Virus record (IMG/VR): IMGVR_UViG_3300021964_009390
Location: 1-64,000 of that record
DNA: 64,000 bases
Reading direction: 5' to 3' (one strand)
This document shows positions 1 through 64,000 of the stretch, piece after piece. The notes beneath the pieces were generated by a model that did no database searches, had not been told where the DNA came from, and saw only the letters and a list, made by a program, of their open reading frames with translations. The stretch's first letter is position 1. Every line of letters starts with the position of its first letter. A program made the position numbers and the translations under genes.

Positions 1-139
1 CTGACGAGCTGTGCGGAACTAACACTGACGAGCTGTGCGGAACTAACACTGACGAGCTGTGCGGAACTAACACTGACGAGCTGTGCGGAACTAACACTGA
101 CGAGCTGTGCGGAACTAACACTGACGAATTGTGCGGAAC
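1..139 (+). repeat. 24-bp tandem repeat CTGACGAGCTGTGCGGAACTAACA (5 perfect copies plus 1 degenerate), encoding (TDELCGTN)n
   Basis: Read directly: units at 1, 25, 49, 73 and 97, degenerate unit at 121. No spacers; in frame with the neck ORF. Confidence 0.97.
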
Positions 140-782
140 GAATAGCTCTGAAACTACCGGTACAACTGCTACAACTGCTACAACTGCTACAACTGCTACA
201 ACTGCGGCGAATTGTGAGTTTAATATATCATATGATTATGATTTAAATGATTATAGGAAAGTTATTGATGTGTGGAGTTTCCGTCAAGGTAGCCATACAG
301 GAGTAAACACTCTATTCACACTAGAGCAATCATTAGCTCAGCAAACATACTTTAGTTACGCAATGGGTAACTATGGTTTTGATTTGGTGAGTTGGTATGC
401 AGTCAAAGAATGGTTGGAATTGCGTGAAAAATTATTAGTTACAAAACCAAGCATAACGTTTAATGATCGGACACAGTACATGAAAATCATCCCGGAACCT
501 AGAAACAGATATTACGGTATCGTGGGATGTTATGTTGAAGCGCCAGTTAGAGACTTGGTCAAAAGTTTGTGGGTGTATCAATATGCACTGGCGTTAACTA
601 AAATGGTTGTCGGTAGAGTACGTGGCAAATACGGGGGAACAAGTCTGGTAGGTGGTGGTAACATAGATGGAGATAGCTTGATATCTGAAGGTAAAGAAGA
701 AAAAGCTCAACTCGAAAAAGAGTTGTACGAAGTTGCCCCCGGTTTAGGTGACTCCCCACCACCGCAGTTTTTTGTTGCATAA
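3..782 (+). CDS. T4 gp13-like neck protein, 5'-truncated by the window edge, with internal repeat insertion
   Basis: The frame is open from base 3 through the repeats. The C-terminus WVYQYALALTKMVVGRVRGKYGGTSLVGGGNIDGDSLISEGKEEKAQLEKEL resembles the gp13 C-terminal motif. Head genes are adjacent. Confidence 0.75.
   Translation, partial: DELCGTNTDELCGTNTDELCGTNTDELCGTNTDELCGTNTDELCGTNSSETTGTTATTATTATTATTAANCEFNISYDYDLNDYRKVIDVWSFRQGSHTGVNTLFTLEQSLAQQTYFSYAMGNYGFDLVSWYAVKEWLELREKLLVTKPSITFNDRTQYMKIIPEPRNRYYGIVGCYVEAPVRDLVKSLWVYQYALALTKMVVGRVRGKYGGTSLVGGGNIDGDSLISEGKEEKAQLEKELYEVAPGLGDSPPPQFFVA
162..206 (+). repeat. 9-bp tandem repeat ACAACTGCT (4 perfect copies plus 1 near-perfect), encoding (TTA)n
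   Basis: Read directly. Confidence 0.95.
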
Positions 783-1087
783 TGTTGTACAATACAAATT
801 GTGACTTGTGTAATCTAGTTAAAAAAACTAAATGGTATTATGAATGCGGTACATTCGTTATATTGGATTGTGTTGTATGCAAAATACCCATGGCTGTGTC
901 TAGAGAGCATATACCACCAACTGCTAGTGACCTTGTTGTGAATCAGATTAGATTGAACATGAGGACCAAACTGGAGCAAATCGCTGAAAAGTTTTACAAC
1001 GATAAACCTTTCTACATAGACAAGATACAGAGGAAAATACCTGACCATTTGCACTGGCATGCTCGATTGTTAACTGATGCATCATAA
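782..1087 (+). CDS. Small HIT-like protein
   Basis: Two CxxC motifs and a C-terminal HLHWH (HxHxH) motif. Confidence 0.5.
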   Translation: MLYNTNCDLCNLVKKTKWYYECGTFVILDCVVCKIPMAVSREHIPPTASDLVVNQIRLNMRTKLEQIAEKFYNDKPFYIDKIQRKIPDHLHWHARLLTDAS

Positions 1088-1532
1088 AGACGAGAGATAC
1101 AAACAAGGGGTGTACCGCCCTATAAACAAAAAATATACCGGTAAGCATTATCCTAAATACAGAAGTAGTTGGGAGTTAAAATTTTTTAGATGGTGTGACC
1201 TGAATCCAAACGTTGTAGAATGGAACAGTGAAAATGTAGTGATACCATATCGTATAGGTAACGGTAAACCTCGCCGATACATAGTTGACAACACTGTGTC
1301 CATGAAACAAAATGGTTGTATCAAGAAATATCTTGTTGAAATCAAACCTTACGCGCAAACACAACCACCCAAACCACATGGAAACAAAAAACGTAGTACT
1401 TTGATATACGAGCAATACACATATGCAAAAAACAAAAGCAAATGGCTTGCTGCGAAACAATGGTGTAGCAAGCACGGTTACCAATTCATGATACTCACCG
1501 AACGCGAGTTATACAACAAGCGTACTAAATAA
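1077..1532 (+). CDS. T4 gp4-like head completion nuclease (TnsA-like fold)
   Basis: YKQGVYRPIN..KY..YRSSWELKFFRWCDLNPNVVEWNSE..IPY and LVEIKPYAQTQPP motifs. Confidence 0.9.
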   Translation: MHHKDERYKQGVYRPINKKYTGKHYPKYRSSWELKFFRWCDLNPNVVEWNSENVVIPYRIGNGKPRRYIVDNTVSMKQNGCIKKYLVEIKPYAQTQPPKPHGNKKRSTLIYEQYTYAKNKSKWLAAKQWCSKHGYQFMILTERELYNKRTK

Positions 1533-1536
1533 TTAT

Positions 1537-1845
1537 ATGAAATATATAATGATAACATGCTTACTTTTGACCGGATGCTTGTCTTCAGTCGTGAAACATC
1601 ATAAATCCGCATCGGTATCCAACGCTACTGTTGAACCTACCGTACCATTTGTAACTAATGTCGAAACGACTTTACCTCGAAACAGCGTCAATCCTGGTAC
1701 ATATGACCTGACAAATGATATTATGTTAATAATTGGTACAATAATCATGCTGATATGTTTCGCACCTCTAATACTATCTTTTCTAGACTATTCAATAGAA
1801 ATTGTTCGTGATAAAATATCGAACTTAATTAACAAGACTAAATAA
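1537..1845 (+). CDS. Putative membrane-anchored lipoprotein
   Basis: Lipobox-like LLLTGC and one C-terminal hydrophobic segment; TAAATA motif upstream. Confidence 0.5.
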   Translation: MKYIMITCLLLTGCLSSVVKHHKSASVSNATVEPTVPFVTNVETTLPRNSVNPGTYDLTNDIMLIIGTIIMLICFAPLILSFLDYSIEIVRDKISNLINKTK

Positions 1846-1849
1846 TTAC

Positions 1850-2281
1850 ATGTTTGGGAGTGTATTAAACACAATTATAGGGGCTGGTATCAAAATAGGT
1901 GCCAACTTAATAAGCGCGTGGATTGAACAACGTAAAGTTGATAGAACATTAATGGCCGCGCGGGATGAAAATATACTCAAGATGATAGCAGAGAGTCAAA
2001 AAGAAACAAGAAGCGACCCGTTTGTAAAAACTACTCGGAGAATATTGTTCTTAGCACTCACATTCACCTACTGTTATTTAATGATATTTTACGCGTTGAA
2101 TCCTGATATAACATACCAAATTGTAAAACCAGCAGACCCCAGCGGTGGTATTTTGAGCTGGTTTTTTGGTGATACACAATGGGTGACATTCAACCTAACC
2201 GGTGGTTTGTTATTAGCAAGTTTTGTTGATTTAATGTTCATGGTTATAGGTTTTTACGCCATTCCTAGTAACAAAAGGTAG
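1850..2281 (+). CDS. Multi-TM membrane protein, holin-like candidate
   Basis: N-terminal amphipathic segment plus two hydrophobic helices. Function is inferred only. Confidence 0.4.
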   Translation: MFGSVLNTIIGAGIKIGANLISAWIEQRKVDRTLMAARDENILKMIAESQKETRSDPFVKTTRRILFLALTFTYCYLMIFYALNPDITYQIVKPADPSGGILSWFFGDTQWVTFNLTGGLLLASFVDLMFMVIGFYAIPSNKR

Positions 2282-2316
2282 TAGTATTTTCCGTTCTCGG
2301 ACTAAATACTCGTATT

Positions 2317-2988
2317 ATGGCATTTAAGTTACTAGTGGAAAAACCTGACATGCACGAGTTTGAATACATTCTCGAGGAGCAAAACGACAAATCAGAAAGC
2401 AATTTGTACGTCTCTGGCCCGTATATGCAATTTGGAGAAAAGAACCGAAACGGTCGAATATACGAAGAACGGGAGATGTGTACTGAAGTGAACCGGTACA
2501 TAAAAGAGATGGTCAATGAAAAAAGATCGTTAGGGGAGCTAAACCACCCCACAAGCGCGGAAGTGAATCCAGAAAAGGCATGTCATATGGTTACTGAGCT
2601 CAAACAAAACGGTAATATATTTTTCGGAAAATCTAAAGTGTTGGGTACACCATGTGGACAAATCATGAGAAGCTTGATAATGGATGGTGTGAAACTTGGC
2701 ATGAGTAGCCGCGCGTTAGGCCAATTGGAAGAAAAGGAAGACGCTAATTATGTTAAAGAAATGAGACTAGTGGCAGTAGATTGTGTAGCAGATCCTAGCT
2801 TTCCAAAAGCTTTTGTGAATGGTATACTAGAAAGTAAAAATTACGTGCTCACACAGGATGGAGGTTTCAGTGAAACTTACGAAGATTTTGAAGCTGGTAT
2901 AAAAAATTTACCAAAAAAAGATCTAGATACATATTTAAAAGAACAAATTTGTATGTTTTTAAATAGAATTAACCAAGTGATTGACTAA
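2317..2988 (+). CDS. Prohead core protease (T4 gp21-like)
   Basis: KNRNGRIY, LGELNHP, GMSSRALG and VDCVADPSFPKAFVNGILE motifs; lies upstream of scaffold and capsid genes. Confidence 0.93.
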   Translation: MAFKLLVEKPDMHEFEYILEEQNDKSESNLYVSGPYMQFGEKNRNGRIYEEREMCTEVNRYIKEMVNEKRSLGELNHPTSAEVNPEKACHMVTELKQNGNIFFGKSKVLGTPCGQIMRSLIMDGVKLGMSSRALGQLEEKEDANYVKEMRLVAVDCVADPSFPKAFVNGILESKNYVLTQDGGFSETYEDFEAGIKNLPKKDLDTYLKEQICMFLNRINQVID

Positions 2989-2998
2989 ATAATTAGTA

Positions 2999-3163
2999 AT
3001 GACAATGAAACCACGTAGCAAAGAAAGAACACACATTGTAAATTTTATCAAAAACTTAAATGAACAAGATTATGCTAATGCTAATCGCTGTTTAAAAAAT
3101 GTTGTTTTCGAAAAGATCCGGAAAAAAATTAGATTAGCCGCTACAAAACCCCTTTTTAATTGA
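2999..3163 (+). CDS. 54-aa small head-cluster protein (possible gp67-like core protein); missing from the ORF track
   Basis: Translated by hand as MTMKPRSKERTHIVNFIKNLNEQDYANANRCLKNVVFEKIRKKIRLAATKPLFN. It fills the gp21-gp22 gap exactly. Confidence 0.55.
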   Translation: MTMKPRSKERTHIVNFIKNLNEQDYANANRCLKNVVFEKIRKKIRLAATKPLFN

Positions 3164-3164
3164 T

Positions 3165-4091
3165 ATGAGCACTGAAAACCAAAAATTCCAAGAGATGTTA
3201 AAAGAGGTCACCAAGGATATCTTGAGTGAAGACAGCCTGTCTCAAATCCAAGAAGCTTTTGACTCTGCAGTACAAGAGCGAGTTGACCTGCATGTAGAAA
3301 AAGCTTTAGTTGAACAGGACGACCAGTACGCTGGAAAGCTAGAAAAGCTACTTGAAGCTATTGATAACGACCATTGTAACAAATTAGAGCAACTAGTTGA
3401 AGCTATTGACACCAACCACGCTCAAAAATTACAACTTATAGTCAACAAGTATAAAACGGCTTTGAACGAAGAAGCAGTTGAATTGAAAGAAAGTCTTATA
3501 GACAACATAAGTAACTATTTAGAATTGTATGTAGAAAAGTCATTACCTATGGAACATATACAGGAAGCTGTGAACAACAAACGCGCTCGTAGTGTGCTCG
3601 GTGAGTTGCGTCAGGTACTAGCAGTTGACGGTGTGTTGGGTAAACAATCAATTGCAAACGCAATCGCGGACGGTAAGCATCAAATAGACGAGTCTACTGC
3701 GATCGCTCGGAAAAAAGCTAAAGAAAACAAATTACTCAAAGAAAATTTAGACCGTGCTCAAGCAGAGTTAATATTAGAAAGAAAGTCTGTTGGTTTACCG
3801 GAGCGTAAAAAAGAATATGTACGCCGAGTGTTAGATGGGAAGTCCGCGGAGTTCATCACGGAAAACTTTGATTACACGCTGCAGTTATTTGAAAAAGACG
3901 ATATAAATGCTAGAAACAGTTTGAGAGAACAAGCTAAACAGTCTCGAGCAGTCAGTAAAAAGAATGTAGATGTTATAGTTGAGAACAAACAACCAGAACA
4001 AGCACCAATACAAGAGAGTGCTAGCAATTTAGATGATACTGCTAATGACCCGATGTTCAACACGTACATGGGGGAACTTGGTAAGTATTAA
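3165..4091 (+). CDS. Prohead scaffolding protein (T4 gp22-like)
   Basis: Acidic, coiled-coil-like protein between protease and capsid genes; C-terminus MFNTYMGELGKY. Confidence 0.85.
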   Translation: MSTENQKFQEMLKEVTKDILSEDSLSQIQEAFDSAVQERVDLHVEKALVEQDDQYAGKLEKLLEAIDNDHCNKLEQLVEAIDTNHAQKLQLIVNKYKTALNEEAVELKESLIDNISNYLELYVEKSLPMEHIQEAVNNKRARSVLGELRQVLAVDGVLGKQSIANAIADGKHQIDESTAIARKKAKENKLLKENLDRAQAELILERKSVGLPERKKEYVRRVLDGKSAEFITENFDYTLQLFEKDDINARNSLREQAKQSRAVSKKNVDVIVENKQPEQAPIQESASNLDDTANDPMFNTYMGELGKY

Positions 4092-4149
4092 TTTTATACG
4101 ATGATGAGGTAGCGATACCTGAGTAACAAGGTCAAGGAGAAAACATAAT

Positions 4150-5706
4150 ATGTCAAAAGTTATTAAACCAACTCAAGCTTATATCGATGAAAGTCGCGCA
4201 AGGGTGTTGCTCGAGAAGTGGGGTCCAGTACTCGACTACAACTCAGCAAATGTAGCACCTATTGAAGATGATCATACACGTCTCAACACAGCCATGCTTT
4301 TGGAAAACCAAGAGTCTTGGTGTTTGAATGAGGCCAATGTAGCAGGTGGAACTGGTGCAGTATTCGGCGGTCCTTCCGCTGGTGCCGGTGCACAAGGTGG
4401 AGTCTTCCCAGGTTCTGGGGACACTGCTTATGCACAAGGTGACGCACGTCTGCCAAAGATCCTCATCCCGATGATTCGTCGTACATTCCCAGAGTTGTTG
4501 ACTAATGAATTAGTAGGTGTTCAGCCAATGAGCGGTCCTGTAGGGCTCGCTTTTGCTTTGCGTTACAAGTACAGCGACACAATGCTTGGAGAGACTAACA
4601 ACAACGGTAAAGACGGAAGTCTTGGATCCGGAGTGTCAGGTCCTGCAGGTACAGACGCGTACAGTGCCGCGGCCGGAAATGCCGGTCCTGGTGGTCGTAA
4701 TGTTCCGGGCAACCTCAATGGTAGCCCAGTCGCTGGTGAACTTGGATATCAATATCTTGATACCCGCTTCACTGGTAAGAGCAGCGCGGCTCTTCAAGGT
4801 TCAGATATCTCCCAAACTTCTGGTACATTCGGGCTCAGCCCCGGGAAAGGTACCGTCAATTGGGACGCATTGAATCAGGACGCTGGTGTAGCAGCTCTCT
4901 TGGGTGAATTCGAATTAGGAAGTAACATTCCTACAATCGAGGTCAGTTTCGAGAAAACAGCTGTTGAAGCCGGAACACGTAGGCTTGCTGCCAACTGGAG
5001 TGTGGAACTCGAACAAGACTTGAAGAACATGAACGGTATCGACATTGATACTGAGCTCACCAACGCGATGAGCTACGAGCTTCAAGCCGAAATCGATCGT
5101 GAGATGATTGTTCGTATGATCCAAACAGCACTTCAAGGAGGAATCGGCAAAGGCTACAGTGCATGGTTTGCTGAAACCGCTGATGGACGTTGGATGGCAG
5201 AACGTAACCGTGACCTTTACGCAAAACTCATCGTTGAAGCAAATCGTATAGCGATCCGCAACCGTCGTGGTGCAGCAAACTTTATTGTTGCTAGCCCGTC
5301 CGTTTGCGCGATACTAGAGATGCTTCCTGAGTTTACATGGATGCCTGTCAATGGTTCCGTCAACACACAACCTGTTGGCGTTGCTAAGGTAGGTAACCTA
5401 GGCGGAAGGTTCAACGTTTACAGAGACACCCGTACTGAGGCTCAAAAGGAACAAGGTTTACGTTCCAATCAAGTCGAGTACGCACTCTTAGGATACAAGG
5501 GACCAGAGTTTTATGATACTGGTATCATATACTGCCCTTACATCCCTGTGATGGTTCAACGCACTATTGGCCCTAACGACTTCAGTCCACGTGTTGGACT
5601 ACTCACCCGTTACGGTGTTGTAGACAACATTTTTGGTGCTGAGTTGTACTACCATGTAGTACTAGTCGGTGGGCTCAAGGGTGGTTTGTCAACAGGACAC
5701 CTCTGA
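4150..5706 (+). CDS. Major capsid protein (T4 gp23-like)
   Basis: LLEKWGPVLD, MLLENQE, ILIPMIRRTFP..GVQPMSGPVGLAFALR, WSVELEQDLK and GIIYCPYIP..GLLTRYG motifs; AAGGAG upstream. Confidence 0.97.
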   Translation: MSKVIKPTQAYIDESRARVLLEKWGPVLDYNSANVAPIEDDHTRLNTAMLLENQESWCLNEANVAGGTGAVFGGPSAGAGAQGGVFPGSGDTAYAQGDARLPKILIPMIRRTFPELLTNELVGVQPMSGPVGLAFALRYKYSDTMLGETNNNGKDGSLGSGVSGPAGTDAYSAAAGNAGPGGRNVPGNLNGSPVAGELGYQYLDTRFTGKSSAALQGSDISQTSGTFGLSPGKGTVNWDALNQDAGVAALLGEFELGSNIPTIEVSFEKTAVEAGTRRLAANWSVELEQDLKNMNGIDIDTELTNAMSYELQAEIDREMIVRMIQTALQGGIGKGYSAWFAETADGRWMAERNRDLYAKLIVEANRIAIRNRRGAANFIVASPSVCAILEMLPEFTWMPVNGSVNTQPVGVAKVGNLGGRFNVYRDTRTEAQKEQGLRSNQVEYALLGYKGPEFYDTGIIYCPYIPVMVQRTIGPNDFSPRVGLLTRYGVVDNIFGAELYYHVVLVGGLKGGLSTGHL

Positions 5707-5756
5707 TACGAGAGCGCCTAGAGCGTTGAAATGATACACACGCTCTAAAAAATTTA

Positions 5757-5789
5757 ACACCGGTCTTAACCGACCGGTGTTTCTTTTTG
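5757..5789 (+). terminator. Intrinsic terminator after the major capsid gene, probably bidirectional
   Basis: Stem ACACCGGTC/GACCGGTGT with a 6-nt loop, followed by TTCTTTTT. The clpC stop codon lies in the loop. A second hairpin TAGAGCGT/ACGCTCTA sits at 5719-5747. Confidence 0.85.
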
Positions 5790-8228
5790 TTCAATTACAA
5801 TCTCGTCGTCATGTAGCTTGATTACTACATCAGTTGTCCGCTCATTTTTTAAAATGTATTTAGCGAGTGGAGTCTGTATATGTGTTTGTATAGCACGTCT
5901 CAACGGCCTGGCCCCGAATTTGCTATCAAACCCTCGATCAACTAACATATTCCTCACCGGCCTGGTGATTTCTAAGTTGATCTGTTTCATATTCATACGG
6001 GTTATAAATTTTTTCAACTCACTATTCAAAATCTTTTTACATACATCCAATGTGAGACTGTTAAACATTACAATTTCATCCAACCGGTTTAAAAATTCCG
6101 GACGTAGATATTGCTGCAATTGTTTCTTCACATTGTCTAAATTATCCTGTTCATTAGAACCAAACCCTACTACATGATTTTTCTGCATCCGATCCGCACC
6201 GATATTAGACGTCATTAAAATGATACAATTTCTAAAATTAATAGTCACTCCTCGGCTATCAGTCAACTGCCCCTCATCTAACAATTGCAACAACAACTGC
6301 ATCACATCCGGATGTGCTTTTTCTATCTCATCAAACAATACAACACTGTATGGATTGTACCGTATTTGCTCGGTAAGTTGCCCACCCTCACCGTAACCAA
6401 CATAACCCGGAGGACTGCCAATCAATTTGCTGACAGAATGTGATTCCATTAATTCGCTCATGTCCACACGAATCATATTATCCATGTCCCCGTATATATG
6501 TTCCGCTAGTTGTTTGGCTAGATATGTTTTACCCACACCTGTAGGTCCCATCAACAAGAATGACCCAACAGGTTTACCCGGTTCATTGACATCAGTACGA
6601 CCACGTATCACACTGTCGCAAATTAAATTTACTGCTTGCTGTTGCCCTATCACCTTTTTATTAATGGTTCTTTCTAGCGACAGCAGCTTTTTACTCTCGC
6701 TACGTTTCAAATGCTGCAACGGGACCCCGCACCAGTTGCTTACTGTTTTACGTATATCTTCTTCTGTTATGGTAGTGGTTTTCTGATTATTTTTCACCCG
6801 TTCTAATGCATTGTATTTTTTCTTACGTAATCGCTTCTCCGCTTCTCTGTATGTTGCAGCTGCGATATAATCATCTTTATCTAGAAACTCATGAATCAAC
6901 TGTACGCTGTCCTGAATTTTTTCATCTATAGACAATACCGACTTGGGTATCTTACCCTTAGCTAATTTGACACGAGCTGCACATTCATCTAGTACATCTA
7001 TCGCTTTGTCTGGAAAAAATCTATCTGATATGTACCGTTCACTCAAACTAACAGCCGCTTCTATCGCATCCGGTGTGAACTCTACACTATGAAAGTCTTC
7101 ATATTTATATTTCAACCCATCTAGTATGTCTATAACCATATCATATTCCGGTTCATCTACAACAATTTTTTGAAATCTACGCTCAAGAGCACCATCACTT
7201 TCTATAAACTCTCTGTATTCATCAAATGTAGTTGTACCGATACAGCAAATACCACCTCTACTTAACGCAGGTTTTAAAATATTGGCGGCATCCATAGCAC
7301 CGTCCGCGTTACCAGCTCCAACTAACATATGGATCTCATCAATAAACACAATAGCGTTGTCAATATTGAGTAAATCATCCATGACCTGTTTCATACGCTC
7401 TTCAAACTGTCCGCGGAATTTTGTACCAGCCACCATCAAAGACAAATCTAGATTGTATATGTTTTTGTCTTTCAATTGTACCGGTACTAGATCGGAGGCA
7501 ATCAAATTGCACAAACCTTCTACAACAGCAGTCTTCCCCACTCCCGGTTCACCTACTAGCACCGGGTTGTTCTTTTGCCGGCGGACTAGAACTTGCATAA
7601 CGCGTTCAATTTCCGAGTCTCTACCAATCACAGGATCTAGCTCCCCTTGTTTGGCAAGTTCTGTCATGTTGCTGCTGAACATACGCAAAGCTTCACCTGG
7701 TGCCACAGTTGTTTCTTCCCCTCCGGTACCAACATTTTGCTCTTCGTTTTTTGTACCCCCGTTTTCGATTTGTGGATTTAAATAAGCCCGTAGGCTTTGT
7801 GCTAATTCCGGAAGATCTACACTATGTTCATATAGAAAATTAAAAGCTGGGCATTCTGTATGACATACAACCCCTAGAAATATATGCTCGGTACCTATAA
7901 ATGAATGGTCCATTTTGATACTAATGTTCCTGGCGATTTGCAACACCTTGTCAACATCATCAGAAGCGGGGATCTTTATTTTAGCTTCTAGTTTAGGATC
8001 CACTTTTTTGATGTCTAAATTGTCTAGGTAATGATCCAAACGCTCGATTAACCGCGATACATCCACCCGCTGTTCGTTTGCTAGTATGTCACATATGTAA
8101 CTGCCTTGTGTGTTTAGTGTAGCATACAACAGATGTAATGTGTTGATCTCACCATGGTTATATTTCTTGGCTGTGATTTGAGCTGCCGCTAATAAATCGC
8201 TAGCGCGAGGTGTAAAATTATACATCAT
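5766..8228 (-). CDS. clpC: ClpC/ClpA-type AAA+ unfoldase (ClpP partner)
   Basis: Double Clp-N domain, two Walker A motifs (GEPGVGKT, GPTGVGKT), pore loops GTKFRG and GYVGY, short UVR-like middle domain, VGF ClpP-docking tripeptide. Confidence 0.92.
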   Translation of the reverse strand: MMYNFTPRASDLLAAAQITAKKYNHGEINTLHLLYATLNTQGSYICDILANEQRVDVSRLIERLDHYLDNLDIKKVDPKLEAKIKIPASDDVDKVLQIARNISIKMDHSFIGTEHIFLGVVCHTECPAFNFLYEHSVDLPELAQSLRAYLNPQIENGGTKNEEQNVGTGGEETTVAPGEALRMFSSNMTELAKQGELDPVIGRDSEIERVMQVLVRRQKNNPVLVGEPGVGKTAVVEGLCNLIASDLVPVQLKDKNIYNLDLSLMVAGTKFRGQFEERMKQVMDDLLNIDNAIVFIDEIHMLVGAGNADGAMDAANILKPALSRGGICCIGTTTFDEYREFIESDGALERRFQKIVVDEPEYDMVIDILDGLKYKYEDFHSVEFTPDAIEAAVSLSERYISDRFFPDKAIDVLDECAARVKLAKGKIPKSVLSIDEKIQDSVQLIHEFLDKDDYIAAATYREAEKRLRKKKYNALERVKNNQKTTTITEEDIRKTVSNWCGVPLQHLKRSESKKLLSLERTINKKVIGQQQAVNLICDSVIRGRTDVNEPGKPVGSFLLMGPTGVGKTYLAKQLAEHIYGDMDNMIRVDMSELMESHSVSKLIGSPPGYVGYGEGGQLTEQIRYNPYSVVLFDEIEKAHPDVMQLLLQLLDEGQLTDSRGVTINFRNCIILMTSNIGADRMQKNHVVGFGSNEQDNLDNVKKQLQQYLRPEFLNRLDEIVMFNSLTLDVCKKILNSELKKFITRMNMKQINLEITRPVRNMLVDRGFDSKFGARPLRRAIQTHIQTPLAKYILKNERTTDVVIKLHDDEIVIEQKETPVG

Positions 8229-8267
8229 ATATATTAATACTAATGTAACTATCTGTATTTTTCAACG

Positions 8268-8876
8268 TCATATTTTTTTAACAAAAAATGGTTCCCATTC
8301 CTCCCTGTAGTGTTTAAACACATGGAGATAGGGAAGCGGTTTTATTGGTGCTAGCTCGTTTCCGGCCACGTCTTTGAATGGATATATATTACCACGTGTG
8401 TTATTACAAGGCTTACATGTGAGAGTCAAATTAAAATCATCGTTTGTACCGTGTAAGCTTTTAGGTAATATATGCTCCACACTCATGTCACATATTGGTT
8501 TCTTATTACCGCATATCTGGCAACGACCGGAATAACGTTTGTACATGTATTTGACTGTAGGCTTGATTTTACAATTATAACTCCACTTAGATGTAGTCAA
8601 TAAAATAGTCGGTACAGGATATTTAGACTTGTTCGTTCGGACATACGGTTGATTGTTATATAACTCCCCCGGTGATGATTCGACCCATTGATCCCAGTTT
8701 TTAATGTTACTATGACTATCTATAACAAACACAGAACATTGAGTCCTAGATTTACCTTGGTCTCGGACTATTTTATGTACACTCTCCCGAGCTGATGTGA
8801 CTCCGATAGGTGTCCAAAACTTTGATAAGATCAATGTTATACTATCATACGGGTCACATATATATCCAACGCTCAT
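8268..8876 (-). CDS. HNH endonuclease (probable start MSVGY at 8876)
   Basis: RYSGRCQICG...SVEHILPKSLHGTNDDFNLTLTCKPCNNTRGN. Confidence 0.85.
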   Translation of the reverse strand: MSVGYICDPYDSITLILSKFWTPIGVTSARESVHKIVRDQGKSRTQCSVFVIDSHSNIKNWDQWVESSPGELYNNQPYVRTNKSKYPVPTILLTTSKWSYNCKIKPTVKYMYKRYSGRCQICGNKKPICDMSVEHILPKSLHGTNDDFNLTLTCKPCNNTRGNIYPFKDVAGNELAPIKPLPYLHVFKHYREEWEPFFVKKI

Positions 8877-8929
8877 ATATGTATATTTATATGTTGATAA
8901 TGCAGCTTCTACATTATATAATATGTTAT

Positions 8930-9730
8930 ATGAAAATTGAAGTTTCTCATGAGAGCCCGTTAAGCCTTTTAGATAAATCATTAGAATACAACGACTATTG
9001 TTACGCATTAGTACATCTGTTCGAACAATACCCGGAATATTATAATTTCTTCAAAAATGCAAAAGATGTTCATGACAAATGTGTGTATCTAGACAACAGT
9101 ATATTCGAACTAGGTACCAGCTTCGAACCTAAAAGTTACAGCAAATGGATAGAACAGCTGCAACCTAATGTGTATATCGTTCCGGACACATTAGAGGATG
9201 GTAAGGAGACAATTACACAATTTTATACATTCACTGGTGAATACACGAGTTTACCAGGTATAAAGATGGGAGTGGTTCAAGGTAAGACATATGATGATCT
9301 AGTTAGATGTTACAGTTTCATGAGCGAGTATGCAGATATTGTTGCTATAAGCTTTGACTATTCATACTATTTATCCACCGGAGTGGGTAACACTAAACTA
9401 GAAAGGTACATGAATGGTCGTAAAAAATTTATACAAGATTTAATAAATGAAAATCGATGGAACTGGGCAAAGCCAGTACATTTACTAGGTTGTAGTTTGG
9501 CTAGAGAATTCACATACTATGTAGACAACAACATACACAACATCAGAAGCTGTGACACATCAAACCCGATAGTTGCATCTATGTTCGATTTAAAATACAA
9601 TGATGAATGGGGATTGAATGAGAAACCATCGCAAAAATTAGCGGATATGTTAGAAGCAAACTTGAATGACGACCAAATGGAACTTTTAGAGTATAATTTG
9701 AAAATGTTTAAGAAAATTTTAAGAAGATGA
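8930..9730 (+). CDS. TGT-fold (tRNA-guanine transglycosylase-like) protein, DpdA-like candidate (probable start MKIEVSHE)
   Basis: YLDNSIFELG, IVPD, MGVVQG, HLLG and SCDTSNP match TGT barrel motifs; adjacent to QueF. Subfamily is inferred. Confidence 0.7.
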   Translation: MKIEVSHESPLSLLDKSLEYNDYCYALVHLFEQYPEYYNFFKNAKDVHDKCVYLDNSIFELGTSFEPKSYSKWIEQLQPNVYIVPDTLEDGKETITQFYTFTGEYTSLPGIKMGVVQGKTYDDLVRCYSFMSEYADIVAISFDYSYYLSTGVGNTKLERYMNGRKKFIQDLINENRWNWAKPVHLLGCSLAREFTYYVDNNIHNIRSCDTSNPIVASMFDLKYNDEWGLNEKPSQKLADMLEANLNDDQMELLEYNLKMFKKILRR

Positions 9731-10272
9731 CACGTGACCGTCCATGGATAGCCTTGTACAGTCATACTGGGTCTGAAATAGTAAATGTATCTAAAAAATT
9801 AGGAGCCCTTCCGGACCTGGTAGTAACAAACAACGATCGATCACTCATACATGTCAAACATTCACTCCGGACAGCATCTAAACCATCAGCAGTTGATTAC
9901 CGAACTGTATTCGACACTGTCGGTGAGAATCCAATAGTCACGCTGCATGGATGGATGAGAATTATTCCCGGTGAAATCTGCGAAGAATATGATATATACA
10001 ATTTGCACCCTGGGTTGATAACCAAATATCCAGAGCTCAAAGGTAAGGACCCGCAGCAAAGGGTATTTGAAATGCTAAACTCGCCACAATATGTTGGCTG
10101 TGTGTTACATCGAGCCATTGCTGAAGTAGATGCCGGTGATATTATCATGACCCGGAGCGTGTTCAACACATACATGTCCGTACATACATTGACAGATGTA
10201 TTGCATGAAATGGCCGGGTCAATGTGGGTAGATTTTTTCGAAAGAGAATTATATGATGAATCAAACCTTTAA
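9727..10272 (+). CDS. PurN-like formyltransferase (DpdN-like candidate)
   Basis: LHGWMRIIP, YNLHPGL and GCVLHRAIAEVDAGDII are 10-formyl-THF transferase motifs. Confidence 0.85.
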   Translation: MTRDRPWIALYSHTGSEIVNVSKKLGALPDLVVTNNDRSLIHVKHSLRTASKPSAVDYRTVFDTVGENPIVTLHGWMRIIPGEICEEYDIYNLHPGLITKYPELKGKDPQQRVFEMLNSPQYVGCVLHRAIAEVDAGDIIMTRSVFNTYMSVHTLTDVLHEMAGSMWVDFFERELYDESNL

Positions 10273-10537
10273 GTTAAAACCAATAAAAACCCCAGACGGT
10301 AAAATACACATAAGGGAAGTGTATTACACCTCAACCGGGTCGATATGCGATATAGAGATGCAAGTAAAACATCCATACACTGGTGATCGAGTGAAAGATT
10401 TAGAATATTTGAAACCACTATATTACAATGTGGAACAGTTCGGAATGTATGATGACCGAGTCATAAAATATGATCCGGACAATGACACTTTGGTTGAATG
10501 GGAATTACAAGAAGATGGTACCGTGGAGACATCTTAA
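10253..10537 (+). CDS. Hypothetical protein
   Basis: ORF with overlapping start/stop inside the operon. Confidence 0.55.
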   Translation: MMNQTFKLKPIKTPDGKIHIREVYYTSTGSICDIEMQVKHPYTGDRVKDLEYLKPLYYNVEQFGMYDDRVIKYDPDNDTLVEWELQEDGTVETS

Positions 10538-10695
10538 CAATCGAGGAAAATTGATGGTACTGTGTGTACCGTTAAACATGTACATAGCGATACTGTATGC
10601 TACAGCTGGAAGTTATCTCGCAATATTACCGGTATGTGCAGCGGCAATATGTGGCATGGCTACATATAATAAGAAATATCAAATTTACAATACAG

Positions 10696-11064
10696 ATGAG
10701 CAACCAAAATCAACAGACTCCCGAGAATAGACAATTCACCACCGGTGCGCAACGTGACACAGGAGAAGGTAAACTTCGAATGAGTTTAGTACCACAACAG
10801 GAATTAAAACGTGTAATGAAGCGTTACCTAGACGGTGCAAAAAAATATGGGGAGAACAACTGGATGAGAGGCATGCCGTTGAGTGTATATTACGATTGCG
10901 CGCATAGACATCTGGATGCATGGTGGCGTGGTGATGATGGAGAAGATCATGCAGCAGCTGTAGTATGGAACATGCTATGCGCCATGTGGACAGAAGCAAA
11001 CCACAATGATGATGAACATTTAGGGGATGGTTTAAATGATAAGTGGAAATTCCCTAGTGATTAG
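10696..11064 (+). CDS. dATP/dGTP diphosphohydrolase domain protein (DUF5664-like)
   Basis: FTTGAQRD..GKLRMSLVP, GAKKYGENNWMRG, RHL.AW..G...EDHAAAVVWN. Confidence 0.85.
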   Translation: MSNQNQQTPENRQFTTGAQRDTGEGKLRMSLVPQQELKRVMKRYLDGAKKYGENNWMRGMPLSVYYDCAHRHLDAWWRGDDGEDHAAAVVWNMLCAMWTEANHNDDEHLGDGLNDKWKFPSD

Positions 11065-11079
11065 TTTATAATATATACA

Positions 11080-11637
11080 ATGTTAATTAGTTTCACAGGT
11101 GCGCAAAGTACTGGTAAGAGTACACTATTAGAACGTATGGTGAGTGATGTAAAATTTAGAAAATGTTCATTCATCAAAGAAGTTACACGTAAAGTTGCCC
11201 GGCAAGGAGTGAATATAAATGACTCTGGTGACAATATAACTCAGCTATTGATATTATCAGAGCATATAAACAATCATATCATGCGCGGTTGCACGGTTTT
11301 AGATCGGTGCATAGTAGATGGCTTGATATATACTGAATGGTTGTATAATGAAGGCAAAGTAGACAAATGGGTATATGAATATGCTGTCAACTTACACAAC
11401 GCATTATTACCTAAACTAGACATTATATTTTATACAAACCCAGCAGATGTACCATTAGTAAACGATGGTCAGAGGAGCGTGAACAAAGAATTTAGGGAGG
11501 GTATAATACGGCTATACAACGAATATTACGAGTGTAACACTATAGCTAGAGACAAGACTGTAACATTATCAGGCACAGTTGATCAAAGATACAAAACCAT
11601 TACAAACACTTTAAAAAATCATGACACAACTAGATAA
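11080..11637 (+). CDS. P-loop nucleotide monophosphate kinase-like protein (AAA_28/NadR-like)
   Basis: ISFTGAQSTGKSTL Walker A and VLDRCIVD motif. Confidence 0.8.
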   Translation: MLISFTGAQSTGKSTLLERMVSDVKFRKCSFIKEVTRKVARQGVNINDSGDNITQLLILSEHINNHIMRGCTVLDRCIVDGLIYTEWLYNEGKVDKWVYEYAVNLHNALLPKLDIIFYTNPADVPLVNDGQRSVNKEFREGIIRLYNEYYECNTIARDKTVTLSGTVDQRYKTITNTLKNHDTTR

Positions 11638-12535
11638 TTCACATATTAGCAAAGTGCTGGGACAAACTGTTGATTACCCAGATCAATATGACCCTACTAT
11701 ACTGGTCAGAGAACCAAGGATCAACAATAGGCAACACTTGGATATACACGATGACAACCTACCTTTTGTAGGTTACGACACATGGAACGCGTACGAAGTA
11801 AGTACTCTGACTACAAAGGGTCTCCCGGTGACTGGAGTATTGAAAATAGTATATCCTTGTGATAGTAAATACATAGTAGAGAGCAAAAGCATCAAACTGT
11901 ATTTGAACTCATTCAATATGTTCAACTGCGGAGACACTAGACAACAGTCAATAACAAATCTAGTGAATGCGGTTAGACGGGATTTGGGTGAATTGCTACA
12001 AACCACTGTACAAGCTGAGTTTATTGATGACAATAATAGGACCAACCCAGAACCAGTGTTTGGTGAAATGTATCATTACAGTAGTTTAGAGTATGACCTG
12101 GTACCAGGAGATACGATTGACGATAGCGACTTCACTATATACGAGGAAACCCCGGGAATATTGAAGAGTCATAATGTGACACAGAGTGTACAAGTATTTA
12201 AATCTGGATTGTTGAAGAGCAATTGCCGTGTGACTAGCCAACCTGACTGGGGAGATGTATTTGTTTACATACTAGGTAACAAACACGTTACATATGAAAG
12301 TATGTTGGAGTACATTGTTTCGTTTAGAAATGAATGTCATTTCCATGAAGAAATATGCGAGACAATTTACAAGAGATTGTCCACATTACTATCACCGGAC
12401 GAATTGTGTGTTACATGCTTGTATGCGAGAAGGGGTGGCATAGATATAAATCCAACCAGAGCGTCACACGAACATTTACTACCACAGAATTTGATAGACC
12501 CTAAAATAGAGCACTGTAAAACACAAAAACAGTAG
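11621..12535 (+). CDS. queF: NADPH-dependent 7-cyano-7-deazaguanine reductase, long (type II) form
   Basis: IVESKSIKLYLNSFN, LKSNCRVTSQPDWG (catalytic Cys and Asp), FHEEICE, RRGGIDINPTR. Confidence 0.93.
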   Translation: MTQLDNSHISKVLGQTVDYPDQYDPTILVREPRINNRQHLDIHDDNLPFVGYDTWNAYEVSTLTTKGLPVTGVLKIVYPCDSKYIVESKSIKLYLNSFNMFNCGDTRQQSITNLVNAVRRDLGELLQTTVQAEFIDDNNRTNPEPVFGEMYHYSSLEYDLVPGDTIDDSDFTIYEETPGILKSHNVTQSVQVFKSGLLKSNCRVTSQPDWGDVFVYILGNKHVTYESMLEYIVSFRNECHFHEEICETIYKRLSTLLSPDELCVTCLYARRGGIDINPTRASHEHLLPQNLIDPKIEHCKTQKQ

Positions 12536-12566
12536 TTAAACATAACTGGAGCTCATAAATAATGTT

Positions 12567-13193
12567 ATGAGTGATGAAGCTAGTATATTACGTACCGGTC
12601 CTTTGCAACCAGTCCAGCCACATGTGACGCGCCGCCGGGAGCGGATGATGGAACAGGACATGTCTGATACCGCGTTCAGACAAGAGCAAGCGATCAAGAA
12701 AAACAAAATAGGTGATGCAACTGCTGTGGTGGCGGACCAAGCAGAGGCCGCGGCGGATGCTGGTACACCGTTTACAAAAAAACAACTCGCCCAAACAGCA
12801 GTGGAGGTGCTTTCTCAGATGAATTTTGAAGTACCGTCTCAATCTGGGAAAATGATCGAACGAGACCCATCACAACAAGGTAGCCAATTTAGTTTACCAG
12901 AATACGGGTATTATATGGATTTGATAGAACTAGCAACAGAGGGTATACCTATTGAGTACCCAAAAGGTAACTTAACAACCAAAGGTGTGAAACCAGAGAC
13001 CCCGGAACGATTCCGGAATGTATTTGAAGGTGGTTTGAAAAAAGCTCGTAACCGGATAAGTGATGACCCGGAATTAAAAGAGGTGTTACCACAATATGTT
13101 AGAGAACAAAAATCCGGCATGCCAGTGCCATTGAGTATACCCAAACTAGACAATTTCACAAGCCTGAACCAATTTATCAACAGACATAGTTGA
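12567..13193 (+). CDS. Hypothetical late protein
   Basis: ORF with a TAAATA motif 5 nt upstream. Confidence 0.6.
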   Translation: MSDEASILRTGPLQPVQPHVTRRRERMMEQDMSDTAFRQEQAIKKNKIGDATAVVADQAEAAADAGTPFTKKQLAQTAVEVLSQMNFEVPSQSGKMIERDPSQQGSQFSLPEYGYYMDLIELATEGIPIEYPKGNLTTKGVKPETPERFRNVFEGGLKKARNRISDDPELKEVLPQYVREQKSGMPVPLSIPKLDNFTSLNQFINRHS

Positions 13194-13437
13194 AATATAC
13201 AATAACATACACTATATATTAGTGTATGAACCGATACTCATCGAACAAAAAATTCATAGTAACCATAAAAAACAAATGGTCTAACCAATCTAGAACCATT
13301 GTTTTATCCAGCGACAAGGACATCCGGGACCTGCACAAGTATGCATATTACAAACATACAAACAACCTCGAAGATATAACATCCATACAGAACACTGGTA
13401 AAAAAAATCTATTTACTTTACGTTCCGGGTTTAGAAA

Positions 13438-14487
13438 ATGACACGTACTGGTTATGTAGTTTTTTGTGAAGACAAAAAGTATCTGTTGTGGCAGACAGAA
13501 CTGTTGATACAGTCACTCACTAAGAGAGCTCAGGTGTCACGTGATGATATAGTGGTGTTATTTGCTGACCCAGCGTATCATAACAAGAACAACGAGTATA
13601 GTGTGTCACCGTACATGAGCGGCATGATATCGTGTTACTCACCTGCACGTTTCCATTGTGTTCAAAACTGGGGAAGGAAAAACTGGTATTACCGGTTCAA
13701 AGACGATGGTTCGTGGTACCCTAAACAATATCCCGGTATCAATAAATGGTTGAGTTTATGTGAAGCTGCAAATGCCGGTTGGTTAGACGACTTCGATGAA
13801 GTGCTACTGTTAGAACAAGATTTATGGTTCAGTGGTACAATACCAGAGTTACCACCAGGTAACTGCGCGACGGACAACTGGATAAACAACCGTTACCGGG
13901 CATTTGAAGTGACAGATAAAGAGGTGCATATGAACACTGTAGGCTTCGACTTGGATGACATAATGAAACTATGCAAAGTTCCACCATCAAGCAGAGAAAA
14001 ATGGGTAGGTGGAGCCATAATATTTAAATTTGTTACCGATCAATTGAAGAAGGGTAAGTTTTTAAACAGCATTGTGAATTACAACCAATTGCTCATGACG
14101 TTGGGAGAATTAGCACTACCTCAAGGCGCTCGCCACGAGACTGACATGGTGGCACCATCACTAGCGATGGCGCATTGTGGAATGGACTGCACTCTCATAC
14201 AAGATTTGCAATGGCGGTCAGATGTATGGACCTGGCATGAAGAACCACCAACCAACACAGTAGTACACTATGGATGGGATTTCGCACATTACCCACATTT
14301 GAAATGCCCATTTAGTAAATTTAAATACAACGAATCACTACCCTGGGATGACCGGGAAACCTTGCTATCTGGACAGTCTAGCACAACATATACATGGATG
14401 AAATCATTCATTGACGACCTACTAGAGGTAGGGGAAATACAAATGGATCGAACATGTAACAACCAAGTGTCTATACCTGTGATATAA
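13438..14487 (+). CDS. Putative glycosyltransferase resembling plant-type peptidyl O-glycosyltransferases (HPAT/SGT1-like)
   Basis: YLLWQTELLIQS, YPGINKW and EVLLLEQDLWF resemble YxxWQ / YxxxNKP / DxD-type motifs. Weak match, judged by eye. Confidence 0.4.
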   Translation: MTRTGYVVFCEDKKYLLWQTELLIQSLTKRAQVSRDDIVVLFADPAYHNKNNEYSVSPYMSGMISCYSPARFHCVQNWGRKNWYYRFKDDGSWYPKQYPGINKWLSLCEAANAGWLDDFDEVLLLEQDLWFSGTIPELPPGNCATDNWINNRYRAFEVTDKEVHMNTVGFDLDDIMKLCKVPPSSREKWVGGAIIFKFVTDQLKKGKFLNSIVNYNQLLMTLGELALPQGARHETDMVAPSLAMAHCGMDCTLIQDLQWRSDVWTWHEEPPTNTVVHYGWDFAHYPHLKCPFSKFKYNESLPWDDRETLLSGQSSTTYTWMKSFIDDLLEVGEIQMDRTCNNQVSIPVI

Positions 14488-14857
14488 TGACAGTGGCTGA
14501 ACTGTTTCGTAAAGGAGATGTAAAAGAATGTGTAGACACTTTAGTAGCCTTGCATCGTAGACATTATCACCACCCCGGTTACACGTTGAACAGCCGGTTG
14601 GTAAGAGAAAAATACACCGACAAATTCAACAATATCGCCTCCATGTCTGGAAAGTCTGAAGATACAATCACGATAAAATATGACGAAAACAGCAGTACAT
14701 ATCGTTTAAAATTTAAAAATCAATTGATTAGAGAGTTGAACATACAAGACAAACAGTTAGGTTCCGCTACTATAAATCATCATGAAACGGCACTGTCTGA
14801 TGAACAAATCATAACAGAAATTTTATTTGAAACTACATATTACACGCTATAAAGGTG

Positions 14858-14886
14858 TTGATATCACATGAAAAATAAACTATATA
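14858..14886 (+). promoter_or_regulatory. Sigma70-like promoter for the prkA operon
   Basis: TTGATA-17 nt-TATATA; the ATG follows 6 nt after the -10 box with no Shine-Dalgarno. Confidence 0.55.
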
Positions 14887-14892
14887 TATTAT

Positions 14893-16959
14893 ATGAGCCA
14901 ACAAGACATTTATAATTTATCCGACCTATTAACATCTACTGCATCAGAAACTGATTATGGTGCCTTGAATTGGACTGGTACTTTTGACGAATACCTGGAC
15001 ATAGTGAATGAAACTCCAAAAGTAACTAGGAACTCATATCAGCGTATGTATGACATGGTAATGTCCCATGGTACAGAGGAAGTCAATTACTGTAAACAAA
15101 CATATACAAAATATAAATTTTTCGCTAGCGGTAAGGATGGTGACATAAGTATTTACGGTTTGGAAGAACCGTTGATGGAACTTGTAGATGTATTGAGATC
15201 CGCTGCGTATCACTATGGACCAGAGCGCAGAATCATATTGCTGCACGGTCCAGTAGGTAGTAGCAAATCGACGATAGTAACCACATTGAAAAAGGGATTA
15301 GAACAATATTCAATCACCGATCCATTGTATTCATTCACCTGGTGTGTGGAAGATGATAATGGTACACCAGTTGAAGTTCCATGCCCCATGAATGAAGAGC
15401 CATTGAAATTGTTACCGGAAGCCGCTAGGAAGAACATTGTTGAACGTATCAACAATTCACTAGCCAACGATGATTATAGAATCAAACTAGATGGCAATTT
15501 GTCACCAGTGTCCGAGTTTTACAGAGATAAGTTGCTGAAAAAATATAACGGTGATTTTAACAAAGTACTATCACACGTCAAAGTGAGACGTGTTATATTG
15601 TCTGAAAAATCAAGAGTAGGTATAGGAACATTTCAACCGAAAGATGAAAAGAGTCAAGATGCTACTGAATTAACAGGCGACATAAACTACAGAAAGCTAG
15701 CTCAATATGGTAGTGAGAGTGACCCACGTGCTTTTGACTTTGATGGTGAATTTTTGATATCAAACAGAGGCATGGTTGAGTTTCAAGAGATCCTCAAATT
15801 GCAAACAGAGTTTTTGTACGACCTCTTGGGAGCCACGCAAGAGCATCGAGTCAAGCCTAAACGATTCAATCAAGTACCGATAGATGAAGTGATTATAGGT
15901 CACACCAACAACGCAGAATATGACAAGCTGAAAAACAATAAGTTCATGGAGGCTCTACGTGACAGAACCATAAAAATAGATGTACCGTACTTACTGAAAA
16001 TAAATGATGAGAAAAAAATATACGATTATTTCTACAATCAACACACGGTACACAAACACATCGCACCACATACTACATATCTTGCTGCGCTGTATGCAGT
16101 AGTGTCACGTCTAGAAAAACCGGTCAAGAATGACATGAGTATAATCCAAAAAGCAAAATTGTACAACGGAGTTGGTGTACATGGTTTCACAGAAGAACAT
16201 GTCAAGGAGATGTTAGAAGAGACACCTAACGAAGGTTTGTTGTCTGGTGTGAGTGCGCGTTTCATACAGAATCAATTTAGTAACGCTATTGTGAACCCTA
16301 GGATGGGTAAAAAAAGTATCAATCCTTTCATGCTGTTCTCGCAAATACGAGACGGTATCAAAAATTATTCCGGTTTCAACAGCGAGGATCTGCGCGCTGA
16401 AGCGTTAGAAAGATTGGAACTAGTCGAGAAAGAATATGACCGTATAGTGAAAAGAGAGGTACAACAAGCGCTCAGCAGTAGTGAAGAGGCCATCAAAACG
16501 TTGTGTACAAATTATATTGACAACGTTGTTGCTTTTGTAAACGATGAAAAGGTGACCAACCCCATTACTGGTAAAGATGAACCGGCTAATGAAAAGATGA
16601 TGAGATCTATTGAGGAAAAAATAAATGTCTCTACCAATATGAAAGAAGATTTCCGTCGTGAGATCATGAATTATATGGGTTCACTGGCAGCAAAAGGTAA
16701 GTCATTTAAATACGATAGTAACGAGCAATTGCATAAAGCCCTAGAAAAGAAGTTGTTTGAAGATATTAAAGACAGTATCAAACTATCCGCGCTGGCACAA
16801 GACACGGCCACTGTGGTAGACAAGGAGTTACTTGATAAAATCAACGCACTCAAGCAACGACTGGTGAAAGACTTTGGGTATGATGAAGATAGTGCTCATG
16901 ATGTTCTCGTGTATGTGGGGAGTATATTTGCCCGAGGTGACGACGTAGGAGACAAGTAA
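14893..16959 (+). CDS. prkA: PrkA/YeaG family AAA+ serine kinase
   Basis: LLHGPVGSSKST, GELxGDIN..L..YGSESDPRAFDFDGEF..SNRGMVEFQEILK, EALRDR, SGVSARF. Confidence 0.93.
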   Translation: MSQQDIYNLSDLLTSTASETDYGALNWTGTFDEYLDIVNETPKVTRNSYQRMYDMVMSHGTEEVNYCKQTYTKYKFFASGKDGDISIYGLEEPLMELVDVLRSAAYHYGPERRIILLHGPVGSSKSTIVTTLKKGLEQYSITDPLYSFTWCVEDDNGTPVEVPCPMNEEPLKLLPEAARKNIVERINNSLANDDYRIKLDGNLSPVSEFYRDKLLKKYNGDFNKVLSHVKVRRVILSEKSRVGIGTFQPKDEKSQDATELTGDINYRKLAQYGSESDPRAFDFDGEFLISNRGMVEFQEILKLQTEFLYDLLGATQEHRVKPKRFNQVPIDEVIIGHTNNAEYDKLKNNKFMEALRDRTIKIDVPYLLKINDEKKIYDYFYNQHTVHKHIAPHTTYLAALYAVVSRLEKPVKNDMSIIQKAKLYNGVGVHGFTEEHVKEMLEETPNEGLLSGVSARFIQNQFSNAIVNPRMGKKSINPFMLFSQIRDGIKNYSGFNSEDLRAEALERLELVEKEYDRIVKREVQQALSSSEEAIKTLCTNYIDNVVAFVNDEKVTNPITGKDEPANEKMMRSIEEKINVSTNMKEDFRREIMNYMGSLAAKGKSFKYDSNEQLHKALEKKLFEDIKDSIKLSALAQDTATVVDKELLDKINALKQRLVKDFGYDEDSAHDVLVYVGSIFARGDDVGDK

Positions 16960-18083
16960 TGCCCGGTCGCCGGATACGAGAAGATCACAGTGAATATCGT
17001 GATCTAATCAAAGACAAAGTAAAAAGCCGAGTCAAAGATCATATCAAAACCGGTAAAAAAGTCAAACGTCATGGGAAAGACTTGGTTGTTGTAGATATAC
17101 CTGTTATAGATCTACCGTCATTCCGCCATGGGAAAAGTAAATCTGATGGTGGTGTAGGTAACGGTCCAGTGGATGTAGGGGACGAAGTAGGTGATGGTCC
17201 ACAACAACCCGGAAAGGGTCAAGCTGGTGATCAACAAGCGGAGCATACAATGGGTGTAGGTGTTACTGTCGAAGACTATATTGATGTACTAGGTGATGAA
17301 CTAGAATTACCACGTCTAGTACCTAAACTGAGAGGTGATATAATAAATCAAAAGGTCAAATATAACGGTATTAGTCGAGTTGGTAACAATTGTCTGCTAC
17401 ATAAAAAGAAGACATTGAAAAATGCAATGAAACGCGTGATGTCTACCGGGTTATATAATCCTGACAATATATCTAATGTGTACCCAATAACACAAGACAA
17501 GGTATATAAAACATGGAACGTTGTTGACTCACCGGACATAAACGCAGTAGTATTTTTTTTACAGGATATAAGCTGGAGTATGGATGGTGAGAAAAGAGAT
17601 CTAGTAAGAGAACTATGCTGGTATCTGGAACAATGGATAAGAAAATTTTACAATCAAGTCGATTTAAAACATATTGTACACGATGTAGTGGCTCAAGAAG
17701 TTGATCAAGAAAAATTTTACAGTTTTGAAGCTGGAGGTGGTACCAAGATAAGCTCCGCCTTCGAATTGACGTCGGATATTATAGATAGTTCCTACCCGGC
17801 CGAGGATTGGAACATGTATGTCTTTTATTTCTCCGATGGTGAAAATTTTTCAAATGACACTAAGAGATGTATACAGTTATTAGAACAATTGCAAACCAAA
17901 TGCAATTTGATAGGGGTTGGAGAAGTCAAAGGTGTTACGGATTGGGCCGATTTCGCGCTATCAATAGAAGAGGAAATAGACAATAAAGTCCTAGACGAGG
18001 GTGTTATAACCACAAGCTCGATCGATTCACATGATGATGTGTTACGCGCAATTCAAGAATTTTTATCACCGGTTTCACGATGA
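16959..18083 (+). CDS. yeaH: YeaH/YhbH (DUF444) vWA-domain protein
   Basis: Gly-rich linker, MIDAS-like DISWS, GGTKISSA, YFSDGEN; translationally coupled to prkA. Confidence 0.9.
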   Translation: MPGRRIREDHSEYRDLIKDKVKSRVKDHIKTGKKVKRHGKDLVVVDIPVIDLPSFRHGKSKSDGGVGNGPVDVGDEVGDGPQQPGKGQAGDQQAEHTMGVGVTVEDYIDVLGDELELPRLVPKLRGDIINQKVKYNGISRVGNNCLLHKKKTLKNAMKRVMSTGLYNPDNISNVYPITQDKVYKTWNVVDSPDINAVVFFLQDISWSMDGEKRDLVRELCWYLEQWIRKFYNQVDLKHIVHDVVAQEVDQEKFYSFEAGGGTKISSAFELTSDIIDSSYPAEDWNMYVFYFSDGENFSNDTKRCIQLLEQLQTKCNLIGVGEVKGVTDWADFALSIEEEIDNKVLDEGVITTSSIDSHDDVLRAIQEFLSPVSR

Positions 18084-19690
18084 GACGTACAACATCTAGC
18101 AATTTATTACAACAGGGTGTAGGTACCGAGCTAGCCAAGCAAATCCCGGAGATCATTGATGTATGTAAAAAGGAAGGATTGGACCCATACGAACTGGTTA
18201 TTGAAGAATATACTGCTGACGAGATTGCGGAACTAGGAGCCTATGGTGGGTTCCCCGTGAGATACCCACACTTTTCATTTGGTCAGCAATACGAAACATT
18301 ACACCACCAGTATCACAGTGGTATGGGTAAGATATATGAAATGGTTGTGAATAACGATCCTACATACATGTATTTGCAGCGAAACAATCCAATAGTGGAC
18401 AATTTGACAGTTGTCGCTCATGCATTAGCACATTCTGATTTTTTTAAAAATAATATATACTTTGGTAACACCAACCGAAACATGATGAATGTGATGGCTA
18501 ACCATGGTCAAAAAATCCGGCAGTATATGAATATATACGGTAAATCTCGAGTGTCTAAATTTTTAGATGCCTGTTTGTCTGTCGATGATTTAATAGACCC
18601 GAACATTGTGTGGTCGGATCAACAATATAACAAACCTACAATAACGGAATTTGCACCACCGATAGAACAATTCACTCCGAAGCGTATAGGTACCAATCAT
18701 TACATGGACCATTATGTGAATACAGCCAAATTTTTAGAGAAGCAGCATAAATCACATTTGAGACAAAAAGCTCGCGCAGACAGTAAATATCCTTTGAAAC
18801 CAGTGAAAGACATACTGTTGTTCATACTACAACATGTCCGAATGGAACGCTGGCAGCAAAACATATTATCCATGGTACGTGACGAGAGCATCTATTTCCG
18901 TCCGCAAATGTTGACAAAAGTGTTAAACGAAGGTTGGGCTAGTTACTGGGATAGTTACATCATGACCAAATGTGGTTACGCAGGTGATGAAGGTATAATA
19001 CAATACGCGCAACACCATTCAGGGGTGTTAGGTGGTAAATATGCAATGAGTAACCCGTACAGATTGGGTAACTGTTTGCTCCGTCATGTGGAGGATCGAT
19101 GGAACAAAGGGCAGTTCGGCCGGGCATGGGACAACTGTGATGACGAATTCAAAAGAAAATCATGGGACACTAAAGCTAGTCAAGGTCGCGACAAAATATT
19201 TGAAGTTCGTCGCGATTATAATGACGTTAATTTTATAAACGAATTTTTTACACCGGAATTTTGTGACGAGCATGAATATTTTGAATACCAATTGGACCCG
19301 GAAACAAACAAATACGTGGTTGTGAGCAAGGATTATGACAAAATTAAATCTAAATTGCTGCAACGTTACACGAATGGTGGTCGCCCTAGTATAGTGCTCA
19401 CAAATTTTGACAAGTCTGGTATAGAATTGAGACATCGGTATGAAGGCATGGAACTAGAGAGTAATTATGTTGAAAGTACCATGAAGATGTTGTATAATAT
19501 TATAAATATGCCAATTGTATTGAAATCCAAAGCGTATGTATCTAAAAAGAAAAAGGTATATGGTGCAGTGTTTGCTGTCGCGGAAGAGGAAGAAGAACTA
19601 TGTGGTCGTGTGTTTAAATATGATGGTAAGACGTTCAAGTCATGGGAAGACTACAAACAACGTGACTTTCCCAACTACCAAATTACATGA
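18080..19690 (+). CDS. spoVR: SpoVR/YcgB family protein
   Basis: GGFPVRYPHFSFG, IYEMVVNNDP, AHALAHSDFFKNN, TKVLNEGWASYW, NPYRLG. Confidence 0.93.
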   Translation: MRRTTSSNLLQQGVGTELAKQIPEIIDVCKKEGLDPYELVIEEYTADEIAELGAYGGFPVRYPHFSFGQQYETLHHQYHSGMGKIYEMVVNNDPTYMYLQRNNPIVDNLTVVAHALAHSDFFKNNIYFGNTNRNMMNVMANHGQKIRQYMNIYGKSRVSKFLDACLSVDDLIDPNIVWSDQQYNKPTITEFAPPIEQFTPKRIGTNHYMDHYVNTAKFLEKQHKSHLRQKARADSKYPLKPVKDILLFILQHVRMERWQQNILSMVRDESIYFRPQMLTKVLNEGWASYWDSYIMTKCGYAGDEGIIQYAQHHSGVLGGKYAMSNPYRLGNCLLRHVEDRWNKGQFGRAWDNCDDEFKRKSWDTKASQGRDKIFEVRRDYNDVNFINEFFTPEFCDEHEYFEYQLDPETNKYVVVSKDYDKIKSKLLQRYTNGGRPSIVLTNFDKSGIELRHRYEGMELESNYVESTMKMLYNIINMPIVLKSKAYVSKKKKVYGAVFAVAEEEEELCGRVFKYDGKTFKSWEDYKQRDFPNYQIT

Positions 19691-20535
19691 CCAAATCAGT
19701 TTATATAATTGGTGAGATAGGTATAAATCATAATGGTGACCTAGACATAGCCAAACGATTGATAGATATAGCTAGTTGCGCTGGGTTTGATGCGGTGAAG
19801 TTTCAGAAGAGGACACCGGATGTGTGTGTGCCCGACGCGCAAAAAAACGTTACTAGATCCACACCATGGGGTGACATGCCCTATATAGAGTATAAAAAAA
19901 GACTAGAATTTGGTAAACGTGAGTATAACAAAATCTCATCATATTGCCACGAAAAGGGTATAGACTGGTCCGCTAGTCCATGGGATTTAGACAGCGCTGA
20001 ATTTTTGTCACAATACAAACTACCATGGGTGAAAATTGCTAGCGCTAGTATGACGAATTTAGAGTTGTTACGCTACTGCGCCATCACATTTGACAAGATA
20101 ATACTTAGCACTGGTATGTGTACATATGAGCAAATAATAACTGCTGTTAAAAACTGCAAGAGGTACACAGACATATCAAACATAACACTGCTACACTGTA
20201 ACAGCAGTTACCCCACACCTGTCGATGAAATAAATTTAAATGTTATACATACATACAAAACAGATCCACAGCTTAAAGGTGTGTCTATAGGTTACAGTGG
20301 TCATGAATATGGACTAACAACCACAATAGCTACTACAGCTATGGGCGTTAGTTGTATAGAGAGGCACATCACTTTAGACAAAGGAATGTGGGGTAGTGAC
20401 CAACAATGCTCGTTAGAACCACATGCTATGTTCAAACTGGTACGTGGTATCAGAGAGTTAGAATCAGCAATGGGTAGCTATGATAAGTGTATAACTCCTA
20501 GTGAGCAGGAGAAAATAAAAACGTTGAGAGGTTAA
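19687..20535 (+). CDS. neuB: N-acetylneuraminate (nonulosonate) synthase, short form without the antifreeze-like domain
   Basis: IGEIGINHNGD, DAVKFQKR, LLHCNSSYP, GYSGHE, IERHITLD..WGSD. Confidence 0.92.
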   Translation: MTKSVYIIGEIGINHNGDLDIAKRLIDIASCAGFDAVKFQKRTPDVCVPDAQKNVTRSTPWGDMPYIEYKKRLEFGKREYNKISSYCHEKGIDWSASPWDLDSAEFLSQYKLPWVKIASASMTNLELLRYCAITFDKIILSTGMCTYEQIITAVKNCKRYTDISNITLLHCNSSYPTPVDEINLNVIHTYKTDPQLKGVSIGYSGHEYGLTTTIATTAMGVSCIERHITLDKGMWGSDQQCSLEPHAMFKLVRGIRELESAMGSYDKCITPSEQEKIKTLRG

Positions 20536-21308
20536 TGATACACGCTATAACATATTGCTCTAACCAGTATACTAAGCGCGCATGTTGGATATCTAAACAG
20601 TTCGAAGCCACTAATTATATAGATACATACAAGTGCTATACCCAGGCTGACCTGTCAACTAATTATATGGGGGAATTTCCAAGCAAATGGTTTTCAACAA
20701 CGAGTAAAGGTGGTGGATGGTGGGTATGGAAACCGTACATTATCAAGCATGCCATTGAACAAATCGACCGGAATGATGTGCTTATGTATATAGATTGTGG
20801 ATGTACGTTGAATAATACACCGGCTGCAACTGACCGGTTCAGTCAATATATTAATGCAATTGACGAATCAACAAGCAAGATGCTATTATTCGAGTTGCCC
20901 GAGTGTGTTGAAAAGGACTGGACTAATATGCACTGTATAAATACACTGAAGCAAAAGTATAATATAACAGATCAACGTATGAACGAATATATAAATAAAC
21001 CTCAACATGCTGCAACTACAACTATAATGAAACCTAGCGAGTTTACATACAATTTATGTGACGAATGGTTGAAGGTAGCAGTATATAAAAACGGTATATT
21101 ATTTTCTGAACAACATACACTTTCTGGTGAACGTCACCGGCATGATCAGTCATGTTTAAGCATGTTATACAAAATATATCAAGGGGATATAAGTATATCA
21201 AACGAAACATGGTTCGGTTCTCGAGGTTTCGGAACTAAAAAATCATTAAAGTATCCGATTTGGTCTACTAGACTTACCAAATACCACCCTAGGTTTGACA
21301 CCGCTTGA
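20535..21308 (+). CDS. Putative glycosyltransferase
   Basis: GGWWVWKPYII, MYIDCGC and RHRHDQSCLS motifs typical of viral GT-A-like proteins. Confidence 0.55.
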   Translation: MIHAITYCSNQYTKRACWISKQFEATNYIDTYKCYTQADLSTNYMGEFPSKWFSTTSKGGGWWVWKPYIIKHAIEQIDRNDVLMYIDCGCTLNNTPAATDRFSQYINAIDESTSKMLLFELPECVEKDWTNMHCINTLKQKYNITDQRMNEYINKPQHAATTTIMKPSEFTYNLCDEWLKVAVYKNGILFSEQHTLSGERHRHDQSCLSMLYKIYQGDISISNETWFGSRGFGTKKSLKYPIWSTRLTKYHPRFDTA

Positions 21309-21542
21309 TTTATACTACAGATATATAAATATACACATGGAAATAGATCGTATAGAGGTCAAAAAAATTATTGAACAAGAGGTAAAACCTAATGAAAATT
21401 TAATAGTATGGACAGATGCATATATACGAGGTATAAAAAAAACATTCGATGAGCAAAAATTAGTGTATAATGTGGAGTCAGAAGTTGCTAAACAACGTAT
21501 CATAACGTACGTTATGGAACGTCTAGAAAACGAACTCAGAGA

Positions 21543-21881
21543 ATGACAGTATGTTTTGACTTGGATGGTACAATATGCCATACCGATGAAACCCTTCCCA
21601 TACCCGAGAGATACTATCAATCAACTGTCGAACCGGTGATAAGAGATGTAATTCAAAGAATGTATCAACGTGGTCATACTATTATTATAGACACCGCTCG
21701 TGCTAGTTCTGCAACCGGTTTGAATAAATATTGGAAAAGGTACAGGATGAAATTAGTCACAATGAAACAACTAAAAGAATGGAAGGTTCCATACCACCGG
21801 TTGAGAGTGGGTGTGAAATTCCCGGCGGACTTATATATAGATGACAAAGCCACAACACCTGGAGTTTTTGAAAACAGATAG
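21543..21881 (+). CDS. HAD-family phosphatase (capsule-biosynthesis phosphatase-like)
   Basis: FDLDGTIC, TAR, KFPADLYIDDKA. Confidence 0.8.
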   Translation: MTVCFDLDGTICHTDETLPIPERYYQSTVEPVIRDVIQRMYQRGHTIIIDTARASSATGLNKYWKRYRMKLVTMKQLKEWKVPYHRLRVGVKFPADLYIDDKATTPGVFENR

Positions 21882-21888
21882 AGGTACA

Positions 21889-22548
21889 ATGAGCTTGAAA
21901 AATATTATTATACCGGCTCGAGCCGGTAGCAAAGGCTGGGTGCGCAAAAATTTGAAACTATTCACCCATACAGCGGATTCAATACCTGTACAATACCGAT
22001 CACGTGTGATTGTGTCTACAGACGATCTACAAATAGCTGCATTGAGTGAAGACGCCGGGTTCACTGTGCATAATAGGTCCGAAGAAACATCACAAGATGT
22101 ATCAGACACAAAATCAACAGTCACAGAAGTAATTGACAGTCTAGAGACTACACCTACTGACTTATTTGTCATGTTGTATCTAACATACCCAACAAGAACA
22201 TGGGACGATGTACAAGGTATGTACAACAAGTTCGTCTCAACAAAATGTTCTAGTATGCTGTGTCGACAACCAGTGAAAACACATCCGTACTTGGTGATGT
22301 ACCCGGGGGATCAAGACACTGGTGAACTGGTAATAAATCATCGAGCGTATCAACGACAGCAGTATCCTGAATGTTTTGAGATATCTCATTATATGTGCAT
22401 GTTTAGAGCTGGTGAGTTACCAAAATTAGGCCGGAACATGTACAACAAAAACACAAAATACTACCCGATCGAACGAGTTATCGATGTAGATAGCGAAACA
22501 GACTACAAAAATTTTACAAACATATATGAATCTGAAAATAGTAATTGA
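21889..22548 (+). CDS. neuA: CMP-nonulosonate synthetase (cytidylyltransferase)
   Basis: IIPARAGSKG..RKN, VSTDD, LYLTYPTR, IDVD. Confidence 0.88.
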   Translation: MSLKNIIIPARAGSKGWVRKNLKLFTHTADSIPVQYRSRVIVSTDDLQIAALSEDAGFTVHNRSEETSQDVSDTKSTVTEVIDSLETTPTDLFVMLYLTYPTRTWDDVQGMYNKFVSTKCSSMLCRQPVKTHPYLVMYPGDQDTGELVINHRAYQRQQYPECFEISHYMCMFRAGELPKLGRNMYNKNTKYYPIERVIDVDSETDYKNFTNIYESENSN

Positions 22549-23297
22549 GGAACGTGGTACAAAATCAATCCGAGCGACCATGTATATCACAGATACAAAC
22601 GCCAATATAGGTACACTATGGATGACACATGAAGAGTTTGAACAATTTCATGATATGTTAACGTTTGGTATGAACGAGACTTGTACATTAGAAGTAGAAG
22701 ATAACATATAGTGATGGACTCACATTTTGAAGTAATACTGGAAAGAGTAAAACAACTTTCCAATGTGACTAATCAGGTTGTATGGTTCGAACTATACAAC
22801 AGCGATTCAAAGACACCTTCAATGATATTGATAAACAAATCGAACACTATAGGACTAATAAATTTAACTTACAAAGGTAAGACCCCAATCCTCACTGGTT
22901 ATCTATTGGGTAAAAATGTATATGATGATTTAGTTGACACTACCATCGCATTTGATCAAGTACGCGATCATACAAAACAAACAACACCTGTACCCAAACT
23001 GATACAAAAGATAGTCAAATCTTAAGGTACGTATATAAAAGTACTAGTTACAGTGTTCCTTGGATGTACACAGGCTTTGAACACTTCTTGGTAACCTAAG
23101 TTCTTCAATCTGATAGATAATGGAAAATAAAATTCATGTTCTACATTGACTAAAATACTCAAGTTACCAGTGTCTAGTACCACGTATCTACAGAATTCTT
23201 CACAAAGCGCCATGGCTCTAGATTCTACATCGGTTATGTTACTATTGTCCATATAACTATTTAGTTTATTTCCGAAAATTAAAGAGTAAATAATCAC

Positions 23298-23834
23298 GTG
23301 AATATTGATACATTTGAACAAAGCATACTAGATGTGTCGGGAATCCGGCAACGTAATTTAATAGTTCCAGCGAAGCTGGCGGCTGAAAAACCAGACACAG
23401 GTGTGAAAATCTTGAAAAAAAGTGCATATTATGTTATAAAGGATTGCGCGAGTATAGCATGTCAGTATGTCACCTTGTTAGCATATGCCAGTTTATCAGA
23501 CCCTATCAAACAACTACAAGGAGCATTCACCCGTGAATCCGTAGAAGATTTCGTCAAAAGATCCAAAGAAGAACATCAAACTAACCAATTGCTCACGTTG
23601 ATATTCGCAGACATTAGCAAATTTGCACCACCCAAAGTCATAATAAACATAGACAAAGGACCGGAGTTTAATTTCAACAACGAAGATGGTCCGTACGGTG
23701 ATTATAATTACGATGGTTATTTGGATCCTGATGATTATGTAGAACATGACCCAGAGGTGGTGATAGAAAAAATTGACATGACAGATGACACTATAGTGAT
23801 ATCAAAATTGTTAGAAATATTTAAAATTAAATAA
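23298..23834 (+). CDS. Hypothetical protein
   Basis: 178-aa ORF with an acidic C-terminus. Confidence 0.55.
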   Translation: MNIDTFEQSILDVSGIRQRNLIVPAKLAAEKPDTGVKILKKSAYYVIKDCASIACQYVTLLAYASLSDPIKQLQGAFTRESVEDFVKRSKEEHQTNQLLTLIFADISKFAPPKVIINIDKGPEFNFNNEDGPYGDYNYDGYLDPDDYVEHDPEVVIEKIDMTDDTIVISKLLEIFKIK

Positions 23835-23853
23835 TTGGAGACTAAATAAACAT

Positions 23854-24033
23854 ATGAGTGAAACACATGAAAATATCTTAGAAGCAATTGATGCTTATCT
23901 AGAAGAAAACGCTAAATTTGAAGAAAAAGGTGTAAAAGCTGCCGCGACTAGGGCGCGTAAAGCTCTTATGGATCTTAAAAATTTGGCGCATGATCGGCGG
24001 AAAGAGATACAGGACAAGAAAAACTCCGGGTAA
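23854..24033 (+). CDS. Small basic histone H1-like/Hc1-type protein (59 aa); missing from the ORF track
   Basis: Translated by hand as MSETHENILEAIDAYLEENAKFEEKGVKAAATRARKALMDLKNLAHDRRKEIQDKKNSG; contains the KG.KAA.TRARKA motif. Confidence 0.75.
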   Translation: MSETHENILEAIDAYLEENAKFEEKGVKAAATRARKALMDLKNLAHDRRKEIQDKKNSG

Positions 24034-24036
24034 AGC

Positions 24037-24459
24037 ATGTTCACGTCTGATGCGCATGAAATTGTTCTCGTGTACGAGAGCATGAAAAATGCAAATCGGG
24101 TCAGCAAAGTAGTGATAGTAAACAACAACAAGATACTGTTGCTACAAAAAAACGGCTCTCTCAAATGGGAGTTACCAGGGGGGCATGTGGAGAGTGAAGA
24201 GAAGTTTTCACAAGCAGCTGTCCGTGAAGTCCGAGAGGAAACCGGTTACAAATTGGAATCTGATCGCTTGACCAAATTGCAGACTAGTGTAAATGACAAT
24301 GTCAAACAACGTGTTTACAGGTACACTGAGCTGGTCAAACACAAGCCACGTCTGAGCGATGAACATGTGGATTACGCTTGGGTTTCCCGGGATAAACTAG
24401 ATAAATACAAGCTATCACCATCTACAAACCATTTGGCTATACTGAGCAGTTACAACTAA
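24037..24459 (+). CDS. NUDIX hydrolase
   Basis: Nudix box WELPGGHVESEEKFSQAAVREVREETG. Confidence 0.92.
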   Translation: MFTSDAHEIVLVYESMKNANRVSKVVIVNNNKILLLQKNGSLKWELPGGHVESEEKFSQAAVREVREETGYKLESDRLTKLQTSVNDNVKQRVYRYTELVKHKPRLSDEHVDYAWVSRDKLDKYKLSPSTNHLAILSSYN

Positions 24460-24960
24460 TTGAAACCCCCTAATATAGGTGATATAGTCACCATACGTTT
24501 CGCTGGCATGACACGCATCGGTCCAGTGGTGGAAATTACCGGTACTGGTACTGACAAACGATGGGTGGTCAAAAGCAAAGGTATATTTTATCCATGTTTG
24601 ACTCTTGACACTAGCAAATTAAATTATATAATAGGATATACATAATGATATCGATAATGCCAGAACACGCTCCACCAGGTAGTAATATAGGTAAGCTATC
24701 ATTAGTTGTTGCAGAGGATGAACTGATTCAGTTTGACGCGGAAGATGCGATGGAAACCTTGACTGAATATGCGGACCTGATGATCAAGGACATAATGGAC
24801 CTGGAATTGATGAAATTGATCCCGGGAGAAATCACATTAGATTCACTCAACGTGGCATTAAACTTTATTGTAGTAAACGATTATTATGGTGATGAGGACC
24901 CGCACTGGACAAACACGTATCATAATTTAATACGTATAAAATTTATGTTGAATAAATAGT

Positions 24961-25908
24961 ATGAACGTAGCGTTTTTTGAAAATAAGTTGTCTGAACGAG
25001 GTACAACTACTAGTTTGTTTGATTATGCATACTACAACCAAAAAATATTAGGTAATAAATCGTATGTATTTTATTGTAAACAGCACCACGTGAACAACAA
25101 TGATCAGGTAATTGAAAAATTTAACAAACATTTTACAGTACATGGAGTTGTAGAGTTTGAAGAGGTAGATAGATATCTAACACATTACAATATCAATCAT
25201 ATCTATATAATTAAAGGTGGTGGTATCGATAACCAATTGAGTAGAGTTGCTAAAAATTGCATTCATTGTGTTTTTAACAGTAAACACCCACATGGTGATG
25301 TGTATAGTTCTATAGCTCCTTGGGTAAAAGGTAATAATAATAAATATCCTGTTGTTCCTCATATGATAAATTTACCAAAACATAATTTAAATATGCGTCA
25401 ACAATTAAATATTCCAAAAGAAGCAATTGTGTTTGGTGGTTATGGTGGCCGGGATAGTTTTAGTATTTCATTCGTTCATAATGTTGTATATGATATAGCA
25501 AAAAATAATTCAAATATATAATTTTTATTTGCGAATTTTAATAAATTTTGTAAAAGTTTGCCAAATATTATTCATTTACCTACTATAATAGATTTAAATG
25601 AAAAAGTTAAATTTATAAATAGTTGTGATGCTAATTTATGGGCACAAAAACATGGAGAAGTAATGAGTTTGTCTATGGGTGAATTTAGTATTAATAATAA
25701 ACCAATTATATGTAAAAATATAGGTAATCCCGGTCATGTTCATTTATTAAAAGATAAAGCAATTTGGTATAAAAATAAAAATGATTTAAAAAAGATTTTA
25801 TTAAATTTTAATCCTAAAATAGAAAGTCAAAAAGATTGGAATGCGTATAAAGAATATACCCCAAAAAAAGTAATGAAAATATTTAATGATGTATATTTAA
25901 ACTCATGA
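24961..25908 (+). pseudogene. AT-rich glycosyltransferase interrupted by one in-frame TAA at 25519-25521
   Basis: The two ORFs share a frame: KNNSNI*FLFANFNKFCKSLPNIIHL. The GT-B-like FGGYGG and GExxxLSxGEFS motifs lie on either side of the stop. Confidence 0.75.
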
Positions 25909-25953
25909 AATATCTGTTGCAAAAACAATAAACATAATATATCATATATATAT

Positions 25954-26400
25954 ATGAACATAAAACATACACTATATCTTATCGGTACTCTAGTAGCAAC
26001 TCATACATATGGTAACACTTGCCCGTTGATGCAAGGAGACACCGTCGACCCGGACGAGACCAGTGTTGTCGCTGGACAGACAATAGAGTTTTGTTGCGGG
26101 AGTTGTGTGAAAGCGTTTGATAACAATGTAGCTTACTACATAAAAGCGATCCCATCATTAGGCGAGCTGTTCACTGACGAACAAAAAAAGCAACTCAAGG
26201 TGTGTTGTGTAAAATTGTTACCTCAACGTTTCTGCCCGGTGTACCCGGATCGGATCATCAACCCAAAAAGTCCAAGCGTAGAATACAAAGGTACTAAAAT
26301 ATATTTGTGGAGCAGCTCCGCGGTACGACGGTGGAATCGTGACCCGGATCGATATTACAAGCAAGCTGTAGAAGCCGGCGTGTTACCGGGATCCAAGTGA
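25954..26400 (+). CDS. Secreted YHS-like metal-binding protein
   Basis: Signal-peptide-like N-terminus, CPLM..VDP, IEFCCGSC, and a second repeat FCPVYP..VEYKG.KIY. Confidence 0.6.
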   Translation: MNIKHTLYLIGTLVATHTYGNTCPLMQGDTVDPDETSVVAGQTIEFCCGSCVKAFDNNVAYYIKAIPSLGELFTDEQKKQLKVCCVKLLPQRFCPVYPDRIINPKSPSVEYKGTKIYLWSSSAVRRWNRDPDRYYKQAVEAGVLPGSK

Positions 26401-26747
26401 TCACCCGGTTCACGTTGCTGGTGTTACTTCTCACTGGATGTAACCACAGTAACACGTTGTCCCCTGGAGACACCAATGTATACCGTACAGCTAGCTATGA
26501 TTCTGAAATACAAGCGTTGCTCAGAACAGACGCAGATAACAAACGCTGGTCCCGGACGTATTTACATGAAATAGACACAGCGGTGAGAAACGATGACCAT
26601 GACGCGATTAAATTCTACGTATCCGAATATGAAAAAATACCAATGGATATAGTACCTCATCATTTGAGACATGAACCAGGCTATGTACAACCGGTAACAC
26701 CATTAGAAAAATTCTTTAGAATCACCATATTTTTACCAGCTGAGTAA
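26397..26747 (+). CDS. Putative lipoprotein
   Basis: Lipobox LLTGC. Confidence 0.5.
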   Translation: MITRFTLLVLLLTGCNHSNTLSPGDTNVYRTASYDSEIQALLRTDADNKRWSRTYLHEIDTAVRNDDHDAIKFYVSEYEKIPMDIVPHHLRHEPGYVQPVTPLEKFFRITIFLPAE

Positions 26748-26896
26748 ACCTAAATAAGTATGTGGATCAGGAAGGGCAAGAGTCGATTGAGCAACTCAAA
26801 AATCAATTGGACAAGCAAAGACAAGAAATACAGTGGTTACAATCTGAGCTCATGAGATATAAAATGTTATTGGAGGGTAAAGATGTGATGATGAAC

Positions 26897-27067
26897 TCAC
26901 TTCCGACCACTAGACCTGATGCGTGACGGTTCAATTTGTATTTTGTTATCTACAATTTTAATTTTAAAACCTTCCGGACTGACATTTTTATAATATTGTA
27001 AATAATGCTTCAAACGATTGAATTTAGGCGCTTCATCACCCTCTACATATTGTCTAAACGATTTCAC
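26897..27067 (-). CDS. Small late protein with MKSFRQYVE N-terminus (GTG start)
   Basis: TAAATA lies 5 nt upstream of the GTG at 27067 on the minus strand. Confidence 0.6.
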   Translation of the reverse strand: MKSFRQYVEGDEAPKFNRLKHYLQYYKNVSPEGFKIKIVDNKIQIEPSRIRSSGRK

Positions 27068-27102
27068 ATGTATATTTATCGACCCAAACAATAAATACTA
27101 TA

Positions 27103-28803
27103 GTGATAACATTCAAAGAGTATGCAAAAACATTACTGAACGAGGTCAAAGACACGCGTCGTAATCGGGAACAGATGATACAATCATACGGTTTGATGGA
27201 TCATGCACCCGAACATGTAGCTCAAGAACGAGCCAAAGAGTTGATAGACAAATTCACAAAATTAGAACCACTCATAGACCCTAATCATGACTATTTTGGT
27301 CTTCCGGGGAAAAAATACAATCCGAAAGATATATTCAGCTGGGCTAGATTATCCAAGGACATGGGGTATGACAAGCTAGAAGCGTTACAAAATTTTGAAG
27401 CGATGTTGATCGATCTAGGTAGAATGTCAGATCGGAAAGAACAAACAAAACTATCTGAAAAAGAATATGATGTATTAGTTGATAATGAACATGCTACTCT
27501 GTATCGCCCCAAGTCGATGGCCGCTAGCTGTAAACTAGGTGCAGGAACAAAATGGTGCACGGCTGCAACTAATAACAACCAATTTGATAGTTACATAGCA
27601 CGAGGTATTGTGTTGTTTTATGCTATAACCAAGCGGAAGAAGTATAACACAGCACAAGCTGTATGGCCACCACAACCCGCTGGGGCCGGTGGCCGTGCAC
27701 CTGGTAGTGATTTCAAGCCGGAGGAGAAATATGCAGTGGCCATGTACCCTGATGGCGAAACATTTGAATTTTTTGATTCTCAAGATTTTGCTATGGATAA
27801 ATCTGACTGGAAGGATGAATTCGCTGCTTTGGAGCTACCAACAGATTTAAATTTTTACAAGAAACATGGCCCATCACCCATATCCTTGCTCCGACAATCT
27901 GCTATTGACGCGCAATCCAAGTTGAGCGGTCAAGTGGCGCGTAGTGAGTTCGATGAAGAGACTAACTGGGAGTTGTTAAATGATGTGTTAGACAGGGTCA
28001 AGAGAATATTCAAGGACCAGGATCCGGAACAAATAGAACAGTTAAAAAAATATCGCGCGGACGAAGGCATGCCGGATGAAGTGTTTTTGATGGATGTGTT
28101 TGATAGCAACTCAATGGAATATTTCACAGACCAGGAATACAACCCACCTGGCAGCAACAACTGGGGCAACGCGCAATTCCAACAGGAGATAGTAAGAAAC
28201 GTCAAGCGATTGACATACTTGACCAAACAATTGAACGACCGTCAAGGATCCGAGGACGATGGTCGTGAGATGGATGACATAAATCGACTGCTATACGGTC
28301 CTAATGACAGTGAAGAGTCTCAAAACCGCATGCACATGTTGATTGGATATGTCGTCAAACACATGAACGGTTCTTGGCCGGAGCTAGAAAAGGCTCTTAT
28401 CGACATGTGGATGACCAATCATGCTTCTACAGACATGGTGGTCGCAGATGGTTACTCTGAACACTCACAACACCCGTTTCAAGACAGCATGATGTGGTTG
28501 AGACTGGTGATGAAATACAAAGATTACAACTGGCCGGAGCTAGAACAAGCTTTACATACACGTATCAAGCAAGTGTTGCATAAAAAACCAGATGATGAGA
28601 ACCTCACACGAGGATTGATAAGCATGGGTAAGTCATTCAACCTGTTGAGCAACATAGGTATCAAAACAACCGAGATGCTTGCTCATGTACCGGAGACAAA
28701 AAATCATCTGTTGAGGTATGCTGGTGGTGAGTGGGATATTGATGGACCACCTTTGACTGACCGAGCCGAGCGAGAGCTCAGATGGCGAAAAACTGGTAGA
28801 TAA
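27103..28803 (+). CDS. Large putative internal virion protein
   Basis: MITFKEY..LLNE N-terminus, ASCKLGAGTKWCTAA motif, late motif 5 nt upstream. Confidence 0.6.
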   Translation: MITFKEYAKTLLNEVKDTRRNREQMIQSYGLMDHAPEHVAQERAKELIDKFTKLEPLIDPNHDYFGLPGKKYNPKDIFSWARLSKDMGYDKLEALQNFEAMLIDLGRMSDRKEQTKLSEKEYDVLVDNEHATLYRPKSMAASCKLGAGTKWCTAATNNNQFDSYIARGIVLFYAITKRKKYNTAQAVWPPQPAGAGGRAPGSDFKPEEKYAVAMYPDGETFEFFDSQDFAMDKSDWKDEFAALELPTDLNFYKKHGPSPISLLRQSAIDAQSKLSGQVARSEFDEETNWELLNDVLDRVKRIFKDQDPEQIEQLKKYRADEGMPDEVFLMDVFDSNSMEYFTDQEYNPPGSNNWGNAQFQQEIVRNVKRLTYLTKQLNDRQGSEDDGREMDDINRLLYGPNDSEESQNRMHMLIGYVVKHMNGSWPELEKALIDMWMTNHASTDMVVADGYSEHSQHPFQDSMMWLRLVMKYKDYNWPELEQALHTRIKQVLHKKPDDENLTRGLISMGKSFNLLSNIGIKTTEMLAHVPETKNHLLRYAGGEWDIDGPPLTDRAERELRWRKTGR

Positions 28804-28814
28804 GCCGTGTAACC

Positions 28815-28840
28815 AAAAAAAAGCCCTCCGAAGAGGGCTT
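28815..28840 (-). terminator. Intrinsic terminator with cUUCGg tetraloop
   Basis: The minus strand reads AAGCCCTC-TTCG-GAGGGCTT-TTTTTT. Confidence 0.9.
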
Positions 28841-28863
28841 AGTCAATAGACTTCTTGATCTTG

Positions 28864-29103
28864 CTACTCTTGTTTGCCTCCTTTTTGCAGCAATGCGACC
28901 ACCAAAAGCAAGGTGATCACACCAGCAAGACTGGCACCTTCACCTACAAATCCATTTACTACAGATTGGAGGTTACCAATGACGTTAATACTAGCAGTTT
29001 CGCCAAAAACTACTTGCGCTACTACGAGAAGGCCGAGTACTGACAGAAGCACGGTCGTGACTCCACCAACTAGGCCCTTGATTGTTGATAATGTATCTTT
29101 CAT
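28864..29103 (-). CDS. Small two-TM membrane protein
   Basis: MKDTLSTIKGLVGG... with two hydrophobic helices; followed by a strong terminator. Confidence 0.7.
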   Translation of the reverse strand: MKDTLSTIKGLVGGVTTVLLSVLGLLVVAQVVFGETASINVIGNLQSVVNGFVGEGASLAGVITLLLVVALLQKGGKQE

Positions 29104-29160
29104 ATCCCCAATATTTATTCTAGACACTATCATTAGCAACTACTTTCAATAAATATACAT

Positions 29161-29439
29161 ATGTCTATCAAAACTTTCAAACAGTATGTGGAGATGCTCG
29201 CCCGGGACGCGAAAAAAGGAGACAAGATTAAAAACATTAATCCTGACTGTGAACATCATGGGTCTGAAGGTGAAATAGAAGATGTGGTTGACTTACCAGA
29301 AAAAGGATCAAAACAAGTAAAGAGCAAGCACAACATGCCAGGTAAGCTAATCAAATATAAAGTTTCTAATACCGATGGTAAAAATTATGATTCTGGTGAC
29401 ACGTTATACAAGGACCCGAGTCAACTTAAAAAACGCTAG
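29161..29439 (+). CDS. Putative virion protein (IKTFKQYVE N-terminus)
   Basis: N-terminal motif plus TAAATA 5 nt upstream. Confidence 0.6.
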   Translation: MSIKTFKQYVEMLARDAKKGDKIKNINPDCEHHGSEGEIEDVVDLPEKGSKQVKSKHNMPGKLIKYKVSNTDGKNYDSGDTLYKDPSQLKKR

Positions 29440-29456
29440 ACTTGTAGTCTATATAA

Positions 29457-31646
29457 TTAATTTTGTTCTAACTTCTTAATATACACTCCCCATACACAAT
29501 TTTCCAGGAGAGCTTCTCCTGCCCATTCCACGTCCTTTAAATTTAAAATATTTTCGAACCCAGACTCATGCCACTGCCACCGTCCGGAACCATAAATTCT
29601 ATCGTATGCCTCTTGGTTTCTAGCAAAATCATGCAACATCAATACATCCCCTTCTTCAGCTATAGGTGAGTAAGTCCCGAACTCTGCGTTTTTTGAATTA
29701 CCGTCTACGAGCCAGCAAGTTTTTTTATCTTGAGCTAGCTTCCGCAAATGCTCTATTGTCTTGGTATTAAAACAATCAAGAGGTTTAAATTTTATATTAT
29801 TAAATGTATCAAACATCTTTTGAGAGTGCCTGGGGAATGGGTCAATCGTATGTATCGGAGTTTGAGGACAAATAGTTGCCAAAAAGGCAGTCAGGCCCCC
29901 CTCCCCTGTACCTAGTTCAATAATTAAATCAAACTTGTTACGAGAAAAGTAATCATGGAAGGCGTGGTACGCTCCTGGATGTTGTTGTGATCGTAAACCT
30001 TTTAGGGAATCGCTCCACCCTCCTTCAAAACAAGGTCCGTTATATTCAGATTTGGATGTACGTAATAGTATGTCAAGCTCATCCGTACCAAGGTAAGTAT
30101 CTATTAGTCGTTGAAGTAAAAAGTCTTCCGGCATGATACCTTTTTGATGATGCCGGATTTGAGACGAATGTAGAGTTACTACAACTGTATCTTCGAGTAC
30201 AATATCGTCTAGCGGGATCGTTGCTGATTTGTATATGTCACTAAACGAGCCATGCCGGCTTTGCGCAAACTGAAGAGAGATTACATTCTCATCAATATAT
30301 TTTACTAAATTTCTATAACCGAGCTCTTTAATACCATATTTTGTAGGAGTGTTTAACAAATCTCCCCAGCCGATATGCAAGGACATAACAGCATTTACAG
30401 ATTCCATTACCTTTTTGAACACTTGAGACCTAGGCCTACATGCCATCGCGCAGATGTTAACGCTACCACACCCCGCATTTTCGAGAGGTTGAACCTGATC
30501 ATGTGTCCATGTATGGCTCATAATAGACTCGTACAGGTCTCCTACAACAAACATATCAGCGTCTAACCACATACCCCCATTCTCGTACAAGACCCTTTGC
30601 CGAGCGTAATCTGATTTAAATTCAACACATAGTGAGTCATATTCTTCTGGTATATCGTCAAACGTTGATTTTAACTTTTCAGTGTTCCACACTTCGAAGA
30701 CGCAATTAGAATTCTTTTCCATAGACTGTAAACATTTTTCAATGAAATACGGTTTTTCTCCCTCCCAAAATGTGAATAGTTTCCTTTCTTCGAAGAATCG
30801 CCAATCGTAACTGTCTAGTCTGTCAATAAGTGCGGTTCTTTCTTCTTCTGTGAATTCTTGATCAAACCTTTTCAAATGCAAATTCTCCATGATGAAATCA
30901 AAATACGTAGCCCCTGGATACAAAGGCCGGCCTGAGCCAGTATCGTTATTTTGAGTAGTGATTCCCTCAGATGTACATTGCAAATGGACATACGAAGGTT
31001 TACCTCTGTTAGGGTCTCCCCAATAATATACAAAACTATGGTCACCCATACCAACTGCTGGGTCTATACAGAGCATTTCAAATTTGGATGTCCATTGAGG
31101 ATGAGGGTGTTGCTTTTCCGCTTGCATGTTACCGAATCCATAATGGTCTAAAACGGATTTTTTGACTACAATACAACCTTCACAGTAATTGCGTATTGCG
31201 TTAATTTTAGGATACATCTCCAAATTGCTGTCTATTTGAAGCTGTTCTGTTGGCTTACAACCAAGATGTGTACCTTTATTCAACCACTTGACGGCATTGG
31301 ACAAATGCCACGGTAGGTAAATATCATCATCATCCCATATAGCGACGTATTCCGAATGCTGACCACCAAAACTGTCCACGTATGTAAGAGCCTTGTTATA
31401 TACATCCGAGATCGACTCAAACTCACCGGCGTTTATTAGACGTATGTTGTGTTGCTGTTTTAAAAATTCAGACAACTTTATTTCTACTCGGTGATTGTTA
31501 AAAATAATCAGCTCTTTATTAGGATAATCCTGTAACATAAAATACGATATAGCTGAACGTAATAACTCATATCGCCCCTTCGTCGCGCAAAGGCATGTCA
31601 CTTTAGGTACACCGTAAATGTATTCTGGTTCCGGCTTAACTTCCAT
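29457..31646 (-). CDS. Three-domain fusion: GT2 glycosyltransferase + GT32/capsular DxD glycosyltransferase + class I SAM methyltransferase
   Basis: N-terminus CATKGR...IWDDDDIYLP; middle FKSDYARQRVLYENGGMWLDAD; C-terminus IIELGTGEGG...LVDG...LMLHD. Confidence 0.8.
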   Translation of the reverse strand: MEVKPEPEYIYGVPKVTCLCATKGRYELLRSAISYFMLQDYPNKELIIFNNHRVEIKLSEFLKQQHNIRLINAGEFESISDVYNKALTYVDSFGGQHSEYVAIWDDDDIYLPWHLSNAVKWLNKGTHLGCKPTEQLQIDSNLEMYPKINAIRNYCEGCIVVKKSVLDHYGFGNMQAEKQHPHPQWTSKFEMLCIDPAVGMGDHSFVYYWGDPNRGKPSYVHLQCTSEGITTQNNDTGSGRPLYPGATYFDFIMENLHLKRFDQEFTEEERTALIDRLDSYDWRFFEERKLFTFWEGEKPYFIEKCLQSMEKNSNCVFEVWNTEKLKSTFDDIPEEYDSLCVEFKSDYARQRVLYENGGMWLDADMFVVGDLYESIMSHTWTHDQVQPLENAGCGSVNICAMACRPRSQVFKKVMESVNAVMSLHIGWGDLLNTPTKYGIKELGYRNLVKYIDENVISLQFAQSRHGSFSDIYKSATIPLDDIVLEDTVVVTLHSSQIRHHQKGIMPEDFLLQRLIDTYLGTDELDILLRTSKSEYNGPCFEGGWSDSLKGLRSQQHPGAYHAFHDYFSRNKFDLIIELGTGEGGLTAFLATICPQTPIHTIDPFPRHSQKMFDTFNNIKFKPLDCFNTKTIEHLRKLAQDKKTCWLVDGNSKNAEFGTYSPIAEEGDVLMLHDFARNQEAYDRIYGSGRWQWHESGFENILNLKDVEWAGEALLENCVWGVYIKKLEQN

Positions 31647-31681
31647 GAAGTTATTTATATACAGCTGTATATCTGTTCAAC

Positions 31682-32221
31682 TTATTGTTGAGCAGGCTGT
31701 TGCTGTTGCTGAGCAGGCTGTTGCTGTTGCTGAGCAGGCTGTTGCTGTTGCTGAGCAGGCTGTTGCTGAGCAGGCTGTTGCTGTTGCTGAGCAGGCTGTT
31801 TACCCAACTGCTGTTGAACTTGTTGTATCAGTTGCTCCACTTTGCCGATACGCTGATCTATTGCAGCAATTTTCTGAACGTTAGTGTCAATCTCTTGCTC
31901 TTGTGTTTGGTCTAGTTGATCAGCCGCTTGTTGCGCCTTCTCGATACCTTGTGCTTGTTGAGCATCCACCTCCGCTTCTTGTGAAGCTTGTTGTTCTGCG
32001 TCTTGCGCTTGTTGGTCTACTTGTCCTTGTAAATTGTCAATTTGTGTTCCTGCATCCTTACCTCGAGCGGCATCCACCGTGTCTTGTATTGCGGTGCTGA
32101 TTCCCCCGGTGGCTATATCTAAAGCATGCCCTCCTGCAGTCTTCGCGGCATTTTTCATGTTCTGCCAGTTAACCTCGTTAATTTTAACGTACTGTTTGTA
32201 AATATCATCAACTTTGCTCAT
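31682..32221 (-). CDS. Gln-rich late protein with a PAQQQQQ repeat tail
   Basis: TAAATA 5 nt upstream; coiled-coil-like Q/A-rich body. Confidence 0.75.
   Translation of the reverse strand: MSKVDDIYKQYVKINEVNWQNMKNAAKTAGGHALDIATGGISTAIQDTVDAARGKDAGTQIDNLQGQVDQQAQDAEQQASQEAEVDAQQAQGIEKAQQAADQLDQTQEQEIDTNVQKIAAIDQRIGKVEQLIQQVQQQLGKQPAQQQQQPAQQQPAQQQQQPAQQQQQPAQQQQQPAQQ
31690..31800. repeat. 21-bp tandem repeat GAGCAGGCTGTTGCTGTTGCT (4 full copies, one 15-bp copy, one partial copy)
   Basis: Read directly; encodes QQQQQPA on the minus strand. Confidence 0.95.
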
Positions 32222-32276
32222 GTTATTATTTATTTAGTTGCACCGGATAACAATATAATATATAATAAATAATTAC

Positions 32277-32660
32277 GGGCCTGTAAAGGATTCGACGTTC
32301 ATTGACAGTTAACAACCGCAAGTGAGAGAGATGCCTGGCTCTCTAAAAAGGCATACCCGCATACTTGGCGATATTCAAGATGCTAAGCGTGGTGTTCAAG
32401 AGGTCCTTCACGGGATCTTCTCCGAGCAGCCCGCTCTCTTGGCAGCTTAAGCTGTCACGTGTCACCCCGGATGCTCGATAAGGGAGTGATGCGTCAACAT
32501 CGAGCAAGCACCAGATATGTTGTCTGTTGATGACTGGTGTTGAAACTCAAATCGAAACAGGATAGGAGGTCTGCAGCCGAGAACAGTAGACTAAACTTGT
32601 GAACGAGGTGTTAACCAGAGATGTTAACGGACGCCGGTTCGACTCCGGCCAGGTCCACCA
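32277..32660 (+). ncRNA. ssrA: tmRNA (transfer-messenger RNA), 384 nt
   Basis: 5' GGGCCTG pairs with 3' CAGGTCC-ACCA, including the G3:U alanine determinant. Also GGATTCGAC, the T-arm GCCGG-TTCGACT-CCGGC, pseudoknot 1 (GAGAGAG/CTCTCT with ATGCCT/AGGCAT), and a tag ORF ending ALLAA-TAA. Confidence 0.95.
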
Positions 32661-32912
32661 TTTTCATGAAATATACAATATTATCCATCATACTACCATG
32701 AGGCTCACAAAGTATCAAAAAGCTAGACTACTAGAGTTTGAATGGAACGTTGTTGACAACGGCGTGGACAACACGTGTTGGTTGAGGATAGACAAAAACG
32801 ATGGTCGAGTGTTTGAAGACGTCAAACAATTGCTAGATTGCAGTGATGGTACAGACCATATTAAAATTTTGATCGTGGCACACAGTGGTCGAGCCATCGA
32901 CCCGGTCAGTCA

Positions 32913-33653
32913 TTGAGTATATATATGGTTTGTTTTAAAAAACAAGTACGTAAGGTAAGTGTAGAACAACGCGGGGAATTTGCATATAGCTTAGGTAACA
33001 TAATAACATGGTCACTTACCCTCAAACCAGGGTACCGTCCGGTTGTGGACCAACATACGAGCAATTACCCTAACACACTGGCCAGCGATATAATAGAGTA
33101 TGCCAAAGACGACAATACACCTGGCCATCAAAACAGATTGAAAAATATCTACGAAAATATAATCAAACCAAAATTGAGTTATACAAGTAAAATATATGTA
33201 CATTTGAGACTAGGAGATTGTTCGATATCTAGAAGAGTTGTAGATAAGAACAAAATAACTTATGTGGAAAACCCTGTGAATACTACTCATTTTAAAAATA
33301 CTGTTATAGATATATACAAACACGACCAAACCACTTGTATCAATTTTGTTACTGGTGTTCATAATCATAAAGATTTAAAACATAATAAATATCTACAAAA
33401 AGGCCGACCTGGTCAAGGTTCATATGATAATATGGTTGAACAACTCGAAACACTAAAAACATTCTTAGAAGATAATTATATAACATATGATTTTTCTATT
33501 AACAACCACCCAGACGATGATTTTTTAAATATGGTTGGCTGTAAACAAGTGGTAACAACATATGGTAGTTTCGGTAAATATGTTAGAATGTTCCGCGCAT
33601 TAGGTGGTGCTAATGACGATATAAATTTATGTAACAAAAATGTGGAGCGCTAG
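32913..33653 (+). CDS. GT11-like (alpha-1,2-fucosyltransferase-like) protein
   Basis: YVHLRLGD and DDDFLNM...GSFG motifs. Confidence 0.5.
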   Translation: MSIYMVCFKKQVRKVSVEQRGEFAYSLGNIITWSLTLKPGYRPVVDQHTSNYPNTLASDIIEYAKDDNTPGHQNRLKNIYENIIKPKLSYTSKIYVHLRLGDCSISRRVVDKNKITYVENPVNTTHFKNTVIDIYKHDQTTCINFVTGVHNHKDLKHNKYLQKGRPGQGSYDNMVEQLETLKTFLEDNYITYDFSINNHPDDDFLNMVGCKQVVTTYGSFGKYVRMFRALGGANDDINLCNKNVER

Positions 33654-33691
33654 TGGTCCTAGCTTTATAAAAAAGTATAACTATATAATAT

Positions 33692-34483
33692 ATGTTCTAT
33701 TGCTTTGACGATTTAAATATAATTGTACATACACCACCAAAAAATGCGTGTACCACTGTAAAAGAATACATGTGGAACCAGCTACGCGTAAAGCATCCTG
33801 ACTTACCAAATCATCACCCACATGCGCGATCCATGGTGGAATACATGATAAGTGAACGTGCATGGGTTAGAGAGAAGGATATACCTGCTAGAATAAATGA
33901 TCGAGGGTATAAATTATATACAATATACAGAGACCCATACACCAGATTTTATAGCGCTTTACATCAAAAATTTATCGCTCATCACCCAGCTGGTAACAAA
34001 AATTTACTCCATCCGGAAACCCCTAGTCAAAAAAGAGGAGGGGAGTTTTACAACTGGTTTAAAAGTATACACGGGCAAGATATATCTAAGATAACAAATA
34101 AACAATTGATAGACTACCATTGTGGAACATATACTAGCATAGTAGACCCACATTTTACACCAATATTTAATAATGATATATACAATAACATAATCGATTA
34201 CAAAAACATTATTATATTAAATATTGATTCAAATTTAAATAAAAATTTGGATGAAATTTTTAAAGAGCGTACCACTACCTTTAAATTAAAAAGACATAAC
34301 ACAAGTACTTACAACACAAAATACCTGGCAGATTTCAATGAAAAAACATTTTTAGAAAACTGTATCGATGATAATAGATGTATAAACAAAAGCGAGTATT
34401 ACAAGAGCTCGGTACGTGAATCGTTCAAAATTGATTTTGATATGTACAACAAATTAGATAAGTTATCTATATATAGTACCTAA
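33692..34483 (+). CDS. Sulfotransferase family 2 protein
   Basis: 5'-PSB-like PKNACTTVK and 3'-PB-like RDPYTRFYSA. Confidence 0.75.
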   Translation: MFYCFDDLNIIVHTPPKNACTTVKEYMWNQLRVKHPDLPNHHPHARSMVEYMISERAWVREKDIPARINDRGYKLYTIYRDPYTRFYSALHQKFIAHHPAGNKNLLHPETPSQKRGGEFYNWFKSIHGQDISKITNKQLIDYHCGTYTSIVDPHFTPIFNNDIYNNIIDYKNIIILNIDSNLNKNLDEIFKERTTTFKLKRHNTSTYNTKYLADFNEKTFLENCIDDNRCINKSEYYKSSVRESFKIDFDMYNKLDKLSIYST

Positions 34484-35173
34484 TTTTTTTTGTTGCTTAG
34501 ACCAGTGTGTACCACCTCTTGTTATTGGGTATATCTTTATATATTTAATAATATCTTCTCTACATACTAGATTGATACTATGGTCTACTTTTAACTTGTC
34601 GATGTAAAATAGAAGGTTTTGTTTCCAATCAGTATCACTAGGGTAACCAATCAGTGAGGAGATATAATGCTGAATTACACCAGGCCCTGTACAGCTCCAA
34701 ACATTATTATGTTTTCTCTTTTCAATATTAACACATACATTACGCCATATTGTGGAGATATGTATATTTCTAGGTGTGGATATCAAAGGACTATTAGAAA
34801 TTCGAAACTTTCCCCGGGCATTAATTTTACAAACCAGTGTAATGTCGTACTCCGGAGCGATAAACAACTGTTTAATTTTTTTAAGATTACTGTGTATAAT
34901 TCGATGACTAGTATCCCAATAACTGCCCCCGTCAACCAAACATCTGACTATCCTAAACATATCCGACCGGGCGGCCGGTAATGTATCATGGAAATTTTCA
35001 AAATATTCACAAACTTCCGGAGACATGTTGTCACGTATGTATTCACTAGCAGTGTCTCTGTTATACAAAACATAGCTTTCACTCGAAACAATATTTTCCA
35101 TTGACTTAATATTAGGAGTTAGCCGTGGGTCTATATTAATTGTGTCCCAGTATTGAAATAATGTTTTTATCAT
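34463..35173 (-). CDS. GT32/OCH1-like DxD glycosyltransferase
   Basis: LFQYWD, AARSDMFR...GGSYWD, TGPG. Confidence 0.75.
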   Translation of the reverse strand: MIKTLFQYWDTINIDPRLTPNIKSMENIVSSESYVLYNRDTASEYIRDNMSPEVCEYFENFHDTLPAARSDMFRIVRCLVDGGSYWDTSHRIIHSNLKKIKQLFIAPEYDITLVCKINARGKFRISNSPLISTPRNIHISTIWRNVCVNIEKRKHNNVWSCTGPGVIQHYISSLIGYPSDTDWKQNLLFYIDKLKVDHSINLVCREDIIKYIKIYPITRGGTHWSKQQKKLGTIYR

Positions 35174-35190
35174 ATAAGTATATATAACTT

Positions 35191-35961
35191 ATGGGAAAAT
35201 TACAACATGTATATGTAGCTACTGTATGTACCGGTAACCGATTAGAAGAGTTTAAATTGTTAAAACGGACATTAGAAAGATATCATCGTTGTACATGGTA
35301 TGTGACATGTGACACGTATAGTCACACGACCATCAAACAATATCATAATGTAGTTGCATTAGAGAAGCAGTTACAACCCGCTAGAAACACTGGAGAAAGC
35401 TTTCAAAACTTCACCGCGGTAGTTGAGAACAAGATGGAGAGCATGATACATGGTATAAACCAGCATGGTTGGTGCCTATTCTTGGATACCGATTTGATAT
35501 TTTTAAATAAACTAGACGGTGAGTTTACATCTTATATTAATAATGACACAAAACGGTTATTTGTAACTGATCACTATTCTTTAACACCACGAAAATACGG
35601 TAGATTCAACGCCGGAATGATCGCGATGAAAGATGTAGATACCGCTCGTCGATGGTCGCAATTGACATATGAGCTGTCATGCCCAGTAGGTCTAGAACAA
35701 AAACCAATTGAAAGTCTAGTACGTGAGAATAAACCCAACACCATTATCGCTGGTCCGCAATATAATTACGGGTGGTGGAGAGATAGGAACATAGATAATG
35801 CGCATAATGTTGTAGGAGGTCAATTCTGTATTAATAATAAACCGGTGGTAAACTTACATGTACATACAGATAAACTGTTGCAAAGAGCCCGGGAGTCTAG
35901 ATGGCTCGCTAAAATAAAAACCGACGTAAAAGAGTGTTCAAATTATCAAAATATATTATAA
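35191..35961 (+). CDS. GT-A fold nucleotide-sugar transferase
   Basis: LFLDTDLIF, FNAGMI, EQK..E, YNYGWW. Confidence 0.65.
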   Translation: MGKLQHVYVATVCTGNRLEEFKLLKRTLERYHRCTWYVTCDTYSHTTIKQYHNVVALEKQLQPARNTGESFQNFTAVVENKMESMIHGINQHGWCLFLDTDLIFLNKLDGEFTSYINNDTKRLFVTDHYSLTPRKYGRFNAGMIAMKDVDTARRWSQLTYELSCPVGLEQKPIESLVRENKPNTIIAGPQYNYGWWRDRNIDNAHNVVGGQFCINNKPVVNLHVHTDKLLQRARESRWLAKIKTDVKECSNYQNIL

Positions 35962-36698
35962 ACATACTTAGCAGTATTGTAACATATATTACTCACTTCA
36001 CTATCATTAAGCTTTATTTTTTTACAAATCTTATTCAATCTATCAAACTGTGTAATTTCATTAGAATATGGATAATCACTACCAAACATGATCTTGTTAG
36101 AAGGCATGTACCGTAAGAAATGTTTTACATCTTTCCAGATTGAACTACCTTTGAAATAACCTAATGTTAACGATAGGTCATAATACATATTACCAATTTT
36201 CCTCGTATGCATGAAGTAATCCAATATCTTCGACCCCCCAGCATGTGCTATAACAAACTTTTTATGTGGGTATCTCAATGCTAGCTTTATATTATGTTCT
36301 AGTGATGGTTGTATTGACAAATCGCACCAATCGTACCAGCCATCAATTATAATAGGAATCCTGTCCGGTATTATAGATATTATATCTGAAATAGTATCAT
36401 AGTCATGTGTACTAATCTGTTGAATTTTCGAATGTATTTTGGCACCTTGTATCTCACCTCGGTCTACCCTGTCTAAAAAGATTGATATATTATCCTCTGA
36501 TCGGAAATCGAATATACATGTAAGACTGTAACGTTTAGATGAATTATTGATAGTATCTCTGTACAATTCAAACAACTCTAGAAAATTGACTATCAGGTTA
36601 CCACCGGTGATATCAAGATTATAGTTATCAAAACCTACTACATTTTTTTCAAATACATCACCCTCTAGGTGTATATGACTATCAAAAATCATCGACAC
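35946..36698 (-). CDS. Amidohydrolase family 2 protein
   Basis: FDSHIH, GAKIHS, IAHAGG, YDLS, MFGSDYP. Confidence 0.85.
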   Translation of the reverse strand: MSMIFDSHIHLEGDVFEKNVVGFDNYNLDITGGNLIVNFLELFELYRDTINNSSKRYSLTCIFDFRSEDNISIFLDRVDRGEIQGAKIHSKIQQISTHDYDTISDIISIIPDRIPIIIDGWYDWCDLSIQPSLEHNIKLALRYPHKKFVIAHAGGSKILDYFMHTRKIGNMYYDLSLTLGYFKGSSIWKDVKHFLRYMPSNKIMFGSDYPYSNEITQFDRLNKICKKIKLNDSEVSNICYNTAKYVYNIF

Positions 36699-37740
36699 TT
36701 TCCTTTACAATCAACCACCCAGGTCTATGAGTTTTATCTACCACTGACATATTATCAAAGTTATCAGGTACAATATGACTATCGAGTACATCCACATACT
36801 TATTTTTAATATTATTAAATGATTGTATATCATTTACTTTAGGGTATAAAACAGTTACATTGTACGTACTATCAGTTTTGTTTATCGTCTTAAGCTCTCT
36901 AGCATATAACAGTTCATAAGGGGTAGGGGATATAAATTCCGGAAGAACTCTAGATGCGATATTACATCCACCGCCTCTACATGCAAAATCAATTAGATTG
37001 AAATTTCCGGAATCATTAACAACCCACTCTGAGTGAGTTAACCCGTTCTGCAAATTAGTGAAACTTACAAACATATCATTGTATTTTAAAATATGTTTAT
37101 ATTTAGAATTATTAGCAGTTGAGTAACTAATTTTATTCGCGACCGCAAATTGACTATGAGACTTCACACCTACAATAATAGAAGTATGTTCACCGTTCAT
37201 ACATACACCTTCAATTGTGATTTCAGTACCTTGCAGGAGTGGTTGTACTAATGAATCAGTAGTAATAACTACACTACCTGCAGGTTCAACTACATGTATG
37301 CTTTTACTATTGCTACCAATAACAGGTTTAACCACCATAGAATTGCTATTGCTATTTATATATTCAGTACCTCTCAATATTTTTTTTACTGAAGGTGTAG
37401 GTATATTATACTGCTTACATAGTCTATACATACTGTGCTTGTTACAATAATACTTTAATGTATTTGTCGATATATGAGGTAAATTATAATGACCGCTAAC
37501 AATACTGGCTGTTTGTGTTAAGTGATCTGATTGATCTGTAATGACACTATGTATGTCTATATTTTTTAAAAAATTTATAATACCCCGTATATCACAAGCA
37601 TCATGACATATCCATTGAAAATTATATCTAACATTTATCGGTCGATTTGGGGCGATGACTAATGTATTGTATTTGCTAGCAACATAGTTTATCAAGTCAA
37701 CCTGGCAGACCCCTGCGCCCAATACTACCACAGTACTCAT
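36682..37740 (-). CDS. ATP-grasp ligase
   Basis: VLGAG, NKHSM, VVKP..GSNSKSI, HSEW...IDFACRGGG. Confidence 0.8.
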   Translation of the reverse strand: MSTVVVLGAGVCQVDLINYVASKYNTLVIAPNRPINVRYNFQWICHDACDIRGIINFLKNIDIHSVITDQSDHLTQTASIVSGHYNLPHISTNTLKYYCNKHSMYRLCKQYNIPTPSVKKILRGTEYINSNSNSMVVKPVIGSNSKSIHVVEPAGSVVITTDSLVQPLLQGTEITIEGVCMNGEHTSIIVGVKSHSQFAVANKISYSTANNSKYKHILKYNDMFVSFTNLQNGLTHSEWVVNDSGNFNLIDFACRGGGCNIASRVLPEFISPTPYELLYARELKTINKTDSTYNVTVLYPKVNDIQSFNNIKNKYVDVLDSHIVPDNFDNMSVVDKTHRPGWLIVKESVDDF

Positions 37741-38318
37741 CTTGTTAAATTATAGAGCATCGAGTAATAATTATTGACCACTGGTTCAAAATATGTAACT
37801 TTAATATCACCAAAGTACTCGTCGTTCAAATAATCTCGACCGCCTGAACCGCTGATATATTCTCTACCATCTACTGCTCTTACAATATTTGCTAAAAGCT
37901 CAGACTTGTGCCCTTTAACGTTCAACTCACTAGCCATCACAATTGGAGTTTCAATACCCATCCTAACCATACACCATTTTATACTACTCATATTAATATC
38001 TACAAGCTTATCATACATGTATATGTCAGATATATCAGTTTTTAAATTTTGAAATATGGTCTGATTTATTTTTTTTCTCCAGATAACATCGGCTGATACA
38101 GTAACATCTTTAATAATCTTCCGGGTAGCTTTTTTTTCAACCGGAACAGTTATCCATTGCACCTTCCCGGACAACAACTTTATTTTGTTTCTATTTTGAA
38201 AATTATTTTTACAGAATTTAACATCATCTAATATTACAAATATATCTGCCAATTTTAACTTTTGGAAAAAACCTTCATATGGGAAATGTTCAGGCTGATG
38301 TATCGCAACTTTCATCAA
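37737..38318 (-). CDS. WbqC-like protein
   Basis: IHQPEHFPYEGFF.K....FVILDDVKF...FQNRNKI, YISGSGGRDY. Confidence 0.9.
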   Translation of the reverse strand: MMKVAIHQPEHFPYEGFFQKLKLADIFVILDDVKFCKNNFQNRNKIKLLSGKVQWITVPVEKKATRKIIKDVTVSADVIWRKKINQTIFQNLKTDISDIYMYDKLVDINMSSIKWCMVRMGIETPIVMASELNVKGHKSELLANIVRAVDGREYISGSGGRDYLNDEYFGDIKVTYFEPVVNNYYSMLYNLTR

Positions 38319-38959
38319 ATAAATAACCTATGTGGTATGTAACCCTCCGCATACTTGCAAGTTCTAGACAACGCACCATTTGAAAGAGCTTTAGAAGTTA
38401 TATAATCCTCCAAAGTTAGTTCATATTTATCGATACCTGCAGCTCCAAGTATTTGAGACCTGTAGAATGACGATATTTTGACTTTGTTACTTAGTTGTGT
38501 ACCATTTAACTCGGTGTATAATGTCGGTACAAATCTCAAGGTTGAAGGTGTCTCGTAGAGTAAAATATTCCGCTTATATCTGCATGCAGCAACTGCCGCC
38601 TGGTTTACTACTAGATGATCCTGGTGCGTGTCTTCATGATATGGTATGAATATATTGTGATAATGATTGTTAGTAACCAGGTTTTGTATAAAAATAATAA
38701 GCGAGTTTAAGTCTTTGTATAACTGTGTATCTACACCACCAGGGTACCTGATATGATTTACTTTGCAACCTAACGTACCGCGTAGCTCATTTACCGCGGC
38801 AATTTCCTCATCAATACGTACCTTGTCAGAAGGTAGCAAATCCTTATTCGCGACCAGTAGTATATCAAATTTATAACGGTCACTATACTTTAAAATATAA
38901 CCACCGCAGCTTATGACAAAGTCGTCCGGGTGCGGGGCAATTATTAAGATTTTATCCAT
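38315..38959 (-). CDS. PIG-L/LmbE family deacetylase
   Basis: IAPHPDD, DTHQDH, YETPST. Confidence 0.9.
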   Translation of the reverse strand: MDKILIIAPHPDDFVISCGGYILKYSDRYKFDILLVANKDLLPSDKVRIDEEIAAVNELRGTLGCKVNHIRYPGGVDTQLYKDLNSLIIFIQNLVTNNHYHNIFIPYHEDTHQDHLVVNQAAVAACRYKRNILLYETPSTLRFVPTLYTELNGTQLSNKVKISSFYRSQILGAAGIDKYELTLEDYITSKALSNGALSRTCKYAEGYIPHRLFI

Positions 38960-38989
38960 GTCGTATTATAGTATATATTGTAGTATGTT

Positions 38990-39631
38990 TCAAGTATGGT
39001 GGATTGAGCTCTCGAATTGGTTTTGAGTCACTATAGTTGGTTCTAACCAATACACATCTAAATCGAGAAACCTAGCTGCTTTGTTCATCCACCAGTCGAG
39101 AGGTAAATATACATGGGTGATTTCATTAGAGAAATGTTCATATAATTTATACGCACATTTTGGTGATATAATGTATGAGTCGGTACAACGTGTACAACCA
39201 TCACCTCCCCATTTTGTGGCATAGTTACACTTTTTATATATGTTAATTCCGGTGGTTTGTTGTTTTAGAGGGATATGTAAATCACAACCATCACCAATAA
39301 ACAACATGTCATAATCCTCCGGTAAAATGTGTGTATATATGTTTAGTTTATTGATAAAATCGTTACATAATTTGACATCATCTTCTAAAATTAACACATA
39401 ATTAGTCTGTTGTAATTTTTGCGAATCCCATATTGATAGATGTTTACAAAAACATGAAATCTCTCCTGGTGACAACTGGTTACTAAATTTACATTTATAA
39501 TTATGAGGTATGTTGTTACAGTCATAGTCGAATACATACTCCCACTCGACATTATATAATTTCAATTGCTCCTCCATATGCGCATGCCGTTCATTAAATG
39601 ATTTACATGTAACTACAAATGTATTATACAT
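38990..39631 (-). CDS. GT25 glycosyltransferase
   Basis: GEISCFCKH, LILEDDV, YIISPKCAYKL, PLDW. Confidence 0.85.
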   Translation of the reverse strand: MYNTFVVTCKSFNERHAHMEEQLKLYNVEWEYVFDYDCNNIPHNYKCKFSNQLSPGEISCFCKHLSIWDSQKLQQTNYVLILEDDVKLCNDFINKLNIYTHILPEDYDMLFIGDGCDLHIPLKQQTTGINIYKKCNYATKWGGDGCTRCTDSYIISPKCAYKLYEHFSNEITHVYLPLDWWMNKAARFLDLDVYWLEPTIVTQNQFESSIHHT

Positions 39632-40268
39632 ATTTACCCAACCAAAATTTAGTGTTAGCTTGTAAGTGTGTGGAACGAGTACGCCAGTAAGAGTATGTCA
39701 ATTTGTCGAAATTATAAACTGTGTTGCTAATTGTATCGTATACATGGTTTAAATATTCAATAGTGATGTCACTATAATCGGTGGTCCACAACACCGGTAA
39801 ATCGTTATATTTTCTCATATACGATGAATCCCAACATACCGGGACTTTAATTATAGGTATGCATTTCGCAAGTATAGACTCGTAATGCCTATGGCAATCA
39901 ACACCATTCCCTTCTGGTGAAAAGCAAAACTTATGTTGTTTTAACATGTCAAAATAAGAATTAAAATTAGTTAACTTAGGGTTACATGTAGTCAAATATT
40001 GCGGACCTAAATTGTGTTGAACCGTACTGTAATGTGACCTACGTAACTTAGAGTAACTATGTTCCCCGGACGCAGTGACGCTACTGTAACACAGTTTGTT
40101 TTTCCCGGTCTGTTTTAAACTACACTTTTGAAAGTGTGACCATGCTTGAGGCGCTACTCCGATCGGATGCACCACTGGTCGATCTTTACCGTCAGTAGTA
40201 CTCCCACCGCCAATCAAATTGGTTTTATCTATACAGCAAGGATCCCAATCTTTATATGTTATATTCAT
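39624..40268 (-). CDS. Exostosin/GT47-like protein
   Basis: HKFCFSPEGNGVDCHRHYESILAKCIPII. Confidence 0.65.
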   Translation of the reverse strand: MNITYKDWDPCCIDKTNLIGGGSTTDGKDRPVVHPIGVAPQAWSHFQKCSLKQTGKNKLCYSSVTASGEHSYSKLRRSHYSTVQHNLGPQYLTTCNPKLTNFNSYFDMLKQHKFCFSPEGNGVDCHRHYESILAKCIPIIKVPVCWDSSYMRKYNDLPVLWTTDYSDITIEYLNHVYDTISNTVYNFDKLTYSYWRTRSTHLQANTKFWLGKYV

Positions 40269-41157
40269 TAATAATATTATTTAAAAACATTTTCAACCGG
40301 TTTACATCATAACTGTTAACGTTTTTAACTTTGTCAGTTATTAGCATCTCATTGTATAGATCATCGTCATGGTCAAGGGAAACAATTTTATCAATAAATT
40401 GACTATCAGTATGAAAATCCACCCTATTTAAAAAACTATGCTGTACATGGTCCATATATACATCCGGGTCGCCCCAGTATATGGGTATTGTGTTTGCCAG
40501 GAAACCGTACCACGGCTTCTCAGTAAAATACCCACTATTGGAGCTGTTCTCAAACGATATTATAAATTTGTATTGAGATACTCTATTCAATGTCTCTTGA
40601 TACCCTCGAGGCCATGGCCTGTCAATATTCAAGAGCCTTTTACCGGTACAGTCAATACGTTTGTATGTGGATAATTTCTTTACAAATTCTTCCCGGAACG
40701 GTACAGGGTTTGAATTGATAAAACAACAAAATTTAGTTTTTTTAATTTTTGCTAAACCTTTAGCCTGCCCAGTAGAGAAATACTTAGGTAACAGTGAACC
40801 AAAGACAGGTTCGACGGCAGCTAGTGGTATGTATATACACCGGCGACTGTCTGAGCACCTATCCATGGAGATCAAATACCGGTTGTTTGATATTTGTAGT
40901 ATATTGTCAGGCGATTTAAAACCATACCTTTTTATATTTTCTCCACTAAAACATATTATGTAATCAAATTCAGTATATTTAGACCAATTGATTTTTTGAG
41001 AATTGCAGACACTATACACGAGTATTTTTTTGGATGTTTTAAATAGTACCGGTAAACACTCCCGGAACACTGATTTGCCTATCCATGGAAAAAACCAATT
41101 GTTAACATCTCTAACTAAAAACGTAACATTTTTTACTGTTACTGTATAGTCTTTCAT
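40252..41157 (-). CDS. GT10 alpha-1,3/4-fucosyltransferase
   Basis: KFCCFINSN, YKFIISFENS..GYFTEKP...TIPIYWG. Confidence 0.85.
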   Translation of the reverse strand: MKDYTVTVKNVTFLVRDVNNWFFPWIGKSVFRECLPVLFKTSKKILVYSVCNSQKINWSKYTEFDYIICFSGENIKRYGFKSPDNILQISNNRYLISMDRCSDSRRCIYIPLAAVEPVFGSLLPKYFSTGQAKGLAKIKKTKFCCFINSNPVPFREEFVKKLSTYKRIDCTGKRLLNIDRPWPRGYQETLNRVSQYKFIISFENSSNSGYFTEKPWYGFLANTIPIYWGDPDVYMDHVQHSFLNRVDFHTDSQFIDKIVSLDHDDDLYNEMLITDKVKNVNSYDVNRLKMFLNNIINEYNI

Positions 41158-41165
41158 TGCTTAAT

Positions 41166-41795
41166 TTATTCTCCAAATTCATAACCAAAATACTCAATAT
41201 CTTTTGCGTATTTTTCTGCAACAATTTCTCTTGTTTCGTCATCGTAGTATTCAGTGTAGTGTTTGTGATTAGATTTGTTCACATGGGGAAGTTTCATATC
41301 GGGTATATTCAATTGTCTATTAATTGTATCAACGTCTTGCTGAAAATTTTCCACCTTACCAACAAAGTCTAAACTACTAACATAGTAATGTGGGTTCATT
41401 AAACCAGAGCAGTGTAACTTTAAATCATCAATCACCCGGATCAAATTATTATGATCTAGAATCATCGGAGTATATACATCCATCCCGGTCAATGTATCTA
41501 CAACAAAGTGTTTAAATGTGGGGCTCACCCGGGTGCTTAATTTGTTATGGTACAGTGAAACTATCCTAGAGAATGGATTCCTCACAAACCCTACCTTGTA
41601 CATTTGTGACCATCGGCAATGATCTGTATCAATAACGTGAGAAGTAACTAACTGATTACTGGGCATACCACCTGGAGAGTTTACATGATGACTTTGTGTA
41701 TATACATGTGATATGTCTTTATACATGTAGTCTAGACTCTGGGTACCACATTTGTGGATCCGGGCTATGTACATTTCTTTATTGGTCATATTCAT
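41166..41795 (-). CDS. Sulfotransferase family 2 protein
   Basis: RIHKCGTQSL, FVRNPFSRIVSLY, DFVGKVENFQQD. Confidence 0.85.
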   Translation of the reverse strand: MNMTNKEMYIARIHKCGTQSLDYMYKDISHVYTQSHHVNSPGGMPSNQLVTSHVIDTDHCRWSQMYKVGFVRNPFSRIVSLYHNKLSTRVSPTFKHFVVDTLTGMDVYTPMILDHNNLIRVIDDLKLHCSGLMNPHYYVSSLDFVGKVENFQQDVDTINRQLNIPDMKLPHVNKSNHKHYTEYYDDETREIVAEKYAKDIEYFGYEFGE

Positions 41796-41808
41796 GTTTT
41801 ACTGTCTA

Positions 41809-42393
41809 TTACTCACCGAATTTGTAGCCGAACCGCTCGATATCTTTTGCGTAACGTTCCGCAACAATTTGTCTTGTTTCATCATCATAGTATTCAGTGT
41901 AATGTTTATGTTTAGATTTGTTTTCATGTGGCAGCTGTCGTGGAGGTATGCCAATTTTATCGCAGATTATGTTGAAATCATTTTGGAGGTTTTCGTAGCG
42001 GCCAATAAAATCAATGTCGGTTACCCACCTGAACTGTTGTAAGTGCTCATATATATTCCAAGTAGTGCCATCTATGTTTACGTAATTTTTATCATGCCTA
42101 TGTTGATCTTGCGGTCTTTTTCTCAAAACTTCGTGTTTAGCGTGTGATGGGCAACCAGATTTTACCCATGTTTTGAAATCGTGATACGACTGCTTGATAC
42201 CTGGTTGAAAGCTATACCATGAAACTAAAAGGTCATAGGTATTTCTTACGAATGTAAATCTAAAATATTCTTTGTTTTTGTCATTACTATAAGTTTGATG
42301 TCTTAATCCATTATAGCTAAGAGATCTTTCTATGCTAACACCACCTGTTTTTGGTATATGGATAAAAATAAATTTATATTTATGGTTTATCAT
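41809..42393 (-). CDS. Sulfotransferase family 2 protein (paralogue)
   Basis: FIHIPKTGGVSI, FTFVRNTYDLLVSWY, DFIGRYENLQND. Confidence 0.9.
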   Translation of the reverse strand: MINHKYKFIFIHIPKTGGVSIERSLSYNGLRHQTYSNDKNKEYFRFTFVRNTYDLLVSWYSFQPGIKQSYHDFKTWVKSGCPSHAKHEVLRKRPQDQHRHDKNYVNIDGTTWNIYEHLQQFRWVTDIDFIGRYENLQNDFNIICDKIGIPPRQLPHENKSKHKHYTEYYDDETRQIVAERYAKDIERFGYKFGE

Positions 42394-42400
42394 TTAAGTT

Positions 42401-43249
42401 TTAGCCTCGCTTGTACCAATGATAAGAAATATAATTGTAGTTTGCTTCACTCTTGAGTAAAAGATCAGCCCATTTGGGCGGTATGGAAGTGGGTTTGTTA
42501 AGTAAGATTTTTTCCCAGTCTTTTATACGTGCATTACTCCATTGCAAGTTTCTAATTTTTATTTTATCTGAGTGGTTTATCATCATATAGTTAAAATAAA
42601 TTTCATATTCAGAGGCGCCCGATTTTTGCTCATTATCTATATTGTTAAGAAAAACAGTGTAGAAATTTTCATTAAATATATTCTCTACACGGGACATAAT
42701 CTCTTTCACGTATTTTGTTTCAAACATCATGTGGTGACATATTCCAGATATTTTTTTATCATATCTTTTTAATCCAATTCCAAGCTTTTCCATGTGAGCA
42801 AAGTATGGCTTATGATATTGGAAACCATGGAACCCTTTACCTCTTCGACCCGTGTTATACAGGCACTTATCATTTTCTATAAAAGTAGTTGGTTTTAAAA
42901 AATAAGTATCTGCGTCAATTACTAAGTATCTATCGAGAATATTTGGAATGCAAATACCAGCATATAGTTTTAGCAATTGTTGCAAATACCAACCAGTGCG
43001 ACAGTCTGCGTTTTTTTCTTTTTCTTTTTCTGTTAGTTTGTATCTGTTTTGACAGTCAGCTAATCCAAACGGAAAAATATTTTCATTTATTGTAATACAG
43101 TTATCAATTTTTAAGTCTTCATTGGATGTGACCAAATAAATATTTCTGTACCCTATAATGTTATTTTTAGTATATTCTATTTGCGTGTGAATTACCTCCG
43201 AATCCTTAGGGCCTACATTAATTACTACGTCGAATTTATAATCTTTCAT
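42401..43249 (-). CDS. DUF6492-like putative glycosyltransferase (probable start MKDYKF)
   Basis: TGWYLQQLLKL, YLVIDADTYFLKP, SGASEYEIYFNY. Confidence 0.65.
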   Translation of the reverse strand: MKDYKFDVVINVGPKDSEVIHTQIEYTKNNIIGYRNIYLVTSNEDLKIDNCITINENIFPFGLADCQNRYKLTEKEKEKNADCRTGWYLQQLLKLYAGICIPNILDRYLVIDADTYFLKPTTFIENDKCLYNTGRRGKGFHGFQYHKPYFAHMEKLGIGLKRYDKKISGICHHMMFETKYVKEIMSRVENIFNENFYTVFLNNIDNEQKSGASEYEIYFNYMMINHSDKIKIRNLQWSNARIKDWEKILLNKPTSIPPKWADLLLKSEANYNYISYHWYKRG

Positions 43250-43373
43250 TTTATTCTCCAAATTCATATCTTATCGCACATATTGATTTCTATTGACGTA
43301 CCACCACATCGAGGGATGTGAATAAAAATACATTTATGTTTATGACTTATCATGTATAATATTTACTCAAAAG

Positions 43374-43402
43374 TTGACTTATGCCAATTTATATTATACA
43401 AT
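43374..43402 (+). promoter_or_regulatory. Sigma70-like promoter
   Basis: TTGACT-17 nt-TACAAT; the ATG at 43408 is only 5 nt downstream. Confidence 0.65.
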
Positions 43403-43407
43403 AATAT

Positions 43408-44124
43408 ATGGAGTACAACCCGAAACATCGCAGAAGAACTAGAGAAACAAAAGCATACAACAACAACACTTTTCTGAACAGCAGAGAGGCTCGAAACATC
43501 CGCGTACAATGCGAGGTGATGGAACCGGGAATGAGACTAGATCGGCTAGGAGTTGACAACATGATCACATTTTTCGGAAGCGCCAGAACCAAACCAAACC
43601 ACCCGGATTATATAGACGCGTACAAACTAGCGTACAAACTAGGTACATGGACCAAAAAACATGCACCTACCACAGGTATATCCAGCGGCGGTGGTCCGGG
43701 TATAATGGAAGCCACAAACAAAGGTGCATATGACAGTGGTGCCAAAAGCATAGGGATGGGTATCAGTCTCCCGTTCGAACAGCACAATAACGAATATATC
43801 TCACCTGATTTGGATTTTGAATTCCATTACTTTTTCACTCGCAAATACTGGTGTGTATATTTGAGCAAGGCATATGTGATGATGCCCGGTGGAGTAGGTA
43901 CCATGGACGAGCTGTTCGAGGTGTTGACACTGATACAGACACAAAAAATAAAACAACCCAAACCTATTGTTTTATATAATACAGACTTTTGGAAAAAAAC
44001 TGTGAATTTCTCCCGTATGATTGACCAGGGTACAATAGGTGAGGACGATCTAGAGTTGTTCGAGTATCACGATGACACGCAGACTGCATATGATTATATT
44101 GTCTCAAACATACATTTGACATAA
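43408..44124 (+). CDS. LOG family (TIGR00730-like) nucleotide monophosphate phosphoribohydrolase
   Basis: FFGSART, SGGGPGIMEA, FFTRK, PGGVGTMDELFE. Confidence 0.92.
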   Translation: MEYNPKHRRRTRETKAYNNNTFLNSREARNIRVQCEVMEPGMRLDRLGVDNMITFFGSARTKPNHPDYIDAYKLAYKLGTWTKKHAPTTGISSGGGPGIMEATNKGAYDSGAKSIGMGISLPFEQHNNEYISPDLDFEFHYFFTRKYWCVYLSKAYVMMPGGVGTMDELFEVLTLIQTQKIKQPKPIVLYNTDFWKKTVNFSRMIDQGTIGEDDLELFEYHDDTQTAYDYIVSNIHLT

Positions 44125-44375
44125 ATAACTATGTGACCGCAAAAGGTGAGCCAGTATTTCATATATATTTGATATTCATTTTATGCTGTTTGTGTTACGG
44201 TGGTTGGTCACTGTTCAAGTATATTAAATACATGGAAGATACGATTGAACTCCAGTTAGAAGCTATAGACAAACAGAACCAAGAAAACCAAGCGTTAAAG
44301 AACTACATGCTAATGATGCAGCAATACAATCAATCACCAACACATCGATACCAGCCAACACCTCAGCAATTGTAA

Positions 44376-44879
44376 TTACAATGTTGTGTCACGATTGATA
44401 ATGTCTATCGCATGAGCTTTATCCAACCAATCCCCAACTTCGACTTTTTTATTCTCTAGGTCTTTGTAGTGTTTGAAAAAGTTCTTTGTAACTTTCAAAA
44501 ACATTGGATCTATATCGTTGTGTATACATCTATACTCTTTGATGTGAGAGCAAGGTGTAGCTAGGATTTTATAATCCTTCTTACCCTGGTCTGTCATGTC
44601 CAAAACACCAATCACATTGCACTCGACCAGTGTACCTCTCATGATGGGTGTGTTGTTGTATATCAAGATATCCAATGGGTCATCATCATCAGCTTTGGTA
44701 CTGGGAATGAAACCATAATTACATGTGTATACCATGGCGCTATTCAAGCATCTGTCCAGCTTGAAAGCTTCAATCACTGGATCGTACTCGTATTTGGCGC
44801 TGGTACCTTTGGATATCTCTACTACTGCATACACCATGTCCGGCGAATTTTTATGTGGTGCCACGTGATACAAATTCAT
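44376..44879 (-). CDS. ppa: Inorganic pyrophosphatase (family I)
   Basis: VEISKG..AKYEYD, NYGFIPST.ADDDDPLDIL, FF.HYKDLE. Confidence 0.95.
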   Translation of the reverse strand: MNLYHVAPHKNSPDMVYAVVEISKGTSAKYEYDPVIEAFKLDRCLNSAMVYTCNYGFIPSTKADDDDPLDILIYNNTPIMRGTLVECNVIGVLDMTDQGKKDYKILATPCSHIKEYRCIHNDIDPMFLKVTKNFFKHYKDLENKKVEVGDWLDKAHAIDIINRDTTL

Positions 44880-45289
44880 AGTTGCTAATATATATTGTAA
44901 AATTAAATAGATTACAAGATGGAAAAGGAACTTTTAAAAGAAATAAACAAATTAAACCGGCATAAAAATGATATGTACGTGGTCATAGACACGTTGCAAA
45001 CGAACCTCCGGTCAATATGCAGCTATCTCACGAACGAGCAATTGGACGAAGTCAAAACCCCTAGTTACAAATGGTGTGTTGAATGGACCAGAAACGAGTT
45101 AGATGACTAGTTATCAAGACTTGACTGAGATGTGGCGGGACCATATGTATTATGAAGTGGGTAAAACCATACAGTTAGAACAATGGCCACCTCGTAGAGT
45201 GGCTGAGTTTTGTACATATTTTGCTAGGTATATAGGGTTGAAACAACTAGAAACACTGTATAAGTTCATATAGTAGATTAAATAAATAC

Positions 45290-46057
45290 ATGAGCGATCG
45301 AGACGATAAAAAAATATTTGAATCATACACAGACTCCCCGGCTTCAACTCGACCGGGTTCATACATAAGCCGGTTGATACAATCCGCAAAAGACCGAAAA
45401 TCCCGGGGAAGACAGGAAACAGAAACACATAAAGGTTTCAGTTCGGATGACCAACGCGAGGATGATGAACGTGAGATGGAACGTATCATGGCATTGCAAA
45501 AATTCGGTCATGGAGCAGATTACAACACACCATTTGAAGAGACTGACCACAGCAAGGATGACCCGGCATTAGCTCCTGGTGACAAACGTATGAAGGATGG
45601 GAGCGTGGTAGACAAGGATGGTAAAGTGGTGTACAAACCCAAACCAAAAGTTGCCAAAGAGAAGAAAAAGCCGGATGGTGATAGTGATGGAGTGCCGGAC
45701 TGGGCGGACAAACATCATGGTGAAGATGACCATGCTAAGAAAAGAGTGGCTAAAGAAGGTACCAAGGGTACTCGATCAGATCGCGAAAAAGCTGATGTTA
45801 ATGACGATGAAAAAATAGAACCATGGGAAAAGGCCCGGGCGAACGCCATTCGAAAGTCTCAAGGTAAAACGCATTTATGTGCTAAAACAGTGAATCATGA
45901 AAGTTATGGACCAGGTGCCACAATACATGGTCAACACGCCATACCGGACGTGAACGGAAACATCGAGTGGTACATGGTCGAGTTCAAACATGGAACAGAA
46001 AAGGTACGTACAGAAGATGTTGAAGTCGTTTTTGCTGTTGAACATCACCACAATTAA
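45290..46057 (+). CDS. Putative virion protein with Ca-binding DxDxDG-like motifs
   Basis: PDGDSDGVPDWAD and DVNDDEKIEPWE; C-terminal His-rich domain HLCAK..H..QHAIPD..G..EWY.VEF.HG. Confidence 0.6.
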   Translation: MSDRDDKKIFESYTDSPASTRPGSYISRLIQSAKDRKSRGRQETETHKGFSSDDQREDDEREMERIMALQKFGHGADYNTPFEETDHSKDDPALAPGDKRMKDGSVVDKDGKVVYKPKPKVAKEKKKPDGDSDGVPDWADKHHGEDDHAKKRVAKEGTKGTRSDREKADVNDDEKIEPWEKARANAIRKSQGKTHLCAKTVNHESYGPGATIHGQHAIPDVNGNIEWYMVEFKHGTEKVRTEDVEVVFAVEHHHN

Positions 46058-46071
46058 GTATATATATATGT

Positions 46072-46947
46072 ATGCCCTCTGGTAGAGTTACTATATATGT
46101 TGTTACATGGAATAACGAGCAGTTCATAGACTTGTTAGTTAACCGTATACATGAAACTACATCATATCCTTACCGGTTGGTTGTTTCCGAAAACCGGTCT
46201 GAAAATTCTCCAGCTATTATAGAAAAGTTAAAAACACTCAAAGAGAAAGGGCTTATTGATAAAATATACGCGTTTGATCAAAATACTGTTGGTACAGCAC
46301 AACGATTCACACCGGAACATGATGAAGCTGACCGTTTAAAGGAAGGCCGATCATTTTATGTAACTACTGACCATGATGCCTATATAAAGGGGATGTCTGA
46401 TGTCATTCCTGATTGGTTAGAACACTACGCTACTGTGTTAGAGGATGCTCAAAGTGACGTCCGCGCTATAAGAATGAGACCCACAACTGGGCACTTGGCT
46501 GCATATATTGGCGCATGTAACCCGAGACCATCTGACACATCGTTAAAATATAACGATATAGAAAAGTGGTACCACCAGTCCCGGGTAGAAGGTAAACTAC
46601 ATAAAAAATACGATTATTTAAGTAGTAAACATGTACCAACAAATTATCATTTTCAAGCCGTTACTGAATCAGCCATGACCCGGTGGTTTGAAATGCACCC
46701 AACATGTAACCCTGTAGATGGTAATATATGGCCCTACCTTGTCAAAGAACATAATGTACATATATATGCTCCTGCGTATGTTGAAAATTTAAGTATATTT
46801 CAGCACTTTCCAGACCCCACAGGTACAGTGCAATTAGATCCAAAGTACGTCGAAGACAGGAAAAAAGTTTTCCGGTCGGGTAAAAATGAATCTGGTTATA
46901 GTTTCCTCGAATATAAACCCCGTAACTTGACATTTAAAATTATATAA
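46072..46947 (+). CDS. GT2-like glycosyltransferase
   Basis: IYVVTWNN, VVSENRS, YVTTDHD. Confidence 0.55.
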   Translation: MPSGRVTIYVVTWNNEQFIDLLVNRIHETTSYPYRLVVSENRSENSPAIIEKLKTLKEKGLIDKIYAFDQNTVGTAQRFTPEHDEADRLKEGRSFYVTTDHDAYIKGMSDVIPDWLEHYATVLEDAQSDVRAIRMRPTTGHLAAYIGACNPRPSDTSLKYNDIEKWYHQSRVEGKLHKKYDYLSSKHVPTNYHFQAVTESAMTRWFEMHPTCNPVDGNIWPYLVKEHNVHIYAPAYVENLSIFQHFPDPTGTVQLDPKYVEDRKKVFRSGKNESGYSFLEYKPRNLTFKII

Positions 46948-46948
46948 T

Positions 46949-47602
46949 ATGAATAAGATAAATATAGCTAATATATATACAGTAACAGACTCCTTTGAAC
47001 TGAAATTGGCTGAATACACAGGAGCAAAATATGCTATATGTGTAGATAACATGAGTAACGCATTATTTTTGTCACTATATTATGAAAAACATGTAAAAAA
47101 ATCTTGTGAGGACTTTATAACTATACCTAGTAGAACATATCCTTCGGTCCCGTGTGAAATTATACATGCGGGATTAAAAGTGAAATTTAAACAAGTCGCC
47201 GGTGAAACGTTAACAGGGGCATATCTACTTGAGGGGAGCAATGTATGGGATTCAGCTTTACGGTTTACTGCGGATATGTATAAACCTAAATCACATATGT
47301 GTATATCATTCACCGGTCCGTATAAACACTTCAAATTAAGCAAAGGAGGAGCAATACTTACTGATTCATCAGAAGCAAATAATTGGTTCCGGAGAGCGAG
47401 GTACAGTGGTCGGAGAGAGTGTTCATATCACGAGGATAATTTTGACATGACTGGCTGGAACTACTATATGATGCCAGAACTTGCAGCGCGTGGATTATTG
47501 TTGATGAGCCAATTTTACACCCATGATGGTAAAAAAATAGATAATGACGATTTGACCCTCCCGTACCCTGACCTGAGCAAGTACCCGATATACACGACAT
47601 AA
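46949..47602 (+). CDS. DegT/DnrJ/EryC1/StrS-family PLP sugar aminotransferase, short form
   Basis: FELKLAEYTGAKYA, TYPSVP, WDSA, SFTGPYKH (PLP Lys), GWNYYM. Confidence 0.75.
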   Translation: MNKINIANIYTVTDSFELKLAEYTGAKYAICVDNMSNALFLSLYYEKHVKKSCEDFITIPSRTYPSVPCEIIHAGLKVKFKQVAGETLTGAYLLEGSNVWDSALRFTADMYKPKSHMCISFTGPYKHFKLSKGGAILTDSSEANNWFRRARYSGRRECSYHEDNFDMTGWNYYMMPELAARGLLLMSQFYTHDGKKIDNDDLTLPYPDLSKYPIYTT

Positions 47603-47619
47603 TTATTACAATTTGCAAT

Positions 47620-48243
47620 ATGAAAAATTATAAATATACAAAACAATGGTTCACATCTAAAGATTTAGAGCAGTTTTTAAAAATCGACCGGGAGAAAGAA
47701 TTGCATATTCTTGAAATTGGCTCATTTGAAGGTGAAAGTACAGTCTGGTTTCTTAACAATGTACTCCAACATTCAAAATCTACTATCACATGTATAGACC
47801 CGTGGGACAGTTATTCGCAGAATAGCAAAAGCTTTCAAAGTTACTCCAACCCAGAAAATGAATGGCATAATAGTGATAAGTATGACACATTCAAGCATAA
47901 TATAAAAGAGTCTGGGGTTGAAGAAAAGGTTTTAGTTAAAAGAGGATTATCTCATGAAATTTTACCGGAATTGCTTGTTGAGAACAACCAATATGACATC
48001 GTCTTTATAGATGGTAACCATGTAGCCCCATATGTACTAACAGACGCCATGTTTAGCTGGTACATGCTAAAAGATCGTGGGATAATGATATTTGATGATT
48101 ACTTGTGGAGACCTCAGCTTAATAAAGTCTTGACACCAAAACTGGCTGTAGATTCGTTTATAACCAACTTTCAAGATTATTGTGAGGTAATTTACGATGG
48201 CTACCGCAAGGCCATTAAAAAGGTAATGAGTGACAATGAATAA
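47620..48243 (+). CDS. Class I SAM methyltransferase (Methyltransf_24-like)
   Basis: LEIGSFEGEST, YDIVFIDGNH, IMIFDDYLW. Confidence 0.9.
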   Translation: MKNYKYTKQWFTSKDLEQFLKIDREKELHILEIGSFEGESTVWFLNNVLQHSKSTITCIDPWDSYSQNSKSFQSYSNPENEWHNSDKYDTFKHNIKESGVEEKVLVKRGLSHEILPELLVENNQYDIVFIDGNHVAPYVLTDAMFSWYMLKDRGIMIFDDYLWRPQLNKVLTPKLAVDSFITNFQDYCEVIYDGYRKAIKKVMSDNE

Positions 48244-48934
48244 AAAAACACTCATACTAACTGACAATTTACAAGCATACAAGCTAGCGGGTGAACTCAA
48301 CCAGTTGCACGGCGGTATTGATACATATCAATCACCTAATGGTACTATAGAAGGTATACCACATTTACATGTTCGAGATCAAGTAACATCAATTATTGAC
48401 AAATATGACCTTGTCTTATCTATACATTGCAAACAGATTTTCCCAGACGAACTAGTTATCGGTTCACGATGTGTAAATGTACATCCCGGGCTGAACCCAT
48501 ATAATAGAGGTTGGTTTCCACAGGTCTTTTCAATTATTAACGGTCTTCCCAGTGGGGTAACCATTCATGAAATTGATAACGAACTGGACCATGGACCGAT
48601 AATCGCTCAGAAGGAATACACAATACAACCCTGGGACACATCCGGGTCAGCATATGCGAAAATTATAGCTCTTGAAAAAGAATTGCTAATGGAACATTTT
48701 ACATCGATCAGAAATCGTACTTACAAGGCTATACCACCAGAAGAAGAAGGTAATCTCAATTATAAAAAAGATTTTAATAAGTTGAAACATATTGACATGA
48801 ACCAGCAAGGTACATTTGGTGAGTTCATAAACCGGCTCCGTGCACTCACTCATGATAATTATAACAACGCCTATTATATAGAACCTTCCGGTAAAAAGGT
48901 TTTTGTTAAACTCCAACTAGAGTTGGAAGGTTAA
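48230..48934 (+). CDS. dTDP-4-amino-4,6-dideoxyglucose formyltransferase (VioF/Rv3404c-like)
   Basis: LSIHCKQIFP, CVNVHPGLNPYNRGWFPQVFSI, GVTIHEID.ELDHGPII. Confidence 0.85.
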   Translation: MTMNKKTLILTDNLQAYKLAGELNQLHGGIDTYQSPNGTIEGIPHLHVRDQVTSIIDKYDLVLSIHCKQIFPDELVIGSRCVNVHPGLNPYNRGWFPQVFSIINGLPSGVTIHEIDNELDHGPIIAQKEYTIQPWDTSGSAYAKIIALEKELLMEHFTSIRNRTYKAIPPEEEGNLNYKKDFNKLKHIDMNQQGTFGEFINRLRALTHDNYNNAYYIEPSGKKVFVKLQLELEG

Positions 48935-49003
48935 TTAATTAGTCTATATTAACAACTTTGTAATAAAAGTTGCTAGATTGTATAAAATAACATAAATTAT
49001 ATT

Positions 49004-51052
49004 ATGAAAATAATACACCATGTCACTATGTGGGCCATGTCAGTAGGTACAGTTACCGGTGGAGAGTTGTGGTTCAACAACGGAAAAATGCTAGAAGGAG
49101 AAATACTAGAAGCGAACAACACTCACGTACTGTTCGCGCGCGCGTCCGATCTACAACAATTCAGATTCAGCAAAGAGCTACTGACACTAGACAGTCAAAA
49201 ATTAATAGAGCTATATTATAACACAAACAGATATGGTGAAATTCCACAGGTCAAAACACCGTTAGACGATCGAACATTACAAATCTACACCAATCGTATA
49301 GATCAATTGATCGAGAACCGTTTGAGAGGCCTGAAAAAGAGACCCACTGCAAAAGCTGATGATAATACATGGGTGAGAAGGGTGTATTTGACCACGATTG
49401 GTCGTATACCCAATAGACAAGAGGTCGCGGAGTATCTGAACGATAGAGACTCTCAAAAGAGGGACAAACTGATACAGAAGCTGCTGTCTGGTCCCGGTCA
49501 TGTGACACATCAATTGAACTGGCTGAGCGATTTGTTACGAGTCAAAGATCGTCTGGACGGAGTCAACATAAACGTAGGTGGTGTATACAGGGAATGGCTC
49601 CGACAGCAATTGCAAAACAATGTACCGTGGGACCAGTTTGTGAGAAGTTTGTTGGATAGTGAGGGTGATTTATTCGGTAACAATCCGGCCGCCGGTTATT
49701 ATCTACGAGACAGAGGCATGCAACAAGACAACATAGCGCACACTGTACAAATATTTTTAGGTACACGTCTCGAATGCGCCATGTGTCACAACCACCCGTT
49801 CGACAGATGGACACAAAAAGAGTTTTACGAGATGACCGCATTCACTAGCGGTGTTGGGGGAGTGACTAGAAGCGCTAGGAGGCAACCGTTGAGAGATTTG
49901 AATAGAATGATAAGCAGAGATGGTACACCCCTTGCAGGTAAGTTACAAAATTGGAGAAACGTAGTGAGAGATTCTATACAGTTTGGTGTAGACACAAACG
50001 GTACTGGTAAAATAAAATTGACAGATGAGTTTATGGAAAATGATGCCAAGCCAGGCGACACACTACATGCTAAAGCCATGTTCACACCACATACCTACAT
50101 AGACCCTGAGGATAAAAACCCTAGAAGTCTCACCATACTGGCAAAATGGTTGACTGATCGGAACAACCCGCGGTTCACCACCGTGATAGCCAATAGATTG
50201 TGGAAGAACGTATTTGGTGTAGGTGTAATAGAACCAGTCGACAATTTTATGGATAGCACCATCCCGGAAAACACAGACCTCATGTGGTTTATTGAAAGAA
50301 TATTAGTTAGTGTCAATTATGACATGAGAGAATTCCAACGAGTGTTGTTGAATACCAAGCTGTTCTCTAGAGAGAGCAAACCGACTGATTACGAGAGTCT
50401 GGAAACTTATGATTTTTCTGGACCAGTGTTACGTCGAATGACCGGTGAGCAACTATGGGATTCATTGGTCACTCTAGTATACAACAACATAGACACGAGT
50501 GACAGAGTGTACATACAAAATCAGTCTGCTGTGTATGTGAACATATACAACAAGTACAAGGATTGGAACGGTACAGCCATATATCAAGACCTGGTTCGGA
50601 TAGCTCAAGCCAACCCAGATCAGAGACGGTTGGAAGATTCATTCAAACAAGAGTCTAGCGACGTGAAACCGATACCAGACAGAGGTCTGATTCGAAGCAG
50701 CTATTTGTCGTATCCAGCACCAGGGGGTCACTTGATAAGGCAGTTTGGTGGTAGTGATAAATTGGCAATTGAGAACAGCAACAGTGAACCAAACACAACA
50801 CAAGTGTTAAACTTGTTGAACGGATTTGTAGAGAAAAATATATTGAACAACAAAAAGGCGGATTTTATCAAAAGCATGCAAGCTGAGAAAAACTCGGTCA
50901 AGCAAATTGAAGATGTGTACATGTCTGTGTTGGCACGTAAACCAACCAGTCAAGAGTTACGTGAGCTGAAAGATATACTAAAAGAAGAGAATGGATACAA
51001 ACACGTCGCATGGATATTGCTCAACACCCACGAGTTTATGTTTATACAGTAA
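49004..51052 (+). CDS. DUF1549/DUF1553 (PSD1/PSD2) protein with N-terminal signal and SHD1-like domain
   Basis: ADD.TWVRRVYL..IGRIP, FLGTRLECAMCHNHPFDRWTQKEFY, NPRFTTVIANRLW, RRMTGEQLWDS, QVL.LLN, W.LLNT.EF.F. Confidence 0.9.
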   Translation: MKIIHHVTMWAMSVGTVTGGELWFNNGKMLEGEILEANNTHVLFARASDLQQFRFSKELLTLDSQKLIELYYNTNRYGEIPQVKTPLDDRTLQIYTNRIDQLIENRLRGLKKRPTAKADDNTWVRRVYLTTIGRIPNRQEVAEYLNDRDSQKRDKLIQKLLSGPGHVTHQLNWLSDLLRVKDRLDGVNINVGGVYREWLRQQLQNNVPWDQFVRSLLDSEGDLFGNNPAAGYYLRDRGMQQDNIAHTVQIFLGTRLECAMCHNHPFDRWTQKEFYEMTAFTSGVGGVTRSARRQPLRDLNRMISRDGTPLAGKLQNWRNVVRDSIQFGVDTNGTGKIKLTDEFMENDAKPGDTLHAKAMFTPHTYIDPEDKNPRSLTILAKWLTDRNNPRFTTVIANRLWKNVFGVGVIEPVDNFMDSTIPENTDLMWFIERILVSVNYDMREFQRVLLNTKLFSRESKPTDYESLETYDFSGPVLRRMTGEQLWDSLVTLVYNNIDTSDRVYIQNQSAVYVNIYNKYKDWNGTAIYQDLVRIAQANPDQRRLEDSFKQESSDVKPIPDRGLIRSSYLSYPAPGGHLIRQFGGSDKLAIENSNSEPNTTQVLNLLNGFVEKNILNNKKADFIKSMQAEKNSVKQIEDVYMSVLARKPTSQELRELKDILKEENGYKHVAWILLNTHEFMFIQ

Positions 51053-51071
51053 ATTGAATCAAATTAGTACC

Positions 51072-51497
51072 ATGAAAAAACACGACAGTATAGATGCATC
51101 AATATTAAAAACATTACCTAACCCAACCACTGGTGCATATGAAATTAAAATAAAAATCCCAGAATTTACATTTTTAGGGGTCAAAGAACAACCGGATTTC
51201 GCAGATACATACCTGAGTTTTTACCCTAAAGACAAAATAATTGAGTTGAAAAGCCTTAAACAATATGTGTACCAATTGAGAGATATTGTTGTTTCATACG
51301 AGAGGTTGATTAATGTATTTTACGATCACGTAATGGGTGTTTATCAGCCTGAGAGACTTAGGGTTGTAATGGTGTTTAACCCGCGTGGTGGTATAACATC
51401 GAAATTGACTATAGATTCTGATTGGTCAGTCAGAGGCGGTGAAGAAAAATTTAAAGACTGGACTAACAAAAACGAACAGTGGAACATAACACTATAA
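51072..51497 (+). CDS. QueF type I-fold protein lacking the catalytic Cys
   Basis: LPNP..YEI.I..PEFTFLGVKEQPDFA..ELKSLK.Y....SYE..RGGI. The canonical CP..G.PDF is replaced. Confidence 0.75.
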   Translation: MKKHDSIDASILKTLPNPTTGAYEIKIKIPEFTFLGVKEQPDFADTYLSFYPKDKIIELKSLKQYVYQLRDIVVSYERLINVFYDHVMGVYQPERLRVVMVFNPRGGITSKLTIDSDWSVRGGEEKFKDWTNKNEQWNITL

Positions 51498-51505
51498 TAG
51501 TGTAA

Positions 51506-51907
51506 ATGGATAAAGATCTCCCGGATAATGTAGCGCCGAACCCACACTCACTACCATATGCGAGTAATATAGGTGCACCAGTAATTAAACCGGACCATAG
51601 TATCACTGGATGGAAGCATGGAGCAGTACACTCAGCTAACAAACACTACCAGGACCGGTTTGATGAATTGAAAAAACAATTCGAACAGCTAGCAGAAGAT
51701 TTTAAATGGAACGATATAATGTTCAACGCCGATTTTCGCTTGAAGCCAGTTATAGGTAACACATATTATTTGTACAAGAGACCCAGTCAGAACAAACACT
51801 ACATATCGTTGTTCGCCCCGCAGGAACGTGTTGGAGGATATGACAACTATGTAGGCGCTTTCCGCTTAAACTATGACAACAGGTGGGAAAAAATTACAAA
51901 TGATTAG
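51506..51907 (+). CDS. DUF2452-like protein
   Basis: LPYASNIGAP.I, F...PVIG.TYYLY.R, G.FRLN.D..W. Confidence 0.65.
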   Translation: MDKDLPDNVAPNPHSLPYASNIGAPVIKPDHSITGWKHGAVHSANKHYQDRFDELKKQFEQLAEDFKWNDIMFNADFRLKPVIGNTYYLYKRPSQNKHYISLFAPQERVGGYDNYVGAFRLNYDNRWEKITND

Positions 51908-52874
51908 CTAGCAATCTACGTGCTTGTTTCTCTTCATGCTCAATCATAAGATTGATCGCGTAGTCTTTTTGTTTGAGTTCGATGTCCCAGTCAATATGCA
52001 TGTTCTCTGTATAGAAACTCTCGTGTTTGTGTCGCCACAACGCTGGTGAATCAATAGCAAAATCTGTATGGGCTCGTGGGTTACCATTGGCACCACCCTC
52101 ACTGTAATGAAACAATGGATTCACATCATGAGCTTTCCATGTACTAGCACACACTCGGAACGCCTCTTTAGCGCCCCACGTACCTGGGTTACATGCATGA
52201 TGCAAGTTGTCAAATGTGATGGGTATACCAGTCTCTAGATGGATCAGCTCGAACAACATGTCGGGTGTCCATAGACCTTTGTCTTCGTTCTCTAGCACTA
52301 GCCGAGATTTGACTCGATCCGGAAGCTTGTGGTAGTTAGTTATGAATTCAGCAGCTATAGTTTCTGCATCACCGGTACTGCGACTCATGTGTATATTCAA
52401 GGGATACCAGTAAGATCTACTGTGTTCACCTGCCATACGATCCAGCAGCCATGCATGATGGTCCAACTCATTTATGGTGCGTCTCACAACTTCTGGATTG
52501 GCGCTACACAACACATTGAAATGATCCGGATGAAAACTGACACGAAAATCTTTGGGAGACTGTCTGGTCACAAAATGTTGTATCTCTGCAAACTTGTCGT
52601 CAATCAACGTGGCGTTAGGTAGGTCTCGTAAACCAACGTTGGCTTTGTCAAGATTGAACAACGGAAACAGCGTGCTACTGATTCGATAACCCCAGCCGTT
52701 ACTGAGCGCGAACCGCATGGTTTCGAGAGTGGTTGTGAGATTCTCTAGTGCACGTTCTCCTAGGATCTCTAGAGCATCCACACGTTCATGTTTCTCGAAC
52801 TGAGTGAATCTGAACGCGCGATGGTTAAATCCTTGTTTTTTTAACGCTAAACTAATGCAACATAGGTTATACAT
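51894..52874 (-). CDS. uvsE: UV damage endonuclease
   Basis: YRISS.LFP, RVSFHPDHFNVL.S, LNIH, RLVLENED, TFDNLHH, HYSE. Confidence 0.9.
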   Translation of the reverse strand: MYNLCCISLALKKQGFNHRAFRFTQFEKHERVDALEILGERALENLTTTLETMRFALSNGWGYRISSTLFPLFNLDKANVGLRDLPNATLIDDKFAEIQHFVTRQSPKDFRVSFHPDHFNVLCSANPEVVRRTINELDHHAWLLDRMAGEHSRSYWYPLNIHMSRSTGDAETIAAEFITNYHKLPDRVKSRLVLENEDKGLWTPDMLFELIHLETGIPITFDNLHHACNPGTWGAKEAFRVCASTWKAHDVNPLFHYSEGGANGNPRAHTDFAIDSPALWRHKHESFYTENMHIDWDIELKQKDYAINLMIEHEEKQARRLLANHL

Positions 52875-52887
52875 AATAAATAAGTAT

Positions 52888-53418
52888 ATGAGCATAAACC
52901 AAGACACGCAACTAATATGGGAGAATTACAACTATTCATTCGACAAAGATTCCATGATAAATCACGCGGTAAAAATGCACCAGAAACATGGTGCTGGGAT
53001 TGACGAGATAAAAGAAACATTGATGGCTGCGGCGATGTCCGGTGGTCCGGAACAAGCACATCATGTGGCGCAGTATTTAAAAAGTGATGAATTCACTAAC
53101 GAACTTAAAAATCGTTTACAGTCTCTAGATGATGAGATGATGCACGAGGAGCTTGACCGAGGAGACGAAGCTGGTGATTATACTGCGTTTTTGAAGGAGA
53201 TGGCACGAGAGCTGGTGAGAAACGACATGCCGGAGGAGGAAGCAATGGAAATTGTGTTGAGTCATCCATTTGAAGAAACATACGGTGAATATTTGAGAGT
53301 CAGAGGAGCAGCCGGTGTATACACAGCCGCTCAAAAGCACAAAGAACTAGCGGAAAAGTCCGGATATTACCATGAGGTTGACATGAACATGTTACAAAAT
53401 TGGAAGTATGTTAGCTAG
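52888..53418 (+). CDS. Putative virion protein (DTQLIWENY N-terminus)
   Basis: Late motif 5 nt upstream. Confidence 0.6.
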   Translation: MSINQDTQLIWENYNYSFDKDSMINHAVKMHQKHGAGIDEIKETLMAAAMSGGPEQAHHVAQYLKSDEFTNELKNRLQSLDDEMMHEELDRGDEAGDYTAFLKEMARELVRNDMPEEEAMEIVLSHPFEETYGEYLRVRGAAGVYTAAQKHKELAEKSGYYHEVDMNMLQNWKYVS

Positions 53419-54383
53419 TCTATATAATATTTAATTGTACTTTCTAACAGCTCATCAAAATTAGCGCTTGAAGACCAACCAAGTTCAGTCTTCAATTTGT
53501 TACAATCAACCGCGTACCGGTAGTCATGCCCCTTACGATCCGTTACAAATGTAATTTGCTGTTTATATGACATACCATCTTGTTTAGGTCTCAATCTATC
53601 TAGCAACCCACATATTTTGCTCACAAGGTCAATGTTACTCATCTCATGATCACCTCCAATATTATATGTTTCCCCGGTCAAACCTTTACGAAAGACCAGC
53701 TCGATGGCTCGGCAATGGTCTAATACATACAACCAGTCTCGTATGTTTTTACCGTCACCATACACTGGTATATTCCCACCTGTTAACGCGGTTTTCACCA
53801 CTGTAGGTATCAATTTTTCTACATGTTGATGGGGTCCAAAATTGTTACTACAACTGGTGATGACTGTGTCAATTCCATATGTACGTTGATAACTACGCAC
53901 CATCAAACCACCACTCGCTTTGCTGGCGCTGTAAGGGCTGTTAGGCGCAACTGGTGTATCCTCTGTGAACATACCTGTGTCACCTAAAGTACCATATACT
54001 TCATCGGTACTTACATAGTGAAACCTACCGGTACAATATTTCCGGAATGCTTCTAGTAACACTCCTGTACCATTCACATTTGTGGTGACAAATTGCAAAG
54101 GGTCTTCGATAGAGTTATCCACGTGACTCTCAGCCGCTAGATGTATGATAGAATCTATACCGTACTGTTGGATGGTGTATTCAACTTGCTGAGCATTGCA
54201 TATGTCACCTTTGACAAATGTGTATCTACCATTCAATTTGACTGAATCTAAATTGCTCAAGTCTCCTGCGTATGTCAGCTTGTCATAATTAACAAACCAC
54301 ATGTCATTACTATTGTTGATCAAATGCAATATCAAATTACTACCAATAAAACCGCACCCTCCAGTGATTAAAACATGTTTCAT
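53415..54383 (-). CDS. rmlB: dTDP-glucose 4,6-dehydratase
   Basis: ITGGCGFIGSN, DKLTYAG, HLAAESHVD, VSTDEVYG, YSASKAS, YGDG.NIRDWLYV, DRKGHD.RY. Confidence 0.95.
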   Translation of the reverse strand: MKHVLITGGCGFIGSNLILHLINNSNDMWFVNYDKLTYAGDLSNLDSVKLNGRYTFVKGDICNAQQVEYTIQQYGIDSIIHLAAESHVDNSIEDPLQFVTTNVNGTGVLLEAFRKYCTGRFHYVSTDEVYGTLGDTGMFTEDTPVAPNSPYSASKASGGLMVRSYQRTYGIDTVITSCSNNFGPHQHVEKLIPTVVKTALTGGNIPVYGDGKNIRDWLYVLDHCRAIELVFRKGLTGETYNIGGDHEMSNIDLVSKICGLLDRLRPKQDGMSYKQQITFVTDRKGHDYRYAVDCNKLKTELGWSSSANFDELLESTIKYYID

Positions 54384-54396
54384 AATAAATATATGT

Positions 54397-54918
54397 ATGT
54401 TAGAACGATTCGATAATCTATATGAAAAGCACCTTCCGGAGGAAAAAAAGAAAGGTTTAGACGGCAAAGCATGTTGGAAAGGATATCGACAACAGGGCAC
54501 CAAAAAGAAGGGTAACAAAACTGTCGACAACTGCGTGAAGGTCGGTGAGGGTTTATGGGCCAATATAAACAAGAAAAATAAGTCCGGTCGTAAATCAGCC
54601 AGCAAAGGAAGCAAAGCCTACAAAGCCGCTGTCAAAGCCGGAGACAAGCTAGAAGCCACCAAGGAAAGTATTGCTGCTGAGAAAAATGCACAATGCACTG
54701 GACCTACTAAAAAAGCCAGTAGCACCAGCAAAGGTAAAAAATGGATGAAATGTGTGAAAAGTGACAGCGGTGGTTACAAACGTATACACTGGGGTCAAAA
54801 AGGAGTCAAAGTGAGCGGCAAAGCAAACACCAAAAGACGTAAAAGCTTCAGAGCTCGTCACAAATGTAGCACGGCCAAAAGCAACACACCACGCGGACAA
54901 GCATGCAAGGACTGGTAG
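54397..54918 (+). CDS. Basic modular putative virion protein
   Basis: CWKGY..GTKKKG..VDNCV and GLWANIN modules; Lys-rich. Confidence 0.65.
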   Translation: MLERFDNLYEKHLPEEKKKGLDGKACWKGYRQQGTKKKGNKTVDNCVKVGEGLWANINKKNKSGRKSASKGSKAYKAAVKAGDKLEATKESIAAEKNAQCTGPTKKASSTSKGKKWMKCVKSDSGGYKRIHWGQKGVKVSGKANTKRRKSFRARHKCSTAKSNTPRGQACKDW

Positions 54919-55538
54919 TAACAGACGCTAGATTGCATGAGCAACCTCATTGCGAAAAAGCAGTAGCCGACTACACACCCACATTGCAAGATGTGGCCAT
55001 ATTCGATCAGAACGGATATGACATGTGCCCGGTGGAGCTGGAATATGCAAAAGCGAACGGTTTCATACACAGCAATCATCGTGTGAGTCACATAGCGTTA
55101 AGACAGGAGTGGATGACACATGAACCGGTCACAATAGGAGCACACTTCAATCATTGCAATCTATTCGAGCGCAAAGGGTACACAGGAGAAGCTAGACAAC
55201 AGCTGCACACATGGAGCAAACACAACGCGCTTGTGTGGAAGATAATAAAAATTCGTCCAAAATGGGGATTAGACTTCAGTGTAGATTATGCAGACAACGA
55301 TGGTAATGTGTTCGAGGTGTTACACTGGGAATGGGACAGCTTCGACTACAACGAAGTGAGACAGAAGCGAGACAAATACGAACCTTTCTTGTTAAGTACA
55401 GACTGGGATGACGCGGCTAAACAATTGTTGAAACGTAAAGACGAATGGCATTCATTAGATTTCTTTGCACAAAGTGACTGGAAGTGTAAATACTTTGGAA
55501 TAGAACCAGAACAATTTAAAATGGTATTATGGCAATAG
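54903..55538 (+). CDS. Conserved phage hypothetical protein
   Basis: FDQNGYD, FERKGY and PKWGLDFSVDY recognised as T4-like accessory motifs. Confidence 0.6.
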   Translation: MQGLVVTDARLHEQPHCEKAVADYTPTLQDVAIFDQNGYDMCPVELEYAKANGFIHSNHRVSHIALRQEWMTHEPVTIGAHFNHCNLFERKGYTGEARQQLHTWSKHNALVWKIIKIRPKWGLDFSVDYADNDGNVFEVLHWEWDSFDYNEVRQKRDKYEPFLLSTDWDDAAKQLLKRKDEWHSLDFFAQSDWKCKYFGIEPEQFKMVLWQ

Positions 55539-55948
55539 AACAAGAACATCAAGACGAATCAATACGCCCATGGGGTCATTACGAGATCCTGTTGGATGAA
55601 GAGTATTGCAAAGTGAAACGTATATATGTGAAGCCCGGTCAACGTCTGAGTTATCAGTATCATCACAAGAGGCAGGAAGCATGGACCGTGGTGAGCGGAG
55701 TCGCTAGAATCACCTTGAACGGTAACACAAGCGATTATGAACCAGGTCAAACTGTGTTGATACCACTAGGTGCTAAACATCGCATGGCCAACCCAGCAGA
55801 AGATCAGGACATGATACTGATCGAGGTGCAAACGGGTACATATTTTGGTGAGGATGACATAGTGAGAGTAGAAGATGACTACGATCGTCCGAAGAAACAT
55901 GTCAATGTGTGGAAACCTAAATGGGAATGGACAGATGAGGACCTTTAA
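55529..55948 (+). CDS. Mannose-6-phosphate isomerase type II-like cupin
   Basis: RPWGHY, VKRIYVKPGQRLSYQYHHKRQEAW, IEVQTG.YFGEDDIVR. Confidence 0.88.
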   Translation: MAIEQEHQDESIRPWGHYEILLDEEYCKVKRIYVKPGQRLSYQYHHKRQEAWTVVSGVARITLNGNTSDYEPGQTVLIPLGAKHRMANPAEDQDMILIEVQTGTYFGEDDIVRVEDDYDRPKKHVNVWKPKWEWTDEDL

Positions 55949-56381
55949 AAAATTTCATGAAAACCGAGAGGGTTGCCCAAAAGCAACACAGGACCTAGAA
56001 CTGAACACCAAGAACAGGAACGCCACAAGAGAAAACCACATGTACGGTCCGTTGAACCCGGCCATGCCCAGCAAAGATTACTGGCAAAAGATCGCTGACA
56101 AATGGGGCTCTAGTGTGGAAGAGGCCATGAACAGTCGATGTGCCAATTGTGTAGCGTTTGACAAATCCCCTCGTATGAAAGATTGCTTACCGATGTCTGA
56201 CGAGAAGATGCATTGGTCATATCACGACATGCCGGGGTTCGATCAAGACCCAGAGTTTGGCTATTGCTGGATGCATCACTTCAAATGTTTCAACGGCCGG
56301 ACTTGTGACACCTGGGCCACCGGCGGGCCTATAACAGATGATGAAACATCTAAAAAGTGGCAAGAAAAAAACCAGTCATGA
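55935..56381 (+). CDS. Putative virion protein (MRTFKKFHE N-terminus), Cys-rich
   Basis: CPKATQD, YGPLNP, CANCVAFD. Confidence 0.6.
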   Translation: MRTFKKFHENREGCPKATQDLELNTKNRNATRENHMYGPLNPAMPSKDYWQKIADKWGSSVEEAMNSRCANCVAFDKSPRMKDCLPMSDEKMHWSYHDMPGFDQDPEFGYCWMHHFKCFNGRTCDTWATGGPITDDETSKKWQEKNQS

Positions 56382-57604
56382 AAACGTTCAAACAATTTTT
56401 TTACGAAAACAGAGAGTATCAAGTAGATGACTTTCAGCAAGAAGAATATCTAGAGTATCAGAGCGAGTTTGTATATGATTATGAAGCCATGATGGGCTTA
56501 CCACATGATAAACTAGCCAGTATCATAACCAAAGCCGGTAACAAACGTTTCTCTGCAACCATTGATGGTGTGGATCCATCTGTTGATGGTACTGAGCATT
56601 ATTATGTCGTTACTGATCGTGACGTGTTGAAAAATATAGCGTCATTGATTGCTAGTACAGGTGAGCCACATCATGAGGAATTCGCCATGGGTGTTGGTAC
56701 TGGTGATAGTTTTGAATTCATGGTACGTTTACCCAAATCCGGTTTCACCGGTGAAGAGATTGGTGACATGCAAGTGTTTCTTGTAACACCAGGAGGTTCT
56801 GATCAGCTACATGCACTACTATCTCAAGTGAGAGAAGGTTTATGGACCAACATCAACGCCAAGAAAAAACGCGGAGGCAAGAGTGCCAAGAAAGGCAGCA
56901 AAGCTTACAAAGCAGCCAAGAAAGCTGGTGACAAGCTAGAAGCCACAAAAGAAAGTGTATGGAAACCGGGAGATTTAGGTGTTCAGAATTGGGGTGAGTA
57001 TGAAGCAGGTGGTCGGCATGCTGAACTAGGAGCCATCGAACCTCATATGGAGAAAATCCCAGGTCCGGATCGTGTGGTAGCGCACATGAACGGATTGCAG
57101 AATGAATACATGAGAGTGTTAAAAACCCGGAAATCCAACCCAGATGTGAAGGACAACTACAAGTATGTCCGCAACAATATAGATCAAGCCATACAGATGA
57201 TGAATCAGACGACAGGTGGAGAAACCGAATCAAGAAGAAGCATCATACAAGACATCCACATTGCAGGATTTGCAGCACGTAGATACATACGAGCAATTGA
57301 ATCAGGTGAAACTAATCAAGCTTATTACAAGAGATTGTTGAATCATCTGCGTGACGCGGCTGATGCCATGGAGGGATTGATCGAACAAGAGGTTGAAGGA
57401 GAACTTGGTGGATGGAATGTCAATGAAAATTTCAAGGACGGCAAGAAAAAAGGCAAGAGCCGTCCGGGTCGAGTCAAAAGAGCCGGGGCCAGTTGCAACG
57501 GCAGCGTCACAAGTTTACGTAAAAAGGCCAAAGCCGGTGGTGAGAAGGGCAAGATGTACCACTGGTGCGCCAACATGAAGAGTGGGAGGAAGAAGAAAAA
57601 ATAA
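56378..57604 (+). CDS. Modular putative virion polyprotein (MKTFKQFFYE N-terminus)
   Basis: Acidic domains alternate with basic modules EGLWTNIN... and ENFKDGKKKG... Confidence 0.65.
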   Translation: MKTFKQFFYENREYQVDDFQQEEYLEYQSEFVYDYEAMMGLPHDKLASIITKAGNKRFSATIDGVDPSVDGTEHYYVVTDRDVLKNIASLIASTGEPHHEEFAMGVGTGDSFEFMVRLPKSGFTGEEIGDMQVFLVTPGGSDQLHALLSQVREGLWTNINAKKKRGGKSAKKGSKAYKAAKKAGDKLEATKESVWKPGDLGVQNWGEYEAGGRHAELGAIEPHMEKIPGPDRVVAHMNGLQNEYMRVLKTRKSNPDVKDNYKYVRNNIDQAIQMMNQTTGGETESRRSIIQDIHIAGFAARRYIRAIESGETNQAYYKRLLNHLRDAADAMEGLIEQEVEGELGGWNVNENFKDGKKKGKSRPGRVKRAGASCNGSVTSLRKKAKAGGEKGKMYHWCANMKSGRKKKK

Positions 57605-57667
57605 TGATTAGACCAAGTTTAATTAATACTATAAATAGTATGGAAAAAAATTGCAATATCACTTGAA

Positions 57668-58390
57668 ATGAGATCAAAAAAACATATTTTAGTTTTAGGT
57701 GACTCACATGCAAATAAGTTTTTTAGCTCTACCAAACTAGCAACCGGGGCCCAGAAACAACCGGATAGAATAATAAACGCTTTACAACCTGACTTTAGAT
57801 TCGATACCGTGGTCTGCCCGGGCGCGACTGCTCAGGGTGCAGTAAATCCTACATCCAAAACAAAAGCACTTGAAACATTTAAAAAGAAATTGAGTAAAAT
57901 AAATCCAGACGATTATGATTACATTGCAATTATGTTGGGTGAAGTAGATTGTGGTTTCGTAATTTGGTATCGTGCGGAAAAATACTCGATATCGGTTGAG
58001 GAACAATTGAATTTGTCGGTAAACAATCTGTTTGAATTTATTCGGAATGAAGTGCTTTTAAAGTTTAAACCAAAACAAGTTATCGTTATGGGAAGTGTTT
58101 TGCCTACCATAAAAGACGATCAAGATTGGGGTGAAGTTTGTCATCTTAGAAGTTCCGTAAAAGCAACTCAACTCGAAAGAACAAATTTGACACTAAGATA
58201 CAATTGTATATTGAAAGAAGAGTCGTGTAAACTAGGTTATAATTATATTGATATTACAGATGAGACAATCGATAAACATACAGGTTTAATTGGTGACAAA
58301 TACATAAATAGTAACGAATTTGACCACCACCTGCCTTTCAAAAAAACATGGAAGTTTTTTTATACCAAATTAATTAAATTAACAAAATGA
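57668..58390 (+). CDS. SGNH/GDSL-like hydrolase or acyltransferase
   Basis: LVLGDSH, G.TAQG, GEVDC, DHH. Confidence 0.65.
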   Translation: MRSKKHILVLGDSHANKFFSSTKLATGAQKQPDRIINALQPDFRFDTVVCPGATAQGAVNPTSKTKALETFKKKLSKINPDDYDYIAIMLGEVDCGFVIWYRAEKYSISVEEQLNLSVNNLFEFIRNEVLLKFKPKQVIVMGSVLPTIKDDQDWGEVCHLRSSVKATQLERTNLTLRYNCILKEESCKLGYNYIDITDETIDKHTGLIGDKYINSNEFDHHLPFKKTWKFFYTKLIKLTK

Positions 58391-58496
58391 AAACATTTAA
58401 ACAATATTAGATATGAAATACAAATTTACAAAAAATTGGTTCGATGACTCAGCAATAAAAAAAATAACATATAAGTTGCGGATTAGTCAAAATACC

Positions 58497-58504
58497 TATA
58501 AATA
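58497..58504 (+). promoter_or_regulatory. Canonical T4-type late promoter TATAAATA upstream of DUF1501
   Basis: Exact match, 8 nt before the ATG. Confidence 0.6.
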
Positions 58505-58512
58505 TATAGTAT

Positions 58513-59781
58513 ATGAATGATTTAAGCCGCCGCGAATTTGTAAGTACAGTTGCCAAAAGCTGTTTAGGAGTGAGCGCCATACTGAGCGCTCAAGATTTAT
58601 TAGCAATCAAACCCACCGGGCAGATACCAACCGCTCGGAATGTTATATTTTTATACATGGCAGGAGGCATGACTCACATCGACACGTTCGACCCAAAACC
58701 GGAGAACAGTGACGTGATGGGTGAAACAACTGCCATTGACACTACAGCGGACGGGGTACAGATAGGCAACTGGTTACCCAACACCGCCAAACAGATGCAC
58801 AACGCAAGTTTGATACGTACATTGTCGTCCAATCAAGGTGCACATGCACAAGCCAACTATTTGTTACACACCAGCTACCAACGCCGCGGCACGATCGTGC
58901 ATCCAACCATGGGTGCATGGGTGAGCAAACAGACACCCAAACTGAATCGATCGTTACCATCTAACGTGAGAATCAACGGAGGTAGCGACATATTAGGTTC
59001 CGGTTATTTGGAGAAAAAACACGGACCGTTACCATTGGGTAACCCCAACGCAGGTATACAAAATGTGTCACAGGCCAAGTATCTGGACGAGACCATGTAC
59101 AACAAACGGATGGACATATCCAGCAAATTCAACAAAAATTTCTTAGACATGTTCCCACAAAAGCAAGTACGTGCATACACTGATTTATATGATGATGCCA
59201 TCCGGTTGATGAAAAGCACAGATCTTGAAGCGTTCGATCTGACAAAAGAAGACCAAGCCACTCGAGACATGTACGGTACCAACAGTTTTGGTCAGGGCTG
59301 CCTATTAGCTAGACGGTTGGTTGAGACTGGTGTACGTTATGTCGAGGTGCAGCTAGGTGGTTGGGACATGCACAACGATGTGTTTGGTAACATGGAGACA
59401 CGAGGTGCTACATTGGACAATGGATTGGCTTCGTTGTTACAAGATTTGAACCGTCGTGGTCTGTTGAGCTCCACACTAGTTGTTGTGGCGAGTGAATTTG
59501 GTCGTACACCAGAGGTCAAAGCAGGCCGCGTGGGACGTGACCATCACCCATCTGCATTCAGCGCCATGTTGGCCGGAGGAGGAGTCAAAGGAGGTTACGT
59601 ACATGGCAAGAGCGACAAGCGTGGTCACTATGTAGAAGAGAAAGGTGTGAAAATGGAAGATCTGAACGCCACGATTGCTTACATGATGGGAATGGACATC
59701 ACTGAAACAATCTATTCTCCAAGTGGCAGACCATTTAAAATTGCTAATGCGGGTGAGGTTGTAACTGACATTTTAGCATAA
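58513..59781 (+). CDS. DUF1501 protein with twin-arginine (Tat) signal
   Basis: LSRREFV, VIFLYMAGGMTHIDTFDPKP, FGQGCLLARRLVETGV..VEV..GGWD.H, SEFGRTP, GRDHHP, GGGVKGG..G.SD. Confidence 0.93.
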   Translation: MNDLSRREFVSTVAKSCLGVSAILSAQDLLAIKPTGQIPTARNVIFLYMAGGMTHIDTFDPKPENSDVMGETTAIDTTADGVQIGNWLPNTAKQMHNASLIRTLSSNQGAHAQANYLLHTSYQRRGTIVHPTMGAWVSKQTPKLNRSLPSNVRINGGSDILGSGYLEKKHGPLPLGNPNAGIQNVSQAKYLDETMYNKRMDISSKFNKNFLDMFPQKQVRAYTDLYDDAIRLMKSTDLEAFDLTKEDQATRDMYGTNSFGQGCLLARRLVETGVRYVEVQLGGWDMHNDVFGNMETRGATLDNGLASLLQDLNRRGLLSSTLVVVASEFGRTPEVKAGRVGRDHHPSAFSAMLAGGGVKGGYVHGKSDKRGHYVEEKGVKMEDLNATIAYMMGMDITETIYSPSGRPFKIANAGEVVTDILA

Positions 59782-59789
59782 ATAATGAC

Positions 59790-60215
59790 ATGCACGACAA
59801 AGACCACCACCTGATATGGGAATCATATTTTGATGAGACTGTAGCCACACCTAAAAACATTGAACGTGTGAGGTCCACATTGAACGATCCGGACCTGCAA
59901 GAACATGAACGACAGCTCATAATAGACACGTTACGCGAGCTAGAGAGACTAGCCACAACACAAGACATCAAAACTGTCAAGCAGAGCATCATGGACAAGC
60001 TGGGCAAGATGCTAGGACGTGAGCGAGTCAATGAACAGGGTAACTATGCCCGGATTGTGGCGGATGAAGAAAAGTTTTTAGAAATAGCGTACAAGTATTA
60101 CGGAGACATGGAAGAAGCCGAGCTGAAATTCCACCACTATGTACTGGAGGAGTTGCTAGAGATGGACGAGCTGACACGTCGCGAGTATCAAGGCCAAGGA
60201 CCACAGCGAGACTAA
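59790..60215 (+). CDS. Putative virion protein (DHHLIWESY N-terminus)
   Basis: Late motif 5 nt upstream. Confidence 0.6.
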   Translation: MHDKDHHLIWESYFDETVATPKNIERVRSTLNDPDLQEHERQLIIDTLRELERLATTQDIKTVKQSIMDKLGKMLGRERVNEQGNYARIVADEEKFLEIAYKYYGDMEEAELKFHHYVLEELLEMDELTRREYQGQGPQRD

Positions 60216-60216
60216 C

Positions 60217-60519
60217 ATGCATAACGGTACAGACATACGGAGCATATATGATATCTACTCCGGTAACAGCTCGTTGATTACCGAGTCTAAAGAGCAACCA
60301 GGTGAGATACCTGAGCTAGGTATTCGAGTGATACGTAACGAACATGGTGATAATGATGGTGACAGATATTATGAAACGTGGGAAGTATATCCCATAGATA
60401 ACACATCTGGTACTGGAGCACCATTGGATTGGGACTACGCCGGAGGGACTGAAACCATTGACGAGGTGGTAGCCAGAGTCAAAATGAATTTCAAAACAAG
60501 AGGAACACCAACATTATGA
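60217..60519 (+). CDS. Putative virion protein
   Basis: DIRSIYDIY..LITE N-terminus; in an operon with its neighbours. Confidence 0.5.
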   Translation: MHNGTDIRSIYDIYSGNSSLITESKEQPGEIPELGIRVIRNEHGDNDGDRYYETWEVYPIDNTSGTGAPLDWDYAGGTETIDEVVARVKMNFKTRGTPTL

Positions 60520-61043
60520 AAGATAAAGATCAACAATTAATATGGGAATCATACATTCGAGAGAATGAATATGGACCCAGTGGAGCACCTAGTATCAATG
60601 TATCAGATTGGAAATTAGAATCATGGTACAAACAAGACGATTGGGATGACAATCCAAACCCATGGGACCGGTATGTTGATGACGTGCTAGGTGACATATA
60701 TCAAGATATCCAAGAATATGGAGTAGAGTCTGACCGAGTGTATGTCGCGTTTTTCGGTCCACCTCGAGGAACTGCTGATTACGAGCAATGGACCGACCCG
60801 GGTATTGTGGTGGCTTTTGGAAACAATTCAGAAGAATACGGAGGAGACACGTTCAATTCGAAAGGTATATTTGTTGATAATGATGGAGAAGGTGAGAGTT
60901 TTGTATTACCATCACAACAACTAGAAGAATTGCTCAAAGTTAACAACCGAGCAATAGACGATGAAGTCACTAGTGACGAAGACTACAAGACTTGGGACCC
61001 ATACGGTCCAGAAGGTGTCGTGAGTAGAAGCGATTTTTACTGA
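60516..61043 (+). CDS. Acidic putative virion protein (DQQLIWESY N-terminus)
   Basis: Shares its N-terminal motif with the gene at 59790. Confidence 0.6.
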   Translation: MKDKDQQLIWESYIRENEYGPSGAPSINVSDWKLESWYKQDDWDDNPNPWDRYVDDVLGDIYQDIQEYGVESDRVYVAFFGPPRGTADYEQWTDPGIVVAFGNNSEEYGGDTFNSKGIFVDNDGEGESFVLPSQQLEELLKVNNRAIDDEVTSDEDYKTWDPYGPEGVVSRSDFY

Positions 61044-61078
61044 GTAAACATATAAGGAGGTACACCAACCAAACATAC

Positions 61079-63163
61079 ATGATTGACGAACATTTTCTCA
61101 CCAGTGTTGAAGTATTCACCAGCAAATGGTCTACATTCTGCAAAATACACAAAGTACCAAACGGGATATTGACATCAGAAAATTTCATGAGTTTTTGTGA
61201 CGCCACCGGGATTGAATATCATTCCCGGTTTGACATATGCACACAAGACCAGAAACTCATGCATTCGTTGATGTGTTACTTGCGTACAGACGAGTTACGA
61301 GACAAAACGAAAAACGTGAAGACCATCAGATCCACTGAAAATTTGGCTATAATGATGGAGGATCGAGTGTTACCACACCTGGAGTTCATGATTCGTAACA
61401 CTGTACATTTACTACCCAAAGATTTTGCTCACATGATCGTGTGTACTGACAAATCATACGATCAGATACGTGACATATGTGACAACATATGCGAGAACAT
61501 CATGGTGATGAGCTGCAAAGAGAGCTGTATAACACAGAACATATACAACAATTTGTTCATGAGCAAATCTTTTTGGAGCGGTATTGAATATGAAAACATA
61601 TTGGTGTATCAACAGGACACCTGTTTGTTCCGACCCGGGATCGCAAAGTTCATGCAATATGATTATGTAGGTGCACCGTGGCCTGGTATGAGCGATGACA
61701 ATGTGATAGGGGTGGGTAACGGTGGCTTGTCATTTCGCCGGCGGAGCAAAATGTTACAATGTTTAGATGTCGTAAAACCGCAAGATTTTGTATCCGGTCG
61801 CACCACCAGAGGTTACATGTTGAGGTGCAAATTAGATCATGTACCAGAGGATGTGTATTACAGTTCAACCATGATACTACATGGTGTGGGGAGAGTGGCT
61901 CCCCGAGCGGTGGCCAATCAATTTTCACAAGAGTGTGTGTTACATGACAATCCGTTTGGTGGTCATCAATACTGGCTAGGTCATGTACAATTGCATGATG
62001 AAAAACGTGGCAAGCTGTTGTTGATAGACGACAATTTCGCGTATGACTCGCAAGGTCAAGGCTTCAACCGCGCTAAAACTGTGGTGGAAATGCTATGCAA
62101 AATGTTCCATGTGACTTTCATGCCAACTAACTATCGACCATGTGATCATGATCGAATAGAACATTACCATACGTTGGGTGTGAATGTGGTGCTGGAGCGT
62201 CGCGATCATCATGGTATGAAAATATTTGATGTGGTGGGTGAACATATAAAGCAACATGCCGGTGAATACGATGTGATATATTTCAGCCGACCTCACAACT
62301 TTGGATATGTGATAGATTACTGCCGCGAGCATTCTCCATCTAGCAAAATAGTGTATGATGCAGAAGCGTTGTTTTACAAGCGTATACAAGCTCAATACAA
62401 CACCACCGGGCAGATCAGCATCTGGCCACCATGTGACACACCGTCACAGCAAGTGGTGGATCAAGAGAAGGCAAAAGAATTTGACATGTTGTCCAAAACG
62501 GACAATGTTATTGTTGTGTCAGATTCAGAACGTGAAAGTGTGGTCAAAAACGTACCGGCTTTGAAGGGTAAAGTTGCAGTGTATGGACATGCTATACCAC
62601 CTCGACCTACCGATAACAACTATCATGAGCGAGCGCACATGCTGTTTGTAGGTTCTTTCGGTAAGGATGACACACCCAATTCTGACGCCATGATACATTT
62701 TGTGAACAACATGTTTGACAAGATACATGAACGTACCGGTAGCAAATTGTACATCATAGGTACAAACCCAACCGAGACCATTTTGTCTCTGACCAGTGAC
62801 AAGGTGGAGGTTCTAGGTTATGTAGAGGACATAACACCGTACTACAATAATTGTCGATTGTTTGTGGCCCCACATCGCTTCGCCGGAGGTATACCATGGA
62901 AAATATCGGAATCCATGTCGAGAGGTTTACCGGTCGTCATCACAAAACTACTGGCCGATCAGTTGGGTATCGGGAGAGAATGTTGCGGTGTGGGTGATAA
63001 CGATACTCAATTCATAAACCAAGCGGTACAAATATACAACTACTCAACCCGGTGGGACAATTGTAGGAACAAAAGCTTACAATACATAAAAAACACACAT
63101 GACCCCATGACACATAGAAAGCAGCTACTAAACAGTATAAACAAGGCATTAAAAACACCATGA
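61079..63163 (+). CDS. DUF5672 domain fused to a GT4-like glycosyltransferase
   Basis: YDYVGAPW...VGNGGLSFR, PEDVYY, PFGGH; C-terminal LFVGSF...N.DA, VAPHRFAGG..K..E.M..GLPVV. Confidence 0.8.
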   Translation: MIDEHFLTSVEVFTSKWSTFCKIHKVPNGILTSENFMSFCDATGIEYHSRFDICTQDQKLMHSLMCYLRTDELRDKTKNVKTIRSTENLAIMMEDRVLPHLEFMIRNTVHLLPKDFAHMIVCTDKSYDQIRDICDNICENIMVMSCKESCITQNIYNNLFMSKSFWSGIEYENILVYQQDTCLFRPGIAKFMQYDYVGAPWPGMSDDNVIGVGNGGLSFRRRSKMLQCLDVVKPQDFVSGRTTRGYMLRCKLDHVPEDVYYSSTMILHGVGRVAPRAVANQFSQECVLHDNPFGGHQYWLGHVQLHDEKRGKLLLIDDNFAYDSQGQGFNRAKTVVEMLCKMFHVTFMPTNYRPCDHDRIEHYHTLGVNVVLERRDHHGMKIFDVVGEHIKQHAGEYDVIYFSRPHNFGYVIDYCREHSPSSKIVYDAEALFYKRIQAQYNTTGQISIWPPCDTPSQQVVDQEKAKEFDMLSKTDNVIVVSDSERESVVKNVPALKGKVAVYGHAIPPRPTDNNYHERAHMLFVGSFGKDDTPNSDAMIHFVNNMFDKIHERTGSKLYIIGTNPTETILSLTSDKVEVLGYVEDITPYYNNCRLFVAPHRFAGGIPWKISESMSRGLPVVITKLLADQLGIGRECCGVGDNDTQFINQAVQIYNYSTRWDNCRNKSLQYIKNTHDPMTHRKQLLNSINKALKTP

Positions 63164-63945
63164 AAAAATATAAAGACAACTTTTTAATTATGTGCGAGTC
63201 ACGGACCGGTAGTACCATGTTGAGTACTGCACTCTGGAACCATCCGCAGGTGTGCATGCATGGAGAGATATTGCAACCTCGGCAGTTCAATAAACAAAAA
63301 CGCGATGACAAATTAGAATTTTTCGGGCTGAGCTACGATACACCAGGAGCTTTGCTCGATCTGTTACGTGATGAGCTGGTGAATGATCCGGTAAAATATA
63401 TAAGCAGGTACGGTTTCTATACCGGTAGATACAAACGTGGAGGTTTCAAATTTAAATATGAAGAGATGTCATGTGGATTGTTTGATCCAGTATTAGAGTT
63501 TATAGTCACACATCCGGAGATCAAAATAATACATTTGACCCGGGACAATCTGTGGCACCGGTATAGATCTTCATATGTAGCCACAAAAATTACAAAACAA
63601 TACAACTCGGTAACAGACACGATATCAATCGATACTGACACTGACAAGGTCAAATTGAATATACAAGATATTGAATCGAGTTTCAAGCGGACAGTTCAAT
63701 GGCAAAGGAAATATAGAAACATGTTCAAACACCATGCGATGTTAAACATAACATACGAATCACTCCTGGCTGACCCGCAAGGAACTTTTGACCAAGTGAC
63801 CGGTTTCTTAAAAATATCCAACCAAAAATGGAAACCATGGACAAAGCAAGTACAACCAGTACAGGACGATGACATAATCCGAAACATGGATAAGATCAGA
63901 GAGCATTTCATTTCCAGTAAATACGGTGTATATTTCGATAAATAA
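63160..63945 (+). CDS. Sulfotransferase (Stf0/Sulfotransfer_3-like)
   Basis: SRTGSTML...LWNHPQV..HGE, IHLTR.N, YE.L. Confidence 0.8.
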   Translation: MKKYKDNFLIMCESRTGSTMLSTALWNHPQVCMHGEILQPRQFNKQKRDDKLEFFGLSYDTPGALLDLLRDELVNDPVKYISRYGFYTGRYKRGGFKFKYEEMSCGLFDPVLEFIVTHPEIKIIHLTRDNLWHRYRSSYVATKITKQYNSVTDTISIDTDTDKVKLNIQDIESSFKRTVQWQRKYRNMFKHHAMLNITYESLLADPQGTFDQVTGFLKISNQKWKPWTKQVQPVQDDDIIRNMDKIREHFISSKYGVYFDK

Positions 63946-64000
63946 TATTATTGATGAATCTTAAAAAAAAATAAATACTATTATATCAATATGGACAGCT

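Follow-up and report, generated by a model that had tools for sequence, protein, structure and literature searches.

Genes shared with a marine Opitutae genome suggest a Verrucomicrobiota host for an uncultured T4-like jumbo phage

The stretch of DNA analyzed here (the window, 64 kb) is part of a 222-kb T4-like phage whose host, judged from its gene content, is most likely a marine member of the Opitutae (Verrucomicrobiota) related to the metagenome-assembled genome (MAG) SP85. We make this assignment because, for at least three phage loci that are not linked to each other, the nearest or sole cellular relatives are found in SP85: a DUF1549/DUF1553-DUF1501 operon, a gene for the UV damage endonuclease UvdE, and a short DegT-like gene. 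A small YHS-like protein agrees with SP85 more weakly, and a tRNA-Thr agrees at the level of the phylum only. The original prediction of a host among the PVC bacteria is thereby supported and sharpened to Verrucomicrobiota/Opitutae, though on different grounds. The convergence it proposed is real, but comes from UvdE and the DegT-like gene, which had not been used in this way; like the DUF pair and the YHS-like protein, they have their nearest cellular relative in SP85.

The window forms the first 64 kb of a single contig of 222,461 bp, which exceeds the 200-kb jumbo threshold and was rated 100% complete by CheckV. By its sequence, the contig is a complete uncultured jumbo phage, and it is T4-like because a gp21/gp22-like/gp23 head module is present (Peptidase_S77, E = 2e-31; T4_CASP, E = 1.5e-6; Gp23, E = 5e-88) (Table 1). 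The replication core proteins gp43 and gp46 were also found (phrog_262, E = 2e-196; phrog_77, E = 2.5e-91). In cultured phages, the best match of the major capsid protein was merely 33% identical; the nearest relatives, in IMG/VR, comprised more than 600 uncultured contigs, with major capsid identities of 64 to 88% in the best 80. Like the T4-like cyanomyoviruses (Synechococcus phages S-SCSM1 and RB11-B and Prochlorococcus phage P-TIM68), with which it has gp23, gp21, gp43, and gp46 in common, the phage has a large aquatic myovirus-type genome with host-derived auxiliary genes, but its DNA polymerase and major capsid protein are only 31 to 34% identical to theirs. The contig came from pelagic water of San Francisco Bay and was also detected in estuary and marine runs, in agreement with the aquatic habitat that had been predicted. 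Its GC content is 39%.

Table 1. Positions of the features considered in the 64-kb window
Feature	Coordinates	Strand	Basis or remark
T4-type head module: gp21 prohead protease, gp22-like scaffold, gp23 major capsid protein	2317..5706	+	Pfam
ClpC-type ATPase without UVR motif	5766..8228	-	Pfam
PrkA, YeaH (DUF444), SpoVR trio	14893..19690	+	PrkA itself 14893-16959
Small exported protein with two Cys-Pro modules, one TRASH-like and one YHS-like, 148 aa	25954..26400	+	Sequence features
tmRNA	32277..32660	+	Rfam, 90 bits
Short DegT-like protein, 217 aa, rare in bacteria	46949..47602	+	Homology
DUF1549/DUF1553 (PSCyt2/PSD1) protein, 682 aa	49004..51052	+	Pfam
7,460-bp insert separating the DUF pair	51053..58512	.	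Pfam
UvdE UV damage endonuclease	51894..52907	-	Pfam, E = 3.3e-39
DUF1501 protein with twin-arginine signal	58513..59781	+	Pfam, E = 1.6e-115

We regard UvdE as the strongest single host marker. The UvsE/UvdE enzyme named in the original prediction is present (PF03851; 135 bits, cut-off 24) and shows 68% nucleotide and 65% amino acid identity to its SP85 counterpart. An exhaustive search of 1.84 billion representatives revealed one cluster at 65%, whose representative and the SP85 protein are 76% identical; all other full-length matches were at or below 45%. The short DegT-like protein matches a 215-aa protein of SP85 from end to end with 69% identity; the SP85 gene is located next to genes for WbqC, TauD, and GT2. 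SP85 gave the sole match among the 151 Verrucomicrobiota genomes sampled, and apart from SP85 the gene was seen solely in phages. The transferred genes have GC contents of 43 to 47%, compared to 39% for the phage, with the exception of the DegT-like gene (38%).

The third locus encodes the two DUF proteins, both of which are present as had been predicted. DUF1501 (PF07394) covers profile positions 1 to 390 of 390 with 386.8 bits (cut-off, 27) and bears a Tat motif (SRREF, residues 5 to 9) and the invariant residues R6, R7, D57, T58, D285, H287, and H344. An AF2 model (pLDDT 83) matched sulfatases and LtaS in Foldseek (E = 5e-9, probability 1.0, TM ∼0.44), and the predicted fold is that of the alkaline phosphatase/sulfatase superfamily, with conserved metal-site residues. 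The partner unites PSCyt2 DUF1549 (PF07583; E = 1.4e-41, 143 bits) and PSD1 DUF1553 (PF07587; E = 7.6e-30, 104 bits) in a single protein; its best match is the SP85 homologue (39% identity), with the N-terminal module conserved too. It has a CxxCHxH motif at residues 258 to 264, which all 19 viral copies and 72 of 74 bacterial ones retain. An SHD1-like domain, which had also been proposed, found no support in Pfam (PF03983: no match at E ≤ 1 in residues 1 to 100, nor at E ≤ 0.001 in the whole protein). Compared with bacterial DUF1549/DUF1553-DUF1501 pairs of Verrucomicrobiota and Planctomycetota, the phage proteins agree in domain order, Tat signal, CxxCHxH motif, and metal-site residues. The bacterial genes are adjacent in 77 of 80 loci, whereas here the pair is phage encoded and split by 7.46 kb, a stretch holding genes for a QueF-like protein, DUF2452, UvdE, GDP-mannose dehydratase, a cupin, and several unknowns. 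The DUF1501 and DUF1549/DUF1553 genes form one co-transferred operon that was acquired once, and therefore count as one line of evidence. Offered as convergent evidence in the original prediction, they do carry a PVC-type signal, but a single one.

The pair was also found on 19 other phage contigs, those of an unrelated group of marine phages (IMGVR_UViG_3300017763_000002, 204,906 bp, here called G008, and 18 further contigs). In G008 the two genes are neighbors, as they are, judging by their coordinates, at most of the 19 viral loci. The G008-type phages resemble the 222-kb phage in DUF1501 (66 to 74% identity) and DUF1549/DUF1553 (54 to 60%) and in having a Clp ATPase and ribonucleotide reductase; G008, the sole genome of the group read whole, also has a tmRNA and a tRNA-Thr. 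They differ in that only 16 of 257 proteins are common, gp23 is absent, the terminase belongs to phrog_2, and open reading frames reach 5,895 aa. Conversely, the pair was not found in five T4-like contigs with 65 to 69% major capsid identity, one of which is complete. Being common to an unrelated phage lineage and missing from these contigs, it evidently moves between phages and could have come via G008-type phages rather than from the host. The DUF1501 gene occurred in 0 of 50,697 GenBank phage records, from which DUF1549/DUF1553 was likewise absent, and our literature search found no paper describing either as a phage gene. Conservation of the pair in two unrelated phage lineages suggests a new, so far undescribed phage auxiliary module.

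Host-like genes of older cellular type carried no such signal. The genes for ClpC, PrkA, and tmRNA, proposed in the original prediction as tests of host taxonomy, are real, but proved uninformative and without PVC signal. ClpC has relatives of 51 to 78% identity in a phage clade, bacteria of many phyla reaching at most 47% and PVC bacteria 44 to 45%. PrkA falls with a metagenomic clade (72 to 90%) that had phage gene order at every member looked at, compared to at most 56% for bacteria; the nearest named ones were Kofleriaceae and Planctomycetota, the latter at 55 to 56%. A literature search on PrkA/SpoVR in phages found nothing relevant. By blastn against 151 Verrucomicrobiota genomes, the tmRNA matched in the universal 3' 32 nucleotides alone; its pairwise identity to three Verrucomicrobiota tmRNAs was 42 to 51%, and its tag peptide is unlike Verrucomicrobiota tags. 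The tag of G008 resembles those of Puniceicoccaceae but also those of cyanobacteria; no host claim was therefore drawn from it. The tRNA genes were compared with Verrucomicrobiota and Planctomycetota genomes. The tRNA-Met is 93 to 94% identical in both phyla and hence does not discriminate between them. The tRNA-Thr is 90 to 93% identical to that of at least 8 of the 151 Verrucomicrobiota genomes and had no match at E ≤ 1e-20 in Planctomycetota genomes.

These genes, together with the mobility of the DUF pair and a low phage GC content unlike that of SP85, would fit a host outside the PVC bacteria (e.g., among Bacteroidota or Proteobacteria), with PVC-type genes obtained second-hand from other phages or free DNA and hence of little value for naming the present host; it also speaks for such a host that the comparator genomes searched, including those for the tRNAs and the DegT-like gene, were from PVC bacteria only. 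A MAG titled 'Crocinitomicaceae' was discarded as a Bacteroidota comparator, being from the same GTDB phylum sample as SP85. We nevertheless consider a non-PVC host unlikely. The phage UvdE reaches 65% identity with SP85 but only 27 to 31% with the UvdE of the G008-type lineage, and was therefore not acquired from those phages, and three unlinked loci converge on a single MAG. Moreover, exchange between phages usually needs a common host, and a cell without the PVC-typical system would presumably gain little from its Tat-exported partner. No testable host-like gene points clearly to another phylum.

Within the PVC bacteria, a host among the Planctomycetota was also weighed. In the DUF1501 tree, the 20 phage copies were monophyletic (SH-aLRT 100) and sister to an SP85 paralogue (99). 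SP85 was also the top bacterial match (58% identical; other bacteria, ≤52%), and the best 80 of 267 genome matches were nearly all Verrucomicrobiota. However, a Phycisphaeraceae copy, 50% identical, lies near the phage clade, and an AU test did not reject grouping of this clade with six Planctomycetota rows (P = 0.45), so the DUF1501 tree by itself does not fix the phylum.

The 148-aa protein can reasonably be called a secreted double-YHS-like protein, as had been predicted: it has a hydrophobic N terminus and two Cys-Pro modules, its homologues carry precomputed PF04945 YHS assignments, and its look-alike clusters in the Atlas are YHS/TRASH, commonest in Verrucomicrobiota (score, 0.94) and then in Planctomycetota. 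In Pfam it matched TRASH (PF24273) with 19.7 bits (E = 9e-4), under the cut-off of 27. Its best match in 302 PVC genomes was again SP85 (42%), where the gene adjoins that of a PSCyt1 cytochrome c. Nearer homologues (50 to 74%) were metagenomic, and the two looked up lie on phage-like contigs. The second-tier Atlas look-alikes, the Phycisphaeraceae DUF1501, the AU test, and the Planctomycetota among the nearest named bacteria for PrkA are all compatible with a planctomycetal host. We judge it improbable nonetheless, since DUF1501, DUF1549/DUF1553, UvdE, and the DegT-like and YHS-like proteins all have their best matches in SP85, YHS-like matches in 151 Planctomycetota genomes were weaker (≤35%), and the tRNA-Thr result favors Verrucomicrobiota.

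The matching loci of SP85 lie on contigs of 177 kb, 27 kb, and 28 kb (C14, C34, and PAZC01000018 are the contigs concerned), with 46 to 55% GC in the stretches read. That these contigs are misbinned or integrated viral DNA would be conceivable for a metagenome bin, with two of them short (27 to 28 kb) and the DegT-like gene elsewhere seen in phages only, but is highly improbable: UvdE and the YHS-like gene are 41 kb apart on the 177-kb contig (two stretches read, 54% and 46% GC), which also bears a sulfatase, AlgH, PSCyt1, and a tRNA-like match; the DUF pair of SP85, in a stretch with 55% GC, is followed by genes for a PSCyt1-LRR protein and a cysteine desulfurase-type aminotransferase; and no phage structural genes were matched at the SP85 loci concerned. 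Thus, the contigs look bacterial. In blastn searches against SP85, other phage segments gave just generic ClpC, tRNA, and ribonucleotide reductase matches, and phage positions 4 to 118 kb and 170 to 190 kb gave no short perfect spacer-like match.

For the Opitutae assignment itself, we counted as adverse the difference in GC content between the phage (39%) and SP85 (46 to 55%), the status of SP85 as a MAG, the lack of PVC affinity in ClpC, PrkA, and tmRNA, the AU result (P = 0.45), and the location of the nearest YHS-like homologues looked up on phage-like contigs.

In an Opitutae host, the transferred genes, which keep their export signals and conserved residues, might act as follows. DUF1501 would be exported during infection via the host Tat system and would be a metal-dependent enzyme of the alkaline phosphatase superfamily, probably using Thr as its nucleophile. 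Sec would be the export route for the CxxCH-bearing DUF1549/DUF1553 protein and the YHS-like protein. The latter may work with DUF1549/DUF1553, because the SP85 homologue of this protein holds two internal TRASH/YHS modules and the free SP85 YHS-like gene adjoins PSCyt1; in contrast, the phage DUF1549/DUF1553 protein is without the insert, and the YHS-like protein is encoded separately. Together, the three proteins may add to a periplasmic system of which PVC genomes hold many copies. By nicking DNA damaged by UV, UvdE would allow replication to continue in light-exposed water.

As a tentative and rather speculative extension, the DUF pair and the free YHS/TRASH protein might constitute a periplasmic module complete in itself, retained by marine Verrucomicrobiota phages and handed on between unrelated lineages because infection success is limited by it. 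If so, the trimmed phage versions would represent the smallest functional unit of a protein system that ranks among the largest uncharacterized ones of PVC bacteria, and would offer a tractable entry to the function of the module as well as a marker for PVC phages in metagenomes.

In the sea, Opitutae play an important part in breaking down sulfated algal polysaccharides (PMC8857213). The only cultured Verrucomicrobiota phage found in our literature search was P8625, with no large one described, and a search for T4-like phages of Verrucomicrobia found nothing relevant. P8625 is described as the first lytic phage of Verrucomicrobia (subdivision 4), with a capsid of ∼47 nm and a tail of ∼75 nm (PMC4642752). 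Like the 222-kb phage, it is marine, and its host belongs to the broad group to which our prediction points; its description suggests that it is much smaller. The complete T4-like genome described here, of 222 kb and with a host call that can be defended, would thus add a large virus to the Opitutae system, and the DUF pair may serve as a practical marker for PVC-infecting phages.

The phage is T4-like and carries host-derived auxiliary genes. The window covers bases 1 to 64,000 of its record, a single sequence of 222,461 bp with 39% GC (source scaffold Ga0222719_10000014, JGI metagenome 3300021964), rated 100% complete by CheckV in IMG/VR, and the metagenome is among eight from San Francisco Bay pelagic water (PMC10720571). 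The stretch recurred, at least partly, in near-identical form in marine and estuary runs, with 24 rows spread over 13 studies. Genes for gp43 DNA polymerase, gp46, and ribonucleotide reductase lie elsewhere in the genome. Cyanomyoviruses were the best cultured relatives, yet distant (31 to 34% identity for polymerase and capsid). More than 600 capsid relatives were found in IMG/VR, the best 80 being 64 to 88% identical, indicating that the phage is part of a large uncultured T4-like group.

Features of the window discussed in the text
Feature	Position	Strand	Remark
T4-type head module	window start		gp21 protease, gp22-like scaffold, gp23
ClpC-type double-AAA ATPase	5766-8228	-	directly adjoins gp23
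HNH endonuclease	8268-9008	-	between ClpC and next conserved gene
QueF-type genes	10597-12535, 50991-51497		
PrkA	14893-16959		
PrkA, YeaH (DUF444), SpoVR	14893-19690		complete trio
Glycan-synthesis genes	19687-22548, 29457-31646, 34463-48934, 53415-55948, 61079-63945		
YHS-like protein	25954-26400		148 aa; hydrophobic leader, two Cys-Pro modules
Glycosyltransferase ORF	29457-31646		
tmRNA	32277-32660		
LOG-family (lysine decarboxylase-like) protein, inorganic pyrophosphatase	43408-44879		
DUF1549 + DUF1553	49004-51052		single protein; Pfam
UvdE	51894-52907	-	Pfam
DUF1501	58513-59781		Pfam

The original prediction of a PVC host drew on DUF1501, a DUF1549/1553 protein with an SHD1-like domain, and a secreted double-YHS-like protein; a UV-damage endonuclease was taken to suggest a sunlit aquatic habitat. 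Pfam verified DUF1501, DUF1549/1553, and the endonuclease (as UvdE) but gave no support for the SHD1-like domain; the N-terminal module of the phage DUF1549/1553 protein could be aligned to its homologue in SP85, a marine Opitutae (Verrucomicrobiota) metagenome-assembled genome (MAG). SP85 was the best match of this protein, and among the top matches the alignment of the N-terminal module was deepest there. A genome-wide scan yielded 267 DUF1501 relatives, of which the best 80 were Verrucomicrobiota nearly throughout; within these 80, SP85 was closest (58%, others ≤52%), and a DUF1549/1553 gene lay immediately upstream of DUF1501 at 77 loci. One relative came from a MAG that bears the title "Crocinitomicaceae" (Bacteroidota) and is placed with SP85 in one GTDB phylum sample; its DUF1501 was nested among Rubritalea copies, and the title is probably wrong. 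DUF1501 was absent from every GenBank phage record. It occurred on 19 viral contigs in IMG/VR (66 to 74% identity), all of which also carried DUF1549/1553 (54 to 60%). Judged by coordinates, the two genes are side by side in most of these loci; in the window they are interrupted by a 7,460-bp insert. The pair counts as one line of evidence, not two. Phylogenetically, the 20 phage DUF1501 copies formed a single clade (SH-aLRT 100) with an SP85 paralogue as sister (SH-aLRT 99).

Outside the DUF genes, a blastn comparison of window positions 44 to 64 kb with 151 genomes from the order of SP85 returned strong nucleotide matches only in SP85: UvdE matched at 68% over 817 nt, and a DegT-like gene did so at 66% over about 540 nt. 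At the protein level, UvdE was 65% identical to the SP85 copy (MBG28918.1, located on a contig of 177,498 bp and annotated as "Opitutae bacterium"). When 1.84 billion cluster representatives were searched exhaustively and without a profile, one UvdE cluster was recovered at 65% (460 bits), and its representative shared 76% identity with the protein of SP85; the remaining full-length representatives reached at most 45% and 231 bits. The DegT-like protein shared 69% identity along its full length with a protein of SP85 whose gene adjoins WbqC, TauD, and GT2 genes, the sole match among 151 Verrucomicrobiota genomes sampled. The SP85 gene surroundings are typical of bacteria and include sulfatase, AlgH, PSCyt1, and a cysteine desulfurase-type aminotransferase. 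The SP85 stretches examined had 46 to 55% GC; the transferred phage genes had 43 to 47%, against a phage mean of 39%, with the exception of the DegT-like gene (38%).

The reading as a secreted double-YHS-like protein is reasonable: leader and Cys-Pro modules are present and homologues bear PF04945, but its own Pfam match was a sub-threshold TRASH hit. Its Atlas look-alike clusters were YHS/TRASH, most commonly from Verrucomicrobiota, followed by Planctomycetota. Closer homologues (50 to 74%) were metagenomic, and two that were looked up lay on phage-like contigs; among 302 PVC genomes, the best match was SP85 (42%), where the free YHS-like gene adjoins a PSCyt1 cytochrome.

These best genome matches to SP85 (DUF pair, UvdE, DegT-like, and YHS-like) support a PVC host and narrow it to Verrucomicrobiota/Opitutae, which we consider likely. 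A Planctomycetota host draws on the AU test, which did not reject a grouping of the phage DUF1501 clade with Planctomycetota (p 0.45), so that the deeper placement of this clade is not fixed. Against such a host, YHS-like matches were weaker across 151 Planctomycetota genomes, and the phage tRNA-Thr, which has counterparts of 90 to 93% identity in at least 8 of 151 Verrucomicrobiota genomes, had no Planctomycetota match at E≤1e-20. Together with this alternative, a non-PVC host with second-hand genes and a binning artefact share the smaller, remaining probability. tRNA-Met was non-discriminating as a host marker.

ClpC, PrkA, and tmRNA, also proposed as host markers, spoke neither for nor against a PVC host. 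ClpC fell into a phage-specific clade (51 to 78% identity), compared with ≤47% to bacteria of many phyla and 44 to 45% to PVC genomes; it lacks the UVR motif, unlike most bacterial ClpC among the matches listed. Two ClpC-clade contigs examined (L098 and L242) shared the gene order of the window phage. The HNH endonuclease gene was not at the same position in L098 and is therefore probably a mobile insertion. PrkA belonged to a metagenomic clade (72 to 90%, on many contigs of up to 290 kb), compared with ≤56% to bacteria, the named ones being Kofleriaceae and Planctomycetota. The PrkA/YeaH/SpoVR trio was missing from the syntenic 209-kb L098 and kept in L242 and another relative, L237. Matches of the tmRNA to Verrucomicrobiota were confined to the universal 3' end; its tag is unusually long (27 residues) and ends in ALLAA.

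The 19 viral contigs with the DUF pair showed no kinship to the window phage. One of them, G008 (IMGVR_UViG_3300017763_000002; 204,906 bp, CheckV 100%), shared only 16 of 257 proteins with it, lacked gp23, and had a different terminase; its DUF genes are 16 nt apart, and it also carries tmRNA and tRNA-Thr(TGT). G008 represents a complete marine phage of a lineage unrecognised so far. It has ORFs of up to 5,895, 3,418, and 2,343 aa, and a PHROGs scan of ten large ORFs matched only terminase, tail fibre, and glycosyltransferase. Conversely, DUF1501 was absent from five T4-like contigs with 65 to 69% capsid identity to the window phage, including one complete genome of 229,717 bp. The pair thus moves among phages that are unrelated; the simplest implication is that they share hosts. 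The window pyrophosphatase was 56 to 57% identical to copies adjoining the pair on three G008-type contigs.

The glycan-synthesis content is very large. It comprises NeuB and a cytidylyltransferase, glycosyltransferases (GT2, GT25, GT47-like, GT10 fucosyltransferase, and GT1), three sulfotransferases, WbqC, PIG-L, an ATP-grasp enzyme, an N-formyltransferase, a methyltransferase, GDP-mannose dehydratase, and a mannose-6-phosphate isomerase-type cupin. Such genes would suit the synthesis or modification of a surface glycan that is sulfated and fucose- or sialic-acid-like. 7-Deazaguanine modification of the DNA is hinted at by a QueF of two domains, by a further QueF-like gene, and, in the JGI annotation, by an N-terminal domain resembling dGTP diphosphohydrolase.

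The phage DUF1501 keeps its twin-arginine signal and the invariant residues D57, T58, D285, H287, and H344. By sequence it matched no solved structure; its AF2 model (pLDDT 83) matched sulfatases, LtaS, and phosphonate monoester hydrolase at ∼11% identity. The CxxCHxH motif of DUF1549/1553 was kept in all 19 viral and 72 of 74 bacterial copies. The SP85 DUF1549/1553 homologue (L010:515-2938) contains an internal insert of ∼130 aa, lacking in the phage protein, with two TRASH/YHS-like modules similar to the free phage YHS-like protein. This domain fusion hints that YHS-like proteins work with the DUF1549/1553 family, and the three phage proteins may act jointly in the host periplasm during infection. 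The auxiliary genes of this T4-like phage belong to families without previous report in phages.

What the first reader, a model, noticed from the sequence alone, without database searches (positions are those of the whole stretch)
29457..63945. Large glycan factory combining fucosyltransferases and four sulfotransferases
Seen: GT10, GT11-like, GT25, GT32, GT47-like, GT2 and GT4 enzymes, multi-domain GT fusions, four sulfotransferases (33692, 41166, 41809, 63160), methyltransferases, an SGNH protein and an M6P-isomerase cupin. At least one fusion has a canonical late promoter. Inference: the phage builds sulfated, fucosylated, methylated glycans on virions or on the host surface. With a PVC host (known specialists in sulfated polysaccharides), a speculative idea is that virions mimic a sulfated fucan food substrate, or that infected cells are re-coated for superinfection exclusion or grazer evasion.
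Basis: partly seen in the sequence, partly recalled or inferred. Interest (0 to 1): 0.7.

Follow-up and report, generated by a model that had tools for sequence, protein, structure and literature searches.

The report
Phage-encoded sulfated glycan factory
A 222-kb T4-like marine/estuarine phage carries about 20 sugar-adding enzymes, 11 sulfate-adding enzymes and its own sugar-donor pathways, enough to build a complex sulfated, fucose-containing glycan, something so far only suspected for a few giant viruses of amoebae.

Summary
Window 29457-63945 encodes GT10, GT25, GT2, GT32 and GT4 enzymes and two multi-domain fusions. It also encodes four sulfotransferases (three by Pfam, one by more sensitive evidence), a methyltransferase, a PMI cupin and a TATAAATA 5 nt before the start codon of one fusion. 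The GT11-like, GT47-like and SGNH calls are weak.

The window is the first 64 kb of a complete 222-kb T4-like phage. The whole genome has 11 sulfotransferases, about 20 GT genes, GDP-mannose dehydratase plus a fucose-synthase-like enzyme, a dTDP-4-formamido-quinovose pathway, an APS-kinase-like fusion and a pyrophosphatase.

No glycan enzyme has a membrane segment, and there is no initiating transferase, flippase, polymerase or exporter. One fusion is GT-GT-methyltransferase, like chlorovirus A064R. In related phages, sulfotransferases sit inside the head and packaging gene blocks.

The closest precedent is the Moumouvirus/Cotonvirus/Tupanvirus fibril cluster (sulfotransferase, APS kinase, papain-like protein, GT-D). 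I favour cytoplasmic glycosylation and sulfation of virion proteins (about 0.45) over host-surface remodelling (about 0.33). A Verrucomicrobiota host is suggested. Virion mimicry of fucoidan remains untested.

The parts
29457..31646 (-). 729-aa tri-domain enzyme: GT2 (DDDD at 104-107), GT32/Caps_synth (GGMWLDAD at 357-364) and a C-terminal CmcI-like class I methyltransferase (ELGTGEGG)
   Evidence: Pfam; motifs; PDB 2br3 CmcI at E 3e-4. Homologs at 51-68% identity stand alone among replication genes in related phages.
31652..31659 (-). TATAAATA late-type motif, 5 nt before the ATG of the fusion
   Evidence: The same motif lies 5-7 nt before the starts of gp17, gp25 and about 27 other genes.
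31682..32221 (-). 179-aa Gln/Ala/Pro-repeat protein with the late-type motif; function unknown, possible acceptor or structural protein
   Evidence: 21/36-nt tandem repeat at 31685-31816.
32913..33653 (+). GT11-like (fucosyltransferase-superfamily) candidate; weak
   Evidence: PF01531 at E 0.012, 15 bits, below cut-off. VHLRLGD resembles the HxRRGD GDP-fucose motif.
33692..34483 (+). Sulfotransferase, divergent Sulfotransfer_2
34463..35173 (-). GT32-like candidate (DXD-region hit below cut-off)
   Evidence: PF04488 at 19 bits against a cut-off of 23.
35946..38959 (-). Four sugar-tailoring genes: Amidohydro_2, ATP-grasp ligase, WbqC-like, PIG-L-type de-N-acetylase
   Evidence: Pfam. WbqC scores 149 bits.
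38990..39631 (-). GT25 glycosyltransferase
   Evidence: PF01755 at 56.6 bits.
39624..40268 (-). Exostosin/GT47-like C-terminal fragment; weak
   Evidence: PF03016 at 29.8 bits against a cut-off of 33.4.
40252..41157 (-). GT10 alpha1,3/4-fucosyltransferase-like enzyme
   Evidence: PF00852 at 69 bits; FENS...TEK motif; PDB 2nzw at E 4e-14. Nearest viral relatives are giant-virus MAGs at 37-40% identity.
41166..42393 (-). Two tandem Sulfotransfer_2 genes (41166-41795 and 41809-42393)
   Evidence: Pfam; 39% identical to each other; PAPS motifs kept.
42401..43267 (-). DUF6492 protein with a DAD motif, first gene of the 10-gene minus-strand operon; likely a GT-A-like enzyme
   Evidence: PF20102 at 38.5 bits.
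44376..44879 (-). Inorganic pyrophosphatase. It would pull sulfate adenylylation and NDP-sugar formation forward.
   Evidence: PF00719 at 154 bits. Homologs lie in 7 of 77 phage sulfotransferase loci.
46072..48934 (+). Four-gene block: GT2-like (weak), short DegT-type aminotransferase (217 aa), Methyltransf_24 and dTDP-4-amino-4,6-dideoxyglucose N-formyltransferase
   Evidence: NF005755 scores 305 bits against a cut-off of 238.
53415..54383 (-). dTDP-glucose 4,6-dehydratase (RmlB). The probable start is the ATG at 54383; the ORF runs open to 54614.
   Evidence: TIGR01181 at 432 bits against a cut-off of 365.
55529..55948 (+). Stand-alone cupin matching the mannose-6-phosphate isomerase C-terminal domain
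   Evidence: PF01050 at 115 bits.
57668..58390 (+). Possible SGNH/GDSL esterase or acyltransferase (LVLGDSHANKF); weak
   Evidence: Sequence only; no Pfam or NCBIfam hit.
61079..63163 (+). 694-aa fusion of DUF5672 and GT4 (GT-B)
   Evidence: Pfam. Paralogs lie at genome positions 112566-114389 and 136253-138868.
63160..63945 (+). Sulfotransferase of the Sulfotransfer_3/1 type, overlapping the stop codon of the fusion by 4 nt
   Evidence: Pfam. It is the only PF13469 hit in the genome.

Best explanation
The interval is the first and largest of four to five accessory islands of a T4-like jumbo phage. The others lie at genome positions 64-68, 92-101, 111.8-114.4 and 129.3-140.6 kb. Together they form a self-contained cytoplasmic machinery for glycosylation and sulfation.

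Proposed mechanism:
1. Host GDP-mannose and dTDP-glucose are taken over. No nucleotidyltransferase is encoded.
2. Phage GMD and an Fcl-like enzyme convert GDP-mannose to GDP-L-fucose or a related 6-deoxyhexose.
3. Phage RmlB, a short DegT aminotransferase and a VioF-type formyltransferase convert dTDP-glucose to dTDP-4-formamido-4,6-dideoxyglucose.
4. About 20 soluble glycosyltransferases, several fused into multi-domain proteins, assemble the glycan.
5. Methyltransferases, a deacetylase, an ATP-grasp ligase, a WbqC-like protein and perhaps an SGNH enzyme tailor it.
6. Eleven sulfotransferases, whose acceptor-side regions have diverged, sulfate it at several positions. They use PAPS supplied by the host, and perhaps topped up by the phage APS-kinase-like fusion and pyrophosphatase.

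The phage encodes no lipid-carrier initiating enzyme, flippase, polymerase or exporter. I therefore infer that the acceptor is a phage protein made in the cytoplasm, and that the product is a strongly anionic glycan coat on the virion (capsid or fibres). This would be the phage counterpart of the autonomous virion glycosylation of chloroviruses and mimiviruses.

Shown: gene content, intact motifs, soluble enzymes, synteny in relatives, and presence in independent samples. Inferred: the donor sugars, that sulfation occurs, and above all the acceptor.
For: Gene content:
-.
- Eleven sulfotransferases. In the eight aligned paralogs the 3'-PB RNP...S motif is kept in all, and the 5'-PSB loop is intact in five (K to R in three).
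- GMD scores 548 bits, RmlB 432 bits and VioF 305 bits, all above the equivalog cut-offs. The Fcl-like enzyme matches full length.

No export route:
- No membrane segment in any GT or sulfotransferase, and no polytopic membrane protein in the islands.

Architecture:
- The GT-GT-methyltransferase fusion parallels PBCV-1 A064R (PMC9614988).
- Its homologs stand alone among replication genes in related phages, so it works without a polysaccharide cluster.

Timing and synteny:
- The late-type ATAAATA motif precedes the fusion, the 871-aa multi-GT, a gene within the 92-101 kb sulfotransferase island and the APS-kinase-like gene. It also precedes gp17 and gp25.
- In relatives, a sulfotransferase lies between gp13-like and gp4-gp21-gp22-gp23. 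Two lie beside the terminase, and three are interleaved with GMD/Fcl.

Giant-virus precedent:
- The set of sulfotransferase, APS kinase, papain-like DUF1796 and GT-D-like enzyme recurs in Moumouvirus, Cotonvirus and Tupanvirus fibril clusters (PMC10117803).
- DUF1796 relatives lie in 12 of 77 phage sulfotransferase loci and in giant-virus MAGs next to sugar dehydratases.

Other:
- The major capsid protein of this sublineage has about 35 extra Gly/Ser/Thr/Asn/Pro-rich loop residues.
- The island is contiguous with phage DNA in an assembled contig, and exact fragments occur in other marine samples.
Against: - There is no direct evidence for any glycan, any sulfate or any acceptor.
- Several families (GT25, WbqC, WcbI, RgpF, VioF) are typical of LPS and capsule pathways that act on lipid-linked intermediates.
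- T4-like cyanophages such as S-SM2 carry 20-kb LPS-type clusters that are usually read as host-surface modifiers.
- The main 10-gene operon (GT10, GT25, two sulfotransferases) lacks the late-type motif.
- Insertion between structural genes is also typical of host-directed morons.
- The transmembrane scan is a simple hydropathy filter.
- Three of the eight paralogous sulfotransferases have Arg instead of the PSB-loop Lys.
- The APS-kinase-like domain scores below curated cut-offs and has a shortened lid.
- Homologs of that fusion also occur in Xylella Sano/Salvo-type phages in which the search for this sulfotransferase family found no match.
- No RNA run was listed.
Confidence: 0.45

Rival explanations
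1. Host-surface remodelling. The enzymes act on the host's own undecaprenyl-linked O-antigen, capsule or EPS intermediates at the inner face of the membrane. The host's flippases and exporters then display a new sulfated, fucosylated surface glycan during infection. This would block superinfection, stop progeny sticking to debris, or change grazing and aggregation.
For: - LPS/CPS-type families are present: GT25, WbqC, WcbI, RgpF, VioF.
- T4-like cyanophage S-SM2 has a 20-kb sugar/LPS cluster.
- The main operon has no late-type motif, and sigma70-like hexamers lie in its upstream spacer.
- 15 of 151 genomes of the candidate host class carry the same sulfotransferase family, sometimes in tandem. 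Host-side sulfated glycans therefore probably exist.
- The islands are hypervariable between relatives and within populations, as expected for surface-interaction genes.
Against: - No initiating phosphoglycosyltransferase, flippase, polymerase, ligase or exporter is encoded, and no GtrA/GtrB-type membrane proteins.
- About 20 GTs and 11 sulfotransferases are far more than a modification needs. A wholly new polymer would still need a compatible host export route.
- The tri-domain fusion occurs alone in relatives.
- Sulfotransferases lie inside the head and packaging modules of relatives.
- The sigma70-like scan is not above chance: 94 found against 84 +/- 7.
Confidence: 0.33
2. A soluble or secreted sulfated glycoconjugate (glycolipid, oligosaccharide signal or cytoplasmic polymer) is made. 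It would manipulate host physiology or neighbouring cells, or act as a decoy. It would sit neither on virions nor on the regular surface polymer.
For: - All enzymes are soluble.
- Bacterial precedents exist for sulfated small glycoconjugates, such as NodH and Stf0-type sulfotransferases (own knowledge).
- The structural search for 33692-34483 lists a NodH-like cluster.
Against: - No acyltransferase, lipid or export genes are evident.
- The number and diversity of GTs point to a large heteroglycan.
- Synteny with structural genes in relatives.
Confidence: 0.1
3. DNA hypermodification. Some of the GTs glycosylate modified bases in phage DNA, as in T4 and in the phages described by Pyle et al.
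For: - The phage is T4-like.
- A QueF-like gene in the interval hints at base-modification chemistry.
- Phage GTs that hypermodify DNA are known (bioRxiv 10.1101/2023.12.21.572611, listed).
Against: - No thymidylate-synthase-family hydroxymethylase is encoded.
- GT10, GT25, GT32, GT61, GT90 and carbohydrate sulfotransferases are not DNA-GT families.
- Twenty GTs and deoxy-amino-sugar pathways are not needed for DNA.
Confidence: 0.04
4. Artefact: the island is bacterial DNA misassembled into a phage contig, or a set of decaying genes.
For: - Several genes have their best cellular relatives in Verrucomicrobiota.
- This is a metagenome-assembled record.
Against: - GC content is 33-43% throughout, like the phage and unlike the 50-58% of most of the bacterial relatives.
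- Phage late-type motifs occur inside the islands.
- Phage-type small ORFs are interleaved.
- A 14.9-kb contig spans the left junction with no differences, and exact fragments occur in other studies' samples.
- Related phage contigs share island segments in synteny with core genes.
- Reading frames are intact and curated-cut-off matches are met.
Confidence: 0.02

Closest known systems
Fibril glycosylation gene clusters of Megavirinae: Moumouvirus australiensis ma457-ma468, Cotonvirus, Tupanvirus (Notaro et al. 2022, PMC10117803; Speciale et al. 2022, PMC9614988)
   Same: - The virus encodes nucleotide-sugar pathways for 4,6-dehydratase-derived amino sugars (viosamine in Mimivirus), plus single and multi-domain soluble GTs and methyltransferases.
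- The unusual set of sulfotransferase, adenylyl-sulfate kinase, papain-like proteins and a GT-D-like GT is shared.
- Sulfation is predicted there but not yet shown.
   Different: - Those are viruses of amoebae with one sulfotransferase and a canonical bifunctional sulfurylase/kinase of 624-655 aa.
- Here a tailed phage has 11 sulfotransferases, and only an APS-kinase-like domain fused to an NMNAT-like nucleotidyltransferase.
- The sugar carriers are dTDP and GDP rather than UDP.
- Shared ancestry of the clusters was not shown. Only the GT10 and DUF1796 proteins have giant-virus MAG relatives.
Chlorovirus PBCV-1 capsid N-glycan machinery: A064R, A118R GMD, A295L GMER
   Same: - A three-domain GT-GT-methyltransferase enzyme.
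- Virus-encoded GMD plus epimerase/reductase making GDP-fucose.
- Cytoplasmic, lipid-carrier-independent glycosylation of the major capsid protein.
   Different: - There is no detectable sequence relationship to A064R in the PDB search.
- The domain families differ (GT2 and GT32 here).
- PBCV-1 glycans are not sulfated.
Hypervariable LPS/sugar islands of T4-like cyanophages, e.g. Synechococcus phage S-SM2, 143.6-163.3 kb
   Same: - The same virus type (gp23 is 33% identical).
- A large accessory cluster of nucleotide-sugar enzymes and GTs lies between core modules.
   Different: - The S-SM2 annotation shows no sulfotransferases or APS kinase.
- S-SM2 has heptose-pathway genes that are absent here.
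- The target of the cyanophage clusters is also unknown.
Mycobacteriophage virion O-glycosylation (Freeman et al. 2023; reference cited within PMC12619734, seen; mechanistic details are my own knowledge)
   Same: Phage-encoded GTs decorate capsid and tail-tube proteins in the cytoplasm.
   Different: Only one to four GTs, no sugar-nucleotide pathways and no sulfation.
Single sulfotransferase genes in cultured jumbo or T4-like phages (Ralstonia phiRSL1, Stenotrophomonas DLP_6)
   Same: The same Sulfotransfer_2 family at 26-33% identity. Both phages also carry an APS-kinase-like gene.
   Different: One copy each, no fucose or viosamine pathways, and function unstudied.
Bacterial sulfated exopolysaccharide clusters, e.g. 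cyanobacterial synechan xss (own knowledge)
   Same: GTs combined with several cytoplasmic sulfotransferases.
   Different: Those clusters include Wzx/Wzy-type polymerisation and export components, which are absent here.

Membership tests
Autonomous virion glycosylation machinery (giant-virus type) | Virus-encoded nucleotide-sugar biosynthesis | tested here: met
   RmlB 432 bits, VioF 305 bits and GMD 548 bits, all above cut-offs. The Fcl-like enzyme scores 217 bits full length, below the cut-off.
Autonomous virion glycosylation machinery (giant-virus type) | Soluble virus-encoded GTs, including multi-domain enzymes, independent of lipid-carrier or export machinery | tested here: met
   About 20 GT genes, including tri- and bi-domain fusions. 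No membrane segments and no polytopic proteins in the islands. The scan is a simple hydropathy filter.
Autonomous virion glycosylation machinery (giant-virus type) | Glycan demonstrated on virion proteins | not testable with these tools
   Needs virions. The only hints are Gly/Ser/Thr-rich capsid loops and synteny with head genes in relatives.
Moumouvirus-type cluster with sulfate metabolism | Sulfotransferase, adenylyl-sulfate kinase, papain-like protein and GT-D-like GT together with sugar genes | tested here: met
   Sulfotransferases; APS-kinase-like 99860-100732; DUF1796 66022-66780; GT-D-like 134391-135305; compared with PMC10117803. Here they are spread over several islands rather than one block.
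Carbohydrate sulfotransferase (Pfam PF03567 / PF13469) | 5'-PSB loop (PKxGxS/T) and 3'-PB motif (RNP..R..S) for PAPS binding | tested here: met
   Alignment A1 of 8 paralogs: R50, N51 and S58 are invariant. The PSB-loop Lys is present in 5 and replaced by Arg in 3. 33692-34483 has PKNACTT and RDPYTRFYS.
GT10 alpha1,3/4-fucosyltransferase | Family HMM above cut-off and the FxxxFENSxxxxYxTEK motif | tested here: met
   69.3 bits against a cut-off of 23.9. FIISFENSSNSGYFTEKPWY is present. H. pylori FucT matches at E 4e-14. Donor specificity was not tested.
GT11 alpha1,2-fucosyltransferase | Family HMM above cut-off | tested here: not met
   15.3 bits against a cut-off of 23.9, covering only the C-terminal 65 residues. 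An HxRxGD-like motif is present, so 'fucosyltransferase-superfamily-like' remains possible.
PAPS synthase (ATP sulfurylase + APS kinase) | APS kinase domain | tested here: inconclusive
   Residues 7-88 match APS kinases at E 1e-13 and carry the LGF..DR.E..RR motif. The scores (49-52 bits) are far below the curated cut-offs, and the lid is about 20 residues shorter. The model's top 50 PDB folds are nearly all APS kinases, at pLDDT 66.
PAPS synthase (ATP sulfurylase + APS kinase) | Sulfate adenylyltransferase (Sat or CysDN type) | tested here: not met
   No PF01747 or PF01507 match in the genome. The C-terminal domain of the fusion has NMNAT-type GRYQPFHKGH and ISATKIR motifs. Its substrate is unknown.
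Wzx/Wzy- or ABC-dependent polysaccharide gene cluster | Initiating phosphoglycosyltransferase, flippase, polymerase or transporter, and export proteins | tested here: not met
   No polytopic membrane protein in or near the islands. The only 4-TM protein, 110539-111867, is a phage coiled-coil membrane protein.
Seroconversion modules of temperate phages (gtrABC, Oac) | GtrA flippase, GtrB bactoprenol GT and a membrane serotype-specific GT, or a membrane O-acetyltransferase | tested here: not met
   No such membrane proteins. The genome is of the T4-like lytic type. Integrase was not searched for.
T4-type DNA glucosylation | dCMP/dUMP hydroxymethylase (thymidylate synthase family) supplying the acceptor base | tested here: not met
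   No PF00303 match in the genome. The alpha- and beta-glucosyltransferase families were not searched for specifically.

The most novel reading that the evidence does not exclude
The virion is coated with a fucoidan-like, multiply sulfated fucose-rich glycan. This coat would be bound by the polysaccharide-capture machinery of its Verrucomicrobial host, a clade known for digesting sulfated algal glycans. The phage would thus be taken for food, the bacterial counterpart of mimivirus fibrils imitating bacterial surfaces to trigger uptake by amoebae. A corollary is that arrays of sulfotransferases, seen here in at least 56 other phage contigs, mark a widespread and undescribed class of sulfated virions in the sea.
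Probability: 0.08. Interest if true: 0.92.

Novelty: new variant of a known kind. Interest (0 to 1): 0.72.

Why it matters
Virus-encoded glycosylation is established for giant viruses and, in a minimal form, for mycobacteriophages. Virus-encoded sulfation of glycans has only been suggested, from one sulfotransferase gene in a few mimivirids.

This genome, and the many uncultured phage contigs with 2-8 tandem sulfotransferases found here, suggest three things:
- Tailed phages can make heavily sulfated glycans themselves.
- If the product sits on virions, it would change how marine phage particles adsorb, aggregate, resist enzymes and are recognised by hosts and grazers. It would also add a viral source of sulfated polysaccharide to marine carbon and sulfur pools.
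- 'cysC' auxiliary metabolic genes in viromes, usually read as sulfur assimilation, may instead supply PAPS for sulfation.

The enzymes are also a compact, diverse toolbox of soluble sulfotransferases and fucosyltransferases.

Tried and rejected
- Pfam at E <= 10 on 10 unannotated ORFs gave nothing beyond the weak GT11 hit.
- A PDB sequence search of 33692-34483 gave nothing useful.
- ATP sulfurylase, CysD, CysQ, NTP_transferase and thymidylate-synthase families were sought in the genome and not found.
- phmmer with S-SM2 gp55, gp33 and gp20 found no homolog. The late-transcription factors are therefore unidentified, and 'late promoter' rests on the motif and on its presence before gp17 and gp25.
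- The sigma70-type scan of 29-48 kb is not above chance: 94 found against 84 +/- 7.
- Five long relatives by capsid identity, including a complete 229.7-kb genome, have no Sulfotransfer_2. The trait is therefore not shared by the whole clade.
- A search for the gp23-like capsid protein in five complete sulfotransferase-rich phage genomes returned nothing, and the tool warns that this is uninformative.
- No RNA-seq run holding the GT10/sulfotransferase stretch was listed.
- The 442-aa 4-TM protein next to a sulfotransferase was tested as a possible flippase or polymerase and rejected.
- The AlphaFold model of the APS-kinase-like fusion was only moderate (pLDDT 66) and did not resolve the C-terminal domain.
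- The PDB search of the two GT domains of the fusion did not retrieve PBCV-1 A064R.
- The giant-virus MAG loci that share GT10 share nothing else with the phage.

Full report
**Context**

The window is the first 64 kb of a single 222,461-bp IMG/VR virus record that CheckV rates complete. GC content is 39%. It is a T4-like myovirus.
- A gp23-like major head protein lies at 4150-5706 (PHROG 138 at 278 bits). It is 33% identical to cyanomyovirus gp23.
- Mapping against Synechococcus phage S-SM2 recovers gp4, gp21, gp15, gp17, gp18, gp19, gp25, gp6, gp43, gp41, gp32, gp44, gp46/47, UvsX and UvsW. gp22 was identified by its PHROG match.
- More than 600 IMG/VR contigs carry a capsid protein of this type; the 80 best kept are 64-88% identical.
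- The DNA of 38000-43500 occurs in estuary and marine metagenomes from several studies, dated 2018 to 2025.

**Observation check**

Pfam scans of every ORF of at least 100 aa in 29457-63945 confirm most of the list above curated cut-offs:
- a GT2 plus GT32/Caps_synth fusion
- GT25 and GT10
- two Sulfotransfer_2 genes and a Sulfotransfer_3/1 gene
- a DUF5672 plus GT4 fusion
- a Methyltransf_24 and a PMI cupin

The fourth sulfotransferase (33692) is missed by hmmscan. It scores 26 bits in the six-frame family search. It has both PAPS-binding motifs. It matches a Sulfotransfer_2 cluster by language-model features (0.97) and by structure (TM 0.77).

The GT11-like, GT47-like, second GT32-like, GT2-like and SGNH assignments are below cut-off or rest on motifs only.

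TATAAATA lies 5 nt upstream of the ATG of the 729-aa fusion.

Catalytic signatures are intact where I could check them:
- GT10 has FENS...TEK.
- GT2 has DDDD, and GT32 has GGMWLDAD.
- The sulfotransferases keep the 3'-PB motif, and most keep the 5'-PSB loop intact (K to R in three of the eight aligned paralogs).

Three corrections or additions apply.
- The 729-aa protein has a third domain, a CmcI-like class I methyltransferase (ELGTGEGG; PDB 2br3 at E 3e-4).
- The SDR at 53415-54614 is dTDP-glucose 4,6-dehydratase. With a short DegT aminotransferase, a methyltransferase and a VioF-type formyltransferase (46949-48934), it forms a dTDP-4-formamido-4,6-dideoxyglucose route.
- Roughly half the ORFs of the interval are not glycan genes. 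These are the tmRNA, LOG, PSCyt2/PSD1, QueF-like, DUF2452, UvdE, DUF1501 and a dozen small acidic or basic ORFs.

**The system is much larger than the window**

A family search of the whole genome finds ten Sulfotransfer_2 genes:
- 33692, 41166 and 41809
- 64986 and 65595
- 93429, 94013, 95463 and 97609
- 111868

With the single Sulfotransfer_3 at 63160, this gives 11 sulfotransferases.

Further glycan genes lie in four more places.
- At 64-68 kb: GT4-like, DUF1796 and GT61.
- At 92-101 kb: GT90 and an APS-kinase-like fusion.
- At 111.8-114.4 kb: a DUF5672 protein.
- At 129.3-140.6 kb: two GT2_4, GMD (TIGR01472 at 548 bits), an Fcl-like SDR, GT-D-like, WcbI, an 871-aa multi-GT, RgpF and GT2.

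No glucose-1-phosphate or mannose-1-phosphate nucleotidyltransferase is encoded. The phage must therefore draw on host dTDP-glucose and GDP-mannose.

**PAPS supply**

The protein at 99860-100732 has an N-terminal domain with the APS-kinase signature (P-loop, NADAVR, DLGFxxxDRxExxRR, FEPP). It lacks about 20 lid residues and scores below curated cut-offs.

Its model's best PDB folds are almost all APS kinases (pLDDT only 66).

The C-terminal half is an NMNAT-type nucleotidyltransferase (GRYQPFHKGH, ISATKIR). No canonical ATP sulfurylase, CysD or CysQ is present.

The fusion is a large, mostly viral family. Homologs at 65-81% identity lie within 10 kb of sulfotransferase arrays in eight phage loci, but most of those may be relatives.

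In GenBank phages, 3 of the 5 records with this sulfotransferase family also have an APS-kinase-like gene. However, Xylella Sano/Salvo-type phages, in which the search for this sulfotransferase family found no match, have the fusion too.

An inorganic pyrophosphatase (44376-44879) recurs in 7 sulfotransferase loci. I treat phage-assisted PAPS supply as plausible, not shown.

**Where the glycan goes**

None of the GTs or sulfotransferases has a membrane segment. No initiating phosphoglycosyltransferase, flippase, polymerase or exporter candidate exists.

The GT-GT-methyltransferase architecture matches chlorovirus A064R, which finishes the capsid N-glycan in the cytoplasm (PMC9614988). Homologs of the phage fusion occur alone among gp41, gp32, gp61 and uvsX in related phages.

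The motif ATAAATA is 13-fold enriched upstream of genes. In 28 cases it sits exactly 5-7 nt before the start codon. It precedes these genes:
- core genes: gp17, gp25 and the gene before gp18
- glycan-island genes: the fusion, the 871-aa multi-GT, a gene within the 92-101 kb sulfotransferase island and the APS-kinase-like gene

It does not precede the 10-gene GT10/GT25/sulfotransferase operon.

Synteny in relatives:
- A sulfotransferase is wedged between gp13-like and gp4-gp21-gp22-gp23.
- Two sulfotransferases lie next to the terminase.
- Three are interleaved with GMD and Fcl.

The capsid protein of this sublineage has about 35 extra Gly/Ser/Thr/Asn/Pro-rich residues in two loops.

The fibril-glycan clusters of Moumouvirus australiensis, Cotonvirus and Tupanvirus contain a sulfotransferase, an adenylyl-sulfate kinase, papain-like proteins and a GT-D-type GT (PMC10117803). 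The same odd set is present here. The phage DUF1796 (papain-like) protein has relatives in 12 of 77 phage sulfotransferase loci and in giant-virus MAGs, in one of them next to sugar dehydratases.

These points favour virion glycosylation. None of them is direct evidence.

Against this reading, LPS/CPS-type families are present, and T4-like cyanophages carry comparable sugar islands that are usually thought to act on the host surface. In addition, 15 of 151 genomes of the candidate host class have the same sulfotransferase family.

**Variability and distribution**

Against a complete 229.7-kb relative (capsid 69% identical), almost nothing between 12.5 and 115 kb, or between 129 and 140.6 kb, is shared. 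Five long relatives have no Sulfotransfer_2.

Closer contigs share whole island segments at 54-88% identity.

Within populations, one variant replaces the methyltransferase domain of the fusion with 1467 other bases. Other contigs lack the fusion cassette altogether.

More than 180 IMG/VR stretches encode this sulfotransferase family, which has a nearly invariant C-terminal [10 protein letters not shown]...FGYEFGE tail. Of 77 loci examined, 56 have 2-8 copies within 20 kb. By contrast, only 5 of 50,697 GenBank phage records have even one.

Literature searches found sulfotransferases mentioned only as isolated auxiliary genes, and no description of phage sulfotransferase arrays.

**Host**

The Tat-signal DUF1501 protein and the PSCyt2/PSD1 protein belong to PVC-typical families. 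The best cellular relatives of the DUF1501 protein are marine Opitutia/Puniceicoccaceae MAGs at 49-58% identity.

This supports a Verrucomicrobiota host. It rests on one acquired gene, and most of these bacterial loci have 50-58% GC against 39% for the phage.

**Verdict**

The inference of a sulfated, fucosylated, methylated glycan is well founded at the level of gene content.

The acceptor is undecided. I put virion proteins at about 0.45, host surface polymers at about 0.33, and other products at about 0.1.

It is a new variant of a known kind, namely virus-encoded glycosylation. It has an unprecedented sulfation capacity for a phage and appears to be one case of a wider, undescribed pattern in uncultured marine phages.

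Noticed in passing
window 32277-32660 (+): A full-length tmRNA gene (Rfam RF00023 at 90 bits; ARAGORN tag peptide ending ...PALLAA) sits inside the glycan island. In metagenome contigs this stretch has higher depth and many variants, so it is shared by many related phages.
   Followed up: partly
genome-wide, e.g. window 31652-31659(-), 58497-58504(+), 12555-12561(+): ATAAATA lies within 50 nt upstream of 44 genes (3.3 expected). In 28 cases it sits exactly 5-7 nt before the start codon, which leaves no room for a Shine-Dalgarno leader. If it is the gp55-type late promoter, many late mRNAs would be leaderless or nearly so. No gp55 or gp33 homolog was detected with S-SM2 queries.
   Followed up: partly
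window 49004-51052 (+) and 58513-59781 (+): The phage carries PSCyt2/PSD1 (DUF1549/DUF1553) and DUF1501 proteins. Both are hallmark multi-copy families of Planctomycetes and Verrucomicrobia with unknown function. The DUF1501 copy has a twin-arginine signal (SRREFV) and a weak phosphodiesterase/sulfatase-superfamily hit. In a related contig (L244) the two genes are adjacent and lie near sulfotransferases.
   Followed up: partly
genome 99860-100732 (outside the window; L011:16860-17732): An APS-kinase-like plus NMNAT-like nucleotidyltransferase fusion belongs to a large, mostly viral and uncharacterised family. Viromics papers usually label such genes 'cysC'. Its association with sulfotransferases suggests a role in PAPS supply rather than sulfur assimilation.
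   Followed up: partly
genome 66022-66780 (L010:3022-3780): A DUF1796 'papain-like' protein co-occurs with sulfotransferases in 12 of 77 phage loci. It has relatives in giant-virus MAGs, in one of them next to sugar dehydratases. This parallels the papain-like proteins in Moumouvirus fibril clusters and suggests a glycan-related role rather than a protease role.
   Followed up: partly
alignment A1 (window 41166-42393 and six paralogs outside the window): The sulfotransferase paralogs are only about 25-55% identical in the N-terminal two thirds. They share an almost invariant 30-residue C-terminal tail ([31 protein letters not shown]), which is also conserved in more than 180 other phage contigs. 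It may be a common docking or oligomerisation element.
   Followed up: no
window 45290-46057, 59790-60215, 60516-61043 (also 52804-53418): Small acidic proteins share an N-terminal motif M-x-D-(K/R)-D-x-x-(L/K)-I-(W/F)-E-S-Y at residues 1-13. This may be a targeting or processing signal, reminiscent of T4 capsid-targeting sequences.
   Followed up: no
window 54301-54918 (+) and 56357-57604 (+): Two ORFs share a lysine-rich segment (GLW-x-NIN-x-K...GSKAYKAA-x-KAGDKLEATKES). The first overlaps the 5' extension of the RmlB ORF on the other strand.
   Followed up: no
window 1-139 and 161-205: The contig starts with 5.8 copies of a 24-bp tandem repeat, followed by 5 copies of a 9-bp repeat, just upstream of the gp13-like gene. 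This may be a packaging-related or terminal feature, or an assembly end effect.
   Followed up: no
window 4150-5706 (+): The major capsid protein of this sublineage has two expanded Gly/Ser/Thr/Asn/Pro-rich loops, about 35 residues more than in relatives that lack sulfotransferases. These are candidate surface-exposed glycosylation sites.
   Followed up: partly
window 29104-32275 and 29440-30102: Metagenome contigs from another study show two variants. In one, the methyltransferase domain of the tri-domain enzyme is replaced by 1467 unrelated bases. In others, position 29104 joins directly to the tmRNA start. This is cassette-level variation in the population.
   Followed up: partly
window 50991-51907 (+), 51894-52907 (-), 5766-8228 (-), 43408-44124 (+): A QueF-like reductase, DUF2452, a UvdE UV endonuclease, an 820-aa ClpB-like ATPase and a LOG-family protein are other unusual accessory genes of this phage. 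The QueF-like gene hints at 7-deazaguanine chemistry.
   Followed up: no
genome 94636-95364 (L011:11636-12364): An unannotated 242-aa protein in the sulfotransferase island, preceded by the late-type motif, has homologs next to sulfotransferases in two Verrucomicrobial genomes and two phage loci. It is therefore probably part of the sulfation system.
   Followed up: partly

What the first reader, a model, noticed from the sequence alone, without database searches (positions are those of the whole stretch)
32277..32660. tmRNA with an unusually long 27-codon tag
Seen: 12 nt after pseudoknot 1 comes TACTT-GGC, matching the UA-NNN-G resume context. The frame 32367-32450 reads GDIQDAKRGVQEVLHGIFSEQPALLAA*. 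Known: most tags are about 10 residues ending in LAA. Inference: the extra amphipathic segment may be a docking site for a specific adaptor or unfoldase, such as the phage ClpC. The resume codon position is inferred.
Basis: partly seen in the sequence, partly recalled or inferred. Interest (0 to 1): 0.62.

Follow-up and report, generated by a model that had tools for sequence, protein, structure and literature searches.

The report
Phage tmRNA with a long tag
A marine jumbo phage carries its own ribosome-rescue RNA (tmRNA) that writes a 27-residue tag; long tags prove normal for big phages, and modelling suggests the extra part of the tag docks onto the phage's own ClpC unfoldase.

Summary
Window 32277-32660(+) is a complete one-piece tmRNA (Rfam 90.3 bits, ARAGORN). 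The tag frame has 27 codons from GGC at 32367, and homologous tmRNAs confirm that resume site. The genome is a 222 kb estuarine/marine T4-like jumbo phage without SmpB or ClpP, but with a ClpC-type unfoldase that keeps its ClpP-docking VGF loop.

"Unusually long" is true only against the bacterial mode of 10:
- 64 cyanobacterial tags: 14-26 codons
- Bxz1: 25
- sister and cousin phage tmRNAs: 18, 27, 33 and 35
- 29 tmRNAs from other Clp-bearing jumbo phages: 21-34

The 27-codon frame is kept without indels in five variants. Near-identical RNA appears in two metatranscriptomes. No sequenced bacterium carries this tmRNA's PK1 or 3'-end sequence.

The docking idea gained indirect support:
- A controlled complex model puts the amphipathic segment on the ClpC N-domain (score 0.76, best control 0.00; mark reached by 51/78 solved and 2/108 mismatched pairs; runs agree >=82%; partner pLDDT >=68).
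- The interface is conserved on both sides.
- In 28 of 34 other tmRNA-bearing phage records, the tmRNA lies within 5 kb of a Clp ATPase gene.

Binding and tagging remain untested, and the host is unknown. Verdict: new variant of a known kind.

The parts
32277..32660 (+). one-piece tmRNA (ssrA) gene, 384 nt, 51% G+C in a 39% G+C phage genome
   Evidence: ARAGORN; Rfam RF00023 90.3 bits; conserved with compensatory changes in 7 homologues; RNA-library contigs
32277..32307 (+). 5' half of the tRNA-like domain (acceptor strand with G3)
   Evidence: ARAGORN domain; G3.U70 kept in 7 of 7 sequences
32622..32660 (+). 3' half of the tRNA-like domain: T-arm, acceptor strand with U70, discriminator A, encoded CCA
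   Evidence: C-G to G-C compensatory change in the T stem in two relatives
32325..32355 (+). pseudoknot 1; its 24-mer (32333-32356) is the signature of this phage tmRNA lineage
   Evidence: the 24-mer is absent from 185,579 bacterial species genomes and present in 9 phage-like metagenome contigs
32362..32369 (+). resume context UACUU followed by the resume codon GGC (32367-32369)
   Evidence: ARAGORN; aligned to the Rfam consensus resume site; same column in homologues
32367..32450 (+). tag reading frame: 27 codons plus TAA; the peptide ends in LLAA
   Evidence: no indels in 5 variants, 20 variable nt distributed 6/4/10 over codon positions 1/2/3
32376..32417 (+). codons 4-17: amphipathic segment absent from the 18-codon sister tags; holds 9 of the 12 tag residues predicted to contact ClpC (the others are 3, 18 and 20)
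   Evidence: hydrophobic moment; peptide alignment; interface; variation
32386..32435 (+). predicted hairpin inside the tag frame
   Evidence: folds in all 5 variants (56-nt core z -2.56, 2 of 200 shuffles); 96% of cells paired, 2 compensatory pairs, but the shuffle control is not significant
32440..32457 (+). helix 5 with the stop codon in its loop
   Evidence: G.U to A-U change in one variant
32261..32266 (+). TATAAT, a -10-like hexamer 10 nt upstream of the mature 5' end (weak TTGCAC -35 at 32238-32243, 17-nt spacer)
   Evidence: read from the sequence; below the threshold of the scan, so inference only
5766..8228 (-). phage ClpC-type Hsp100 unfoldase, 820 aa, next to the gp23 capsid gene (4150-5706)
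   Evidence: phrog_4871 E 5e-244; Pfam; best solved relatives are S. aureus and B. subtilis ClpC, E about 1e-213; phage-only clade
7764..8228 (-). ClpC N-domain (aa 1-155), predicted docking surface for the tag at aa 98-151
6162..6170 (-). VGF tripeptide (aa 687-689), the ClpP-docking loop
   Evidence: alignment to S. aureus ClpC; conserved as [IVL]GF in other phage Clp ATPases

Best explanation
This is a working, phage-encoded tmRNA of an estuarine/marine T4-like jumbo phage. The phage has no SmpB of its own, so the RNA must use host factors. It would be charged with alanine by the host AlaRS (G3.U70), bind host SmpB and EF-Tu, and enter ribosomes stalled on broken mRNAs during infection. Translation would resume at GGC (32367) and add alanine plus 27 residues. 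The tag looks bipartite. Its C-terminal end (LLAA) is a classical Clp-type degron. The preceding amphipathic segment (residues 3-18) is a phage-lineage insertion that most likely docks onto the N-domain of the phage's own ClpC. ClpC would then deliver the tagged protein to host ClpP through its VGF loop. The phage would thereby clear stalled ribosomes and route the products through its own unfoldase.

Shown: the gene, its structure, the frame, conservation of the frame, and presence in RNA libraries. Inferred: charging, tagging, ClpC docking and degradation. My confidence that this is a functional tmRNA with a 27-codon tag is about 0.9. The figure of 0.45 below is for the whole chain including ClpC docking.
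For: The gene and frame are confirmed. Seven homologues keep G3.U70 and show compensatory changes in the acceptor stem, T-arm and helix 2. Five natural variants keep 27 codons without indels. Contigs from two metatranscriptomes cover the tmRNA with 1 difference in 245 nt and 6 in 288 nt, while none covers the flanking genes. The genome has no SmpB or ClpP. ClpC is full length with Clp_N, two AAA+ modules and VGF.

Complex prediction of ClpC 1-155 with the tag gave a score of 0.76 in all three runs against a best control of 0.00. That mark was reached by 51 of 78 solved complexes and 2 of 108 mismatched pairs. The runs agree in at least 82% of contacts and the partner pLDDT is at least 68. The contacts fall on tag residues 3, 6, 7, 9-14, 17, 18 and 20.

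Interface residues of ClpC are more conserved in the phage ClpC clade than the rest of the N-domain (0.75 against 0.50, permutation p 0.0016). Only 2 of 12 tag contact residues vary, and 5 of 7 variable tag positions lie outside the interface.

Of 49 phage records chosen only for having a Clp ATPase, 34 carry a tmRNA, and 28 of those lie within 5 kb of the Clp gene. One has ClpC-ClpP-ankyrin-tmRNA within 2.5 kb. All the linked Clp proteins examined keep the ClpP loop. Phage G also carries a tmRNA plus ClpX and ClpP (PMC12484599).
Against: Nothing here measures binding, tagging or degradation, and the complex score is a model's confidence only.
- In the window the two genes are 24 kb apart.
- The complete relative G001 has a 33-codon tag but no ClpC.
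- The large jumbo-phage clade with tight Clp-tmRNA linkage has Clp ATPases without an N-domain, so N-domain docking cannot be the general rule.
- That linkage probably reflects few independent events.
- The most abundant natural variant of the tag ends in PLTA instead of LLAA.
- Part of the conservation of the frame can be explained by an RNA hairpin, and codons 1-10 are invariant even at wobble positions.
- The folded partner chain carried three upstream in-frame residues that are not part of the tag.
- Co-occurrence of this tag type with ClpC could not be tested in relatives.
Confidence: 0.45

Rival explanations
1. It is an ordinary ribosome-rescue tmRNA. Only the C-terminal hydrophobic end matters and is read by host proteases such as ClpXP. 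The extra codons are tolerated padding, kept mainly because they form an RNA hairpin that compacts a long message region. Phage ClpC has an unrelated job, for example in head assembly next to gp23.
For: An internal hairpin is predicted in all five variants with two compensatory pairs. Similar hairpins are predicted in the 35-codon sister (z -2.73) and in G002 (z -2.28). Codons 1-10 are invariant at wobble positions. The ClpC-gp23 adjacency is conserved. G001 has a long tag without ClpC. Long tags also occur in bacteria.
Against: The complex prediction passes with clean controls (0.76 against 0.00; mark reached by 51/78 solved and 2/108 mismatched pairs; runs agree in >=82% of contacts; partner pLDDT >=68). 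The interface is conserved on both sides. The segment is significantly amphipathic. Clp-tmRNA gene linkage is seen in other phages. The hairpin covariation is not significant (125 of 500 shuffles). Bxz1, L265 and L271 long tags show no significant hairpin.
Confidence: 0.35
2. The extra segment is a binding site for a host factor, not for phage ClpC. Candidates are an SspB-like adaptor, ClpS, or another protease such as Lon or FtsH. The phage would thereby steer tagged proteins within the host network.
For: This is the logic of the bipartite E. coli tag with SspB (established knowledge). The segment is amphipathic. Sister tags share the NIVPFA/NIVSFA core of cyanobacterial tags, which suggests host mimicry in that branch.
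Against: The host is unknown, so no candidate partner could be tested. The window's own tag has lost the NIV core. The only partner tested, phage ClpC, passed.
Confidence: 0.08
3. The RNA mainly acts as a decoy that soaks up host SmpB and shuts down host trans-translation, as reported for the minimal tRNA-like-domain-only molecule of mycobacteriophage DS6A. The tag itself would be irrelevant.
For: The phage has no SmpB, so the RNA must compete for the host's. The DS6A precedent is described in PMC4131195 and PMC11915505.
Against: The full message region, all pseudoknots and a 27-codon frame without indels are kept across variants. A decoy would not need them.
Confidence: 0.04
4. Tagging resumes further downstream in the same frame and gives a short conventional tag.
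For: The resume codon is inferred, not measured. ARAGORN miscalls resume sites in related phage tmRNAs.
Against: Rfam aligns GGC to the consensus resume codon. The spacing from PK1 and the UA at -5/-4 are canonical. In the sister tmRNAs the same GGC column starts tags that align from their first residues with cyanobacterial tags. The same column gives open frames in 29 other phage tmRNAs.
Confidence: 0.03

Closest known systems
Mycobacteriophage Bxz1 (Bixzunavirus) tmRNA
   Same: A phage-encoded one-piece tmRNA without a phage SmpB, encoding a long tag (25 codons, verified). Listed among phages with ssrA in PMC4131195.
   Different: Different host phylum and phage family, and no sequence relation. 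The Bxz1 tag is strongly acidic (net -7), not amphipathic (hydrophobic-moment shuffle p 0.88), and ends in LV. I found no report of a Clp unfoldase partner for it, though I did not search for one specifically.
Bacillus phage G: tmRNA plus phage ClpX and ClpP
   Same: A giant phage carrying both a tmRNA and its own Clp machinery (PMC12484599).
   Different: Its tag is short (13 codons). The unfoldase is ClpX with its own ClpP, whereas the window phage has ClpC and no ClpP. The paper draws no link between the two.
E. coli SsrA tag with SspB and ClpXP (bipartite degron)
   Same: A C-terminal LAA-type degron combined with an upstream element bound by a separate docking surface is the proposed logic here (established knowledge).
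   Different: In E. coli the tag has 10 coded residues and the upstream element binds an adaptor protein. Here the upstream element is an inserted amphipathic segment of about 15 residues, predicted to bind the unfoldase's own N-domain, and both RNA and unfoldase are phage-encoded.
tmRNAs of huge phages (Al-Shayeb et al. 2020, PMC7162821)
   Same: Large environmental phages that encode a tmRNA among other translation genes.
   Different: That paper records presence only (some with SmpB). The passages I read do not analyse tag length, tag families or linkage to Clp ATPase genes.
Cyanobacterial tmRNA tags (one-piece and two-piece)
   Same: The 18-codon sister tags of this phage lineage share the NIVPFA/NIVSFA core and the hydrophobic AA end with cyanobacterial tags.
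   Different: There is no nucleotide similarity beyond the T-arm. The phage tags start with Gly, not Ala. The window's tag has lost the NIV core and gained the insertion. The phage has no psbA.
B. subtilis / S. aureus ClpC with MecA-type adaptors
   Same: Same domain order, best full-length sequence match, a ClpP loop, and an N-domain used as a docking platform.
   Different: The phage clade is only 43-47% identical to any bacterial ClpC and lacks the UVR motif of the middle domain.

Membership tests
tmRNA, one-piece (Rfam RF00023) | Covariance-model score above the curated threshold over the full model | tested here: met
   90.3 bits against 47, model positions 1-374 of 374
tmRNA, one-piece (Rfam RF00023) | tRNA-like domain with a 7-bp acceptor stem, G3.U70 alanine identity pair, T-arm and 3' CCA | tested here: met
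   G.U kept in 7 of 7 homologues, with compensatory changes in the acceptor stem and T stem
tmRNA, one-piece (Rfam RF00023) | Pseudoknot 1 followed at about 10-12 nt by a resume codon in a UA-NNN context | tested here: met
tmRNA, one-piece (Rfam RF00023) | Short frame ending in hydrophobic residues, with its stop codon in the loop of helix 5 | tested here: met
   Ends in LLAA; TAA lies in the loop of helix 32440-32457. The frame has 27 codons, long for bacteria but usual for phages.
tmRNA, one-piece (Rfam RF00023) | Partner protein SmpB | tested here: not met
   No PF01668 match in the complete 222 kb phage genome, so the RNA would depend on host SmpB. This does not bear on the identity of the RNA gene.
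tmRNA, one-piece (Rfam RF00023) | Made as a stable RNA | tested here: inconclusive
   Contigs of two metatranscriptome runs cover 32291-32614 nearly identically, with none on the flanking genes. Contigs cannot exclude DNA carry-over or show the ends of the RNA.
tmRNA, one-piece (Rfam RF00023) | Alanylation and trans-translation activity | not testable with these tools
   Needs biochemistry or a reporter assay
ClpC-type class I Hsp100 unfoldase | Clp_N domain, two AAA+ modules, D2-small domain, short middle domain | tested here: met
   Pfam; end-to-end alignment to S. aureus and B. subtilis ClpC
ClpC-type class I Hsp100 unfoldase | ClpP-docking tripeptide loop in D2 | tested here: met
   VGF at aa 687-689, aligned with the loop of S. 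aureus ClpC
ClpC-type class I Hsp100 unfoldase | UVR motif in the middle domain | tested here: not met
   No PF02151 match in the window protein or in the phage clade P0001-P0029, whereas most bacterial hits have it
Bipartite degron (C-terminal degron plus upstream docking element) | C-terminal LAA-like end | tested here: met
   LLAA in the window and in three other variants; PLTA in the abundant variant L094
Bipartite degron (C-terminal degron plus upstream docking element) | Upstream element that binds a docking surface of the proteolytic machinery | tested here: inconclusive
   Model only: score 0.76, best control 0.00; mark reached by 51/78 solved and 2/108 mismatched pairs; runs agree in >=82% of contacts; partner pLDDT >=68. 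The interface is conserved.

The most novel reading that the evidence does not exclude
Jumbo phages run a private tagging-and-degradation circuit. A phage tmRNA writes a custom long tag onto products of stalled host ribosomes, and a phage Clp unfoldase reads that tag (here through its N-domain) and feeds the products to ClpP, separately from the host SsrA/ClpX route. The window phage would be one instance, and the Clp-tmRNA gene module seen in 28 other T4-superfamily jumbo-phage records would be another form of the same circuit.
Probability: 0.4. Interest if true: 0.8.

Novelty: new variant of a known kind. Interest (0 to 1): 0.6.

Why it matters
Phage tmRNAs have been catalogued, but none of the papers I read assigns them a role. 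If the long tags are matched to phage-encoded unfoldases, large phages would control the fate of failed translation products as well as ribosome rescue. That could help recycle amino acids and ribosomes while host mRNA is being destroyed. It could also keep the host's own quality-control route from interfering.

Such a pair would also be a natural orthogonal degron/unfoldase system, which is useful for controlled protein degradation in bacteria. The idea is directly testable with a peptide, one protein domain and a reporter.

There is a practical point too. ARAGORN found no tmRNA in 21 of 30 of the other jumbo-phage tmRNA loci examined here and gave a doubtful tag start in at least 3 more, so surveys built on it under-report them.

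Tried and rejected
Searches that found nothing:
- blastn of the tmRNA against 50,697 phage records.
- Related loci through the neighbouring 246-aa protein, and through single-sequence ClpC patterns.
- The exact 3'-end 27-mer and the PK1 24-mer in 185,579 bacterial species genomes, and the PK1 24-mer in IMG/VR.
- Literature search for cyanobacterial tag strings, and the supplements of the tmRNA database paper.

- Relatives cannot be drawn for a virus record, and a taxon name is not accepted as a centre.
- Whole-record tmRNA search of the ClpC-bearing metagenome contigs of 209 and 123 kb failed because the records are not held. Only one short IMG/VR record belongs to the phage ClpC sub-clade. 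Co-occurrence of this tag type with ClpC in close relatives therefore stayed untested.
- One search failed on a bad reference.
I re-ran it with all sequences read from stored files.

Ideas rejected or left open:
- Host inference: there is no psbA. ClpC has no close bacterial relative. There is no nucleotide similarity to cyanobacterial tmRNAs beyond the T-arm. A cyanobacterial host is therefore only a lead from the tag motif.
- ARAGORN found no two-piece tmRNA in the four weak hits of genome G012.
- The hairpin covariation test was not significant.
- The very high read depth at 31697-31753 is a simple-repeat artefact.
- The sigma-70 scan found no promoter upstream of the gene on the + strand.

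Full report
1. THE OBSERVATION

Rfam's tmRNA model matches the same coordinates end to end: 90.3 bits against a threshold of 47, E 8.7e-34. The sequence shows a 7-bp acceptor stem with G3.U70, discriminator A and an encoded CCA. PK1 ends about 11 nt before the resume codon, in the context UACUU|GGC. Rfam aligns that site to its consensus resume site, and the extra codons appear as one 50-nt insertion relative to the model.

2. THE GENOME

The window is the first 64 kb of a 222,461-bp IMG/VR virus record, rated complete, at 39.3% G+C.
- It encodes a gp23-type capsid protein (phrog_138) that is only about 33% identical to those of cyanomyoviruses, its best named relatives.
- It has two tRNAs.
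- It has no SmpB, ClpP or psbA.
- It has an 820-aa ClpC-type unfoldase at 5766-8228(-), beside the capsid gene, which keeps the ClpP-docking VGF loop.
- Sequencing runs that hold the locus come from estuary and marine samples.

3. THE tmRNA LINEAGE

No bacterial species genome out of 185,579 holds the 3'-end 27-mer or the PK1 24-mer. Nine metagenome contigs hold the PK1 24-mer, and seven of them carry genes homologous to this phage's genes in mosaic order. L095 is the same phage, L098 shares only a short ORF fragment beside the tmRNA, and the short L096 shares only the tmRNA itself.

Five distinct variants keep 27 codons with no indel. Of 20 variable nucleotides, 6, 4 and 10 fall at codon positions 1, 2 and 3.

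Sister tmRNAs share about 87% of the first 100 nt and the 3' end, but have tags of 18 codons (L098, L099) and 35 codons (L096). The 35-codon reading starts from the homologous GGC; ARAGORN picks an internal start there.

A peptide alignment shows a common C-terminal core and a lineage-specific insertion just after the resume codon. Two cousin phages with 65-70% capsid identity carry a different tmRNA with 33-codon tags. Those two tags differ by 8 synonymous and 6 non-synonymous codons, while the RNAs are 74% identical overall.

The family alignment keeps G3.U70 in all seven sequences and has compensatory changes in the acceptor stem, T-arm and helix 2.

4. PRESENCE IN NATURE

In two independent marine DNA runs the tmRNA segment is about ten times deeper than the flanking phage DNA, because a 91%-identical variant (L094 type) from a commoner relative is present.

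In two metatranscriptome runs, contigs cover 32291-32614 with 1 difference in 245 nt and 6 in 288 nt, and none covers the flanking genes. This fits a stable, abundant RNA, but contigs cannot prove transcription.

5. IS 27 CODONS UNUSUAL?

Against the bacterial mode of 10 (PMC11915505), yes. Against relevant comparators, no.
- 64 tags sampled from the cyanobacterial phylum: 14-26 codons.
- Bxz1: 25 codons, and phage G: 13, both verified from the records.
- 29 tmRNAs from other Clp-bearing jumbo phages: open frames of 21-34 codons at the homologous resume column, one of them also 27.

The 18-codon sister tags share the NIVPFA/NIVSFA core of cyanobacterial tags, but there is no nucleotide similarity beyond the T-arm. 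I did not sample tags from other phyla, so I did not test whether that core is specific to cyanobacteria. A cyanobacterial link is therefore a lead, and the host remains unknown.

6. THE ClpC IDEA

The phage ClpC belongs to a phage and metagenome-only clade (55-78% identity). It is 43-47% identical to assorted bacteria, lacks the UVR motif, and is always beside gp23. The complete cousin G001 has a long tag and no ClpC.

(a) Amphipathic segment. Tag residues 4-17 are significantly amphipathic.

(b) Complex prediction. I folded ClpC residues 1-155 with window:32358-32447, which is the tag plus three upstream in-frame residues needed to reach the tool's minimum length. The score was 0.76 in all three runs against a best control of 0.00. 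That mark was reached by 51 of 78 solved complexes and 2 of 108 mismatched pairs. The runs agree in at least 82% of contacts and the partner pLDDT is at least 68. This supports binding and does not show it. Contacts lie on ClpC 98-151 and on tag residues 3, 6, 7, 9-14, 17, 18 and 20. These ClpC residues are more conserved than the rest of the N-domain (0.75 against 0.50, p 0.0016), and the variable tag positions mostly avoid the interface.

(c) Gene linkage. Of 49 IMG/VR records picked only because they encode a Clp ATPase, 34 have a tmRNA, against 2 of 10 capsid relatives without ClpC. In 28 of the 34 the tmRNA lies within 5 kb of the Clp gene. One record has ClpC-ClpP-ankyrin-tmRNA; the main clade has Clp, an M20-like peptidase, an unknown ORF, then the tmRNA. 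All the linked Clp proteins examined keep an [IVL]GF loop. The complete records are T4-superfamily jumbo phages of 272-369 kb.

Caveats: these records are related to one another, so independent events are few. The main-clade Clp also lacks an N-domain, so the docking mode proposed for the window cannot be general.

7. THE RIVAL RNA-LEVEL READING

A hairpin is predicted inside the frame (32386-32435) in all variants. It is 96% paired with two compensatory pairs, but the shuffle control is not significant. Similar hairpins appear in the 35- and 33-codon frames, but not significantly in Bxz1, L265 or L271. Codons 1-10 are invariant even at wobble positions. Part of the apparent coding constraint may therefore be RNA constraint, and the two readings are not exclusive.

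8. VERDICT

This is a real, probably expressed, phage-borne tmRNA with a confirmed 27-codon frame. The length is ordinary for jumbo phages. The proposed pairing with phage ClpC rose from speculation to a testable hypothesis at about 0.4. It is a new variant of a known kind, with interest 0.6.

Noticed in passing
G163-G211 records; loci L265-L302: A conserved module of Clp ATPase, M20-like peptidase, unknown ORF and tmRNA, spanning about 2-3 kb, occurs in a clade of T4-superfamily jumbo phages of 272-369 kb. 28 of 34 tmRNAs lie within 5 kb of the Clp gene. I found no description of this in the papers searched.
   Followed up: partly
L298 (record G167, 29000-36000): ClpC-like (845 aa), ClpP (PF00574, E 3e-86), an ankyrin-repeat protein and a tmRNA with a 25-codon tag are clustered within 2.5 kb. 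The record is a fragment without a capsid gene, so its viral nature is not confirmed.
   Followed up: partly
L265-L294, L084, L096: ARAGORN found no tmRNA in 21 of 30 jumbo-phage tmRNA loci that Rfam detects (L265-L294), and gave doubtful tag starts in L266, L283 and L285. It also missed G001 (L084) and miscalled L096. Surveys that rely on it will undercount phage tmRNAs and mis-state their tags.
   Followed up: partly
L269 (record G168): A 34-codon tag starts like the G001/G002 tags (AEDN...) and ends like the window tag (...EPALLAA). This hints at modular exchange of tag segments between phage tmRNA lineages.
   Followed up: no
L087 (IMG/VR contig of 134.8 kb): An unrelated huge-phage fragment carries a two-piece (permuted) tmRNA with a normal 10-residue tag, next to a tRNA with anticodon CTA (an amber suppressor, called Pyl by ARAGORN). 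It shares the exact 31-nt 3' end with the window tmRNA.
   Followed up: partly
window 31690-31800: A 21-nt tandem repeat forms a Gln/Pro-rich low-complexity tail of the minus-strand ORF 31682-32221. It attracts enormous spurious read depth in metagenomes.
   Followed up: yes
window 4150-8228; L100, L102, L103, L006: ClpC is always directly beside the gp23 capsid gene and near the prohead protease in this sub-clade, and the phage ClpC clade lacks the UVR motif of bacterial ClpC. A role in head assembly or capsid-protein folding is an alternative function.
   Followed up: partly
window 29457-41157: A low-G+C (33-34%) cluster of sugar-modifying genes includes a 729-aa multi-domain glycosyltransferase, an ATP-grasp protein and a GT10 fucosyltransferase-like protein. 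It may serve virion or host-surface glycan modification.
   Followed up: no
window 32277-32660 in runs X3 and X4: The L094-type tmRNA variant, whose tag ends in PLTA, is about ten times more abundant than the window phage in two marine metagenomes. The commonest natural form of this tag therefore lacks the canonical LAA end.
   Followed up: partly
L200-L229 (Cyanobacteriota sample): The 30 best-scoring tmRNA hits in the Cyanobacteriota sample (genomes of about 1.9-7.1 Mb) have 18-26-codon tags of an ANKKNLFA... or AKTNVFAL... type, quite unlike the classical ANNIV tags.
   Followed up: no
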